Below, piece by piece: positions 1 to 64,000 of a DNA stretch of 64,000 nucleotides; the first letter of the stretch is position 1, and the number at the start of each line of letters is the position of its first letter. This stretch comes from Bilabrum cf. latius (taxonomy: Eukaryota). The translations under genes were made by a program, and so were the position numbers. The stretch spans positions 620,001 through 684,000 of the forward strand of contig OZ237744.1 in assembly GCA_965178125.1 (NCBI GenBank), in the 5' to 3' direction. The notes beneath the pieces are model-generated. The model made no database searches, was not told where the DNA came from, and saw nothing but the letters and a program-made list of their open reading frames with translations.

Positions 1-3000
1 GCCAGTCGTGCACGGACAAACTTCGCTGCGTCTGCGGCACATTGCACAAGCTGCTGGATAGCCTCTACGGATCCCATCTTCCCGCTGTCGTACGACGAGG
101 CATGTCTGTCAAGAAGAACGGGTGAATGCCGTGTCATCTGGCTTGCTGGAGCCATAGATCCCGCCAGCTGGATAGACTTGAGGATTGCAACGCCAGCAGA
201 TCCTTCGTTCGGATGGAGCATGACCTCTTGGATGAGCTGAACGGGGCCGTGGTCAGCGCCCGGCCATGGGAGGTTCGACACAGACACGCACTGCGGCAAT
301 GTTAGGCCAGCCTGGGCCAAGCCGACCCAGTTCACAGTGCGTCGAATTGATACAGCTGTTGCTACAGCAAAGGACGCACCAGTCAGCACACGCACATTAC
401 TAACACGTCCGCGGACCAGGCCACCAACCGCATAGCCATCTGGATCGATCGATCTCGACAGATCCACTGCCACTGACAAGGCTTCATGCGAAGCAAAAGG
501 CTAAACAGAGTCTTTCCAAGCAGTCCTTTCTTCCACTGTTGCATTTGATGGAGCCATTCTCTATAGAAGCTCATACCCTGATGCGGCTTGCACATCTGCG
601 GCGCGCAGCCAACTCGAGCCTGCAGCCGGAATTGGCGATGAGATCGTCACCCCCGGAAGTTGCAGGGGATCCTCCATCCCACCCGATTGCTCCAGCTGTA
701 GCTTCTGTAGCCAATTGCTTCTGCTCGAAATAGTCCAACTCGACACGATGCAGGTGGGCGGGCGATGCCGGCGCACTGACACCACAGCCTCATCGACTGC
801 TGTCTCGCCAGCAGCCGCTCGGCCAAACAGCTCTTCCGACAGCACTTGCTGCATCCTTACGCGCATCGTGTAGGTGACACCGTACACCATACCAGTGAGG
901 CTCGTGGAGACTTCGTCGACGCTTTCAATGGTTGCTGCTTGAAGTGCGTCAGCGCTGCTCTGCGACGTCTCGCCAGCCTCCGGGAACGCCCTAGTCACCT
1001 CCCAAGCCGTGTTCAGCATGTCTAACGGGACGAGAGCGATGCTTCCAGCGGCGCTAATTGACACTTCCGCACTGGTTGACACGGGATGCGCCACCCTGGC
1101 TTTCGCGGCGAGCGGGTCACCCACGTGCACAGATGCTGCCCGCTCAAGGCCATCGATGTCGCGAGCAACAAGACGCATCCTCAGTGCGAAGGGTTTGGCG
1201 GCCTGTGAAGAGCTCGCAGGCTTGTTCCCAGGGACGTATGCCTCCACAAAGGCCGCTGCAGCACCCATCGACTTCGATGGAATCGCATCGCCGTCTGAGG
1301 AGATCGGCGGCACAGGCCCAGGGCAGCCACGGATGCTTTGTCCCGGCTCAGGTCCGGTCTCACCGGCATGCAGAAGAGCCTCCACCCGTTCAGGTCTCAG
1401 CGGAATGCATGGCAGTTGCGAGTCGTCAGGGGAAATGAAAAGTGGCATGATCTCAAAATCTTGGACGGACTGTCCCTGAAGGTCCCACTCCCACCAAACG
1501 GCCTCGATGTCGGAATCAGGGTCAATGGTGCTGGACCCATCCAAGACGTACGCTCGCACTGCTCCACGAGAGTTTCGAACAAGTTCGGGCGATTCCATGG
1601 ATCTTTCTTGCTCTCTTCCAATCATAGCAGGTACACTAGATTGGAGAGCATCAAGATGCGCGGCAAACGCAGGCGGTACGGTGGCATTGGCGCACGTCAT
1701 ATTGGCTGGCACCAGCCCGCTCTGTGTTGAAACACCTTGGCAAAGGTACAGCCATTCACTCATGCCGTCCAAGGACCGGTCTTCAGTGCCAATCCTTGCG
1801 TGGAAGCCAGACGTGCCAGTGCTGTCTCCAGTCTCAGGAATCATTGGATCTGCTTCCACAACAATCTATCCGGATGAAGGGTCGATTTCGAACATTCCAC
1901 GGGGATAAACGGACCTGCTGGCTGAAGGCACAGGGGGCCATGCAATCCGCACAGACACAAACTTGTCATCAAAGCTACCCAACTCGTCATACACCCTCCC
2001 CTACAGCGAGAATCGAGGCCTTCCAAACCAGGGGACAGAGTGAAGATCCAGCAACGATACACCAGGACTGGCAAAGCGACCACCCGTTGCGCGCTACACG
2101 GCTGGTTCATCTACAATTGCGTTCGACCTGCGCTCATTCCCGATTCCGGCTGAAACGGTCACCTGGTCAAAGAAGCCAACAGAGCCCGCATTGAGAGAAA
2201 CGTGCCTCTGTACAGCGAGCCTCCATGCGTCTGTGAGACTCATGGTATCCCAGTCAGGCAGAGCGACTGGAACGTTTCGCAAGATTTGCGTAGCAGATGT
2301 TGAGTTTGAGGTTTCATTCTTGAATGACTCGCCAGCCGCTACTATACTCGTCGCAGCGGTGGAGTTAAGCCATGGCCTAGTCGCGTTGGGGCTCCAATAC
2401 AGACTGCAGTTGATTCCAATCTCTGCTGCATGACTCATCAGAATGCGGTCGACAGCAGATGCATTTGCAGATGAATTATTAAGCCGATGCCACAGACTGG
2501 CGCATATGCTGGCGTTCCTTTCCCAGTTCGAAATCCAGTTCTGCGCATCGGCAGTGATGCCGTCTCGGCGGCTCAATTCTTCCAAGGCAGCTACGTTCAC
2601 CCCGAAGCCCGGATGCCAAAGCATGGAGAGGCCTGTCAAGCGCAACGCCTCAACAACGGCGAGATCGTGCCAGTGTGATTGCACCGTAGCGTTGAATTCA
2701 GCAGTGCTTCCATTGCACAAATCGATCAAGGGCTCGCTGTCATTGCCGCGGATCAGCTGCTGTGCAGAGCTCAGAAGGCCGTCTCGGATGGACCACACCC
2801 CAGGCAACGTGCATGAATTCGACGAGTTTCCAAGAACCACCATCAGCGCTCGCTCAAGCGCAGCCTCATCCGGCAGAGCGCCCAGCAATTCAGTGCGTCG
2901 GGCTACCCAAGCATACTCGAAGATCTCGCCATCTCTATCAACCGACTTCTACAAGTCTAGCATGCTGACAGCAGAGGCATTAGCGGCCAGGCCATCTGGA

Positions 3001-6000
3001 GAGTCGTAGGCCTGCCCCCTCGATCGATCAGCAGTCTGTTCTGCTTCAAGGCTGCCCGCAATGATGCGGGTCAAGTCAACCGGGGCCACATCTCTCGACC
3101 AGCGCGTGCGTGAAAGCTCCGAGTACTGGCGTGCAGCGTGCTAAACAGCCGTTTCTAAGAAGCCGGGAAGGCTGTCTTCTTGTTGCACCCTATGCTCAGT
3201 TAGCATTGAAATGCCTTGAAGGCTGGTAGCTCCACCGCGTCGGGTCCGAGCAGCGGTGGCAGCTAGAATTGCGTCTGCCGCCACGACATACTCGTTTGAA
3301 GGAATGACCTCAGAAGGCAAAGACAACGGGGCTTCTCGAAGCAGACCAGCTCCAGCTCGATACAGGCCGCTCGAAGCATCACTGCCATTCAAGATGTTTG
3401 ACGCCCTGGCTTCAACAGCAAGTAGCGACGACGCAGCGTCGCCGAACGCAACTGCTATGGGTTTTTGGTTGTAGGCCATTCCAAACTGCGTGAGATGGCA
3501 CAGGTGCACAGAGTAGAGCTTCTTCTCGAAATCGATTCGCTCCCACTGTGGATCACACGTCTCCCGTGCGTGGATCCACTTCTCCTCCTCTGTATCCCAC
3601 AGGTGCAGCGCTGGGGCCCAGTCCTTGGCATCCGGCGCCTCCTCGACGGACGGGTCGTCATCTTGCTGTAGGCGGTCAAGCAGCGAGCCAACATCGTAGG
3701 CAAACGAGAGCACGATGGGTTTGTCGAACTGAAATCCTTCGATCTCCGAGCCGTTGCTGTCCTTCATCTTGATTGTAAATGAGTACCCGTCAAACTTCAA
3801 GTTGTTGCGTGGGGCTGTGGTCTTCAAGGGGTCCACCACATCCGGGTCTGACTCAACTTCATCTTCGTCGATCACACCGGCTTCAATCTTGCTTCCTGGT
3901 GGCGCTTGCACTGCGCCAGGCGGAATGACGATGCCTCCCGTTGTGGCGGGGGCACTGCTTCCATCTTCCCCATCCTGGCACTCGCCACTGGTGCAAACCA
4001 TGTCAAAGCCCATGGCCGTCGTCTCAGTGTCCGAAGGAACCATTTCATTCTTACCGAGTGTCATTCCATCGGTCCAGAAGGGTGCCGAAACGAGACCTGC
4101 ATGGTTCCAGGCCCTCAGCACCATTGCAATTCGGTCGCCTCGCTTGAGGCCTTCGAGGTTCAAATTCGCCATAAATCCGTTGTCTTCACAGCAGGACTAT
4201 TGACCCAGAACCGACGGATCGCTGGCAACGGGGTTGGCCTAGCGTGCTTCACCGACCCCGCCTTCACTGAGCAAGCGGTTGCCGGCATCTTCAAATCGCA
4301 CGACCCAATCCTCGTCTGTGATATTGCCAAGTGCAGACTCCCACAAGCTTGCGATTCGAGCCCTTTCATCTGGGTGCATTGATACTATGGCCGCCTCGTG
4401 CCCAAAACTCCATGTCCCTGATTCGTTGGAAGTGACGTTTGGGTTGGCGGGGGCCTACCACGAACTATTCAGCCCCACCGCTTCACTAGCGTTGCGAAGG
4501 ATGTTCATTGCCTCCCCATCGATGCGAATGACACCAAATTCGATAGAAGACACGCCACTTTCCCCGTCATCGGTTCGCCAGTTGCCAAAGTAGGCGTCTA
4601 TGAATGATGCCGTGTCAATGTCCGGACCACCGAAGCCATCGTGTGCCCAAAGAATACGAGGCGGAGTGGAGTCTGTCGCAAAGCCATCAGAGGATACCAG
4701 CGTCACAAGACCAGCAAAGTTAACAGCTGCAACACACGTGTAGTAATACTGCCCATCTTCCAGTGCAACATCAAAGCCAAACGAGGTGTTCATGCCAGCG
4801 TATTGCAAAGGAACAATGTCGAAGTCCGAGGAAATATCAAAACTAGTGGCCTCCAAGTCTCGCCAGACCTCAGGAAGCTAAGGTGACTGCGGACCAAAGT
4901 TAGATTCAGTTGTAATTACCCCACTTTCTTCATCCAAGCTTTGCTATACGTCTCGGGTAGAATCAGCATCGCTGCCCTCATTTGCCTCAGCAAACTCGGT
5001 GTCGCCTTCGTATCGAACAATCCAGCCTGCATTGCGCCATGACCTAGCTTCAGCTCTCGACTGGGGTACTGTTCGATGCAGTTGGTCATCGCACGGTCGA
5101 GTGGCAAGCCCAACAAGGTAGGCAGCGACTTGCGATTCATCGTCCCTGAACGGTGGCCATGCCACTCGGAGTCCGGAGTCAAGCCGCGCAGTTCCGTCCG
5201 CATCTTCGTCTTCCGCACTACCTCCCAAGTCTATAATTGGACCAGTTGGAACAGGAGGCGTGTCATCTACCAGGAACTCGTCGCTTGGTCTCTCGAGGTA
5301 CGCACCGGACGATGTAATGCCACGAACTTGCAGCACGTACGTGGCACCGTTCTACATGGTCAAGTTCGTCCGAGTAGTCTCAAAAGCCGCTTGTCCAGCC
5401 CCATGGTGACCAGTACCACCAACACTTGCGGAAGAAGGCCGACCAGCGCACTCATCACCCTCCGTACAGGCAGAGCACTAGGTTGACAGGCCCCCATGTG
5501 ATCGCAGCAGGGTAGCAAAACCATCATACTCACTGTTCAATGTCGCCCAGTCGGACGGTGGCAGCAGAGCGCTAGTCTACCCGAAGGACACCTCTGACTC
5601 AAAATCAACATCTGTGGCGTTTAAGGTTGCATTGATGCCACCTACTCGGTCTACAAACCCGCACGGTGCGCAGAAGTACGGCACAGCTGGCCAAACGGAA
5701 TCCGCTTTTCTTGAACGCCGCACCTGGTCTCTACTACAGTGTGCGGTAAAATGCACTCTGCCTCGACCTTCAGCCTTGGAACGGGCGTATTCGAGGCTGC
5801 GAAGCAAGGTACTGTCCACAAGGGACTGCTCGCTGAGCGTAGCAACGCCATCGCCGAGCTGAGCTGCCACTGCAGCAACAACATCAGAACCCGCGTTGAA
5901 GTCGTCATGCGATGTGCCACGCCAACTGCCCACAGCCGGGGCAGTTGAGACACCCTGCAGTACTCCGGTAGGAGATACATCAACTGTTGCCGCGCTGTGC

Positions 6001-9000
6001 GCCACTAACAGCTGCTGGATTGCACTGGGATGCCAGATGGTATCATTTGGCTAGACTGGCAGCACTGGTTGGGACGGCTGTCCCTCACCAGGAATGCTGC
6101 CTGGATCGGACCCTCCTGACTGCCGGGAGTCTGCCTGCAGCTTCGACCTCTGAGCTTGGAGGCCAGAATAGCTCCCGGCGGGGTGCGAAGAAGGCAGCAG
6201 TCGGCCGACGACATGGCAGGGCGGTGCGTCCTCGTCTACCCCGGATCCCAAGAATCCAGCTGGCTGAACCGCAAGAACCGTTATCAAGCTAGCACGCTCT
6301 GCAAAGTCGAAATGTCCAGACTCTTCGTGTGATACGTTAAATAGCAGGCTCGGAACAACCTGCTCCGTGACGAACACTAGCGCCTCAGCAGATTCAGATG
6401 GGTCCCTTGCTACGGGAGACTGCACCTGGCTATACTGCTCAAGGCCTGCGTCTCGCAGCGAACGCATTGTGTGCAGATAGGCGTGGGAGCTCGATCCTGC
6501 CCTGTCTCTGCTGCTACGCAGCTTGAGCACATCCATGGTGGCCCCTGCCGCACCACCCACTTCCACGCCAGCGTAGTGGCACCTCAACTCCGGCTTGTCT
6601 TGGGAGTCATGGCCGTACACGTACACCCGGCCTTCCATAGCATCTCCACCAAATGGATTACTCACTGCAAGAATATCGTCTCTGCCAGCTATTGCCGCAC
6701 CGAAGCCAACTCGCTGCAGTATTGACACTTCATCACCAGTGGCCCGGACCCCTAGGCTACCCGGAGCTACATTGGAAACATCGGGTTCGACCAAGCGGGC
6801 TACGACGGATACCCTTGGAATCTGGTCACGACCGGTTTCCGCACAGCTGCTAGCAGCAAATGAAACATAGTTAGAGAAAGAGCCGTTATGCACGGCATGG
6901 TCAGCGGCTGCATAGACCGGTCCATCGTCACGACAAACTGTACCGGACTCGAGGCTGCTTGACAGCACAGTCACATGTCCCTGAACGAGACTTTCCTTAT
7001 CCACGAGACGAAGCGACGTCTTTCTTCTACCAGTTGCGGCCAGCATTGACGCTACAGCAGAGATGCCGTCATGCAGCACGATCGAGGTGGCGACTGCCAG
7101 CTGGTAGGTTGCCTTCCCCTCAAAACTTCTACTGGAGAGCACAGAGGTCGATGCACCGAATCGAGGCTCAATCAGCCGACTCGTCGTATTGCTCCACAGA
7201 GACGAACCAGAATTCATGGCAGAACCAGCCGGTAGAGACTCTTGCATGTGAACACAGCTCCCATTGGTCCATGCGGCCCTGTGCAGTGCGCCAGGATGAG
7301 TGTGCGGGCCCACAACGCTAGAAACGGGAGCTGGCATGCACAGCTCAACAGCGCCAGGCACAAGCAGAACGTTGCGGCCGTTCGTGGCGTCACTGGACAG
7401 AATAGCTTGATCAGCAGCTCCTGACCACGCAAACATGCCAAGGGCATCGTCGATCCTGTGCCCCACAGCCAGTGACCACGGGAAAGCAGCTTCAGGCAGC
7501 ACAGCAGCTGCGGCAGCCGCCGACCCGACCCATGCACTAGAGTAGCTTACTGAGGCAGAGCTTGCCACAGCATTGCTTGAAACTTGAACGTGCAGTGCTG
7601 GGGCGGCCATGCTGCTGTTTCGCAGCTAAATCCGGCCAGTAGCCTTGCGCGCTCGCAGCAAATCGAAAGACACCTCAGCATGAGGTAGCGTACTCGAGGA
7701 TCCACGCGCACGCGCCTCCAGTAGAGCAGCTGCCCCCTCTTCCGTGGCTGCGAGCAGCAGTGCAGGCATTGCAATCGTGTCATGACTCGATCGATATCTA
7801 GATCCTGAAACTCTGCCACCGCAGGCAAGCCTGGCAGTCTGCGCACTTGCGATCCGGCCAGGCGACGAAGCAACGGAGACTATCGTTCCAATAGAGCTAA
7901 TGCGACCAGTATCATTTGAAGCGAGCTCAACTGAAGCCGCTGGAACGTCGCTGCGATGGAGTGGAAGTAGCTGCAGCTCGCCATGACTCCCAACGGCGGC
8001 ATAAAGCACCGCGGGCACTGCAAGATCTCCGTGAGAAGACAACTTCGAGGCAGCCATCAAGATGAGGTCGTTGCGAATGGGCTGAAGCAAGCTTCTGGTT
8101 CGTGACCCTGCCAACCAATCAGACCCAGCCTCTGAAACGTCAACTACAAATGTACCGGTTGACTCGATGGCGGTAGCAAGACGACAAGCTGCCGCCGATG
8201 GGGCTTGTCCACCATCAAATGCATCACTAAAATCCCAACTAATGGAGACGGCGCCTCCATGACCAAAGCCTCTGCTCGTCGAAATCCCAGTGCGGCCAGA
8301 CCTTGCCGGTGCCAGTGCAACATCCTCGGTGCCATCCCAGACGTCCCTCGCTCCTGGCATGCCTTGCACAGGTAAGAAGCCGTCACTGCAGCAAGGACCA
8401 CTTGATGGCACAAACTCAGATACAGTTTTGAAGCCAAAGCGCTTGAACTCGAACTCACCCTAGAGCGGCTCATTGCTTGGTCCAGATACAACAGACTCCG
8501 GGATTTCCACAACAACAGAGCCGTTAGAATCCAACCCATTCGCACCCACCTCATCAAATTCAACTTCTGTTGAGTTGTTTGACACCGTGGACGAGTCATT
8601 GCCAGGCTGCGTCTTGTTGTCGTCGTTCTTGGCAGAGTGCACATCAATCATGTACATGACGGTCGAAGCCGCAGTCGCGCGGAACTCTGGCGGCTCGGCG
8701 TCGTCAGGTCCCGAGTCGAGGGTGCTTGCGATATCACCGAAGCCTTGCAGCTCTGGACAAATAAGGGCTTGCAACTCGCTACCTGGTTGCAGCGAAGCTG
8801 GATCTAAAATGTGCATGAGCTAGGCGGTGACATCTTGAGTCGAAGCGATGATTGCAGAAGGTCCGTCACTCTCCGCGTTGGACGATGGGTTCTAGCTCCC
8901 GGTAGACTCCTCGACTACGCCCTCAGCCGGAAGGTCGTCTTGCGAGGCTTGCTAATCGAAAGAGTCTGTCGATCCTCTAGCTCCTTGCAACAGCTCTTCA

Positions 9001-12000
9001 AAATTTACTCCACTTCTGTTGAAGGCGACTTCCACCTTCGCAAATATCTGATCGCGGCGCTGCACTTCGACGATTCGAACTCGTCCGAAGCATGGCAGCC
9101 CACCGCCCTCGACGACTACTCCATCACTGACCGCCTCTGACATACCGCCTGCCTTGTTCCACACACGAACCGCACACGCATAAACCTCACCACGATTCAA
9201 GTCAAGTCCACCAAAAGTGACAGTTGCCAGTCCCAGCGAGTCCGTCCAGTCGGCCACAACCTCACCACCCCACCAGTTGGCTGCTGGCGACAAGGCACCG
9301 TTTGAAGTAGCTGAAGCAACAACACTTCCATCTATTGGGTCTGCAGGACGATCCGTGGGTAGCTCGGATGACGTTGCATTGCCATCCGCGTCCACTTCAA
9401 AGGTTGGCCTGTTGGATGCCAAGTCCTCAAACTGTCTACTGCCTCCAAACCGGTCGCTGGAAGAGACCAAGCGCACAACAGAAAATTGCGCAGTGTCGAG
9501 ACCGGATTCATCGTCAGACCAGCCCGAAAGGCCGCACTGGATCGTGTTCAATGATGCAGTAAAATCAACATCCGAGGCTAGCGGTATAGACCCCGGGTGG
9601 CCGCGTAGTCTAGCAAGATCCCATGAGCTGTATAGACCAGCCTTCAGCGTAGGAGCATCGTCTTCATCTGAAGCGTCCTCACCGGGCCTTTCAAATGTCG
9701 AGTTCAAAGTGCTATTCTAGTCTCGGACTGGCGAGCCTCGAGTACTGCTGTTTCCTTCAAACTTGGTGGTCTGGACAGCATCCAGGGTAAGGACGCCTCT
9801 GGGATCGATGGTGCTGTTGTTCGACAATACCGCATCAGCTGCGCCCTGTCCTTCTTCAACGACGAGGTCATCACCAGGCAGCAGGTCTAGCACACCGCTA
9901 CCGAAGCCACTGTGAACCCTAGGCGGCGATGAGTCAACAACCAGACGTCCAGAGAATACTGTTCGATTCAGGCCAGCTTTGTTGGCTGCAATGACCGTAG
10001 CATACAGACTGGTACCGTCCGTAATGTTTAAGTCCGCAACCCAAACATAGAACGCGAGAGGTTGGGGTGGCTGGACGGTTTCGCTGGCGCGGTTTTGCAG
10101 CGATTCAGCAATCTAGTCAGCCAGCGACTGGTTCGTACCCGATAGCTGCGTTTCTTCTTGCACTCGAGGTGTTAGAGCAGCTTCAGCGTAAATTTGGAGC
10201 GGCAGAATATCATCGCCGCCTTCGACGGTACCAACGGAAACGAAGAACCGCAAGGGTGGCACTGTGAGGTCTCGCCCTTGCAGCTGCGGGCTGCTGACAA
10301 GATTGTCTTCGAAGGCGCCAACGTCTGCTATGGACTCTGGGTCAAAGAAGGACAAAAACTTGAATGCCACTTGCGTGCTTGATCTCTAGTACTGCACAGG
10401 CTGCAGCAATCCGAGCTCTCTGACCTGATCCTCTGTCAAGGCAACTTGCACTGCAGTGCTGGCTGACGTGTCGTTCTGGCCTGCGCTTGATCCTTCAAGC
10501 AGTACATCCGGAGCTACGTCATCAAGTGATAGCCCATCCACCTGCAAAAATTCTACCAAGCCGCCTTCAGGTGGGGAGTCGTCAAGACGACCACTGACAC
10601 CTCGAGTCATCTCCACACCAGCGCCGTTGACGAGGCCCATGGTGACGTGGAATACAAAACCAATCTCTGGGGGAAGCCCAGCTGCGTGTCGAGCTCGCAC
10701 TCGATCGTGACGTGCCGCTCGGGCAGCTCCGAACCGGAACAGCGAAGCAAGTGTATCGTCAGGGGTCAGAGACCTGGTCACAAGGCTTGCGTTGTCAAAA
10801 ACCGGCTGAGCGTCGCCGATAGAGTCCAACAAGCTGACCTAACCAACAGCCAAAACGTTGGCTGGTAACTGCTAGCATGGCAGAAGGTCACTGCCGCCGA
10901 CCTCAGACCCAACACACCACCAGGCCTTCTTGATGCCAGACTCAGGGTCACTTACTCCCTGCCAATGAAATGATAAGTCGGACCATCGGCCCAACCAGGC
11001 ATTTGTCTTGAGTACTTGCACGACCGGTGGACTTGGGTCGGCAACAAAACCCGGAGAGCGGGCCTCACACCACATGTTGCCTTGATCAAACCCACGGACA
11101 TGTGCCTGGTAGGTGATTCCTGGCCGCAAGGAGAGGCCACCAGCCCCCCCATCAGAACTATCACCGGCATCAGTCCACCCGAGAGGACATTCGGTTCCAG
11201 CAACGTTACACACCCGGAAATAGTACCTCGAAATCGATGTGTCTGCATCTGTCCAACCACCACCGTGCCATGCAACGCTCGAAGCATCTCGTGTGAAAGC
11301 AATCCCGCTGCTGCGAGCAGATGAAGTGAGCTGCCTGACTCCATCCCGGACCCAGGCATTCTCGCAATTCGGCGGGTCAACGTCAACCACAACTCCGTCA
11401 GATGCGAATCGGACTACGCGACCGGCACCATTCTCCACCCAAATTGAAGCAAAATACCGACCCCGAGCCTGCAGTGGCAGCCGGGTAAATGTCACATTGC
11501 CGGTAGGATCAGCGATGGCAGCCTCAGAGGAAAGTTCTGGCTATCCAGAAATGACGTGCTTGGCGACGACATCATCAGCGAACGGCTGTCGGCCAAGAGC
11601 CATCCAAATGCGAATCACACCACTCTCCGCATCTACAATGTCAGACCAAGCCACCGCGAGCTGCTGCTGATCGAACGTCACGGCGAGGTCAACAGGGACG
11701 CCCTGATCATCGAACACACGAGTCGTGGCCCCAGCGATGTCGGAGCGCGACGCTGGGGGCTGCGAAGGCAAGCGTGCTGCTACAGAATCCCCACTCGGCA
11801 GTGTCACGTTTTCTACTTTCGCAGGCAGGGCGTTTGCAGATGCGTTAAGGAGCTGAACTGCCGGATCGCTGCCAGCTGCTGACGCAACTCCACCTGGCCC
11901 TCCAGGGGCAGCAACATCTGCGAGGACACCAATCTGCGGAGGGGATAGGTCGAGTTGAGATGCATCGGAGCAGTCGAATAGCGACCGTCCAGCCCTGTTG

Positions 12001-15000
12001 ACCAGGCGCAGGCAGGCAACAAAAGAGATTCTGGAGCTACCATCATCGCTGAGCACTGCATCCCGGCCTGCTGCCGTCAGCACCGCTGCCCCTTCAGACA
12101 AAAGACTGCCTACAGATACACTTCCCTATGTCGCAGGAACAGAGGCACAGCTGACATAACCAGACGGATCCACCGACGAAGGACCAATGCAAATCTGCGC
12201 TGTTCCTATGCCGCTGTCATCGTCCGTGAATCCATGGAAATCTACCTGTACCTCGTCCCAGGATGCGAAAAAACGCCGGCTCATTGAAAGTGTAGCAGTA
12301 GGTAAGGCAACTGGGTCTGTCACGTCTACCGTAAAACCGTCACTCTCAAACGTGGACTGGTGACCTGCTCCATCAGTTGCTCGCAGCAGAGCAACATATC
12401 GAGCACCATCAGTCAGCCTTCGGCTCACGTCGACCTGGGCCTCCCCGATGACCACACCAGGCACCGGTACCGCAACTTGCCCGAGTGGTGTCCCCGCAGA
12501 CTGCAGTTCGGCCCCGCTTGATTCCTCCGCGCCGGTCACGATGGCACCATGAGCACCTCCAACGACAGTCCATGGCAATGGGCACGCTTCAGTGGGCTCA
12601 ATTCCTGCCGGGTTCGCGCCTGGTGCACACAGTGCGATTTCGACAGCAGCGATTCCGGATCCGTACTCGTCATCCTGAAGCACCCACGCAATCGTGAACT
12701 AGTCATCCATTTGAACGAAATCAGAATCCATCTATCTGACAGCTCTGATAACATATCTTGAATCGATTGGATTTGCAGATGCGTTCATAGGAGAATCTGC
12801 GCCTGATGAAACGCTGGGGTCCAACGCCCTGGCAAGCGGATTCCAGCGCAAAGAGGCCACACCCATGTCATTGATCGCAACTGTTGGTGGGGGTGACAGG
12901 ACATCGGCGATCGTGAAGGCGTTGCCGTTGGTGCTCTCCTGACTGGAGTCCAACAGTGACTCCAGTGCTGACTTCGCTGTTCCGAAAATGACTGCCCCAC
13001 TTGGGCTTGCAGGAGTTGAAACTGCCCCTAACTCACGAATCAGCTCGGCTTGCATCGATGAATCGACCACTAGCACATCACTCAATGCACCAGCAACAGG
13101 CCCTTGCGAGTCAACAGCAAGTGACTAGCTGAAAAACACGGATTCCTACCCAGCCCCATTCGTCAGCACAACTACAGCTACGTAGTTGCCGCTGGAAGAG
13201 GCATCGTGCGGCTTGAGCTGGACCTGGTCTATTAATACAACCTCATCTTCAGCAGCAGGCAGCTGGCCAAGCTAATACCTCGCAACTACAGTGCTGGCCA
13301 GCTTGGCTTGAGCGCACTCAGGGCGACTACTGGACATTGCATGAACCAATGTGTGAGCGCGTGACCGGTCGGCTACACACTGCGCAGTCGACTGTGACGA
13401 TCGCAACAAGGTCTGGCATTGGTGCTCGCCACTTAGATTCGGGCACTCCCAAATTGATACTAGACCTTGAACAACCGCAGACTCAGCATCGCCGATACCG
13501 TGCCATGCAACGGCCACGGCAGGGTCTGCGCTAAGGGCGAGCAAAGCACTTTGGCGAGACTAATCAAGCGACTAGGCACTTACGAAGTACACACCAGGCT
13601 CAGCAAGCTGATCTCCAGACTGGGTAGCGCTCCCGAAATCTCCGGGTCGCGCCATGTTGGTTAGACTGCTTGGAGACATTAGAGTAACATGCAGTTCATC
13701 AGGCCTAATTCGGTCCCCAGAAAGTCGCACCGGCGGCGTTGGGTCAATCTGAAACGGACCGAACGACTGGGCTGAGGCTAAGCCAGAATCGCCAATGGCA
13801 ACAATAGTCATGAAATATTCAGCACCAGTCCTGTTTGTGCTTAAAACCGCAGAAGCGTTCAGAAGAGAGCCTTTGCCGTCGATGCAGACGGGGCAACACG
13901 TTCTTGATGCGGCCACCTCTGAGCAAACTGAAGCCAATGAAACTCGCAGCAGGTCGCTTGCGCCCTGTCCGCGAACCACGCCGATTGCTTTCTCAGGAAC
14001 TGCCAACAGTGGCATAATATCGTCGAACCCGGGGGCAAATCCGATGGACCAATCGTACCCAACCACCCCACTGCCCAACGTATCATCGAACGGGGCGAAC
14101 TCGAGCGATGCCGCCTCGAGGGAGGGTGCAAATAAGGTCGAATCTGAATCAGGAACCTGTGCTGCTGCACTAGGAGCAACAGTTGTGTGCACAAAACCAT
14201 CCGAAACTTGGACAGATTGCAGCCCTAAAGCATCGACTACTCTGACAAAAGACACATAGGCCACTCCACCTTGCAATTCGGATCGCGATGTACCGGCTTG
14301 GCCATGAACGGCCAGGGCTGGCCCGAGCACTGGGTCTAGGTACGACCCACTGCTGTCCTTAGGAACCAACATACTAGTCCACGGAACAACGCATGAATGC
14401 ATGCCAGGCGGCATAGGCTGGCCGACCTGAGGCTCTCGAACAAATCTAGAGGTATCGTCGGCCGCATCGAGAGCCATCGACGCGGTTGTAGAAATACCGC
14501 ACACGGTCCACTCTGCAGCAATGACCGGGGTAGTCGAAGCGTCAACGCCAAGCGCTGTTTCATTCCTCTATAAAAGCTGCTCATTGATACTGCGCGACGC
14601 ACGGATATCAGATATGAGTGCAGTTACGCCAATGATCCCAGGGTCTGCCCAAGCATCAACATCTCGAGGCGCACTTGGACCGCAAGCAGCAGTTGAAGAG
14701 CATGCTGCAATGCTGCCAGCATCTAACACTTGCAGAATATCAGGGGAGTCCCCAGCCAGTGCAGCCGTAAGAGCTACGGCTGAAGTTTCCCCAGCAGCGT
14801 TGGTAGCGTCGACAACAACTGTCACTCCATCAAATCCATCCATCCTAGGCAGGTGCTCATCCAAGGAATACCACCCACGAAGCCCGGCTGGTAGCCAATC
14901 GCTGTCTACAATCTACTCTCGGGTACTACATGGCGACATGAAGTCCAGCGAATCTACTCGAATAAGGCGCGATCGGGGGGCCATTTGGGACGATACAGCA

Positions 15001-18000
15001 GGCGACAAAGAGCAAAGTCCAGATGCAAGCGTGCCAAGACCGGCTCCTATGCCTCCGTTCGTTGTCGAGTCAATCGGAAGGCATACCTCGTCATTGACGG
15101 CTCTACGAACATCTGCATGGGTCTCGATTCGTGCATCAGAGCCGAACTTGCAGCCAATCATACAGACTGTGTAGGACACTGCGCCTCCCAGTGAGCCCGA
15201 CAGCTGGCTCGGCAACCAGCTGGATCCCGACAATGCACGGGAGGAAGCTGCTGCCGCTGGTACGGAACGGCTTGCAAGTACGTCTAAAGCTCGGATAGAG
15301 TTGAGATTTGAGCCAATGCCTCCCAAGGCTGCCATTGTCGCAGATCGTGGTCCCCAGTATAAGCCACCTGAGGCGCTGCACCCGTCCTCTTGCAGCCTGG
15401 CAGGTAATTCACTAAGCAGACTGTCTACCGTGTATCCCTATGCCTAGCTCGTATCAAAGCTGGAATCGGGGAAGAGGGCCTCCCCAATACCGAAGAATCG
15501 CATCCGTAGACGTCTGCCGGAAGATGGTAGGGCGCCAATTGCCGAGGCCTCAGGATGGGAAGGATCCGCCACAACAACGTCCACCGAACCACCGGAGTTT
15601 CTCAGTGCGGTTGCCTACGAACTCACTGAGTCAGAAATCAACGGCGAGATCGCCATCCCAGTCACAACGAATGATGTGCTGAGGCCAGCGCCATTCGTAG
15701 CCTCAACTGTAAATACAATAGATTGCCCAGGACCAATGATCGGTGCGTCGGATCGAAGCTGCAGCAAGTAGCTGCGATCGGGACCAAGTTGCTTCGCTGC
15801 CTCCTAACAGGCAGCAATCGAGTCAGAGTTCGGAGTCATCCCACCGCACACTCGTATCGAAACGAGCCCGCTTTCCGAATCAGCAATTGCTGACAGGTCC
15901 AACCGGATAGCTGATGAGCCAGCAAGAATCGTCCTACCGTCACCGTTCGCGTGCCCTATCCATACAGGGAATGGACTGCTACCCAAAACATCTGTCGTAT
16001 GCTCAGGCGTAGAAGTGTCAATGGAGAACGTATCAGTAGATGCCCCCGATGCCATTCCAACTCCGTTGATGCACACGAATCTCAGGTGCAGTGGTTGCCC
16101 TTCACTAACGCCCGAGCCTCTAAGTTGCTACTCGGAAAGGCGCACCGTCCCGCTACCACCATTTAGGTCTGAACCCGAAAGTACCGTTTGCCAGATGGCT
16201 CCAGGAATCCTTGCATCGCTGGAATTACCAATCTCGACCTGTGAAAACGTCACCAGGGAGGATGGCAAAAAACCGAGGCCAGTTGAGCTCGGCACAGCTC
16301 CGGTTGAGCCAGCTAGCCACAAGCTATGCATCAAACCGAAGGATTCGCTTGCACTTGCTGGTTTCGTATTAGTCCACATCCCAGAGTGCAAAGTGATGAA
16401 GGCAGCTGCTACACCTGACTGCAGGTCCTGACAGCTCCAGTCTGCATTCACATTGCCCCAATCGCTATAGTAATGCCCATTACGGAGTTGCCCGAGTTCA
16501 ATCGAGGTGTTCTCCGGCTGAGACCGATCCAAGAGCACCCCAGATGTGCGTTGGTGGACGACACTGCCCTATGAACTCCTGGCGTAAACTGTAGACCATA
16601 ATTGGTTCCAGTCGCCAGACATGACTAGATCCGAAGGATAGGACATCCAGTGTATCAATGAGTCAGCGGGAAGCCCAGCCTCACCAGGGAATGCGCTCGA
16701 TCCATAGAATGCCGACCCGCTGCCCACTGAAACTGGGATGCACGGCACAGCCTGGATACCACCACTTCCTGTCTCACTGGCAACATCCAAACTAGCGGGA
16801 GGTCCAAATGCTGCCTCTAAAAGCTCGTAAGCACGTGAAGACGAATTGGCAAGCAAATTTACGGCAGTTGTATTTGAGTCACCTGAGCTGGCCTACATAG
16901 CATGTACCGCAACACAGTACTACAGGCTGGCACCCTAGGAATCACTGAAGCCATACCAAGTCACGCCTACACCAGAGACGTCAGCGCCGTTCTCATCAAG
17001 CCAGACCCCAGATAAGTCTTCCTGGTTCGCACGGACATATGAAGAAGAATTAATCGCATGAGGGGTTCTCATGTCTGATCGGCCCTGGCTGAGCAGGACA
17101 TCTCTGGGAGGTAGACCGTCCAGAGCAGTCCCAGGTCTGATAGCCCCAAGGTTTACAGGTACCGCACGGCCCACACCGTACGAAGATATACCTGCCGAGT
17201 TCATAATGGCTGCGAAGGGGACTAAGAATGCCCCGGTCGGAACTGCGAATGAGGCAAGGTTAGAACCTGCAATGCTCGCAACGAATCCTGCGGATCCCGC
17301 CCGGTTTGCAGCTGGAGAAGGCGCCCGCCCCAGGAGCCAAGTGCTCGGAGCTGTCGTGTTTGCACCACGGTTTGCGTCAATGAATTGCAACTCGGATTGC
17401 ACCACCTGTGCAGCAGATGAAGCAGGAGAAGCAGGGGACGGCGCGACACTCGTGTAGTTGGAAAGTGCTCTTCCTGGCGACAAGAGGGCATCAAGCCACG
17501 CAATAGCAATTTCCTCAGCTACAGCAGCCTGGCGCTCCAGCGACACCTCCTCAGACACCGACTGCCCATCCATCGCGCGTGCCAAGAATATCGCTGTCAC
17601 GTTTGGCACCACAGCAATTTGGGTCTCTACAGCTTCAACACCACTATGCGGATCATACCATCCAGTCAGCCTCACATTCGCACTGGCTCCGATCACAGAC
17701 GCAGGATAGTCACTCTACTGCTAATGCCCAATCGGCAGATCCACTCGCACGTCGAAGAGAGCCGGCCACTAAACGCCTCGACGCAGCCCGCCATCCGCTT
17801 CTACCGATATGATCGGGCGGGTTCTGTCTACAACGATTTGCTTGCTCGTAATTGTGCGAACAAGCTGGGCCGAGTTCATGATAGTTGCCTCGATCGTGTA
17901 CCTCCTGCCTTCCGTTAGACTTGAGGGAGTAGGAATGTCAACCACACCGTGAGTTCCGGCCAGTCCAGACACTGACAAGGCGCTGGCTCCAGGCGCATCT

Positions 18001-21000
18001 GGCCGCATGGAAGCAACAGCATCTCCAGTACCAATGTCCCGCAGCAGAACCCGCAGCGACGTATCAGCAAGCATTGTCTCATTTTCAAGTGGGACGCCGA
18101 CGAGGGCCCTTATTGTTCCAGCAGCGGACCGGTAGTAGACAGTGTCCGCGCCAAGAACGTGTGAGACACGGGAGACCGATGCATCCAGCGATACGGCTTC
18201 TAAATATTGATCGCTGACATCCACACTCTGGAACGACTGGAGAATTGAAGAAGACTGCTGGATGGACCAGTGAGGTGCAGTGGCATCAACGAGAACTCCA
18301 TCAGTCACTGCAAACGATTGCATCCCAGCTGAATTCGAAATTTCGACCCTGACACGATAACGGTCTCGATGCAAACCTACGCCGCGTCCGTATACTGTAG
18401 CAATACCAAGAGATCCTTGGACCACGGATACAGCTTCGGGTATGGGAACAAACGCCGCGGAGCCAACCCCATAATTTCTGTACACCTCGACGGTGAGCCG
18501 GGCAGAGCCGAGACCAGACTCAAAGTCATCGCAGCTCCATCGCACCGTCAAGCTGCCTGGTGAAGTTTGCACATCAATGTCGTTTCGCTTCTCCGAATCT
18601 GCGGTGGCTTCCACACCTGTACCATCTAATGCCAGGTATTCACCAGTGGCCACTGTTCCAAAGTTGCACACGGGAGCTGTCGTATCGACAACAACACCGA
18701 GACCAGCAACGTACGCGGAAACCAATCCAACTTTGTTTCTCGCTCTTAGAATTGCAACAAACTGCTGCGCCGTGCCAGTCTAGATCGAGACGAGCGTGCT
18801 CGAGGACAGTTCCCACACGAACGCACCGACCTCTTCGGGTGATGTCGTTGCACCGACCTCAGTCCAAGACCGCTCCAGCACAAGCGAAGATCCCGATCCA
18901 ACCGAACTAGGTCCGGCTTGACCAATGGAATCTGCAATAGAGCGCAATTCATTCTGCGAAGGGATCCAGTCCGTGTCAGAGCTTACGCCTGCTGGTATTC
19001 GATACAGCGCAACTTCAGCAGTGTCGATCGCGCTCTACGGATCGAACAGACGCCATGCTGCAGCAACGTGCGACAGATTCGACTGAGCTGTGACAAGCGG
19101 CTTGCTTGAGACCAAATGATCGCTCGACAGTTCTCCGACAAGCCCTATCTCATCGGCATGAACATGACGCAGTTGGCCAGCGCCAGAAGACAAGACCAGC
19201 TCCGGCCCGCTGCCATCGAACACCGCTGGCGCTGCAACCGTTCGCATGGTTCGAGCTCCAGACATACTGTGCACGCGGATTGATGGATACAGCGGCACAC
19301 CAGCCAGCGTAGATGCCATTGCAGTAAGTTTGACAATGATAGCCTGCTCCTGGTTGCTAACTGCCTGATCCCCTACGCTTGGATCTCTCTCAACCCAGGT
19401 CCACGGGAGCACATCTGCTGAGCCAGGAGCTGTTCCTATCGCAATTTCACCTCGTGGTGCGACACCAGACTACGGATCGACTGCATTCCATGCAAAGGCA
19501 AGCTCAATGTCCGAAGCATCGCTTGCAAGCTAAAAGAGAGTCTTGCCGGGTGCTGAGCTAGTGGTGATTCTGACAGACTTTGGGGTGCCCTAGGTACCTG
19601 CAGAATCCACGCGTCCTGCACCATTGGAAGCAGAAAATGCAGCATTACTGTGGTCAATAACTCTGGGGATTCCACCCGGGCTTACGATCACCGGGGACGA
19701 AAGGTCGACAGTCACACCATCAGACTCAAACAAAGTCGACTTGCCCACTCGGTTCACGGCACGAACTCGGCATTTCACAGCACTGCCATCGGTCAGGTTC
19801 AAACCTGATACTTGTGCAAATGGTGACGCCCCAGCATCGATAGTTTCACTGATTGATTGCCCGTCAGCATCCACTACAGCAACTTGGTAACTCTGGATAC
19901 CCGATTCCAAGTCTTGCACATCAGCAAAGCTGCACAGCAACTGAGACCGCTCCGACCAGAAGTCTTGATCAAACGAAACACTGGAAGCAGACAAACTGGA
20001 TACAAAGGCAGGGTTCATGGACACCGGGCCATCCTTTACACTGCCTGAATCGATCAGACTTGGTGGTGTTACATCGCGTGTAACGCCGATCGCCGACCCC
20101 CACCTCCAATTTCCAACAGCGTCGACGCAGCGAAGGTTCAGATACCCAGTAGCCCCGTGTGCCAGCTCGGCTGGACCGTCACCTTCCTATTCGCCGATGG
20201 TTATGTTAATCGAGGTGGCGTTCCCAATGCTGCGCCAAGCTGCGATATCGCTTTCCTCTTCGTACAAGCCCGACCTCATCCTGAATCCAGGCGAAGCTGC
20301 ACCGGACGGTGACAAGGGACCCACAGGCGTACTAACGAGCACAGATCCATCTAAAGACCTCGATGATACTTCAATCGGGGTCATTTCTGGCGTCCTCTTA
20401 ACGACTGGACGAGATCCGACGGCTGCATCGCACCTTGGAACCACTAAGGAGTGCCTATCTTGGAGTGTTGGCCACTCACCGGCGACCCAGCCACCAGACG
20501 TGGTTACTGATATGCCACGGGCACCGTTTGAGCCCAAAGTTTCAATGTGGCCAATGATTGGACCTTCCATATCTACTGCTATCTCGGGACCGAACGCGAT
20601 CTCGCGAAGGCCAGCATGGTTCCAGCAGCGCACGGACGGAATGTACACACGGCCCGAGAACACCCGTATACCTTCAGAGGCGACCGAAGCCGTGCCTTGG
20701 TCAGATCCGCTTGACACGGCGCGCACTGTCTCCGTGACATCCCAGGCCATGCCCGGCGACTCGGGCGGAGTAGCTCGCAGCTTGCCACCCGAACCAGTCG
20801 GCGAAGGCACCCTAGTCCAGCCCTGCACATCACTAGCCCCAGCCACTGATCCGATCGCATAAACGCACTCAGCGATTCCAGATTCAGCATCAAGTGAGTC
20901 CCAAGTTAACGTGAAAGTAGTCTGTATGCGAGAGACAACAGGTGGGTCTACATTGACACTGCTGAGCACAGGCGGTGTCCGGTCCAATCGAAGTCCGTCG

Positions 21001-24000
21001 GAGCGCACCCAGTCTGAGAGGCCTCCTGCCCTGTTCTCTGCTCTTACTTCGACGGCATACGTTCGATTGTGCTAAAGCATGCCACCGAAATGACTAGCTA
21101 GCGGGGCCACACTACTCGCTCGAGCGAACCCAACTGCCTTGGTCCTGGATACAACCTCACTGGTGCTTGAATCTATGATGCGCAGGTAATACTCCCACAC
21201 CCCGCTTTCTAGGTCCTCAAACGCAGTCCAAGCTGAACAGAGTGCTCCTTGAGAGTCCTACCAATCTACATCTCGACGACTTGGTGAGCCCATCGAGGCA
21301 GCTACAGGTCTGCCGTCGCCATACCGGTACGCACGCGAAGCCATGTCTGGGCACCCATCCAACACCTGGGCTGCAATCGTATCCGCAGCTGTATCACGCG
21401 TGAATGCTGACTGTGTATGCAGCACATGTTCCGACCTATTGGATCTTCCTGTAGTGCCTCCAGCAACCGGCTCTGTCGTGCGATCGAATATCTCAACGGC
21501 ATTGCGCAATTTGGGAAGAGGCATCCCCAGCACGAATTTCAGTAGAGCATCTTCATTGCTAAAGACTCGGTTCTGAGAGTCACCAGCTCCAGAGGTGAGC
21601 AGCGGATCCGCGATAGCAATGCTATCGCCTTCTGCTCCGGCCGAAGCAGTTCCTCGTTCCAAGGCAAGCTTGTCAGCGATAGAATCGGCAGCAACGTGCA
21701 GCGCCTGGAGTCGACTTTGGTTGCCCCGTGGGAATGGCCATGGCAAATGCAACCCGTTCGAGCGTGCCTCGGCAGGTACTCCGAAGCTGTAATCAATCTG
21801 AGGCACAGTCAGGTCAATGACGATGCCTTCGCCACGGTGAACTTTCGACCCGTTCGCATTGTTGAATGCAACTATCGTGCCATGTGCGACCGTTCCGTGA
21901 GGAATAGCCAGGTCAGATCGATTGAGGACCATATCAGTTGCCGGATACAACGTGTCCCGCATAATGTCGTCAGCACCAGGCGATGATCCTAGGCGGACGA
22001 CGTACTTCATCATTTGGCTTTCAGCATCTAGCATAGCCAGTCTCCAAGTCAAAACAAGGGTGGAGTTCTACGACTAGAATCTGGAATTTATATTGTCTTG
22101 GCGGTATCCTTCTCGCACCCTTCGCGGCAGCAGTACAGGCGGTGTCACGTCATGTACCACCGGTTGATCTCCGACCAACCCCGTGGACACGCCAGCTTTG
22201 TTGAACACCTTGACGATGACAAACAGCCCACGCTGAGCAGTAGGCTCTGGCTTCGGCAGTTGAGAAGCACTGTACCATTGCGGCGACCCTGGCTCGTGTG
22301 TTGGGATCCTCAGCCACGCCTCGATGTACTGCCCTACTCGCATCGCGTTGTAAACGCCTGGCGAGTCATACTCATCGGGTCTTTTCCAGTCAGGATGCGG
22401 AGCCAAAGCCACGTGAATCGGCTGGGGTGATCTTGACAGAGGCATCACATTCGTCTGGCCTGGAACCGTTCCAACTCCAACTTCAAAAAAATCCAACTTC
22501 GATTCCCCATCTCCAGCGGCAAACCGCACCGGGACGGTGATAAGCTGGCCTGTATCTGCTGTGCCGCGTCGGAATGGGCTACGAAGCATCGATTCGCGCT
22601 GAAGCTGGTCAATCAATTCTGAGTCCCACGCATCTTCAAGGCTACTAAATACTGGAGTGTTTACTGAGTCAATCCCTTTGCGAACTTCCCAGTCCCTGTC
22701 GTACAGAGAGGGTCGAAGCGCAAGCTCTTCCACGCTACTGTAGTGCTCAATGTTGTCTAGAGTCTAGTACAGCTCCCAAGCAGTCAATTCCCATGGATGT
22801 GGCCCGCACGGATGCGAAAACGCATTTGCGACGCTCTGCGGGTGAGGGTACAGCTTGGGGACGGTCTAGCCTGAAGAGGCTACGCACGACTGCCACCCGG
22901 ATACATTCTACCTGAGCTGATCCAATTGACTCCATAAGTCGCCTGCACTTCGGCCGATTGTGCCAACACGGTTCAATGCAGAAGAACGCACGACATCAGA
23001 TGCCTGCAATGTAGCGCTCTCGTTCCTCATCGCTGCAATCATGTCAAGGGACAGCATGTCCGTATCAACATGCCAGTGGTCCATGAATGACACGGATCGC
23101 AAAGCCGGAGCAGAATCGTCAAACAAGAACCAGTCAGAGACGGTCTCTCGAATGAGTCCGGCCTGATTTCGCGAGCGCATGCGAATGGTGTAGTTGTGTC
23201 CTGGTTGCAGATCAGTCGGCCAGTAGGTGCTGTCAAAGTCTGGGGTAAACTCTTGCTCAGGTATCACTGGATTCCACGGGTCGCCCTCGTCGATCAGTGA
23301 CAGATAATACCTGTAGATTCCCGACTCTGGGTCCTCGAAGCCGCTCCATCCAGGTAGCACATAGTAAGGCACAGAAGTGTAGTGCACGGACTGGTCGAAG
23401 AGGTTGTGCAGAGTACCGTTCGGGGGGATGGTATGATCAGTTCGTAGCACCATATCGAATGCAAAGTCGCCAATGTTGCCAGAGCTGCTGCTGGTCTTAA
23501 CACTAGCATGGTACTCCGTATCGTGTTCCAGGTCCAAAAAGGTGCGCTCGTCCTCGATTTCAACCTGGCGCTTGCTGGCCAGATCGTCCACCCGACCAAC
23601 GTCATTCAAGGGAGCAATATCGGCGCCTCGCATGCTTGTGCCTACCTTGGTTTCAAATGCAGAGATCTCAGTAGATACTGAGGGCTCCTTCGGAACAAAT
23701 GAGGACACGACAGAATCCTCTGATGATGTCCACAAGACCGTGTCGTATTCGAAACACCTCCACCGTGGCCGGAAGTTAGGTGGCGCATAGTCAACTCTAC
23801 CGTACAGGCACGAGCGACGGACCATGGCGCCATCAAGACTGCGCTGTACCCGATAGTCGGACGGTACGGCGGGACTCCTGTCAAAGTCGACGGGCCCTGA
23901 CGTTGCTGAAGTCCTGAGCCGCTCCTCATTGTATGCAATCACGGTCACATACACGCGAGTCATATCTGAGAGCTGTCTAGCCAGTCCCGCCACTGTCTTG

Positions 24001-27000
24001 GATGTCTGCTTCCCATCAATTGTCTCGCGGCGGACATTGCATCCACCTGGCCATGTACCGACGCAGACGTCATAGGCAGCCAAGTCAGATTCAGGATCGT
24101 AAAAGTCTCGAATCACAACTGCAACAGCATCCGGGGTTGACTGCTATACACTTATGGACCCGCGCTGGGGTGGCGTCGTATCATATGGCCCGGACTCAAT
24201 GTAGAACAGCCGTTTTCGAATCGGAGGCAGCCCCCAAGCAAAAATCGTTCCTTGCGTTTCGCCACACCACTTTATGAAAGGAATTGGGATGCAAACCTTA
24301 CCAAACCCAACTGAGAAACACTTTTCCCTGAAGCCAAAGCACAGAAAGATGTTGAAGTACCAGGAAAACCGGATATGGAGAGGAACAGTCTCAATATCTG
24401 CAGATAGCGCGACCCTGATGCCTCCACCAGACGACAAGCCAAATGTAATGGCCGGTATAAACGTTGTGCGCATCACCGTGGCTCTAACGCCCAGGCCAGC
24501 GTATGCAAGAGGAACGCGACGTGTACCGATAGTGGCCTCAGCGAAGATACCGGCCTGCGGTATCGGGACCACAATGATAGATCTTCTAGTTAAGCACAAG
24601 GCTACAGCAAGATCCGCGCGCATCTCCAAGCCAGCCGCAGCCCGAATCTGCAAAGGGATGAAAGCCACGAAGTAGTTGTACTATCGCTGAAAAATCACAA
24701 TTTCCTGAGAGAAGAGCTCAAAGCTGTCTCCAAAGCACCCGTCTATCTCCACATTGCCAGGCTCTAGCTCACCAAGGCGTCGTCTACCTCGGCCACGAAC
24801 AATCGTAGCTTGATCATCTGTACGGTCCACGCCCCTAGCTTGCCTAACTGCATCTTCAACGAGTTTCTCTGCGTGCGGCGACCTCGCATTGACCAAGCCG
24901 CGCTCACGCAGTGTTAACTGGTGTAAATTAGCAGCTGTAGCCCGAAGCAAGCCAGTCTCGTCGCCCTCCGTAGCTACTGATAGGAGGACCCTTCGTCGAA
25001 GCAGAGGCTCTCCATCCACGGTGCATTTCTGCTTCCCGAATGAAATCAAGCACCGCGGCTTCACAATGTACTTGCCGAGAACATGGAAGTATAGTATATT
25101 GTCAGAAATGTACGGTTTCATCGATCGGATGACAGGGGCATCAAACAGATACAGCGAGTCATCCACATCAAGCCCGTACTCCAGCATCTTCGGTCGTGAA
25201 GCCACGGAAGCTCCGGAAAATGCGATTGCGAAGTAGTTCACCCCGGTCTCTCTCCGCTCGAATGCAAGGCTTTCTGCTCCAGGGGGAACCCTCATTGCTT
25301 GCACCTGTGTAGCTGATCTGTCATGCATCTTGCCTTGCTTGAGGGCGATCTTAGATTTACTGTACCGGGTTCTCGCAGGACCGGCCTGGTGAAACTCAAT
25401 GCGGCACTCGAAACCCTGCTGGAGGGCACACCTGGAGAGGATGACATGCGAGAACGTGCTTACTGTAGTCTTCCCAGTTTTGCTACGTCTGGGCGGGCCA
25501 ACCTCGCGAAAGTCAGCGATGAAGCCCTTGACATGCGAACCGATTTCCACAGTTTGCTCGATCGTCATCGACCCCAGGATACCCCCGTCCTCGGGACTTC
25601 TCCAGTCTTCAAGGATACCGCGACCCCTACCAGCCTGCAGGAACATACCCGTCACCGGGTTCACTTCGTATGCCATGGCATAGCCTTTGTTGCCCTTCGT
25701 CTCGAGAGCAGGCAAGCCCTAGTCTGCGGGGCGATAGTGCTCGAATACCCAAAGCAACTCCTTATCGTCGTCACCATCCCTAAAATACAGACCGGATGCG
25801 ACGCAATCAACAACAAATACAGCTGGTTGCGAAATATCAACAACATTCGGAATATCGACATCGATGGTTCCAATTGGCAAGTCCTCGGGTTCGGACCCCC
25901 GCGACAAGCCTGCTCTGATATCCGCTGCCTTAAAACCGAAGACTCTGTTGCCGCGGGGTATTCCATTCTGACCAGGCACGTCCTCGGAATCATCAGATAT
26001 GTAGACCCAGTCTATCACGTGAGCAACACCTCTTGCGGTTATGTTCAGATGATTTCGGTCGCCGAGATTGTCAACAAGCCTAAAGATCTTGCGCACCTGG
26101 CCATTGCCACCGCGTTCCATAACGACTAGCAGTGCACCGTCTTCACCTCGATCGGCCCTGTCGCCAGTCGGGTGCATCGTCAAAAGCAAGCTGTCGGTAC
26201 CAAAGAAACTAGTACCGGTTGGCATCCACTCTTCGAACAAGCCAGGGATTGTGTACCTGAAACGATCAGAACTAGTCTTGATCAATGGCGGGGATGACCT
26301 GTCGTAGAACATCATGTACCTGTAGATGCGAGTCCATCGCTGGTAGAATGTGGACGACCTTCTCTCCTGTCGAAGACAAGTGTTGCCGTCGCACCACGGG
26401 ATATCCTACCAGTCCTTCAGATCAGCGTCATTCTTCCCAACGTTCCACTTATTGACAAGAGACCGCGCCTTTCCTCCCAGGTCGAGGTCAATACGCGACA
26501 GGAAGTCGAGGGCTGCAGTTGACCTGCCGAGCAACTCATCGAGAAAGTTGTGAGCAACTTGTGCGTGCTGACTGAAGTCCAACTGTTGGAACGCTCTAGC
26601 CGCACGTTCAACGGGCTGCAGCGGCTCAAGGAATTTCGAAATATCAGGCTAGAAGTTGATAACGTCCTGCAAGAGATCGCGGAATCCAGACAGTCGTCCA
26701 CGCTGGGCCTCTACCTTACTCACAAACGTAGGAATTATCCGAACCACACGTCCATGGTGAGTGACCCACTCAGACCGAAGGTCTCTCAGAATAGCCTGTG
26801 TCTTGTCAAGTGGAGGCAGAACGAAATTGCGAGCAGTTTGCGCGACAGCTGCAACCTTGCCCACAACCTCCTTGGCGAACCGCTGCGCACCGTCAAGGAC
26901 CGGTTTCAGAGTGCCTCCGATATTCAACGTGTCTGTCAGATTGGCAACAGTCCAGACTGCATCCTACACAATGGCCCGCGCCGACGGCAGGCCAGCATCG

Positions 27001-30000
27001 AACTCAAACAGGACTGACGGCTGCATCAAAAAGTCCGCGTTGTCTGCAATGGAGCCCAACTGAGCTGCTGGGAGCATGAATTCGGGCGAAACCGCTAGCT
27101 CTAGGCCACCGAGTGACGCGTTGGCAGAAAGGTTCAGGCTCAATCCAAGCCCAAGGGAAGGCAGGAAGTTTGGAGACGCCAACATCCGGAGAGCAGCTTC
27201 GGCAGCAGAGCGTCCTGTCCGCACAGCCTTTCCGGCGTCAGCAAGCTCACCTGCAGCCTCTCGGAACTTGATCAAGTTCGCCAAGCACGTTGATCCAGAA
27301 TTGCAAATACCAGCCTGTTGAGACGACGAGCCCTGCGTCAACAGTGCTTCAGCGAGGGTATCAAAATCAGGCAGACCAGCCATTGCACCAAGCGCACCAT
27401 CCATTGCCTGCTTTGCAAGGGATGCGATATCAATCGGGGCCTGCACAGAAGTAGAAGAAGAAGACTAGGATACTAGGTCCTGGAGACCAATATCAACTAC
27501 ACCCAGGTTGCTACCAGGCTAGGTATCTTCATCAGATGCCGGAAGGGATACAGATGATCTAGTGTAGGGCACATTTGCCACCGCACGAAGCCCACCACAA
27601 ACGGATGCGAGGCCCATGAAAAACTACCGTCCTCCCTTTACTGCTTCCGCCAGCTCAATATCAGCCCCTTCGATCCCGCCGGCGGCGGCGTGCAGCTGCC
27701 TAGCCGTTACTTGCAGGACTCCGTCGACTCGCTCTCGAATGATCGCGGCGTTGAGCGTATCGTTGATCTGCGATTCAAACCGCTCTGTGAGCCCCTAGGC
27801 TTGGTCAACCAGGCCATTTACTTGGGAAATCTACTGCTTGATGTTGCGAACCTCTTCGAGAAGGCCTTCAGCCTTGCTTTCAGCCCGGAGCATCAGATCC
27901 AAGATTTCTCCACGGAGCTTGTTGAACAGGTTGTCCACTGCAGTGTTGATCCGGTCATTCCAGCCGAAGACAACGTCTTGGGCCGAGTCAAGTGCCTCCT
28001 AAACGCCACCCATAGCCTGGGCTTTCTTGTCATTCAAAGCCTTGACGGCCCGCGCTTCGAGCTTTTCAATTTCTCCACGGAGCAAGTCGGAGATTCGGTC
28101 GAAGTCCGTGACCTCTTCAACGGCATCGCGAAGCTGCTGACCAAGATCGCGGAGTTGATCAATCCGGTCCATCACATCATCTGCTTTGCGAGACATCTTG
28201 CTCACAGCCTATCCGATAGATTTTTGGTCCTTGAGGAGCCTCGAAGTGGCACGGAGACTGTCTGCGAAGAGCTGCATCTTCTGCACCGAATCCCCAATCT
28301 GCTCTTCCACCCAATCTAGGAAATCGTCCACAACTCCTTTGGCCGCGTCTGCAATCTCAAGGTGCTTGTTCCCGACGTATCGCTCGGCTTTTCGTACGAG
28401 CCCCTCAGCTTTGTCTCCAACAAAACTGGCTGCCCCACCAATCTTGTCTTCGAATTTGGCAAACCACCGCTGAAGCAGTCGCTGCATCTACTGTGCTACT
28501 TCTTCAAGCTTCGTCGCAATGGAGGTGCCCGCAGAATCGATGGTGCCGCGTACCCACTGCTGGAGCCTCCCCGCAGTTTCGAGCAGCGTTGCGTTTGCTA
28601 TTTGCACCGACTGGGTCACTTTGTCGATCACTGCCTCGCACGCGGAGTCCGCCAACTCTAAGCCCTGGTCCAGTCGGTTGATAAATGGGCGAATTCGCGC
28701 GTCAGCCTGACGCACCGTGTCCTGCGCAGTTCTGCGCGCCTTGGTTACTGCACTCAGCGCCGGATCCACGATTTTCTCGTACACCTCCGCTCGCACCTTG
28801 TCCACTCCGCTCGTAACCAAGAACCCGAGCTCGTTCACCGCAGCGAGAGACGCACCTGTCATCTGCTTCAAATAATTGGCCGACGCATCTGATGCACGAG
28901 CCAAGAGCAGGGGGTTTGCCAGTGGAGATGACAGTGCGTTGCAAATAGGCAATTGCGCCGAAGGAGCTCTGCTTCGGAGGCTGTCCCAGCTCCTTCGCAG
29001 GCGCTGAACAGCACGGTCGCGGGATGACAGCAGTCTCGACTGCTCTGCTGAGGTTCGTGATTCTAAGTCGGTCGGCAAGACGAGCGCCGCATCTTGCAGC
29101 GCGTCTGACAAAGAGGATGCGAACGTCTCCACACGGCTGGACAGCACTTCTTTGGCAGGCTCGGAGACGGACAAAGCGCTTCGTGCAGCATCACGGTCCT
29201 CGACAGTGGTGATTCTCAGGACATTTGGACTGCTGATGGTGGTCTCAAACGCAAAGCGGGCAGATGTCGCCAGCCATGCAGGACCAATGTTAATCTTTCC
29301 ATCGAATCCCAGCGCAGGAACTTCAAGCGACCGCAGCGCGTCCAGAGCGGGTTTCAGGATCAGCCCGACAGGGTTCGTCACCTTGAAATTCAACAAGGAA
29401 TCAAGCAGGTCTCCAACTGAAGCCGACATGAGATCGTCCAAGGAGCCAACGAAATTCACAACGGCGGCAAGAGCTTCCGCTGTATTCTGTGCGGTCCCGT
29501 CCGCAAACCTGTCCAAGCCCTCGATAGTCTGAGTCGCAGAACCAAATAGGCGGTCAATGCCAGCATTAGCTAGATCCTCTGCTCTCAAAGTACCGCCTGC
29601 GATCGCAGTGCGGAGGGTCTTGACTACAGCGCTAGATTGCAGCAGGGCAGCGTCAACTTGAGTACCGAACCGCTCAAGACCTCGCTGAATAGGGTTCAGG
29701 GCGTCGGCGACATCGAAACTTTCAATTGCCTTAAATATCTCATCTGCGCGCCGTAGGATCTCCCTAAACTTCTTCACGATCGGGATCTGCTCCAACGCCT
29801 TCCTGCATTTTTCGACGAACGCCAACACCTCCGCAGAAATATCAAAAGTATCAAGTAGAGAGTCGAGGTACTGCAGCACATCCTCCGCAAATTGAGCGAC
29901 TGGCCGAAGAAACGCCTCAACTCTTTCCACAAACGGCTCAACCTTCTCCCGGAACTTCCTAAGCAGCAGGGCAAGCCGCCGGCCAAGGGTGTCCAGCGCA

Positions 30001-33000
30001 CCAAGCACGTTTCGTTGCACCTTGTCCAAAGCACCTGATAAATCCTTCGCAAACGTGTTCACGTACTGGGTTCCGCCATAAAGAGATGCCCTTGCATCAA
30101 ATATAGTAATCGAGAATCCGAACAAGTATGCCTTCCCGAAAAGTCTGTTCATGATGTCGACTCGAAAGAACCCGTCAAAAAGGCCGATTCGGAAGGCAGC
30201 CTAGTTCCGCAGCGTTAGCTCCATGTGAGCTCCGATGAAAGTATTCCCGAAGGAACGCTTGTGTCGCGTGTCTTTCCCGAGAACGACATTGATGAGAGTG
30301 AACACGCCAAGACGACGAGCTCGGTGAGTCATGGCTGTGGCGGTTGCGGACCTTCGCCTGAGTCTGCGACCAGATCCACCATCTGTAGGCAGAGTGTGCA
30401 TAGCATGTGGTGCAGATGCAAATGCCACGGCTTCCAATGATTCAACGAGAGAACCTGCCTCCGTGCCGCGCCACACGTTTTGAAGCTCTCCTGGATGCAT
30501 TCCGTACGGCATGGCACCAAGTGCCTCGTCGTTGAAAAGCCTGCTGCGGTGCGCGTCTGCTGCATGATGCGACGCTCCGGACTCACCAGTTTCAAGAAGC
30601 GAGCGAAGACGCCTTCCTTGGCCATACGGAGAGAACCTGCTGGTCATTCCATCCTCGGAAAGGATCCGGCGATGCTCATGGCCCAGGTGCATCGCTAGGA
30701 AGGAGTGTATCTCGTGCAGCAGCTCTGAACGCCGAGTGCAAGCCACGGAGCATTCACCGGCGCATCGCTTCGCGGTCATTCCACGCTTCAGCTTGCAAAG
30801 CGGGGAACTTGCACGGCAAGCCTTAATGCAACTGTCTTGGTCAGCCTCGTGTAGATTGCTACGTTCAACGAACCCAAGAAGGGAATCAATCGTGTCCTCC
30901 CTGGGAGTCTTCATCATAGCTAGAGGAGAGGATGGCATTATTGCTTCACCTGAATCCTAGACCCTGTCAGACGCACCTTGGGACGAGAACATGAACGTGA
31001 GACCACCCATGGCAGCCAGTTTCGCATCTGGGTCTGGGTCAGCGAGGACAGTTTCCAGCAGGACATCCTCGGCAGACGGCACCGGCCCGGTTTCAAAACG
31101 CAGCCGGCGACCCGCCCGAGCACGTGGACGAGCGGGTGCGGCGACCCATTCCAGGACTGGGTGTGCCTGTCTTCCTGCAGACGCAGCACCGGGGCAAGTC
31201 AGCCCGCCAAGCTGACTGGCCAGGGGCTGTGGCTGACTGGATGATACATCATCGCCACCTTGATCTGCTAGCATCCTTGCAGTTGGAAGACCCTGGAACA
31301 TGGAGCACAGCGTACAGCTGCTGTCAGCTGAACTTGGTGATGACTGTGATAGAATGCGGTGATTCCCATTGCCCAACTTGAACTCGGCGACATCTCCATC
31401 CAATACTGACAATGCGTTCCCCGTGTGGATAGCAATCGCAGCTGACAAAGCAAGTCCATGCTCTCCCCCATGCAAGTGTAAGGACTCTTCGATGTGCTTC
31501 AATTCGCGCGGCTAAGAGGCCGTATTCGAAGCACGCAGGCTGTCCTGACCGGACTGCTCCACTGCGTCGTCTGGATGGTGCCTCGCGAGCACAGCCAGAG
31601 CAACGGCTCGAATGTTCCGATGCGGGTAATTGAGCAGCTCGCCGGCAGCTCTCACTCCTGCAGGGTGGCGAAGGTTCCCAAGTGCCATCAGAACTGTGAT
31701 TGCCTTGTGAGCAGCCGACTGGAACGAGTCGCGCAATAGCGTGGTGGCAGCCTCAGTCTCGGCACTCTCAACTTCGCCATCGATGTGGCCTGCTCCATCC
31801 GACGATGATACACGAGACATCTCTGCAACAGCCTAAGCTACTTCTGCCTCCAGGTGCTGCTCAAACAAATCGTCCCGAAGGGCCTCAATGCCCATCGCTG
31901 CAAGCTCGTGCAATGACGATGCGGATTTGGGGCAGTGAGCAGCAGCGGGCCAACTCGCGTTCAGATAACCAGTAGATGCAGCCGATCCGATCCACCTTCG
32001 GACATCATCCTCGTGCATGCCGCTCCCCTGTGCCATCCACCGAACCCGAAAGCGCTCTGCAGCGCGCACGACAGGCTCTGATGCAGCCGACCCGTTGGAC
32101 GGTAGGGCGCTGGAACCATCGTTGCCTTGTGCCCACAGCTAGACAGCGTCATCCAGAGCTCGCAATCGAAGGCGACGATGCGGCTACAGGGCTTGAACCG
32201 CGTCTTCATGTGCTGATTGAAGCCTCTGCGCAGCCCTATCCCGCAGAGCAAGCCAACGAGAGTGAACACTGTGCGCTTCGATAGATGAGCCAGCAAGCTA
32301 TGCAAGGTCGGGATCAGCCAAAACATCTCCTGCGGTGATCCTCTCTGCTAAGTTTCTTGCTTCCTGCAGAGATCGCTGCTTCGAGCGAAGGCTGCGACCG
32401 TCGGCACTCTGAACACCAAACGCCTCAGATTCGAGCAAGAGAGAGTCAGCAGTCCTGCGGTAGCTTCTTCCCGCCTGCTTCTGTCCAGAGTACACCGCAG
32501 CTGCCAGCGCCATGTGTGCCTGAGACAGCAGCTTGGCACCACTGCCCAGGCTGCCTGCACTGGCTTGCAGGGACTGAGCATCGCCATCCTCAGCCATGGA
32601 CACCAGAGCATCGAGAGCTTCGATCGCCTCAATGCTGGGAGAATCCACAGAGGGTAGCGCGTCGATGGCAGCTTCAAGCGCCATCTAAGACTTGAATTGT
32701 ACGCCGTGTCGCAGTACGTCAACTACAAGGTTAGTAGCCAACGCGTGCGCCTTCCGCGCGCTTCCCCTGGTGTCCACGTCTACAAGGGAAGTCATGGATG
32801 ATACAAGGATGCTCGTCTCGCGATGTGAGGGCTGCAGCTAGACAAGAGGCAGCAGCATCGATGCCTCCCGGGAAATACTCTGCATGGCCTCGTGACTGCT
32901 CGCAGGCAAGCTGGAGTTGTCTGCCATGGTGGAGGCGCGCGTAACCGCTTCTACGCACCTCGACGAAGGGCCATTGAAAGCAGCGTCTGCGGACTGCTGC

Positions 33001-34904
33001 ATGTAGCCACTCTCGCTTGCGACCGGCGCAATTTCGTCGTATAGGCCGAGCAGCGCACTAGCTGTTGCATCTGATAGGATCGAATGCAGTAGCTTAGGGC
33101 GCAAACAAGCGTCCTGTACCAATGCGGCGTGCGCAGCAGCCACCGCGGCGGGACATCGCAGCGCAGCGTTCCTCAGGTAGATGAGGACCTTGTTCGGAGC
33201 CATGTCGCTCCAATCACCGCTTGGTTCCCCGCCTTCTGACGACAGTGGCTCGTTACTGAGGCCATCGAGGTCGTAATCCTCACCGGCATCGGCGGCGGCA
33301 GCTGCTCCAAGTGGGTCCCCTGCACTGTCATCTTGATGGCTGAGGCCGTGCTCGTGCACATGGGGCTGCACCGCACTGTCGTTGTGATACGTGTCTGGCA
33401 ACGACCTCAACAGCCAAACGATGCGGCGAGACATGGCATGCAGGGAACAAGTTCTCTTGCTGGACTTCTGTGCGCGGGACGTCTCGGCATGCTCAGACTC
33501 GTCCATGTGCCACGTGGCCCGCGACCCACCGCCGTGCGCCCTGGCTTGTGCTGCCGCATCTGCAGCATCCTCGCCAGAAATTACCTCTTCGCTCCACTCT
33601 CCAGCCTCCTGGGCCAGTTCAACGTGTAGGGCGACGTCTGGGACTACTGGAACAGGGACGAGCGAGTCCTCTGGGCGGGCTGACTGCGCCGACTCACCGC
33701 CACCCAGCAAAACCCGGTGGTTGTGATGCCCCCCACTCCCAGGCTCGCGACCCTGGATCAGGTAGTCGGGGTGTCCAGCATAAAGCTCGTCATGAAGGGT
33801 GCCTTCCTCCCCAATTCTCTCGATCGAGAGCTGCCTCAGCTCTGCCCGCACCATCCGCTCGTGGTGTTGGTCGGGGGCAAATGGCCAGTGCATGCTAGGC
33901 CGGCGCCTTGACTCCGCATCCGCTGCGTCCTGGTCGAAGAACGGATCCTTGCGGCCGTGCGCGCCGGCTGCCTCGTCCTGCCCGTGGCCTTGCATGTCTG
34001 CTCTGCCCATGCCGGCGCCGGGAATTGAGACGAGTGTGGTGTGCCGCACGCGGCCTGGCAGGCGGGAGTTGCTGTGAGCTGCGAGAGCGCCTCCAGTAGT
34101 AAATGCACTCCAGTCTGCTTCTTGCACCGATGAAGTCCTGGGCGCCCCCCCGTGGGGATCCAGCTGGCTAGCTCCGTGGGGTGCAGACACGGTGGCGTCA
34201 GCTGACGTGCCTTGGGCCCCCCTTCGGACGTAGTCGCGGTGCGTGATGATCTTGCGGGAGGTGGCGCCCTGATGCACGTATGAGGCGGCGTACACTCCGG
34301 AAGAATCGCGTTCGATGGCGGTGTGTACTGGAGCGGCTGGGGGTGGCACAGCACCTTCGGTCCGCTCGTGCCACGCGGGCTTGGGGCCGTTTTGCAGCAT
34401 GCCAAAGATGCCCCGCTTCAATATGGCAGAGTCCTCAAACTCTGAACTGCTCAAAAACACGCCAAGAAGGCCTCCCGTGGAGCATTGATACTCTGCCATG
34501 GCAGGGTACGTGCCGTGCTTTCGTGCCTCAGACTCAACTCGAGGCGACCGTACAAACGGTTGGTCCAATCCCCAATCGTAGATCTCATGACCAGGAAAGG
34601 ATGCAGTTCGCACGTCGTCAATCACCAAATCAACGAAAACTGAACCGTTGCTTGGATGGGACGGTCCGCAACCCTGAGATTCGCGCGTGGAAAAGCGCAC
34701 CCAATTTGATTGCCTCGCGCTCGTTCCGTGCGAGGACTCCAGCGATGATCCAATGTCCAGCAATCCAACCCAGTCAGATTCAAAAGAGAAGCGAATGCCT
34801 AGCTAAGCAGGCTTTGCGGCTACCGCCACATGGAGCTAAACGACCAACGAAAAAACGCAAGCCATTGCTGCGGCTAGGGCCGCTCGGCGCCTGGATAACT
34901 CCAT
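1..34904 (-). CDS. Giant secreted multidomain protein (>=11,634 aa, 3' end outside window): signal peptide, vitellogenin-N/LLT-like module, apolipoprotein-like helices, many FN3/Ig-like modules, FG-GAP, GPS/ZU5-like and PKD-like domains; requires TAG read as sense
   Basis: About 45 minus-strand ORFs from 561..1859 to 32838..34763 share one frame (low coordinate divisible by 3). Every terminator I checked is TAG, and the inter-ORF gaps I translated by hand (including 1-560) contain no in-frame TAA/TGA. ATG at 34904 gives MELSRRRAALAAAMACVFSLVV*LHVAVAA, which is signal-peptide-like; alternative ATG at 34865. The motif DxxPP...WxxFxDxESGI..Y..GT.PG..D continues across the TAGs. Confidence 0.9.
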
Positions 34905-35324
34905 TGCAGCACAAATAGTGCTTTGAGTCTAGGCAGGTATTTCTTGCAAGTGCTTCAAGAGGATCGCAAGCAGGCTTTCAGAAAGCTAACCCTACGTCCT
35001 AGAACAACGTTCCACCAGGCGGCAACTATGCCGTTTCTAGATTCTGTACCAAGAGCCGGAGTTTTAGGATCTCTTATCCCGATATTCTGTACTTCGGGCA
35101 ACAATTACCCAATATAAGTTGTTTGATTTACCTGGGAACAGGTGTGAAGAGCAGAACTTCCAGGATACGACGATTTGCGACCAGAACTGCACTTGGTAAA
35201 AGTATCATTCGGAATTTTATCTAATATATCGGTATTTAATCAGTGTAGTTTTTAAACCCTGTTGACGGCGGTCATTCGCCAGTTGGAGCGACATTCTGCA
35301 GGCCTTACCAAGTAGACGGCAACG
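34905..35324. promoter_or_regulatory. Divergent intergenic region between the giant gene and UBA1 (probable bidirectional promoter)
   Basis: 420 bp between oppositely oriented start codons, with an AT-rich core around 35200-35260. Confidence 0.5.
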
Positions 35325-38300
35325 ATGGCTGCAAGCGGTAGTGGAGCTGCTTCTGGAGCAGGAGATGGGAAAGGATCCGTTGATATGGACCTTTACTCTA
35401 GGCAAATTGGAGTATACGGTCTCGAAACGTAAGCGAGCAATTCTCGGAGAATGAAATGCGTCAATAATTTCGTTTTATCGAAACGAATCAACTGCATGAT
35501 ATGTTTGATAGTGCTTATGCTGATGTGCTTATTTCGAGAATCAAGATTAGAACGGTTGGACGGATCAATGGCCGTTCCCAGCTGCCCGAGAAAACGCGAG
35601 TGCTTCGCCGGCCCGATTTCTTCACCACAGTATGAGCAAGCTGGTCCGCACTAGCGTTCTAGTCTTGGGAGAGCTGAGAGGTCTTGGGGTCGAGATTGCT
35701 AAGAACATCGTGCTGGCAGGGCCACGGCGCGTTTCTATTCTCGACAGCTCCGCCTGCCAAGCACGGGATGAAGGTGTGAATGTGAGGAATTCCGATGCGT
35801 TGATTATCTCTATTTGTAGCATTGCATGTTTCCGTGGCCCGATGGTCCATGATCTGCTGGTATTCACCGTGTTTGCCAAGTGTTGCAATTCGCAGTACTA
35901 CATTAGCGCGGAAGATGCGAAGGCTGGCACCCGCAGAGACGTGGCAGTTGCTCCACGCCTGGCAGAATTGAACGACTACGTTCTAGTTGGCATCCCTGTC
36001 GCCGCCGATGGCTCCAACAAGCGCGTGGATCCCGCCGCCAAAGAGGCCCCGGCCGGCTCGTGCGCGTCGCTTGACGACGTCACAGCGGCTGTGATCTCGC
36101 AGTTTGACGTGGTCATTTGCGTGGGTAACGTGGGCCGCAAGGCAGCAGAACGCATTGACGCGCTATGCCGCGCGAACCCTCGCCCCTCGCTGGCCCACGA
36201 GGCCAACGAGAACGTCCGGAACCAGACAACCGTGTTCATCGAGTCCTCGGTGCGCGGGCTGGCCGGGAGGATCTTCTGCGACTTTGGAAAGGGACACTTG
36301 ATCTCTGACGCTGACGGCCAGCAGCCGCACACGGTGGTGGTAGAGGGCGTGAGCCGAGACGAGCAGGCGGTGGTGTTCGTGGACGCATCCAAGAGCGGGA
36401 GGGTGGAGCAGGGCGAGTACATCAAGTTCAGAGACGTGAAGGGCATGAAGGAGCTGGAAGGCATCAAGGCGTGCAAGGTGGTCAAAGTGGACCCCGGGTC
36501 TAGCACTCTCACGATCGACGTGGACACCCGCGAGTTTGGGGAGTTCCAGTAGGGCAATGCCTCGGCCGTTGTGGTGAAAGTACCCTTCGCTGCAGACTTC
36601 CCCTCCCTGGCAGACTCGAGGAAGAAGCCCATTCCTGGAGACGATGGACCCGGTGGAGGGATGTGGCACTGGTTCGACTTTTCCCAGATGGCCAACCCTG
36701 CCCTCGGGCACGTGGCACATGCCGCCATCGACGACTGGGTGGATGAGAACCCCAGCAAGGCCGTCCCCGTCAATGACGCTGCCTTCGAGGACTGGGTGGT
36801 GGAGAAGACCAAGGCGATCGCAGCTGCCGAAATCGACGAGGCTTGCAAACCACCCATGTCGGCCGAGGACGGCAAGGCCTACTCGGAGCAGGAAGAGGCC
36901 GTGATTCGCGAGATCGCTCGCGGGGCAGGTGCCGAGGCGCAGCCGCTGGCAGCCTTCTTCGGCGGCTTTGCAGCCCAGGAGGCCGTGAAGGTGACGGGGC
37001 GTTACACCCCCTTGCGGCCTTACATCTACTACGATGGGGTGCTGGCGCTGCCGTGGGACATTCTTGGATCGGATCGATCCGAGACCGAATTCACGTATCG
37101 CATCGACGGTGCGCCCGCCGGCCAGGACCCGAAGGAGGCAGCGGCCAAGGCCGAGGTGAGGCCACCGAGGGCAGAGTACTTCGCGAGCAATGCGGATGGT
37201 TTCAAGGCTCGCGGGGACCGATACGATGACCTGAGGGCAGTCTTCGGGCAGGCGATACTGGACAAGCTGGCGGCACAGAGGATTTTCCTGGTGGGCGCCG
37301 GTGCTCTCGGCTGCGAGCTCCTCAAGAACTTCGCGCTGCTCGGTGTTTCTACCGGGAAGGGTGCACGCATCACTGTGACCGACATGGACCGCATCGAGAA
37401 CAGCAACCTGAACAGGCAGTTCCTCTTTCGCAAGGCCGACGTGAGCAGCCCCAAGTCGGTGACGGCGGCCCGCGCTGCCATGGCGATGAACAAGTCGATG
37501 CTTGTGGAGGCCCTCGAGGTGCGGGCGGCCCCTGACACGGAGCAGACGTTTACGGACGAGTTCTGGGACAGTCTCACCACTGTGATCCCCGCGCTGGACA
37601 ACATGAAGGCGAGGAAGTACATCGACTCGAAGTGCGTGTGGCACGGGCGCCCCATGGTGGAGAGCGGCACCCTCGGCACTCAGTGCTCGCTCCAGGTCGT
37701 GCTGCCTCACCAGACGTGCAGCTACTCCGAGAACGCGGATCCGCCGGAGAAAGAGACTCCCCTGTGCACGCTGAAGAACTTCCCATACGAAATGGACCAC
37801 TGCATCGAGTGGGCGCGAGACAAGTTCGAGGGTCTCTTCGTGCAGAGCGCGCAGGAGGCTGCCAAGTTCTGCGCGGATCCCGCTGGCTGGCTCACAGAGC
37901 TGGGTCAAGAGGCCTCTCAGAAGGGACAGCTCGTCAAGGTCACCAAGACCCTGGAGGTGCTCGAGGCGGCGTCCGAGGGAACGTTCGCCGCATGCGTGCG
38001 TCTCGCCATTCGGGATTTCCACGCTGACTTCAACCTGAGGATCAGGAAGCTGATCCATCAGTTCCCTGAGGACTATGAGACCAAGACTGGCAAGTTTTGG
38101 TCCGGAACCAAGCGGTTCCCAGCTGCCGCCAGCTTCGACTTCAACGACCGGATGCACCGCGCGTACGTGGCGCATGCTGCGTCCATCCTTGCCGACTCGC
38201 TTGGCATCAAGGTACCGGAGGACGTGGAGGTGTGGATTGCCCCCCAGCCTGAACCTGAGGCTGCTGCTGCTGCTGCCGCGGCAGGCAGCAAGGGCACGGA

Positions 38301-39306
38301 AGCCCTACCTGTTGACCCCGCTCTTGAGGGCATGTGCGCCGCGGCGACTGGCGACCTGCAGCCGTTCCAGCCCGCCAAGATGGAGCTGAAGCAGAAGGAG
38401 GGTGGGGGCGAAGAGCTGGTCGAGGTCGACGACGAAAAAGCCACGGCCCAAGAACTCGCAGAAGCGAAGGCTCGCCTCGTCGCCAGGTTCGGGGACGGCA
38501 CGGAGGGAGCAGAGGCCCCGAGCAGTGCCGCCCGCGGTGCCGTGTCGAGCAAGATTGTTCCGGCCGAGTTCGAAAAGGACGACGACTCCAACCACCACAT
38601 CGACTACTGCACGGCTGCCTCCAACCTCCGGGCTGCCAACTACAGGATTCCACAGGCGCCCCGGCACGAGGTGAAGCGCATTGCGGGTCGGATCACCCCG
38701 GCAGTCGCGACGGCCACGTGCTCCATCACCGGCCTCGTCTGCCTCGAGCTACTCAAGCTCGTGCAGGGCGGCATCGTGCCCAAGTGCAGGTACCGCCAGG
38801 GCGCCATTAACCTGGGCAAGATCGGTGGGCAGCTCTCCGAGCCCGGGGCGCCCAAGCGCACGAAGAGTGTCGAGATGGACCCCACGCTGTTCATGCCGAT
38901 CCGGGCGGTGCCGGAGGGTTTCACTACTTGGGACAGGATCGTGATCAACAAGGACGACGTGGCAGCTAAGGGTGACCTCACCTTCCAGGAATTCCTGGAT
39001 GCGGTGTCTGCAGAGCTGCCAGAGGGCGTGTCGGCTTCTGAGATCGTAGCTGGAGGCATGATCTTGCACAGCCCCGCCATGTTCGCCGCCCACAAGGAGA
39101 ACCTGCCCAAGCCTCTGTACGCGCGCTGGGCGCAGCGCGATCCTGACAGCGCCAAGATGCTCGGAGATCGGCCGTACCTCGTCCTGTCGGTGCAGGCCGA
39201 AGACAGCGAGGCGACCGAGTGCCACATCCCGGTAGTGCAGTACTACTTCAGAGACCCTGCGAGCCAGGGAGCGGCTGGAGGGGCAGCCACTGGTGGAGGG
39301 CAGTAA
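35325..39306 (+). CDS. UBA1: Ubiquitin-activating enzyme E1 (UBA1-like), ~1,221 aa; exons 35325-35428, 35631-35781, 35896-39306; one in-frame TAG at 36550-36552
   Basis: DLYSRQIGVYG, GLGVEIAKNIVLAG, GDRYD, VGAGALGCELLKNFAL, DMDRIENSNLNRQFLFR, catalytic PLCTLKNFP (Cys at 37765-37767), FEKDDDSNHHID, and a C-terminal ubiquitin-fold region. GT-AG introns 35429-35630 and 35782-35895 restore the E1 alignment. Ends in TAA. Confidence 0.95.
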
Positions 39307-39699
39307 ATCATGCAAACAGAACTTCTATGAAGTTTGAGCTCCAAATTCGTCTCCTACAATTCTTCTACTTCTTCTACATCAGTATTTACCAACAGAATAC
39401 ACCGGGACCCAAAATATCTTGTTATTTAAATAGTAATGTGTAGTTTAGAAAGAATGGGCGTTTCGGTCTCTTGGAGAAATCACAGCATAAAATGGGGACC
39501 AATGGGCCATATATTGACAGACGTATGATCGTACAATCCTTGTGTTGCGTCATCCTTGTGATGTCATTGGTTGTATAGTCTCGTGAGGCCCTGGTGTCCC
39601 AAGAACACCGTTTGGCATCTTCAGCGTTCGCCTGTTGGGCTACCAGAATTGACTGATTCAACAGCACGGCGCACTCCTACGATTAAATTGTTGTGGATT

Positions 39700-42600
39700 A
39701 TGCACTGTCTGGTGTCCAAATTCTTTTCAGCTTGCCTGATAGCTGAGCTATGTTACTTTGCGGGATCGAACCCATTGCTTGTGAGTTTGCCCTCTGCTCT
39801 GTCAATCGCAGGCGACCCATCCCTTGAACCTGATCTCAGTTGCAGCGCGTTGCTCGATAACCATACTTGCTCGGTCCAAGGGTCGGCGGCTGCGAATCTG
39901 TGGGGATGGCACACTTACTCGAATGCCGCGAACTAGATTGACAATACCTACACAGAAATTAGACATCAAACCAGCAGCAGTTCTTACAACTCTGGGCTAC
40001 GCCCAGGCTAGACATACAGAGGGCAAGTCGTAGTGTATGTAACTCCCGGTACTCCGACAACTTGCTCGCCCTCGGGAACGGCTAGCGGTTCGTTCCAAAC
40101 TGCAGCGGTATCAGGAGCTGACAACACGTGGAGAATCTCGGGAAGCCTTCTGTCTTGGAACTTGGAGACTGTTCTCAAGTTCATGAAATCAGACAGAGGC
40201 GCTATCACGGTGATCAGCGAGACCCACCCATCTGGCTGGGACTTTGGCGACGAGGTCGCGCCTGCTACGCGTTTGATCATCCCGCCGCAGAACGCCCACG
40301 ACTTTGTAATTGGGTACAGGAAGCAATTGAAATCAAACGGTCGTGGGCTCCTGAATGTTGTGGATGAGTTCAACGTCAACAACAAGCTCTAGTGCGGGGG
40401 CCAAACGCGCACCTCCATCACGATGGAAGCAATCATTCCATCGTGCGATCCGGGGTACTATTAGATCGGGAGGCAGTGTTACGGCTGCCAGACCGACCAT
40501 TTTAATCCATACTGGTACCAAACGCAGCCCAGAGGCTCGGACCAAGGGGACAATGATCACCCTTGCAAGGTTTGCCTGTCCATCTCCGAGCCGGACGGAT
40601 AGCGGAAAGAGGGCTTTCACTGCAGGTTCTGTCGGCCCGAGCTGGACGACTAGGAGAATCAGTTCGTTCAACCTGGCTTCTGCTTTGCAGACGGTACCTG
40701 CCAAGACCGCTTCACCCAGCAGTTCGACCCCCAGCTGCAGCGGCCGAATCCCTGCATGCAGTGCCTGCCGCAGGTCAACCCATGGGGATACTCCAAAGCC
40801 GATGGGGTCTCATGTGATGACGATGACAAATGCACCAAGAATGACAGGTGCAACGATGGCATCTGCCGAGGCGAGGATGCCGGCTGCTTGACATTGGCTA
40901 GGACAGGCAGGGCTCACGCCGACTGCGAAGTCTGCTCGACGAGGTCTCCAACGGGGTGCGGCGTGAAGCCTGGTTTCCGTGGGTGTGTTGTGCAGGAAGA
41001 CGCAACCGCAGGAACACCAAGATCGTGTGGCTGCTTGATTGGACAGCAGTGCTTCAGGCACGGAGCAGCAAACCCCGAGAATCAGTGCGAGGTGTGCGAT
41101 GTGTCCAGGGACGCGGGTGCGTGGAGCAACAATGACGGGGGTAGGTGCGATGCCGGGGATAAGTGTGTTATTAATGCTCAATGCGTTGCTGGAACGTGCT
41201 AGGGGTCCAGGTATGTATGTCCCACGGGTGCGTGTGTCGCATCAAGTGAGTGCGACGGGGCCGGGGGCTGCAATACCACCTTCTTGTCTCCTGACACGGT
41301 TTGTAGGCCCGGCATAGATGCCTGCAAACCTGAGGTGAGGTGCACTGGTACGACTGCTGCCTGCCCCAGATCCATTGACCTGATCCCCTAGATCTCTTTG
41401 GGGCGGGTTCTACCCGCAGGGGAGCCGCTCAGTGGGGGTGCTGCTGCCACTCCAGAGGACGGTCTCGGCGTGTCCGTGCCACCAGCACCCTCTGCAGTCC
41501 TGACAAGCGATGGTCGGCAGCAGCTGCCATCGCCGGCATTCTTCGGGTTTCCTATGACGCGCGGCATGAACCTAAGCTTGGGACATGGCTCCCCAGGTGA
41601 GGGTCGGAAGATGTCCATTGGTGCCTTTGGCTTTGACGTGACATGCGGCTCGTTGTCATACGAGTGGGGCGTATTCGTCGACTCAACGGGGACACGCAGC
41701 TGTTCAGCAGCTCATGCTAATGCTCTTGTAGACCGCAGCGCTCTGGGAGGCTTCGATACGCTCTAGCGAACGGGTTTGGGCGCCGATGCGGCCGATATTC
41801 CCGTGAGGTGGGCCACTGCGACCGGTGCAGGCGGGCTTGCCGATGGAGATTAGGTCCGTGCTGTGGTGCGAGTGACTACGATTCGAGGCACATCCCGAGT
41901 TGCATGCTCCTTGCCAATTCGCTTGGATGAGTCACCTCCAACCGCTGGTCTTGCTATCGAAGCTGCGCCAGGCCAGGCTGGAGAAAGTACGGTTGAGTCC
42001 GCCATCTAGTTTGCCGCAGCTGCGCCAGGAGCAAGCACTGACTTGTTTGACGCCGATGCTACGGCTTCAAATTCGCTGACGCTTTCTTGGAAGGGCTTTG
42101 ATGACAGTCACAGTGCTTTTGAAGGGAACAGGCTGCAGTACGAGTACTGCGTAGAGCGTGAGGACGGGCCGATGTGCGGTGAGCTGGGATGGACGCCAGC
42201 AGGTCTCGGAACTGGATCTACCGCCACATCGCCTCTGCTTCTGGCGCTCCAGAACGGCATGCGGTATGTTGCACGGATTAGAGGGTACAATCGCGCCGGC
42301 CTTTATGCAGAAGCCGTTACAGACGGTGTGCTGATCGACAGGACCCCTCCTGCTGTGCTGTCCTCCCACCTTGCTGATGTCTCAGTTGCAACTTCTGGTG
42401 ACGTGGCTGCTCCTGCACCCACCTCAGTGTCGGCTCCTGGCACCCCTCGGGCAGTTCGTTTGAGCATTGGTCGGCTCACGGATGCCTCTGATTTCTCAGA
42501 CGCCCGACCTGTGGACACTCTGCGAGCTGCAGTTGTTGTGGCTGCCACCACTGGCGCAGAGGCGGAGCATCGATTCGTTGCAAACGCAGCGCTCGCAGCA

Positions 42601-45600
42601 GCAATGGTGCCAACCCCAGCTGTTGATGCCTCCGGTATCATTCGCTACGAGGTAGCATGGGGTACTGCCCCGGGGGAGGCCGACGTGGAACCTTGGAATA
42701 CTCTGTGGGAGGCTGAGTCGGTTGGAAGGATCGATTCGAAACTAGCGCCAGGCAGGATTCCTGCTGCCGCTGACATCCCGTCGCAGCGAGACCTCGTCGC
42801 CCTTGCGCCTGAGTCTGTGGTGGATATGCTTGTTCCCGGAGCGAAGGTGTACGCTTCGTTTCGCGTTTGGAACGGCGCAGGGCTATCCACCGTTGCAAGC
42901 GCGGCCTCAATTGGCCTTGACTCGACACCTCCTCGTTCCTGCGACATCGTGCAGGATGGTGGCGCAGTGACAAGCCGATCTCGATTCCAGGTCGCGGTGC
43001 GATGCACAGAGCCTGAATCTGCGCTCGCAAGCGGGCTGGTAAGGGTAGCTCCTGGCCACGGCACACAGGTGCCTGGCGGACAGGGTGCTCTTCGCGACAG
43101 CTTGGTGCCCATTCAAGATGCAGCAGCTCCTGGTGGTGCATCAGGCTCAGTCAATCGCTTTGGAGTGCTCTGGACGTCAACTCTTTCAGCTAGTGCTGGC
43201 CTCACCCATGGCAGTAAAGCTAGAGTTTGCGTCCTAATTCGAAATGCGGCCGGCCTTGCTGCCTCGGATTGGGCATGCAAGAACGTTGTCATCGACGAGA
43301 CCAGTCCTACTGTCTTCGATCTCGTTGCAGAAGCACCGGCCAATAACGACAGTATTGGGATAACTTGCTTGCAGTCTCTGCCGTTCGAGTTCGGATCATC
43401 TGCACCTCCGTCGATGGCACCATCACCGACATCTTCAGTTTCCCCGAGTGCGACACCGTCGCAGGATCCTTGTTCCTTCGCTGAAAGCGCGGATGGTAAC
43501 TGCACTCGGGCATCTTCATCCCCGTCGCCGTCTTCGAGTGCATCGCCGAGCGTATCAGCGAGCCCAACGCCAGGATTGCAATGGCTTGTTGGTCCGAACG
43601 GAGGCACATTCGGTGTCTCATCCTTTGGAACAAGAGGTCCAAGCTTGTTTCTGAGATGGACATCATCACAGGAAGACATCGGACAACTTCTCCGGTACGA
43701 TTTACGGATTGTAGGTTACATCCCAATCCATGCTGGCGGCGCAGGGGAGGAGTGGGGCTTGGCCTCTCCCGGAATACCATAGTCTGTACGACACGGTAGC
43801 GTCTGGGCAGATGGATACGGTGGTGTGCCGAGCAACGTGCATGCTGGGTGGGTATCTTTGCTACTGTAGCATGGAACGAACTCATCCGGTAGCCTCTCTC
43901 CGTAGGAACTGCTCGGTGCGACAGTGCTAGACCGAGCAGCTTCGCTGGGAAGTGCCTCTGTTGAGGTGATACTGCCGCCGACCATGACCACAGAGTCCGC
44001 GTCTGCATTTGGTGCTGCAACAGGTTCCAGCTCCAGTTCCGCTCGTAATTCTGCATTTGGCTCTAACGAGGGATCCCTGTCGTAGGACGGAACAAGCGGC
44101 TTACCTGACCATTTTGGTGTTGTAGTAGACTGGGTGTCTGTAGGGTTGAGTCAGTACGCGGACCTGGATGGAACTGAATGGGCCGACTCGCCGATAGCCG
44201 TGGCAACAACTTGCAGCGCGGAAGGATTCACGTCGGGCACTGGAGCTCCAGATCCGCACCGCGCAGTGAGCACTCTCCTTCCGCCATCAGCGATTCACGA
44301 TGGCCGAGGGTACTATGCGCAGGTGAGGAGTGTGAGCAGAAGTGGCAGGGCCAGAGTTAGAACCATCGGCCCGCTCTATGTCGACTCTTCACCCCCTCAA
44401 TCTGGCTTTGTAGCAGCTGGAGACAACTTCTGCGAAGAAGGTGAAAACACAGTGCTTCGAACCGGTACGGTGCCTGCTAGCTAGCAGCCATGCCCATTTA
44501 ACGGCATGATCACGTTACCCGCCAGCGGTTCTCTCGGAGACATGCAAAGGCGTAGAGCTTGGAGGCACGCAAATCGTCTTTCGGTTCGCATTGCTGGTTT
44601 CGGTGATGCACAGAGTGGGCTTGGCGATGTGCACGTTGCCGTGGGTGACTGCGGTACCAATCCTGAGGCAGCCTTGCCGTTCACGAGCGTTCAGATCATG
44701 TCAGGCTGGTAGCATGGCCAAGAAGTTGACCGGGTAGACGTAACGGTGATGCGGCGGAAGCGTTTGTCTGCCACTGGTGCTTGGGAGATGTCCATTGTAT
44801 CGATTCCTGGTTTGCAATTGCAAAACGGCTAGGAGTACTGTGTGTCGGTTCGGGCCGTGAACAGGGCCGGTCTGCCCTCTCAAACGGTAGTCTCGGAGAG
44901 CATCGAAATAGATGTACAACCTCCCATTGCGGCCCCTGGCCGCTTCGATCCTGCCGTGCGCGATGTGGCGGTCGGACTCGCGCAGGATTCGCTGACCAGC
45001 ATCACCGAGCCACTGCTCAATCAGTTGGCTGCGGCTGGCGCTGAAGCTCCAGCGGCGCAGTCGAATCAAACTGCTGGCAGCGCCCGGATGTTCTTGATTC
45101 CACCCCCTGCAGTCCGACCCCATATTGCATTGGAAGATATCCCTGGCCGGAGCTCTAGGGTGTGGCTTCGTCGCGTTACCAATTTGGCACCCAGTAGCAT
45201 GTGGCCTGCGGGCACAGCGTCCGAGCGATGGCAAGCAGATGCAGACTTCTCACCGAACCTTCATTACATTGCAGTGAACTGGACAGGGTTTCGGGACGAG
45301 GCAGACAATGCAGCCGGCCGCCAAATCAGGTATGCAGTTGCGATCGGGTCATCCCCCGGCGAAAGTGATGTGCTGCCGTGGCAATAGGCTGGTAGCGACT
45401 CAGCAGAGAGTTCTGGGCGCGGTTCTTTGATTCTTTCTCGCCCAGATGGCCGCCCGCTTGCTTCAGGCGGGCAGCGAATCTTCATATGTATCATGGCCGC
45501 TGATGCCGCCGGATGGACCACAACCGCTTGCAGTGACGGTGTCATGCTGGATGCCACTCCACCCGATTCCCTGTCCTCGATAATCCGAAGAAGCGATGTG

Positions 45601-48600
45601 ATTGAGGCTACCCAGGGCTCTCGAGTCGATCGAATCGCTCTTGCGGATGATACTGCGATATTTTCGGTTGCAAATGTAATTGATCTCGAATCACCGGTCT
45701 CTGCGCTACGGTGGAGGCTTGGCACCGCACCAGGGCTTGACGACGCTATTCGAGACACTGACGAGGGCCCATCCCGTGCCGTTGGCGGGTCCCACGGTAG
45801 TGGGAAAGGTCGCTTTGATTTTGCAAAGCGACTGGCGAGTGATGCAAAGCTAGAGAGTGGGGTTAGGTATTTCTTGACAGTTGCTGTGTTTAACGGAGCC
45901 GGGCTTCCCAGCGTTGTCATTGATACAGATGGCGCATTCGTGGACGCCACTCCGCCATCGTGCGGTTCAGTTGCGGTTTACCCGGCTTCATAGCCTGTAC
46001 AGCCACCACCGTGGGCATCTGACGCCTCAGTATTGTTCCCTGGGGTTGCACTGTCTGCTGAGACGGACGAGCACGCTGTCCATGCCGACTCAGTTGCAGT
46101 ATGGAGCGAATCGACGACTGATCTCAGCGTGCAAATTCGAGGCCTGCACGAACCTGAATCGGGTATTGCTGGCCTGTACTGGAGCTTGAGTACAGTCTCC
46201 CGAGACAGCGTTGCTGCTGCAAGCTATTCTATGCAAAAGTTGATCAAGGATGCTGCGATGTCCCAAGGTAGCTCTGTTAGCGACATTCTGCTCTCCTAGC
46301 AGCCATCACTTATCGGTACGGCCTCCGATGTGGAAGCAGCAACGCATGCTTTTGCAAGCGGTGGTATGCAGGCTGCATCTGGATGGATTGAGGGAGCTGA
46401 TAATCTTCTTCACCGTGCGGGTGTCGTCAACGTATCCAGATCGAGACGCGAGCCCCTGTTGATTCTTTTGGACCGAGGCGATCTTGATGATGTTCCGCTG
46501 CAGCATGGCCAAACGTACGTATTTGGCATGCTCGCAGTTTCGGGGACCGGACGGGCGTGCTCAGCAGCCTCCCCGCCATTCACGGTGGAGGACCCTGCGC
46601 GTTCTTTCGGCGATATTTCGCTTCGCGCTGGTCCTATTGGTGGCTTCAACATGACAGGAAATAGGTCTTCGGCGTCTGCAACTTCACCTGTAGTCGCTAG
46701 CAGGCTGACGTGGATCACATCAGGCAACCACAAGGCTGAATCCGTGCCAATCCAGGCCTTGGATGATCCGATTGATGTGCAATTCTCTCTTCCCGCATTA
46801 TGGTTCTTCCACGAGATGCCCACGGTTGGCTCATCTCGGCCGTCCCATGCATCAGCTTTGGAGGAGGCGGGCATGACTTTAGAGTGGGCAGTTGGTTCAG
46901 CGGCTGGGAACAGCGATGTGGTTGCATGGCAGAGCATTCCTGTGGATACGCTGAATACAACAGCAAGCTCGGCTGCATAGCTTTGGGCGGTGGCACGACT
47001 TGTGAAACCGTCATCTGACCCTCCTGCGAGCCTCACATGGCGAGATCTTGGGGCCGGAACGCATTTCATTTCCTTGCGACTGCGTTCAGCCGGTGAGAAG
47101 GGTGTGACCGTGTCAACAGCAGGTGCAATCGTGGACTGGTCCTCGCCTTCTAAAGGGCCAAACAGCGCTGTGTGGCCTGTGCTTAGCGGCTGGTCAGGCA
47201 GCCGCAACTTTGATTATGTAGCTGTGACCAGATCTTACTTCTACAATGCTGTCGGTGATGATGCCGCGTTGAATATTGAGTGGTCGCGTGCACAGGATGC
47301 TGAGTCGTCAATAGTATCACACGAGGTGTGTCTTGGGTCTGAGGCTTCGTTCGCATCCACGTGCGGAGGGTTGGCGTGGCAACCAGCTAGGGGGCTCCAG
47401 CATTCTACCAGCCATGGCGCCGACCTTGGAGCTGTATCCAAGAGAGTTGACTCAACCCGCGCCAGAATCAGCCTTCGAATGGTCAACTCCACGCTGCTGT
47501 GTATCGCTTCGCCTGAGTGCCTGAGCACAGCTAGGTAGGCGGCGTCGGAGGCGTGGCAGAGTCGGTACGACGCAGAAGTGTCGGCAATACAAGCCAATCG
47601 ACTGGATAATGACACTACCCCGATCGTGGTGGAGGGTATGGATGAGTCGGAACGATTTGGGATGCTGCCAGACGAGCCTTAGGGCTTGATTGCACGCGTT
47701 CGATCTAGATCAGCAACAGGATTGAACGTTCTGATGTCGTCTTCTCCGATCCGTCTGTACCTTGATCGCGACGCACTAGCTATGGCATAGCACGTGAAGA
47801 ACGCAACGGAAGTTTCCCGAGCTGCCAGCCCTGCAACGGTGTCCGGACCGCTGGTTGTGTCGGTCGCTGTCGAACAGTCGTCGATCCCGCAAGCGAACGA
47901 TCTGATCAGCTCTATCAACGCAAGTTCCAATAGTACGGAAATCGTACTAGAGCTTAACCGGATCCGAGGACAGTCTCGGGGACTTGTTCTGCCCTCATCC
48001 TTTGCGTGGGTAGAAAGTGCACGGCCGCTGACCTAGTTCGATATTTCGAATTCATCCCTGCCGGCCGATAGCAGCCGTGCTGTCCCAGTATTACCGTTTG
48101 GCACAGGGTCCGCTGAGGGCCTGCGGCAAACCGCGCAGAGCATTGCGGATCTATGGAGTAGTGGCTATGGGATTGCCATTGGGTTTTCAGGGGTAGCTGG
48201 CTAGCCACACCAAGTAAACAGGGGGGAGCTGGCGCAGCTCGCTGAGATCTCAGCAATATCCGCCAGCTAGCGCCTTGGCATACTCCCCAGCGACTTGGAC
48301 AGCCCCGAAGCGCCATCCGTACGGGGCAGTATGCAACTTGATGAGGCTGGCGCTGCGCAGCCACCCATGGCAACCATTGAAGTAGGCATCGGTTCATCGC
48401 CCCAAGCAGTGGACATCCGCCCGTTCTCTAGTCATGGCGTGCGGTTAGAATCAAGGGAAGTGGTTGGGCCGCCCGGTGTTGATTCACGATTGCTCACTCA
48501 GCGCGATGTTGATTCGGGCAACGCCACGTGGCAGATCGCCTCTGTACGCCCAGCCACTATGCTTAGCGATCGAATCTATCGGGTCCGACTCGAATCTCCT

Positions 48601-51600
48601 CCAGTAGCTAACCATGGATAGCAGCTGTACTTTCAGGTACGATTCACTGATGCAGTCGGCAACTCTGCGATTCTTGGAAGTCCGCCTGTGTTTGCAAGTT
48701 CGCAGCCACCGGTTGGGCTCAGAGTATTCGGGGGTCCTCTTGGCTCGCTCTCGCCTTCTAGTTACTCGCGTGGGATCGTTGCCCAATCGTCAACCAATCA
48801 GATTCACGCGCACTGGCTTCCCGCCCATTTAAGCGGTGTTCAATCTTCATCTTCTGGCATCGAATTGGTGCAACCGGCGGATAGGATCGACTACATGGTG
48901 ATTGCAGTAGGCACGGCTCCGGGTGCTTCGGACATTGTCGGTTCGCAGCGACTTGGCATCTAGTCGGTGATACGACACGCAAATGGAAGCAGCACACCCA
49001 TCCGACCTGGGCAGGCCGTAGATTCGGGGGCACACGTTGCTATGATAGGACCATTCGAATGGAGCAGCCGGGCAGATCTTACCTTGAGCGGAGGATAGCG
49101 ATACTACGTGAGCTTGCAGGCTGTTGCGCTGTCAGGACTGTCGCAGTAGTTCGTGTCCTCAAGTGTGCTCGTTGATTCTGCTTCGTGCACCGCTGGACAA
49201 GTCGACGTGGCCAAATTCTTGCCTCCGACGCCTGGCAGCGGTTCCGCCGCCACAACGCTGCATGCGTCGTGGTCCGGATTCTCGGACCCCCCACAGAAGG
49301 CAACAACCTCTTCCAACCCGGCCTCAAGCGGCTTGGTAGGGTTTTCGGTGGGCGTCGGAACCTCAGCTGATCCATCGTCCTCGGAATCCACCAACGCTCT
49401 GCCTTCAGGAAATAGGGTCAGTGTCGGCATGGACGGGTCCGTGTCGCTATCAGGCCTCGCCCTTACTAGCGGCAGTGACTACTTCGTCCATGTGTGGGCG
49501 ACAGATGCAGCCGGTCAGAGCTGCGTAGCAACTTCGTCTGCAGTGCGCGTGGACTCGTCTCCTCCGACGGTTGGCTAGGTCTACGAACTGGTGGATGCAG
49601 ACACGTTGCATACAGCCAGCAGCAACGGTCAGTTTTTGAGCTCGTCAGATGACGCTAGCTGGATATCGAATACGACGTGGCTTTTTATAGGTTGGAACGA
49701 TGGATTCACCGACCCTGATTCCGGAGGCGGTCAAGGCGGCAGAGCTGATCTGCACTTTGAGATCGCAGCTGGGCTGCAGGCCGGGATAAGCGATGTGCTG
49801 GGCTGGACATAGCTTGTACCAACGTACCTTGACCCGTTTGAAACGTCTGCATTCGCTGCCACAACAGGCAGTGCATCGCCAGGATCGCGCCGATTACTGC
49901 CAGCGCGACGCTTGTCGGGCGCCGGTGCATCTGATTTGCTATTGAGAGGTGCCATCGTTCAGGGTGTTGATCTCCAGCACGGCGACTGCGTTTACCCTCG
50001 TGTACGTGCCATTAACCCTGCTGGTCTCCGAAGTGCGGTGGCGTCAGGGTCAGGTGCTTGTGTGGATCTGGTGCCTCCGGAACGACCGGCTGGGCTGCTG
50101 TTTGAGGCCATACTTGCGAACCCTGAGGACATTTCGATCGCTAGTGTCAACCTGCGGCTAACTTGGACGGATGCTCAGGATGGGCAAGGTGTTGGACAGA
50201 GTGGTCTCGAGTCGATCCGTGTCGCATTTGGGCGCCAACCGAATGATGACTCCGCACTTGCTTGGACTACCCTTACGCCGTCGTCCAGGTCGCGAGAAAC
50301 CGGAGCTAGGCAAGACATCGCTGTTGGTGGGTACGTGGCGACGATCGTGCTAAAGGATGTTGCCGGGAACGAAGCAACATTCCATGAAACCTCCGCAGTC
50401 GATCTAACGGCCCCTGCGTCGAGCCTGGCTAGCGTGCTTGATGGTATCCACCAAGGCGAGGATGTGGACTTGTGCAGGTCTCCAGGCTTGCTGACAGCCA
50501 CGTTCGAAGGATTCAGTGAGCCGCAAAGTAACATAGTTGAGTACGTTGGCTGTGTCGGCGAGTGGAGCGTGGCGAGCACCGGTAGCACGTCGGCGCCAAC
50601 CTCAGGACAGTCTTGCTCGTTCACTAACGGGTACTCTCTGTCCGTGCCTGGATCTTCTCGCATCATGGAATTAGACGTATCGGGATTGGGTCTCGCTATG
50701 CTCGAAGGACACGGCTACTACTTTGGTGTGAAAGCCATCAATGACAATGGAGATGAAAGTGGTGTGGCCTGGTCGGACGGGTGCGTGTGGACGGTGGACC
50801 AGCCAACCCTAGTAAAGCAAGAATACGATGCTATGCTTCAAGCAGCAAGCGATGCCGAAGAGAGATCTGGCCTTGGATTGTAGCCCTACAACTTCATGGG
50901 CGACGTCCAGCGAGTGCTGCAGGTCTTGCAGAATGGAACTGAGAACTCTTCGACGCCGCCCAGCAGCCAAACTTCACGTAGGCTTTCACCGCGATTCAGA
51001 GCAGAGTCTTTCCCTCCTTCACAGAGAATCCTACAAGCTGTCTCCGCAGGCAGAGGCTCAGAGATGGATGCATCCCTTATCCATGACGATAGAATCGTAG
51101 ATCCGGAGTTGATGGGGCAACAATTGCGGGAATAGGTGCGTCCGAGTATCGTCACCATTGGTAATCCCCTCCGAGGTGGAGTCGCAACCGAGGATGAGAC
51201 CCGGTGCGCTTGTCCCGGGCCAGGCATGGTGAGCGTTCCAGTTGCAGTGGGAGGCTCAAGCTAGCTTGAATCCGGCGAGAACCTCTCACCGCTGCAGCTG
51301 GGGCAGCCGTCTGGTACGTTCGACTCGCAGTGCGTGTGCAAATCGGGGTATGAGCCATCGCAATTTTTCCCTGGCCTGTGCACACCATGCTTGCCGGGGT
51401 ACTACAAGCCAAGTTCTGGGATGCACGCGTGCCACGCATGCCCGGCAGACGCCTTAGATTCGCCGCTAGCGGATGACTTCGAGATTCAGCAGAGACGGAG
51501 CGCTGTCCAGGATGAAATAAGAAAGGTTGTCGATGGTCATCTCCCGGACCGCGGACCGACCGCAGATCCTAGGGCTGGTTCGACATCTTGCCGGTGCAGT

Positions 51601-54195
51601 GATCCCGCTCTGCAGGTCTTCGTTGGCGGCCCAGACCAATCTGCGGCGAGGTGTGCTTGCATAGCCGGGTATGAAGCCAGCACGCCGGGCCGGGCTGCTC
51701 TCATAGCGTTCGAAGAGAACTTTAGTGCAGACGATGATCTGGACGACGCGACTGCCGCACTCTCCATTGATCCGGATAGTGTCTGCCTTCCGTGTGCCGC
51801 CGGGTCGTATCGTAGTGATTTGCTATCCACGACTTGCAAGCGGTGTCCGAACGGGGTGCCCTCGCTGGCTGATGGCACTGGTTGCGACTGCGAGTTAGCT
51901 CGCACCGCTCCGTTCGGCAGCGCATTCGATTCCAGTCAGGAGCGGTGCGTGTGCCCGCCATGGACAGTGCTCTCTGCAGATGGGACGTCGTGCATCAGCT
52001 GCCCAGCCGGCACGTATGCCACGCGGTCATCCGCTGATTCAAGCAGGTCTTGCCTGCAGTGCCCAGCAGGAAGTAACCCCATCTTTGATGCAAAGACTCA
52101 GGAGCCTTCGTGTGACTGCAGCTCGCTTGTGGCAGGGGCTGTGTTTGAGGCATCGGTTGGTGACTGCGGCTGCCCTGCCGGGACGATGCTTAAGGGCGAT
52201 GAATGCGTGTCATGCCTGACTGGGGTGCTCCCTGCCGACTGGGAGCAGTGGGCAGAAACTGAGCAGAGCGGCTAGGCGTGGCTGGCGCGGAAGCAAGCCT
52301 ATGCTGAGCTGGAGGCCGGTGTCAGAAATGGCTCCGTGCAGGAAGAATCCATGGTGTCAGCTCGGATGCGAGCATCGTCGGCTGACACAGGAACTGTGGG
52401 ACCTGTAGGTGATCTATATCAGCCACGCTGGCGCCCTTTGAGCGAGGCTTCGGCTCCATGCGAGGGAATTTGCGCTTGGGATGCAAGTGTAGTTGTGGGG
52501 GACGCGCGAGAAGCTGCGTTTGCGCTGGTATCTCCTGTCGTGGGCTGGAGACCTTTCGTGTACCTGGACTGGATGGGCATCTTGGAGCATAAGCCTGCTG
52601 CTCCAGCCATATCCACGGTGAGAGTCGCGGTGGGCACCACGATCGGCGGTTCCCAGCTCCTTCCTTTCACAGAGGTGCCAACAGCAGCCACGCGGGCAGA
52701 GGTTCGTCTCCCTGACGGAGCGCCCTAGTCTCAGCCCTTGTTTGTTACTATAGCCGTTGTGGACGAGCTTGGCAGCCAGCTCGTGGTGGAGGACCCAAGG
52801 CCGGTCATGTGGGAGACTCTGGCGCCTGCCGGTGGCCGTGCCGTGGAAGCCAGTCCAGACGACTGGGACGAGGCGTGGTTGCTGGACCGCCGGCTAGCCG
52901 ATGCATCGGCCAGGCTTGACTCACTGCTGCTGCAGAACCAGACCGGTTAGTCGAACGTTACCTTCAACTCCAGCGCTGTCGTCGCAGCCATTGATACAGA
53001 TGAAGATGAGGCGAGGTCGGTATAGAGTCTTATTGATGTCATGACTAGTCTGAACGAGACAGACCTTGCCCTGCGAGGCGAGGTCGTGCTAGACCCTCAG
53101 CTCTGGCAGCTGGACCCCACTTTTGTAACCGTGGATCGTCTACGCGACTCGGATTTGACTGTTGATGCGGAGAGCATCACCGTATCGTTTGAGCCGTTCT
53201 CTGGCCCGTGCGGGGAGGCGTGCCTACTCTCGGTTGTAGCATGCCTCGGGACGAGTCGCTACGTGTGTGACGTGGTCCCAGCGCGTGTCGTGGGCCAGGA
53301 GCCCTCGACGATGGTCACCGCGGTGTCGTTCGACGGCGCACCGCTCCGGTCTGGTGTTCGGTATTTTGCGACGGTTGCTGCGCGATCGCACGGCGGATTC
53401 GTGTCGTTAGCGTCCACCGATGGCCTGCTGCTCGACCTTGAAGCACCACAGGCAGGCTGGGTGTCTGACACTATGCCTGCTTCGGTTTCCTTCGGCCTAT
53501 CTGCATTTGGTGACCAGCAGCAACCAGCAACGGCTGACTCTCATGATATTGATTGCGTTGGTGTCAGCCACGCTGCCAATGGAAGCGGGATCTCGGCTTC
53601 GTGGGGGGGCTTTGCAGACACCGCCTCGCCGCTGTTTGAGGGCACGTCCATCGGGCCAGATCTAGTAGCTTCGGCAGGCTTTCCAGCGGTCGCTGCGTCT
53701 GGACTGGAAGGATTTGCTTGGAGCGTGGGCACTGCCCCACTGGCTGATGATGTCATGGCGTGGACGCAGGCTGGCCTATCGACCTCTGGGTCTAGTGCCG
53801 CACCAATCGCAGCAGCGCTGGCCGAGGGGGGATTGAGAGTAGGAGATGCTGTCTATGTGTCGGTAAGAGCTGTCGATCGGGCGGGGCATGTGGCAGAGGC
53901 ATCTAGCGATGGGGTTCGACTCGTGTGCGACCGCGAATCGATCGAGGCTTCGAGCTGGGGATGTTCCGAGTCTGTGGAGCACGAGAGCGAGGGGAATCTT
54001 GGCTGGGACGGGCGAGATTTCATCTGCTTCAATTCAGGACTTCCAGAGCGTAGGTAGCAACTGGCAGCAAACATCACTTCCATTTCTGCTAGGGCGGCCA
54101 CGGATGCGTTGGTGACGGGTGGTGCGCCTGATGCCGCCGCCGCAAGTGAGCAATTGGGTGAAGTACGCAGCGTGCTATCCGGATTAAGTGCATGA
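39700..54195 (+). CDS. Giant secreted Cys-rich/FN3-like multidomain protein (~4,831 aa), apparently intronless; requires TAG read as sense
   Basis: More than 20 plus-strand ORFs from 39571 to 54057 share one frame and are joined across TAG. The first in-frame TGA I found is at 54193-54195. ATG 39700 gives MHCLVSKFFSACLIAELCYFAGS (signal-peptide-like). Contains Cys-rich modules (~40440-41370), DxTPP/DxESG FN3-like modules, a Ser/Pro linker (~43400-43570) and CxxCxxGxY repeats (51334-52230). Confidence 0.9.
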
Positions 54196-54362
54196 TAACA
54201 ATCCAATGATGTAGCTTTTGACTATATATTACTCACGATGCGCGACATCTGTTGGGTGAACCACTGCGGCACCTAGCATTGAATCACGCACACCCACCGG
54301 CATCCATCCACTGTATAACCCTGTGAGTTTCAGCTGGTTGAGCTGCCTGCTACAAAAACGAA

Positions 54363-55709
54363 TCAAGCCACTCCGGCAGACGTGGCGCAGGCCACCAGTG
54401 AGGCGAGCACAAGCGCGCCGGCTCCGACTCGAGCAGAGGCGAGGGCACCGTCGTCGTCTCCGCCGGCAGTGTCATCATTTACCACATCGTCGTCTCCACC
54501 AGCAGTGTCATCATTTACCACGTCGTCATCGTCGCTACCGCTGCAGCAGGTCGCCGCGGAGGTGTAGTCGAAGTTCTCACCGGCCTGGGTCTTGGGTAGG
54601 AACGTCACCGACATTGCCTTGCCGAAGGTGTCGCGCACAGCGGATGGGAGGGGGATTTCCGTGCGGTCTCCACCGCGCTGGTCGGGGGTGAACATGATGC
54701 GACCAGCCGGTACCCCGCTGCTCCCCGACTCTGATGAGGGCAGAGTGATCCAGAAGTACCGCTGGTCCGGGTCGTAGGCGAGCCCGGGACGATCGGCCTC
54801 CTGGATCTGCAGGCCTGTGACCAGTGCATTGAGGCTGGACACGCCGGGAAGCTGGAAGGACTGAACGGCGCCCTCTGCCCCGCCGTTGCGGTACCTGTGC
54901 TCGAAGAAGAATCCCCCCGATCGATCCCCGTTGAGCACGATCCCGTCGGGCCACCAGTCCTGCGACTGGCTGTACGAGAACTCGACAGTTGCGTTCGAGC
55001 CGGCCGTGGCGTTCCCGCTCATGATGCCTTGTACGCGAGTGGTGGTTGTTGTGGTAGAGTTGCCGTTGGTCGAGAAGTAGATCGTTCCGGCGTTGCTTGC
55101 GTCCTGGGGCGACGAAGACGCATTCTTTGGCAGGAACGAGATGCCATTGGGCCCGCCCGTCACCGGAGCGTCACCGAACATCGACACGGTCTGGCCCTGA
55201 CCACTTTGTGAGATGCGGAGCACGCCACCCTGCTGCTGGTCCTCGCCAAGGTTAGAATTACCTTGCGTAACGAACACGTACTGGCCAGCACCATCTGCGG
55301 TGATCCTTCGAAGGTCAGCCCCGGCGGAACTCAGGGTCGCGATTGCAGTGCCGCACTGTGAAGGTTCAGGACTGCCCACATTTACACGGATCACCTTGTT
55401 GCTGCCAACAATGGCGAACAGTGCCTCAGCCGACGTGTCGAATGCCAAATTAAGTACATTTGCACCGCACGTGGCGATTGTAGTGTACGAAAGCCCGTCT
55501 GCAAAGCACAATGCGTAAATAAATTAAGTATACAACATTAATTACAGATATTAAAGGCCGTGGTTTACTCGTAGAGGTCAGAGGTCCGCTACGAACAACG
55601 TACCTGTGGTCGTTGCTATCCTCCCTTGATTACCACCAAACGCCACCATGGCATTCCGGGCACACGCCAGTGCTGACAAGGTCCCGATGACAGCGCACGC
55701 GGTTTTCAT
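54363..55709 (-). CDS. Secreted, probably GPI-anchored surface protein with a beta-propeller-like region and acidic stalk; exons 55709-55604 and 55498-54363
   Basis: Exon 1 MKTACAVIGTLSALACARNAMVAFGG is signal-peptide-like. A GT-AG intron at 55499-55603 joins it in frame to DGLSY. Repeated GxxxD/PxGI-type blade motifs (GPNGISF, WPDGIVL, RPGLAYDP), an Asp-rich repeat, and a hydrophobic C-terminus GALASARVGAGALVLASLVACATSAGVA. Ends in TGA. Confidence 0.75.
54451..54522. repeat. 36-bp coding tandem repeat (2 near-identical copies) encoding DDDVVNDDTAGG
   Basis: tcgtcgtctccgccggcagtgtcatcatttaccaca followed by tcgtcgtctccaccagcagtgtcatcatttaccacg. Confidence 0.85.
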
Positions 55710-55827
55710 GACAGCAAGATTCTATGGAGTACAAGAGGTACATTCCGCTAGATGTGGTTCTGGGCTGTTTCCGGCTTGCCACATCAACCGCCAAAATTCA
55801 AGTCGTACCTCTTTGTAGCTTAGTTTG
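55710..55827. promoter_or_regulatory. 118-bp divergent intergenic region (probable bidirectional promoter)
   Basis: Separates the ATG at 55709 (-) from the ATG at 55828 (+). Confidence 0.45.
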
Positions 55828-57798
55828 ATGGCCTATACTGTTTCAATATGTATGTGGTCTGCACTGATGGCCTCATTCACCCTGAGCGTTGCCAGTGGTG
55901 GCGCCCCTCCCAAATCTTCGAGGCAGGATCCACCCATTGTTCTAGACTTTAAGGCTATGCGCAGGAGAGCATAGAGCGGCACAGAAGAAGTAGTAACGGC
56001 AGTAGATAATCCCGGTCTACATTTTGTATGTTCCATCCCTGAGCTGGGTGTGTCGTGTGGCGTTTGTGCCACATCGTCGCAGCAGCCAGTCTTGCTGTTC
56101 AATCTGTCCAAGACGCAGAGTCACATGCCAATTACACTAATTAAATAGTCTGATGATAGAACAAAGCTATTTGCAGCGGACCTGTGCTCAAACCATGGCT
56201 GGGATGCGGCCAGGACAGTGCAAGACGGTTTGGAAGCTGCCGTGTAGCCGGACGATAGGTAGCATTTGAATCTCTCCTAGTGCACAGAACCCGCGCCGAA
56301 TGCGAAGCCGCCCGGTCTGGTTTATTTTGACGGTGACAGTGGAGGCGGTCTCTTCAACCCCAGGCCAGATTCTGCCGCCGGCGGACTGCCGGCTTCGCTC
56401 GCGGCCCCGAGAGCTGCGTGCTACTGCCATCCCGACAACGGGGGAGAGTGCGCCCCTTTGCTCCCCGTATTAGGATCGTTAGAAGGACAAGGGAGAGTCT
56501 ATCGGCCAGATATGTATTCAAGGGGCAGGGGATCCACCACAGAGGCAGACGATCCTGCGGGCGGCGGCGGCACCCCAGCCGCTGACCAGGTTCCCGAAGG
56601 TTCGCTGACGTGGTCCGGTGTGGATGTGCTGAGTATCGACGTGGGAAGAGGAGATGCAGGGCAGGGTGGAGAGGCGGGGGACGTCCATCAGGAGGAAGTT
56701 GCGGTGTTCAGCTTTGGATCTCCCGCCATGGGCTGGGACGGCGGTGACTGGACACAGGCGGGGGTTCTTGTGCCGGGCTTGGGAGACGGCTCTTCGCGGG
56801 AAAATCAGGGCTGCTTCGGAAGGTCGGGAGTCACCGGCCGCTGCGCCATAGTGATGGTGCTGTCGTGCGATCACGATGCCTTCGAAGAGGTCGAGGACGA
56901 TGCGAGAGACAATCAAGAAGAAGAAGGGACCAGCAAGGTGGTTCGCCTCGACCTAGAGAGGCCTCCCAGAGTATCCGACAGCATTCGAGACAGGAACACG
57001 CGGGATGCCTGCGCTCTCGTCCTGGAGCGAATGGGCTTCAATATCAATTCGGACGTGCAGTCAATCTGCCTGCGCGTGTTTGCAGCTGAGGCGTGCTTGT
57101 ACTAGCCATGTCCCAACGCCTGCAGCGCCCACGGCCAGTGCTTGCCCGACGGCTCTTGTAGCTGCGACTAGGGCTGGGCTTCGGCCGACTGTTCCTCTGA
57201 AGCCACTTGCATGGAGCAAGGCGGCTGCAGCGAGTTTGCAGCCTGCAGGTGGCAGATGGGGGAGACCGGTGAAGGGCAGGATGGCGGTGGCGGAGATGGC
57301 GAGGATGGGCCTGCAGTCAGGCCAACTGCAGTGTGCACATGCAGGGGCGGGTATCGCGGGAACGGCTAGGAATGTTCGTCGGATCCTAGGAGCGGGTTCG
57401 CGGGACCCAGCAATGGGGGTGGGGCCGAGGGTGAGGTGGTGGTGCTGTTCGTGCTGGTTGCGGTGCTGTGTGTTTCTGTAGGCACTGCGTTGATGTGCAT
57501 CTTGCTGCGGCCCTGGATCGCGGCAAGGTGTCCCGCGTGCGGCAAGTTGCTGGCTCGGTGCCTGGGCGACGGGCCAGGCAATGCTAGCACATTGCGGGCT
57601 CGGAGGGAGCTGGCGCAGCTGCGCGGCAGGACCGGAGCTCATGGCGAGATGGAAGGGACGGGCATTGAGCTAGAGAGTGACAGCGATGGTGGCACTGGTG
57701 TCGAAGGGGGGCAAGGGGCTGCGGCCGATGCAGCTGATGTCGACAATATGGTGCTGGCCGATCATCATGATCCTGGTCGAGCAGCGACGGCCGTGTGA
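55828..57798 (+). CDS. Type I membrane protein with two EGF-like domains (~656 aa); 8 in-frame TAG codons
   Basis: ATG 55828 gives MAYTVSICMWSALMASFTLSVASG (signal-peptide-like). One frame runs to TGA at 57796 with only TAG interruptions (55972, 56146, 56245, 56260, 56278, 57103, 57169, 57367). EGF-like CPNACSAHGQCLPDGSCSCD*GWASADCS and CTCRGGYRGNG*EC; TM segment VVVLFVLVAVLCVSVGTALMCILL. Confidence 0.8.
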
Positions 57799-58001
57799 TG
57801 GACAGCGCCACAGCATGTGTCACTGACATAGTGGTCGTGTGTATTGCGTGTAGTCAGTCCACGGTAATCAATTTGTTGGTTGCGACATAGCGACGCATGC
57901 GGCCCACCTGGGCATTCCCGATGTTCCAGTAGCAGCAGCAATGTCTCAAGTTCATCACACACGCAAGCCATCCAGATCAAGCTCTACCAAAGAGGGGCCC
58001 T

Positions 58002-59695
58002 TCAGTTCATGAATCCCGACCCGCTCACAGCGATCGCAAGGATGGTTTCCTTGCAGGCAGAGAAGACGCGCTCCACGTTCTTGGTGTCCCTGCGGTGTAC
58101 GAGAGTGTACGAGAGTGTGCGCGAGGTAGGCTAGGTGCTTGCAATGGTAGCAGTAGGCGCTGCCGGCGGGGCGAGCGTACATTGATTGAGCGCGCGTTGC
58201 CGACTGGGACCGTCTCTCACGTGGCGCATGTGACATAGGGGTACACCTTGCGCGCCCCGTCCTCGGCGATGTCAGTGAACTGATGCTCCATGTACTCCTG
58301 GGCCCCCTTGAGCGTTTCCTCCTTTTCTTCCTCGCTCATGTCCTCGCTGAGCATGCCCCCATCGTAGTCAACGAACCTTCCGTCTTCTTCGTCCTCGTCG
58401 TCTCCTTCGGGCAGCTGCTTGATGTCAACCTTGTACAGCTTCTCCTCGAACAGGTCCTTTTTGTTCAGGAACAGGATGAACGACGTTGACTCGAGGAAGA
58501 ACGAAGACGAATACAACTCGGAGAACAGGCGAACCGCCTCATCAACTCTGCGTGACAGAGCATCGAGTAGGGTGCAAGCACGGTAATGGCGTTGGATTGG
58601 CTGCAACTGCTGGTGCTCGGGTATGCATGTCCGAGGCGCAGGCCGACCAGAGGCAGGCCATTCACAGCCATGCACCCAACTAACCTGTTTGTGACTCCAT
58701 CCTCGAACAGGACCTGGTCGTACTCGCTGATTGCTGCCACAAATATGACCGCGGTGACCTGAGTTCAGAAAGAGGGGCCGCAATCGAGGGAAGCAATGCA
58801 AGTGCCCCCCGGATTACAAGACAAAGGTGCAGCTGCAGGCACAAGAGTACTTTGCTCACATTGTCGAAGCAGTTGATCCACTTCTTGCGCTCATTCCTCT
58901 GCGGGCACACAAAAAGAAGCAGGCGGATGAGATTCTTGGACGGGCGTTCTTGCAGCATTGCAATCCAATGGTCGGTGCAGCGCGTGACGCAGCAATGTCT
59001 CACCTGCCCACCGACATCATACATTTCAAATGGGGTGCCTTCGATATTGTACTGCTCATTCACAATCCCGCTAGTACGCACGCGAGACGCCAGAATGTCG
59101 CTGACGGAAGGGATGTACGACGGCTTCGTGACTTCCTCAGCCTTGCTCAGGAAGCGCTTGGTGCAATCATTAAGCTGGAACGACGCCCTCTTTTCGAAGG
59201 TGGCCTGGATGCCCGGGTCCTCCCAAAGTGCTTTGACAGCAGCGCCGTCGTCCTCATCGAGTTCTCGCTCGGGGTCGAAGCCCTTGGCGCGCTCTGCTGC
59301 CTCAGTTGCCTCGATTTCGTGGCCAAGGATTCCGGCCTGGTCAATCAATACTTGCACTGAAGTAACGATGTTGCCGTGTATAATGCCTCGCGACGCCGCC
59401 CGATCGGCTTCGCCAAATCCACTCCCGTACAGAATCCTCATTTGCTTGAAGATAGTCGACTTCCCGCTGCGCGAAATTAAATTGGACGCAGCTATTAAGT
59501 GCGGTTGAAATAGGATACCGCGCGACGCTGTGCAATACCACTAGCCTGGCCCCTGCGAAAGACATTTTCTCACGATTCGCCAGCGCCCAGCAATAGCAGC
59601 TTCACCTTCTACTCCTCTTTCTTGTGCTCCTCATCCAACTACTTTTCGAGCTCATATGCAAGCTGTGCCGCTTCGGAGCTCCCGCACAAACCCAT
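58002..59695 (-). CDS. Heterotrimeric G-protein alpha subunit (~370 aa); exons 59695-59574, 59466-59004, 58898-58860, 58758-58685, 58547-58221, 58089-58002; two in-frame TAG codons in exon 1
   Basis: MGLCGS lipidation motif; G1 KLLLLGAGESGKST; G2 RVRTSGI; G3 DVGGQRNERKKW; G4 FLNKKDLF; G5 TCATDT. Five GT-AG introns of 101-137 nt with consistent phases. Ends in TGA. Confidence 0.95.
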
Positions 59696-59845
59696 GTTTC
59701 ACGGTGTGTGTTGCGGAGTCCCAGCCGCCGAATCGTGCGACCAAGAAGCACGCCACTGCGATCGCAGCGGAACCAAGATTTTCTGGCGCCACGCACTGGT
59801 TTGGATCGCCCACAAAGACGCATCAGCTCACGGATTGCTGCACAG
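59696..59845. promoter_or_regulatory. 150-bp divergent intergenic region (probable bidirectional promoter)
   Basis: Separates the G-alpha ATG at 59695 (-) from the amidase-like ATG at 59846 (+). Confidence 0.5.
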
Positions 59846-61871
59846 ATGGCTTCTGTTGGGGGCGGTGGCGAGCTGTAGAAGACATATGAGCGAAAGATCC
59901 GTGGCCACTCTCTCGTGGATGCCCACGCTCGATTCGGCGACAAGCGCTTGACCGCAAAAGACTTGCTCACGATTCTTACAGCACACCGTGACGCGCATGC
60001 CGACTCTCTAAACTGCCTCACGTCCATTGAGGATTCTGATACTATCATGTAGGTTCAGCCTTGATCCCGAATGGTGCCCTTGCATGCCTTGGGGCACTTC
60101 AATGCGTTGCTGGCAGTGGGTCCGTTGGGTAGCCCGGTCCTTGAGTGCCTTCTGCTGCAAATAATAATCGTAATTGTTTAAATGTGAATTCATTCATTTT
60201 CGCCTTCTTCATCTCGCAGCGAGAGTGGGGCTCAAGCCGACGAGGAGCGCCTGGCGGGCAAAGGGAAGCCACTCGGCGGAATCCCGTTCGTTGTCGGCGA
60301 TACCCTGAACACTAGCGACACGGTAACGTCAGCTGGGACTGAGTTTTTGGATGAGTGGGTGCCGAGTGACACTTCCCCCAGCGTATTGGCCCTTCAGGCA
60401 GCAGGCGCAGTGCGTATCGGCAAGTCAAACGTGGATTCCCTGGGTGAGGCTGAGGTTAATGTATCATGCTGACTTGCCACGCCAAACTTAGCGTGGCTTT
60501 AGCTGAGGCAATAAGTAGCATTGCGTGTCGGTGCCGTCAACGCAGCGCCGCATGGTTCGCCCATGCCTTTTCGCCCGTCGCAGGACACAACAACGGCGGC
60601 TCGTCCGTCCGATTTGGTGTGACGATTAATCCTTACAGCCCAGCCCATGGTACCGGTGGAACGAACGGTGGCGCTTCCGCGGCAGTGGCAGCTCGTATCG
60701 CGATGTTTGGCCTGGTCACAGACACGGACGGCTCAACCATGGCCCCAGCTGCCCTGTGCGGCACGGTGGCCTACCGACCTACGCCCGGCCGGTACCTCGC
60801 TGCCGGTGCCATTCCACGCTCCATCAGCTTCGATGGCATGGCCGTGGTGGCACGAACCACGTAGGACGCCCGCATCGTAGACGCCGTGCTCTCCGCTGCA
60901 GGCACCGCGGGAGCGGAAGACGCGGAAGAGGCTGCAGCTCAGGTAGACTGGCGACCGTACGTGGAGGAGGTGCACATAAAGGACGCCTCTTCTGCCTCTG
61001 CGACCGGGGAACGAGCCAAACCCGACATCAAGGGCGTGAAGGTTGGCGTGATCAAGTCGTTTGGCGCAGACGCGAAGGACTCTGCAGCGACTGGATTTGC
61101 GAGCTTCCTGCGCGCGGCAGGGTCGGGCGGTGCGACTTTGGTGGAGGACGTGCCAGTGGACGACGTGAACGGGATGGCACTGCCAGATGTGGCCAAACAG
61201 GTCATGGGTAGGGTGTGCACGTACGAACAGGCCCGCGAGCTAAGCCTGTACTTTTACAGGAGAGGTGCACGCACGAGCGCGCTGGACGTCGCAGAGCACT
61301 TGGAGGAGGATGGGATCAGGGGCAAGCTGGTGAGCCAGCTGACGGGGGAGGAGGGCATCGACGGCGTGGTCTCGTTCGAACAGTACCGCGAGGACATCTC
61401 AAAGAACATCCCTGCCATCAAGGCAGCCGTCATGAAGGCCTTTGAGGACGCTGGAACTGGCCTTCTGTGCTGCATTGCTACCCCCGATGGGACTGCTGCT
61501 GCCCTCCCTGGTGATGCGGGCAAGGGCATCACAGGGGCCGCTTCCATGGCTTCGCATGCGTCCGTGTTTGTCATCGTGAGTTGTGTCGCGCGTGCTATTT
61601 CGCGCATTGCTCCCTGTTGCTGCATGGGGACTGCCGCTGTTCTGCCGTACGATTTCCAGCGATTCCCCCACCTGCGCTGTCGTTTCGTATCTTATCGCAG
61701 GCTGGCTGCCCCGTGGTCTCCATCCCCTTCAGCAAGCTGAACGGCGGCAAGACCCCCTCGGGCGCGCTCCTGGTGGGGCAGCCCGGCAGCGACGGCGAGC
61801 TCCTGAAGGCGGCGCACGGCTTGCAATCGCATGCAGGATTCCCCGTGGGACCCAGCAAGTTTGTCAAGTGA
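59846..61871 (+). CDS. Amidase-signature (AS) family protein with degenerate catalytic triad (~529 aa); exons 59846-60048, 60220-60443, 60584-61575, 61701-61871; in-frame TAG at 59876 and 60862
   Basis: PLGGIPFVVGDTLNT, LQAAGAVRIGKSN, FGVTINPY, GGTNGGASAAVAA, VTDTDGSTMAPAALCGTVAYRPTPGR, ART, and C-terminal AGCPVVSIP...PSGALLVG...DGELL follow the AS-family order. GT-AG introns have consistent phases. Ends in TGA. Confidence 0.85.
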
Positions 61872-62149
61872 AGCGTGTCTTGGTTTGGTGCCACTGCTAG
61901 CGATTCGCGGCCGTGGTCAAAGAATGGTAACACAAGAAGAGGTGGAATGCACTCACATGCAGTCGTTCTATTTCACGGCTCACCAATCTGGAATCCGGGT
62001 TCAAGACGCTAGAGGGTTCCCTGCCTGCGCAGCAAGCAGCGTTCCGTTGGATCCAGTGCAGCTCACGCTATGGCTGCTTGAATGCTTCGGGAAACCACAT
62101 GTCATGTCAATTCAATGCTATGGGCATGGCTTGCTGGAGGCATGCAAAA

Positions 62150-63508
62150 TCAAAGCTCCTCCGCTCTCGATTGTCTAGTGCCAGAGCCCCCATCGGTACC
62201 CTTGGATTGCACGTCTGCAAGCCTCCTGGCCATCTCCCTGGTGATGTCGAGGTACCCACGAGGCCCCAAATCGCCGTAGTCCTTGAAAGTTTTTGAGGTT
62301 CCCAGTCCTCGCCGCATATCCTCGGGTATGCCCTTGCCATCCGGCACGGTCCACGGCACAGCGGGCTCGATCTGCGTGCCCTCTCCCCACTCGTTGAACG
62401 TCGAGACCCCCACCGATGCTGGCGGGATGGGAAGACCCAGAGCCGCCTCCCACATCCCTCGGTAGTACTGCCCTCCATTCCTTCTCCTTACGTTCGCTTT
62501 GTTCCACGGTCGGATCCTCGAATCGTCGTACCCAGGAGCCACAGAGGGCATGAAGAGCAGCCCCAGCTGGCCAGCCTCCTCCGCCATCGTGGGCCACCGA
62601 CCGGGAGTGGAGCCGTAGCTGAACCCCGCCGCTCCAAAATACGTGTAGCCGCCGTCAAATCCGCCTGCTCGCAAGTCTTTTCCGCTTGTTCTCTCTAGCC
62701 AGAGACCGATCGCAACCACGTCACGGTCCGTGCCTCTGATGCTGCTGACGGCACCTTCTGCTTCCACTATACCGGCGTGCGTATCGGGCGCCTCTGAATC
62801 TCCCAGCAGCAGTTTCCACTCCTTTGCTGTGATGTGATACGAATCAAACACGTACACTACTGGACCACAGTGTCCTGTTCGCGTGCCGCTAGCTGACGCG
62901 CACCGTGATGCTGTCGATGGCTCGCGCTGCCATTGCTGAACGCCTGCATCGGAGCGATACAATTTGCACCACAGCATAGCCGGATGATTTGCATACTTTG
63001 CGTTCACGTACTCCAGATCTGCCTTTATTGAATGGATGGACCGGTTCCTATACGGCTCCATGTGCAGCGAGACCATGATACCTTCCGCTGCAGCATCATC
63101 CATCAGCTCAAGTAAAAAGCCATCAGAGTTAACCCCTTGCGTATCATGCGTACCTTCAACATCGGGACGCCCCCACCACGACACTACAGCGGTAGTTATC
63201 CCAGCATCTGCCATTTGACGGAAGTGCAACCGCCTAGAGGTCGCACTCTGAGAGCTATACAGGCCAAGCTACGGATAAAACGGAGAGTGAGGATCTTCTG
63301 GAGGGCTATACTATCCCTTTGGGTACTATTCTGTGACAGATGAGACCCAGTGAGGTAACACCTCGTGGTCCCAATGCAGCCACTTTTCGTTAATGTCCGG
63401 GTTTCCGTACCAAACGTAGTAAAACGCATGAACTCCCGTACAACGGTCGAGTACAGGAGGTGATGCAATCGCTGGAATGGCAAATATTACTGCCACGAGA
63501 ACCTCCAT
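62150..63508 (-). CDS. Glycoside hydrolase family 99 endo-alpha-1,2-mannosidase/mannanase (MANEA-like), ~452 aa; in-frame TAG at 63326, 63311, 63269
   Basis: ORFs 63326..63508 and 62150..63229 are in one frame. VHAFYYVWYGNP, HWDHEVLPHW, PFYP*LGLYSS, LHMEPY, GGFDGGYTYF, FMPSVAPGYDDSRIRPWN and the catalytic motif STFNEWGEGTQIEP match GH99. Hydrophobic N-terminus. Ends RAEEL-TGA. Confidence 0.93.
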
Positions 63509-63924
63509 CCGAAGAATTGAGGAAGAAAGGTTTGGCTATGTTTGTTTGTGGCTCCGGGTACGGTATGTGGTCGTAATGCGCTTGGTTTGGTATTGTTCTC
63601 TTTCATATCATCATTTGAACGGGCAGTGCATGCAACGGTAAGTTGCTGGCCGCTCAGTGGGAAGGGAGCGTTCGATGCTGTCACGGTGTTGGCGCACCCG
63701 AGCGGCTGGCCGTGCTCTATTCCCGGCCGTGGGTCGTGACCGAGGATCAATCCAATCATATTGCCCTCGTTTCAATGCAGACGGTCAAGCATTCAGCGGC
63801 TGGGCCATTTCCCGGTCCAGGCAGCTCCAGGAAGGCTGCTACCAAGTGGTGGGACAGCAAGAATGCGTCAGTCATCGCTGGAGTCGCGTAGATGACTTAC
63901 ACGTGCCCCAGTCACAGCAAAGAC

Positions 63925-63999
63925 TTAGCCGTGCAAAGCAGTGGCGATCGTATCCATGGCCCACTTTGGATTGGACTTGGCCTCTGCCCCCACCGCCTC
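63925..63999 (-). CDS. Possible 3' end of a gene entering from the right edge (…EAVGAEAKSNPKWAMDTIATALHG-TAA)
   Basis: Short open frame with coding-like composition ending in TAA at 63925-63927; too short to identify. Confidence 0.25.
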   Translation of the reverse strand, partial: EAVGAEAKSNPKWAMDTIATALHG

Positions 64000-64000
64000 T

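What the first reader, a model, noticed from the sequence alone, without database searches (positions are those of the whole stretch)
1..63508. Non-standard nuclear genetic code: TAG is a sense codon while TAA and TGA remain stops
Seen in sequence: seven of the eight genes carry in-frame TAG with the frame and motifs continuing, including UBA1 (36550), G-alpha (59639, 59609), GH99 (63326, 63311, 63269), the amidase-like gene (59876, 60862) and dozens of sites in the two giants. I found no in-frame TAA/TGA inside any gene, and all seven true ends are TGA or TAA. Established knowledge: eukaryotic UAA and UAG are nearly always reassigned together. Codes that uncouple them are rare (e.g. UAG=Gln in the fornicate Iotanema spirale; the layout of NCBI table 15). 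Inference: this may be an independent, possibly undescribed UAG-only reassignment, which would need an eRF1 that distinguishes UAA from UAG and a tRNA with a CUA anticodon.
Basis: partly seen in the sequence, partly recalled or inferred. Interest (0 to 1): 0.97.

Follow-up and report, generated by a model that had tools for sequence, protein, structure and literature searches.

The report
UAG read as glutamine, nuclear genes
This stretch of eukaryotic nuclear DNA comes from an organism that reads the stop codon TAG as an amino acid, almost certainly glutamine, while TAA and TGA still end genes; this rare kind of genetic code is already known from a few other protists.

Summary
With TAG read through, the window holds an open frame of 11,687 codons (91 TAG, 0 TAA, 0 TGA) and one of 4,877 codons (42 TAG), plus UBA1, a G-alpha, a GH99 mannosidase, an amidase-like gene and an EGF protein with in-frame TAG. 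All 7 gene ends seen are TGA (6) or TAA (1). Spliced, polyadenylated contigs from two other studies match the DNA with no differing letter across 40 of 43 in-frame TAG sites, so neither editing nor assembly error explains it. The amino acid is glutamine. In 12 ortholog comparisons (a 94%-identical relative and a 74%-identical metagenome UBA1 that also carries in-frame TAG), TAG pairs with Gln 9 times and with Lys, Glu and Arg once each. Gln beats the next residue by 34.6 log-likelihood units. This is the UAG=Gln, UAA/UGA=stop layout already described for Iotanema spirale and some ciliates. This genome differs: 57% GC, long multigene contig, mostly TGA stops. The organism could not be named. 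No tRNA(CUA) or eRF1 could be examined because no genome is held. Verdict: a genuine UAG-to-Gln code, probably a new member of a known kind.

The parts
3..34904 (-). Giant gene A. An intron-free open frame of 11,634 or more codons from the first ATG (34904), running off the window start. It has 87 in-frame TAG downstream of the ATG (91 in the whole open frame 3..35063), 0 TAA and 0 TGA. About 29 FN3-like repeats.
35524..39306 (+). UBA1 (ubiquitin-activating enzyme E1) open frame. One TAG lies in the coding part at 36550-36552. It ends in TAA at 39304-39306. There is probably an in-frame intron near the 5' end, and the first exon(s) may lie upstream.
39700..54195 (+). Giant gene B. It has 4,831 codons from the ATG, 42 in-frame TAG, and ends in TGA. 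It contains Cys-rich Ephrin_rec_like/EGF modules and about 19 FN3-like repeats. One 14,462-nt RNA-derived contig covers it.
54363..55709 (-). Secreted or membrane protein gene with no Pfam family. It has one intron (55499-55603), no TAG in the coding sequence, and ends in TGA. A poly-T loose end at 54204 marks the poly(A) site.
55828..57798 (+). EGF-domain membrane protein gene. It has 8 in-frame TAG downstream of the likely ATG and ends in TGA. An unspliced RNA-derived contig covers 55819-57707.
58002..59695 (-). G-protein alpha subunit gene of 370 codons after removal of 5 introns. TAG lies at 59639-59641 and 59609-59611. It ends in TGA.
59843..61871 (+). Amidase-signature-family gene with 3 introns (60049-60219, 60443-60582, 61576-61700). 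TAG lies at 59876-59878 and 60862-60864. It ends in TGA.
62150..63508 (-). GH99 endo-alpha-1,2-mannosidase gene. TAG lies at 63326-63328, 63311-63313 and 63269-63271. It ends in TGA.

Best explanation
The window is nuclear DNA of a eukaryote whose cytoplasmic translation reads UAG as glutamine, while UAA and UGA remain the only terminators. This is the layout NCBI once listed as table 15. Shown here: UAG is an ordinary, rather non-preferred sense codon. It runs at about 7 per 1000 codons and makes up about 18% of Gln codons. It is frequent in weakly biased giant genes and rare in the strongly biased UBA1. It is kept in mature mRNA and swaps freely with CAG/CAA between close relatives, as a synonymous codon would. 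Inferred, not shown: decoding is done by a tRNA-Gln with anticodon CUA, one base away from tRNA-Gln(CUG), which cannot pair with UAA. The release factor eRF1 has also lost its grip on UAG but not on UAA or UGA. Decoding must be nearly complete, because a single frame with 87 UAG could not otherwise be translated to its end.
For: 1) Two frames of 11,687 and 4,877 codons hold 133 TAG and no internal TAA or TGA. Shuffles give at most 677 codons.
2) Pfam domains continue across TAG in UBA1, GH99, G-alpha and the amidase-like gene.
3) 0 of 7 gene ends in the window use TAG, nor does the related UBA1 in L001: TGA 7, TAA 1.
4) Contigs of runs X5 and X7, from two other studies, show 9 GT..AG/CT..AC joints and a poly-T end, so they are RNA-derived. 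They carry no differing letter. Their listed pieces cover 40 of 43 (X5) and 27 of 43 (X7) in-frame TAG sites of 44001-64000.
5) The metagenome contig L001 encodes a UBA1 74% identical, with 3 in-frame TAG of its own.
6) Residue identity from orthologs: 4 UBA1 comparisons give CAG x3 and CGA x1. 8 window TAG sites spanned by ORF fragments of a 94%-identical relative give Q x6, K x1 and E x1. That relative's ORFs stop exactly at 7 further window TAG sites.
7) At the GH99 site X94, the homolog column has Q in 50 of 120 sequences.
8) The summed log-likelihood puts Gln 34.6 units ahead of Arg and 40 ahead of Glu and Lys.
9) The base after TAG is distributed like that after CAG.
Against: No tRNA(CUA), eRF1 or peptide evidence is available: there is no tRNA in the window and no genome is held. 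The RNA evidence is Logan contigs, not raw reads, and contigs drop rare variants, so partial editing cannot be excluded. 3 of the 12 ortholog comparisons are not Gln (K, E, R). One ORF of the relative ends opposite a window Glu (giant B residue 4228). A test on 48 internal repeats favoured Gln only weakly (Q +2.1, T -0.4, E -2.9), and TAG sits twice at the conserved Glu of the repeat motif D-x-E-S-G. Only 8 gene ends were seen, so use of UAG as a terminator elsewhere in the genome is not excluded.
Confidence: 0.9

Rival explanations
1. [quoted passage not shown] It is read as sense inside genes but also terminates some genes near their 3' ends, as stop codons do in Condylostoma, karyorelicts or Blastocrithidia.
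For: Only 8 gene ends were examined, so TAG terminators elsewhere cannot be excluded. The literature reports such codes.
Against: 0 of 8 ends use TAG. In giant B the last TAG lies 46 codons before the real TGA. A frame with 87 TAG needs near-complete read-through at every one. The base after TAG resembles that after CAG.
Confidence: 0.06
2. UAG is a sense codon but encodes another residue: Glu, Lys or Arg, or Leu or Ser as in the rhizarian exLh or Scotinosphaera.
For: TAG sits at the conserved Glu of the repeat motif D-x-E-S-G twice. One ortholog comparison each gives K, E and R. In GH99 the X99 column is mostly Arg and X113 mostly Ala/Leu.
Against: 9 of 12 ortholog comparisons give Gln. Gln is 34.6 log units ahead of Arg, about 40 ahead of Glu and Lys, and more than 58 ahead of Leu and Ser. 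K, E and R codons lie one or two base changes from TAG or CAG and are ordinary replacements of Gln.
Confidence: 0.03
3. This is not a code change at all. It could be an assembly or sequencing error, C-to-U or U-to-C RNA editing at these sites, or decayed pseudogenes.
For: None was found. All sequence evidence is contig-level.
Against: Contigs of 4 runs from 4 studies agree letter for letter. RNA-derived spliced contigs keep TAG. Pseudogenes would also accumulate TAA and TGA, yet there are 0 in 17,797 codons. A relative 74% identical has TAG at other positions of the same gene.
Confidence: 0.01

Closest known systems
Iotanema spirale (Fornicata): UAG=Gln, UAA and UGA stops (PMC5304391, sections 7 and 9 read)
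   Same: The codon table is the same: UAG is read as Gln, there is no in-frame UAA or UGA, and UAG is never a terminator in the genes examined.
   Different: Iotanema ends 104 of 119 genes with UAA and 15 with UGA. Here the count is 6 TGA and 1 TAA. Iotanema is a gut anaerobe known from a transcriptome. Its eRF1 carries a T32G change in the GTS motif, and eRF1 could not be examined here. In the UBA1 tree the window and L001 sit on a long branch in a 16-row set that includes Cafeteria, but no fornicate was in that tree.
Ciliates with UAG=Gln only: Hartmannula sinica, Trochilia petrani, Protocruzia tuzeti (PMC11687900, abstract, introduction and discussion read)
   Same: UAG is read as Gln and UAA is kept as a stop. 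UAG is widely used inside genes.
   Different: In those ciliates 86.9-98.3% of genes end in UAA and UGA is the rarest stop. GC content in Phyllopharyngea is 27.4-53.6%. The window is 54-61% GC, ends mostly in TGA, and is part of a contig of over 200 kb with a 35-kb intron-free gene.
Rhizarian exLh and uncultivated TARA phyllopharyngeans (UAG=Leu); Scotinosphaera (UAG=Ser)
   Same: UAG alone is reassigned, and UAA and UGA are kept as stops.
   Different: The amino acid differs. Leu and Ser are more than 58 log units worse than Gln here.
UAR=Gln codes (NCBI table 6: Tetrahymena, hexamitin diplomonads, Ulvophyceae, Amoeboaphelidium)
   Same: UAG is read as Gln, and the expected agent is a tRNA-Gln(CUA).
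   Different: In those codes UAA is also Gln. Here there are 0 in-frame TAA against 130 TAG in 17,797 codons, and one gene ends in TAA.

Membership tests
UAG-only stop-codon reassignment (UAG sense; UAA and UGA stops) | In-frame UAG within conserved, expressed coding sequences | tested here: met
   There are 130 TAG in 17,797 codons. Pfam domains run across them, and spliced RNA-derived contigs keep them.
UAG-only stop-codon reassignment (UAG sense; UAA and UGA stops) | No in-frame UAA or UGA | tested here: met
   0 TAA and 0 TGA in 17,797 codons. The spliced G-alpha and amidase-like frames are also free of them.
UAG-only stop-codon reassignment (UAG sense; UAA and UGA stops) | UAG not used as a terminator | tested here: inconclusive
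   0 of 7 ends in the window and 0 of 1 in L001. This cannot be tested genome-wide because no genome is held.
UAG=Gln code (former NCBI table 15 layout) | UAG corresponds to glutamine in homologs | tested here: met
   9 of 12 ortholog comparisons give Gln. Gln is ahead by 34.6 log units.
UAG=Gln code (former NCBI table 15 layout) | Cognate tRNA-Gln with anticodon CUA | not testable with these tools
   ARAGORN finds no tRNA in the window. Rfam gives no hit. No genome is held.
UAG=Gln code (former NCBI table 15 layout) | eRF1 N-domain altered so that UAG is not recognised (GTS, NIKS, YxCxxxF motifs) | not testable with these tools
   The eRF1 gene is not in the window and no genome is held.
UAR=Gln code (NCBI table 6) | UAA also used as a sense codon | tested here: not met
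   0 in-frame TAA. UBA1 ends in TAA.
Codes with all three stops also read as sense (Condylostoma, Blastocrithidia types) | In-frame UGA and/or UAA read as sense | tested here: not met
   0 in-frame TGA or TAA.

The most novel reading that the evidence does not exclude
This is an independent, so far undescribed origin of the UAG=Gln / UAA,UGA=stop code. It sits in a GC-rich (about 57%), non-ciliate, non-Iotanema eukaryote lineage that ends genes mainly with UGA. The lineage has at least two further environmental relatives, at 94% and 74% protein identity, and the more distant one shares the code. A UAG reassignment in a GC-rich genome, where UAG should not have been rare as a stop, would argue against simple AT-driven codon capture.
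Probability: 0.45. Interest if true: 0.75.

Novelty: new member of a known kind. Interest (0 to 1): 0.62.

Why it matters
Nuclear codes that separate UAG from UAA are rare. The papers read here list only a handful of lineages. Each new case helps test how eRF1 and a CUA-anticodon tRNA can split two codons that usually change together. This case has three useful properties:
- It is GC-rich and uses mostly UGA stops, unlike the UAA-dominated known cases.
- It comes as long genomic contigs with matching RNA data.
- It has relatives at graded distances, so the turnover between TAG and CAG can be measured.

There is also a practical side. Any annotation of this assembly under the standard code will shatter most genes; relatives' proteins in public databases are already cut at TAG. 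The giant genes would be missed entirely.

Tried and rejected
- Whole genome: none is held, so no Codetta-style scan and no search for tRNA or eRF1 was possible.
- tRNA and Rfam scans of the window: nothing found.
- Earlier findings of this scan: nothing by place, words or relatives.
- UBA1 homolog column at X343: it lies in a variable, mostly gapped loop and is uninformative.
- Internal repeat profile (48 repeats, 26 TAG in match columns): only weakly favours Gln. My early lead that TAG might be Glu, from the D-x-E-S-G motif, was rejected by the ortholog data.
- PDB alignments of G-alpha and the amidase-like gene: TAG sits at variable polar positions (K/N, R, A/R), which is compatible with Gln but not decisive.
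- Naming the organism:
  - Best UBA1 hits over most of the query region are only about 41-48% identical.
  - In the UBA1 tree the window and L001 form a long branch (1.59) in a 16-row set with Cafeteria and unnamed sequences. This was a quick search of one gene, so it is not trustworthy for placement.
  - Cluster look-ups gave no names for the relatives. The Atlas gave no useful taxa. A search for the accession prefix GECG01 in papers found nothing.
- Scans of genome contigs and viral contigs with UBA1: no relative found.
- Sequencing runs: no RNA holder is listed on record. The RNA nature of X5 and X7 rests on the spliced joints and poly-T end seen.
- Coverage: X8 covers only 16 of 30 bins and X7 27 of 30. 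The uncovered parts say nothing.
- Literature searches for a described UAG-only code in another non-ciliate lineage returned only the cases named above. Supplementary files were not seen and could list further taxa.
Full report
**1. Checking the observation**

The window is 54-61% GC throughout. Under the standard stops the longest stop-to-stop frame is 917 aa. When TAG is read through, two huge frames open:
- 3..35063 on the minus strand: 11,687 codons, 91 TAG, running off the window.
- 39562..54195 on the plus strand: 4,877 codons, 42 TAG.

Giant A has 91 TAG, 0 TAA and 0 TGA in frame. Its other two frames hold 42-48 TAA and 191-442 TGA. TAG is about as common in frame (91) as out of frame (101-130).

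Over 17,797 coding codons of four genes there are 130 TAG, 0 TAA and 0 TGA. Twenty shuffles of the window never gave a TAA/TGA-free run longer than 677 codons.

Seven of the eight genes carry TAG in their coding sequence. The seven ends visible are TGA six times and TAA once.

**2. The genes**

Pfam confirms the following:
- UBA1: ThiF, SCCH, FCCH and UFD domains.
- A G-protein alpha subunit.
- A GH99 endo-alpha-mannosidase (E 1.6e-83).
- An EGF-domain protein.

The amidase-like gene matches amidase-signature enzymes in the PDB.

The two giants have almost no Pfam content apart from weak fn3 and Ephrin_rec_like matches. An iterated profile finds 48 copies of a 95-residue FN3-like repeat, 29 in A and 19 in B. 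Giant B has homologs of 2,000-6,800 aa at about 32% identity in environmental data.

**3. RNA and independent DNA**

Twenty-three runs from 14 studies hold part of the stretch. I laid four of them on 44001-64000.
- X1 is near-identical DNA and spans the whole stretch in one piece. It may be the source of the window.
- X5 and X7 come from two other studies. They show 9 joints that skip 101-171 bases with GT..AG ends on the gene's strand. X7 also has a 26-T loose end at 54204.
- These contigs are therefore spliced and polyadenylated, that is, RNA-derived, although no run is recorded as RNA.
- No run shows a single differing letter.

The listed pieces cover 40 of 43 (X5) and 27 of 43 (X7) in-frame TAG sites of that stretch. 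One X5 contig of 14,462 nt runs through giant B.

So TAG is present in mature mRNA, and editing or assembly error is not the explanation. One caveat applies: contigs hide rare variants.

The joints also gave exact gene models. The spliced G-alpha frame has 371 codons, the amidase-like frame 577. Both have two TAG each, no TAA or TGA, and end in TGA.

**4. Which amino acid**

Conserved-column evidence within the window is thin.
- The UBA1 site lies in a variable loop.
- The G-alpha and amidase sites are polar and variable.
- Of the three GH99 sites, one column is Q in 50 of 120 homologs. The other two are mostly R, or A and L.
- The internal repeats favour Gln only slightly.
- TAG sits twice at the Glu of the repeat motif D-x-E-S-G, which made me test Glu seriously.

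Orthologs decide it.

*UBA1 in L001.* A metagenome contig, L001, encodes a UBA1 74% identical to the window's. It has three in-frame TAG of its own and a TGA end. Four TAG sites can be aligned between the two genes. Three pair with CAG in the other species and one pairs with CGA.

*The close relative.* ORF fragments from a relative 94% identical (2,044 of 2,172 aligned residues) lie on one 16,835-nt contig.
- They span eight window TAG sites of giant B, giving Q six times, K once and E once.
- Seven of that relative's ORFs end exactly one residue before a window TAG. This is what a standard-code gene caller produces when TAG is conserved.
- One ORF ends opposite a window Glu (giant B residue 4228).

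*Combined result.* Using substitution frequencies taken from the same alignments, Gln is 34.6 natural-log units better than Arg. It is about 40 units better than Glu or Lys and more than 58 better than Leu or Ser.

*Codon usage.* TAG is 7.3 per 1000 codons and 18% of Gln codons. It is rare in UBA1, which has strong codon bias (CAG 31, CAA 2 in the 917 codons counted, with its single TAG just upstream of them). The base after TAG is distributed like that after CAG.

**5. Mechanism**

Shown: UAG is a fully functional sense codon for Gln. A frame with 87 UAG after its ATG can only be completed if termination at UAG is negligible.

Inferred from established knowledge, as set out in PMC5304391 section 9:
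- A tRNA-Gln with anticodon CUA reads UAG but not UAA.
- eRF1 has weakened recognition of UAG.

Neither could be examined. There is no tRNA in the window, no Rfam hit, and no genome is held.

**6. Comparison with what is known**

The papers read list these nuclear codes in which UAG and UAA differ:

| Lineage | UAG read as |
|---|---|
| Rhizarian exLh | Leu |
| Iotanema spirale | Gln |
| Scotinosphaera | Ser |
| Protocruzia tuzeti, Hartmannula sinica, Trochilia petrani | Gln |
| Three TARA phyllopharyngeans | Leu |
| One ciliate | Glu (with UAA = Lys) |

The table seen here is therefore a known kind.

The window does not look like the known carriers. Iotanema ends 104 of 119 genes in UAA, and the ciliates end 87-98% of genes in UAA, with 27-54% GC. 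Here the ends are 6 TGA to 1 TAA and the DNA is about 57% GC. The window also lies in a contig of over 200 kb that includes a 35-kb intron-free gene.

In a quick single-gene UBA1 tree, the window and L001 form a long branch inside a set with Cafeteria and unnamed environmental sequences. This does not place the lineage reliably, and no fornicate or ciliate was in that tree. No tool named the organism.

Four literature searches found no described UAG-only code in another non-ciliate lineage. Supplements were closed, and papers outside the library were not searched.

**7. Verdict**

The residue is glutamine. The code is a known layout, most likely in a lineage not among the described carriers, so I rate it a new member of a known kind. 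Whether the origin is independent and undescribed needs the whole assembly and a proper phylogeny.

Noticed in passing
window 3-34904 (-) and 39700-54195 (+): Two giant intron-free genes of at least 11,634 and 4,831 codons. They are built from 29 and 19 copies of a 95-residue FN3-like repeat (consensus W.gF.DpESGi...VGtaPG..dV...VRA.N.AGL.S...SDGvvVD.TPP). Giant B also has Cys-rich Ephrin_rec_like modules. Environmental homologs of 2,000-6,800 aa exist at about 32% identity. They are probably surface or adhesion proteins.
   Followed up: partly
window about 35780-35900 (+), and L001 about 121-330: The UBA1 frame contains a stretch that matches no UBA1 homolog (VNVRNSDALIISICS...CCNS). It is probably an in-frame intron without stops. 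The related UBA1 in L001 has a similar stretch at the same place. The usual UBA1 N-terminus is missing from the frame, so an upstream exon is likely.
   Followed up: no
window 54183-54363: Two convergent genes nearly touch. Giant B ends with TGA at 54193-54195. The poly(A) site of the minus-strand gene lies at about 54204, marked by a poly-T loose end in X7.
   Followed up: no
window 35400-44000 and 44001-64000: The same DNA, with no differing letter in the pieces laid, occurs in runs filed under at least four different organism codes. Smaller shares occur in runs labelled algae metagenome and protist metagenome, 14 studies in all. The organism may be a common associate or contaminant of protist or algal cultures, so the label of the source assembly may not be this organism.
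   Followed up: no
giant B, window 39700-54195: TAG turns over quickly between the window and its 94%-identical relative. Of 15 window TAG sites that could be judged, 8 are sense codons in the relative (Q x6, K, E) and 7 coincide with the end of one of the relative's ORFs. This fits TAG being a weakly selected synonymous Gln codon.
   Followed up: partly
window 55499-61700: There are nine spliceosomal introns of 101-171 nt, 39-63% GC, with GT..AG ends. They are concentrated in the small genes: 5 in G-alpha, 3 in the amidase-like gene, and 1 in the gene at 54363-55709. The 35-kb and 14.5-kb genes have none.
   Followed up: partly
L001 841-3573: UBA1 of the window and of L001 sits on a very long stem branch (1.59 changes per column) relative to all 42 other eukaryotic UBA1 sequences in the tree. 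This points to a fast-evolving lineage.
   Followed up: no

Follow-up and report, generated by a model that had tools for sequence, protein, structure and literature searches.

The question raised by this locus is what TAG means to the organism that carries it. The coding sequence of a G-alpha gene (58002 to 59695, minus strand) is interrupted twice by TAG close to its start, and a sequence-only reading of the surrounding DNA had proposed, from this gene and from the repeats of giant proteins nearby, that TAG encodes glutamine. We analyzed the whole stretch of 64,000 nucleotides (the window), which is eukaryotic nuclear DNA with a GC content of ~57%. Under the standard code, the window is broken into 76 open reading frames (ORFs) with a length of 150 codons or more. 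Treating TAG as a sense codon instead reveals two giant frames, at 3 to 35015 on the minus strand and at 39571 to 54195 on the plus strand. Together, these contain 132 TAG codons, no TAA codon, and no internal TGA codon in 16,545 codons. In each of the remaining frames, TGA occurs 98 to 583 times; hence, the absence of TAA and TGA from the two giant frames is not due to chance. TAG also occurs in frame within the genes for G-alpha, GH99, UBA1, an amidase, and an EGF-domain protein. All seven TAG codons that the sequence-only reading had placed by coordinate are present in the frame and context it described, and the four motifs that it had quoted by their letters alone could be located.

The first giant gene (g1; 3 to 35015, minus strand) has no intron within the window, contains FN3-like repeats, and runs off the left end of the window, with at least 11,671 codons that include 90 TAG, no TAA, and no TGA. 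It holds three of the TAG codons placed previously (ML-TAG-HNRTY at 21072, DVDW-TAG-DS at 21258, and QY-TAG-RSST at 10386). The second (g2; 39561 to 54195, plus strand) has a 5′ exon that extends to 39582, an intron at 39583 to 39811, and a main exon at 39812 to 54195; its 5′ leader was located at 39553 to 39582. The g2 frame at 39571 to 54195 has 4,874 codons and a terminal TGA, with 42 TAG, no TAA, and no internal TGA, and it includes LQNG-TAG-EY at 44830 and GWT-TAG at 49810. In the spliced gene, an ATG at 39561 is in frame and codon 6 is a TAG, one beyond the 42 of the main exon, which puts a reassigned stop very near the beginning of the gene's reading frame. The nearest full-length database homologues of g1 and g2 are only 24 to 28% identical, and we rejected the distant homologues of g2 as a site-by-site test because they are too far off. 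In one homologue searched with Pfam, FN3-type domains were the only ones identified.

The two FN3-like-repeat giants flank, head to head, the gene for ubiquitin-activating enzyme E1 (UBA1; 35632 to 39306, plus strand), which was identified by Pfam (E = 5.5e-60) and PDB matches, contains one TAG at 36550 to 36552, and ends with TAA. A search of the Atlas matched it to generic eukaryotic E1 clusters only. The 5′ part of this mechanically defined ORF (35632 to 35890; residues ~46 to 85) aligns neither with the human enzyme nor with the orthologue on L001 (see below) and probably contains an intron. Downstream of g2 is a gene to which no function was assigned (54363 to 55729, minus strand), with a 382-codon ORF that lacks TAG, an intron at 55499 to 55603, a TGA stop, and a poly(A) site at ~54204. 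It is followed by an ORF for an EGF-domain membrane protein (55648 to 57798, plus strand) that has nine TAG codons, among them CSCD-TAG-GW at 57169 and GNG-TAG-EC at 57367, and a TGA stop. Beyond G-alpha lie an amidase-family ORF (60466 to 61740, plus strand; Pfam Amidase, 3.9e-21), with a TAG at 60862 to 60864 (ARTT-TAG-DA) and a TGA stop, and a GH99 endo-alpha-mannosidase gene (62150 to 63508, minus strand; Pfam, 1.2e-83), with three TAG codons, at 63326, 63311, and 63269 (YP-TAG-LG), and a TGA stop. The best named matches of GH99 are from a cryptophyte and from green algae, at 41 to 43% identity, a similarity too low to place the organism.

The G-alpha gene (Pfam E = 5e-48) has six exons, separated by GT-AG introns of 101 to 137 nucleotides at 59467 to 59573, 58899 to 59003, 58757 to 58857, 58548 to 58684, and 58089 to 58219. 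Exon 1 (59574 to 59695, minus strand) begins with an ATG at 59693 to 59695, matches solved G-alpha chains, and contains both TAG codons, at 59639 to 59641 (AYELEK-TAG-LDEEHK) and at 59609 to 59611 (KKEE-TAG-KVKLLL); the two codons bound the interval to which the sequence-only reading had drawn attention. That reading had ended exon 1 just past the first TAG, which is too short; the exon runs through KVKLLLLGAGES to 59574 and is followed by the first intron. When joined at the junctions found in RNA-derived contigs (see below), the coding sequence of 1,113 nucleotides (370 codons and a TGA) is open except for the two TAG codons and the final TGA. The host of the window is a GC-rich, gene-dense, intron-poor eukaryote.

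We aligned contigs of four public sequencing runs to positions 39701 to 59700 of the window, one of which (X7) covers only 6 of 30 bins. Contigs from X5, X6, and X8 contain spliced joints at which the excised segment has GT..AG ends in the coding orientation, corresponding to the five introns of G-alpha and one in the neighboring gene at 54363 to 55729, and an X8 contig has a loose poly(T) end at 54204. The records carry no RNA label; the spliced joints and the poly(T) end indicate that X5, X6, and X8 derive from RNA. For all four runs, no letters differing from the window were reported, and there were no substitutions at TAG codons; the contigs come from the same strain. An RNA-derived contig of 14,462 nucleotides covers 39812 to 54183 with no other letters and no gaps. 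Hence, all 42 TAG codons of g2 are present in mRNA, neither edited nor spliced out. The G-alpha junction 59466/59574 is crossed, also with no other letters, by contigs from X6 and X8 that reach 123 and 81 letters into exon 1, respectively, and both G-alpha TAG codons are therefore included. Another RNA-derived contig spans 55819 to 57707 in the EGF-protein ORF. We conclude that TAG is a frequent codon inside real, transcribed, and unedited coding sequence.

The same contigs gave three further observations. The convergent transcripts downstream of g2 nearly abut: the g2 stop lies in TGA TAA at 54193 to 54198, g2 mRNA contigs end at 54146 to 54194, and the poly(A) site of the minus-strand gene is at ~54204. 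The g2 3′ untranslated region may be extremely short, and contig ends are an unreliable basis for this. Contigs from X5, X6, and X8 have 255-letter loose ends (at 58700 and 58758) at the small G-alpha exon 58685 to 58756, for which an alternative isoform, a paralogue, or a chimeric assembly may be responsible. Finally, identical sequence (no other letters) was found in eight runs (X1 to X8) filed under four organism labels by four studies. Perhaps the organism is carried along in other cultures, or perhaps it has been labeled at different ranks.

The other two stop codons behave differently from TAG. Six of the seven gene ends in the window are TGA, one is TAA, and none is TAG, and the UBA1 orthologue on L001, a metagenome contig from a relative, ends with TGA. 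We conclude that UGA and, more rarely, UAA continue to act as stops. These gene ends bear on the possibility that UAG is ambiguous, i.e., that it specifies glutamine within genes and, depending on context, terminates some of them. A sample of just seven ends in the window and one on L001 would leave room for rare TAG stops. However, not one of the seven is TAG, a TAG occurs even at the sixth codon of g2, and TAA and TGA are never in frame in the two giant genes, whereas in the fully ambiguous codes that are known, several stops serve as sense codons (PMC12005148). We therefore consider ambiguity of UAG very improbable. The same counts distinguish the window from two other known types of code. 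In the code in which both UAA and UAG specify glutamine (NCBI table 6), TAA is a sense codon; in the window, there is no in-frame TAA among 16,545 codons, and UBA1 ends with this codon. In codes without a dedicated stop (the Condylostoma and Amoebophrya sp. ex K. veneficum type), all three stops are used as sense codons; in the window, TAG alone of the three occurs in frame.

Which amino acid TAG specifies is a separate question, and the sequence-only reading had answered it from internal evidence, using the repeats of the giant proteins as their own alignment. These repeats are 22 to 32% identical to one another in BLASTP self-matches. We built a hidden Markov model (HMM) of the repeat by iteration from 45 copies, in which 25 TAG sites fall in match columns, and scored each site by leaving its copy out, from the residues in the remaining copies, with substitution probabilities drawn from the same alignment. 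Over the 25 sites, Glu scored 0, Lys −0.45, Gln −0.52, and Arg −1.06 natural-log units. The profile thus rules out hydrophobic and aromatic residues without picking Gln, and the repeats cannot separate Glu, Lys, and Gln in the way that had been claimed for them.

Distant homologues of the conserved genes gave an equally mixed picture. The G-alpha context had been put forward as an argument for Gln, yet the first TAG is opposite Lys in a transducin chimera and Asn in a Gq-type chain, and the second is opposite Arg in solved structures. Human UBA1 has Arg opposite the TAG of the window. The amidase site, which had been cited as compatible with Gln or Glu, aligns with E, R, R, A, and D in structures and does not discriminate. 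The three GH99 sites correspond to N, R, and E in the human enzyme; among 120 database homologues, site 61 is most commonly Gln (Q 46, R 31, K 20), site 66 is mostly Arg (R 73, Q 1), and site 80, the YP-TAG-LG motif that had also been cited, is again nondiscriminating (A 32, L 31, E 15, Q 13). Because neither the repeats nor the distant homologues discriminate, the internal evidence of the sequence-only reading does not by itself carry the assignment to Gln. Taken at face value, these data could suggest that TAG specifies glutamate, lysine, or arginine: the repeat profile marginally favors Glu and Lys over Gln, Arg or Lys is opposite TAG in several distant homologues (UBA1, G-alpha, and GH99), and some structures have Glu at the amidase and GH99 sites.

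Close relatives, which could not be seen from the window itself, decide between these residues. L001 is a 3,802-bp contig whose UBA1 is 76% identical to that of the window over 1,120 aligned residues and has three in-frame TAG codons of its own. The window TAG at 36550 corresponds to CAG in L001, and the three TAG codons of L001 correspond to CAG, CAG, and CGA in the window. Scored with the substitution probabilities of the L001-window alignment, Gln was ahead of Arg by 7.2 and of Glu by 9.3 natural-log units.

A closer relative is represented by protein fragments from Logan assemblies (P0127, P0128, P0133, P0190, P0273 to P0275, and P0007) and is known here from proteins rather than codons. 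Identity is 87 to 97% for the fragments that match g2 and 90% for GH99; over 2,349 aligned residues, it is 93.1%. All seven g2 fragments end exactly at a TAG of the window. It follows that the gene caller treated TAG as a stop, that any Q inside a fragment represents an ordinary Gln codon, and that this relative shares the trait. Nine TAG sites of the window are bridged by fragments, and the residues opposite them are Q at seven, D at one, and A at one. In the same alignments, ordinary Gln is retained at 59 of 64 sites, and changes to Gln are rare at this level of identity for Glu (2/97), Lys (0/34), and Arg (1/142). Gln was ahead of the next residue, Glu, by 22.8 to 23.8 natural-log units with three pseudocount settings.

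Some fragments were set apart from this count. P0276 and P0277 are each six residues away from P0127 or P0273 and are not independent of them; they have Q, Q, Q, and L at four shared sites. At GWT-TAG (49810), where the earlier reading had favored Gln by comparison with another repeat, the 97%-identical fragment P0273 indeed has Gln, and the residue in P0277, a near-identical variant, is Leu. For three TAG sites, the residues in the more distant fragment P0154 (54% identity) are A, K, and A; this fragment says little, since it retains ordinary Gln at only one of four sites.

Overall, Gln is found at 10 of 13 TAG sites in close orthologues (7/9 in the 93% relative and 3/4 in L001). Tabulation of the orthologue columns opposite TAG, the check that had been proposed along with the claim, therefore favors Gln among close relatives; among distant homologues, the columns are mixed and not dominated by Gln. 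Judged from these alignments, TAG sites correspond to Gln in two related organisms that share the trait. Assignment to Glu, Lys, or Arg fits neither the residues of the close relatives nor the rarity of changes from these residues to Gln, and its likelihood is worse than that of Gln by ~23 natural-log units for Glu and >30 for Arg; we regard it as slightly less probable again than ambiguity of UAG. Leu, which the sequence-only reading had judged a poor fit, occurs at none of the 13 close-orthologue sites and once in a variant fragment, and its likelihood is 34 to 36 natural-log units below that of Gln. The weakest explanation, that the TAG codons are not translated at all, because of pseudogenes, removal by editing or splicing, or artefactual open frames, has nothing in its favor beyond the bare presence of standard-code stops and is next to negligible, since mRNA contigs retain every TAG and have introns only elsewhere, conserved enzymes contain TAG, two relatives have these frames open as well, with TAG at some sites in common and at others that differ, and neither TAA nor TGA has accumulated.

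With the close orthologues, the reading of TAG as Gln is supported, and we conclude that TAG very probably encodes glutamine in this organism, with UAA and UGA as stops (a code of the NCBI table 15 type). If so, TAG would account for 18 to 21% of all Gln codons in the giant genes, for 30% in the EGF protein, and for 2% in UBA1, where the Gln codons are 39 CAG, 2 CAA, and 1 TAG, with CAA avoided; the Gln content of the giant genes would be ~4.2%. This usage fits a minor synonymous Gln codon and is nondiscriminating on its own. We propose that cytoplasmic translation reads UAG as glutamine through a tRNA-Gln whose anticodon would have changed from CUG to CUA. Such an anticodon would read UAG and not UAA, and UAA may have stayed a stop for this reason; eRF1 would have lost or lowered its recognition of UAG. 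According to the passages on decoding in PMC11687900, an anticodon CUA should read UAG only, and UUA reads both UAA and UAG. No tRNA gene was found in the 64-kb window by ARAGORN or Rfam, nor was any other Rfam family.

A code in which UAG alone has become Gln is already known from a few eukaryotes, and the organism described here is a further case. In the fornicate Iotanema spirale, UAG encodes Gln, UAA and UGA are stops, and UAA is the primary terminator, as reported in PMC5304391. Like I. spirale, the organism described here is a nonciliate eukaryote in which UAG alone appears to have been reassigned to Gln, with UAA and UGA kept as stops. Unlike I. spirale, it ends six of seven genes in the window with TGA, and nothing ties a window with 57% GC and a heterotrimeric G-alpha gene to fornicates. 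Beside I. spirale and the ciliate Protocruzia tuzeti, UAG specifies Gln in two phyllopharyngean ciliate lineages, and the ciliates named with the UAG-only Gln code are Hartmannula sinica, Trochilia petrani, and P. tuzeti; phyllopharyngean ciliates have GC contents of 27.4 to 53.6%, and UGA is their rarest stop, ending 1.7 to 13.1% of genes (all from the parts of PMC11687900 that treat these lineages). The window shares with the UAG-only ciliates the codon table (NCBI table 15) and the line of evidence, internal UAG at conserved Gln positions. In contrast to phyllopharyngean ciliates, its GC content is 57% and TGA is dominant. A 64-kb stretch with multiple genes, GT-AG introns of 101 to 137 nucleotides, and a G-alpha gene is also what we take to be unlike a ciliate.

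Phages are known in which TAG is recoded to Gln (code 15), often in late genes only. The codon and its meaning are the same; the window differs in that it belongs to the nuclear genome of a cellular eukaryote and contains spliced genes. The UAR = Gln code (table 6) occurs in many ciliates, Ulvophyceae, Hexamita, Streblomastix, and Amoeboaphelidium, as summarized in PMC11687900. As in these organisms, a stop has apparently been captured by glutamine, presumably via an anticodon mutant of tRNA-Gln, but TAA is not a sense codon in the window. Other reassignments of UAG listed in PMC11687900 are to Leu, in an uncultured rhizarian (exLh) and in ciliates that include some phyllopharyngeans, and to Ser, in Scotinosphaera; in one ciliate, the amino acids specified by UAA and UAG differ. 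We considered Amoebophrya sp. ex Karlodinium and rejected it, since its genome, as characterized in PMC12005148, is AT rich and uses all three stops as sense codons.

In a literature search of articles apart from their supplements, we found no GC-rich eukaryote outside ciliates and fornicates in which UAG alone specifies Gln. There are fair odds that the lineage itself is new. The runs that contain the window sequence date from 2025, and a description of the organism may therefore be in preparation. It is quite possible, although we stop just short of favoring it, that the window and its 93% and 76% relatives represent an undescribed or unpublished clade of GC-rich protists in which UAG alone was reassigned to Gln independently and genes end mainly with UGA.

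Annotation with the standard code breaks the genes of this organism at every TAG, and the publicly available fragments from its relative are indeed cut off at TAG sites. One protein of at least 11,671 residues and another of 4,874 would be missed entirely under the standard code. Changes to the nuclear code are rare, and codes that give UAG and UAA different meanings are even rarer. If such a clade did reassign UAG independently, UAG would have become uncoupled from UAA once more in a lineage other than ciliates and fornicates, and the genome and transcriptomes would make the underlying tRNA and eRF1 changes directly testable. A high-GC lineage that terminates mainly with UGA would then be an independent data point on the capture of UAG alone and on the changes in eRF1 and tRNA that enable it.
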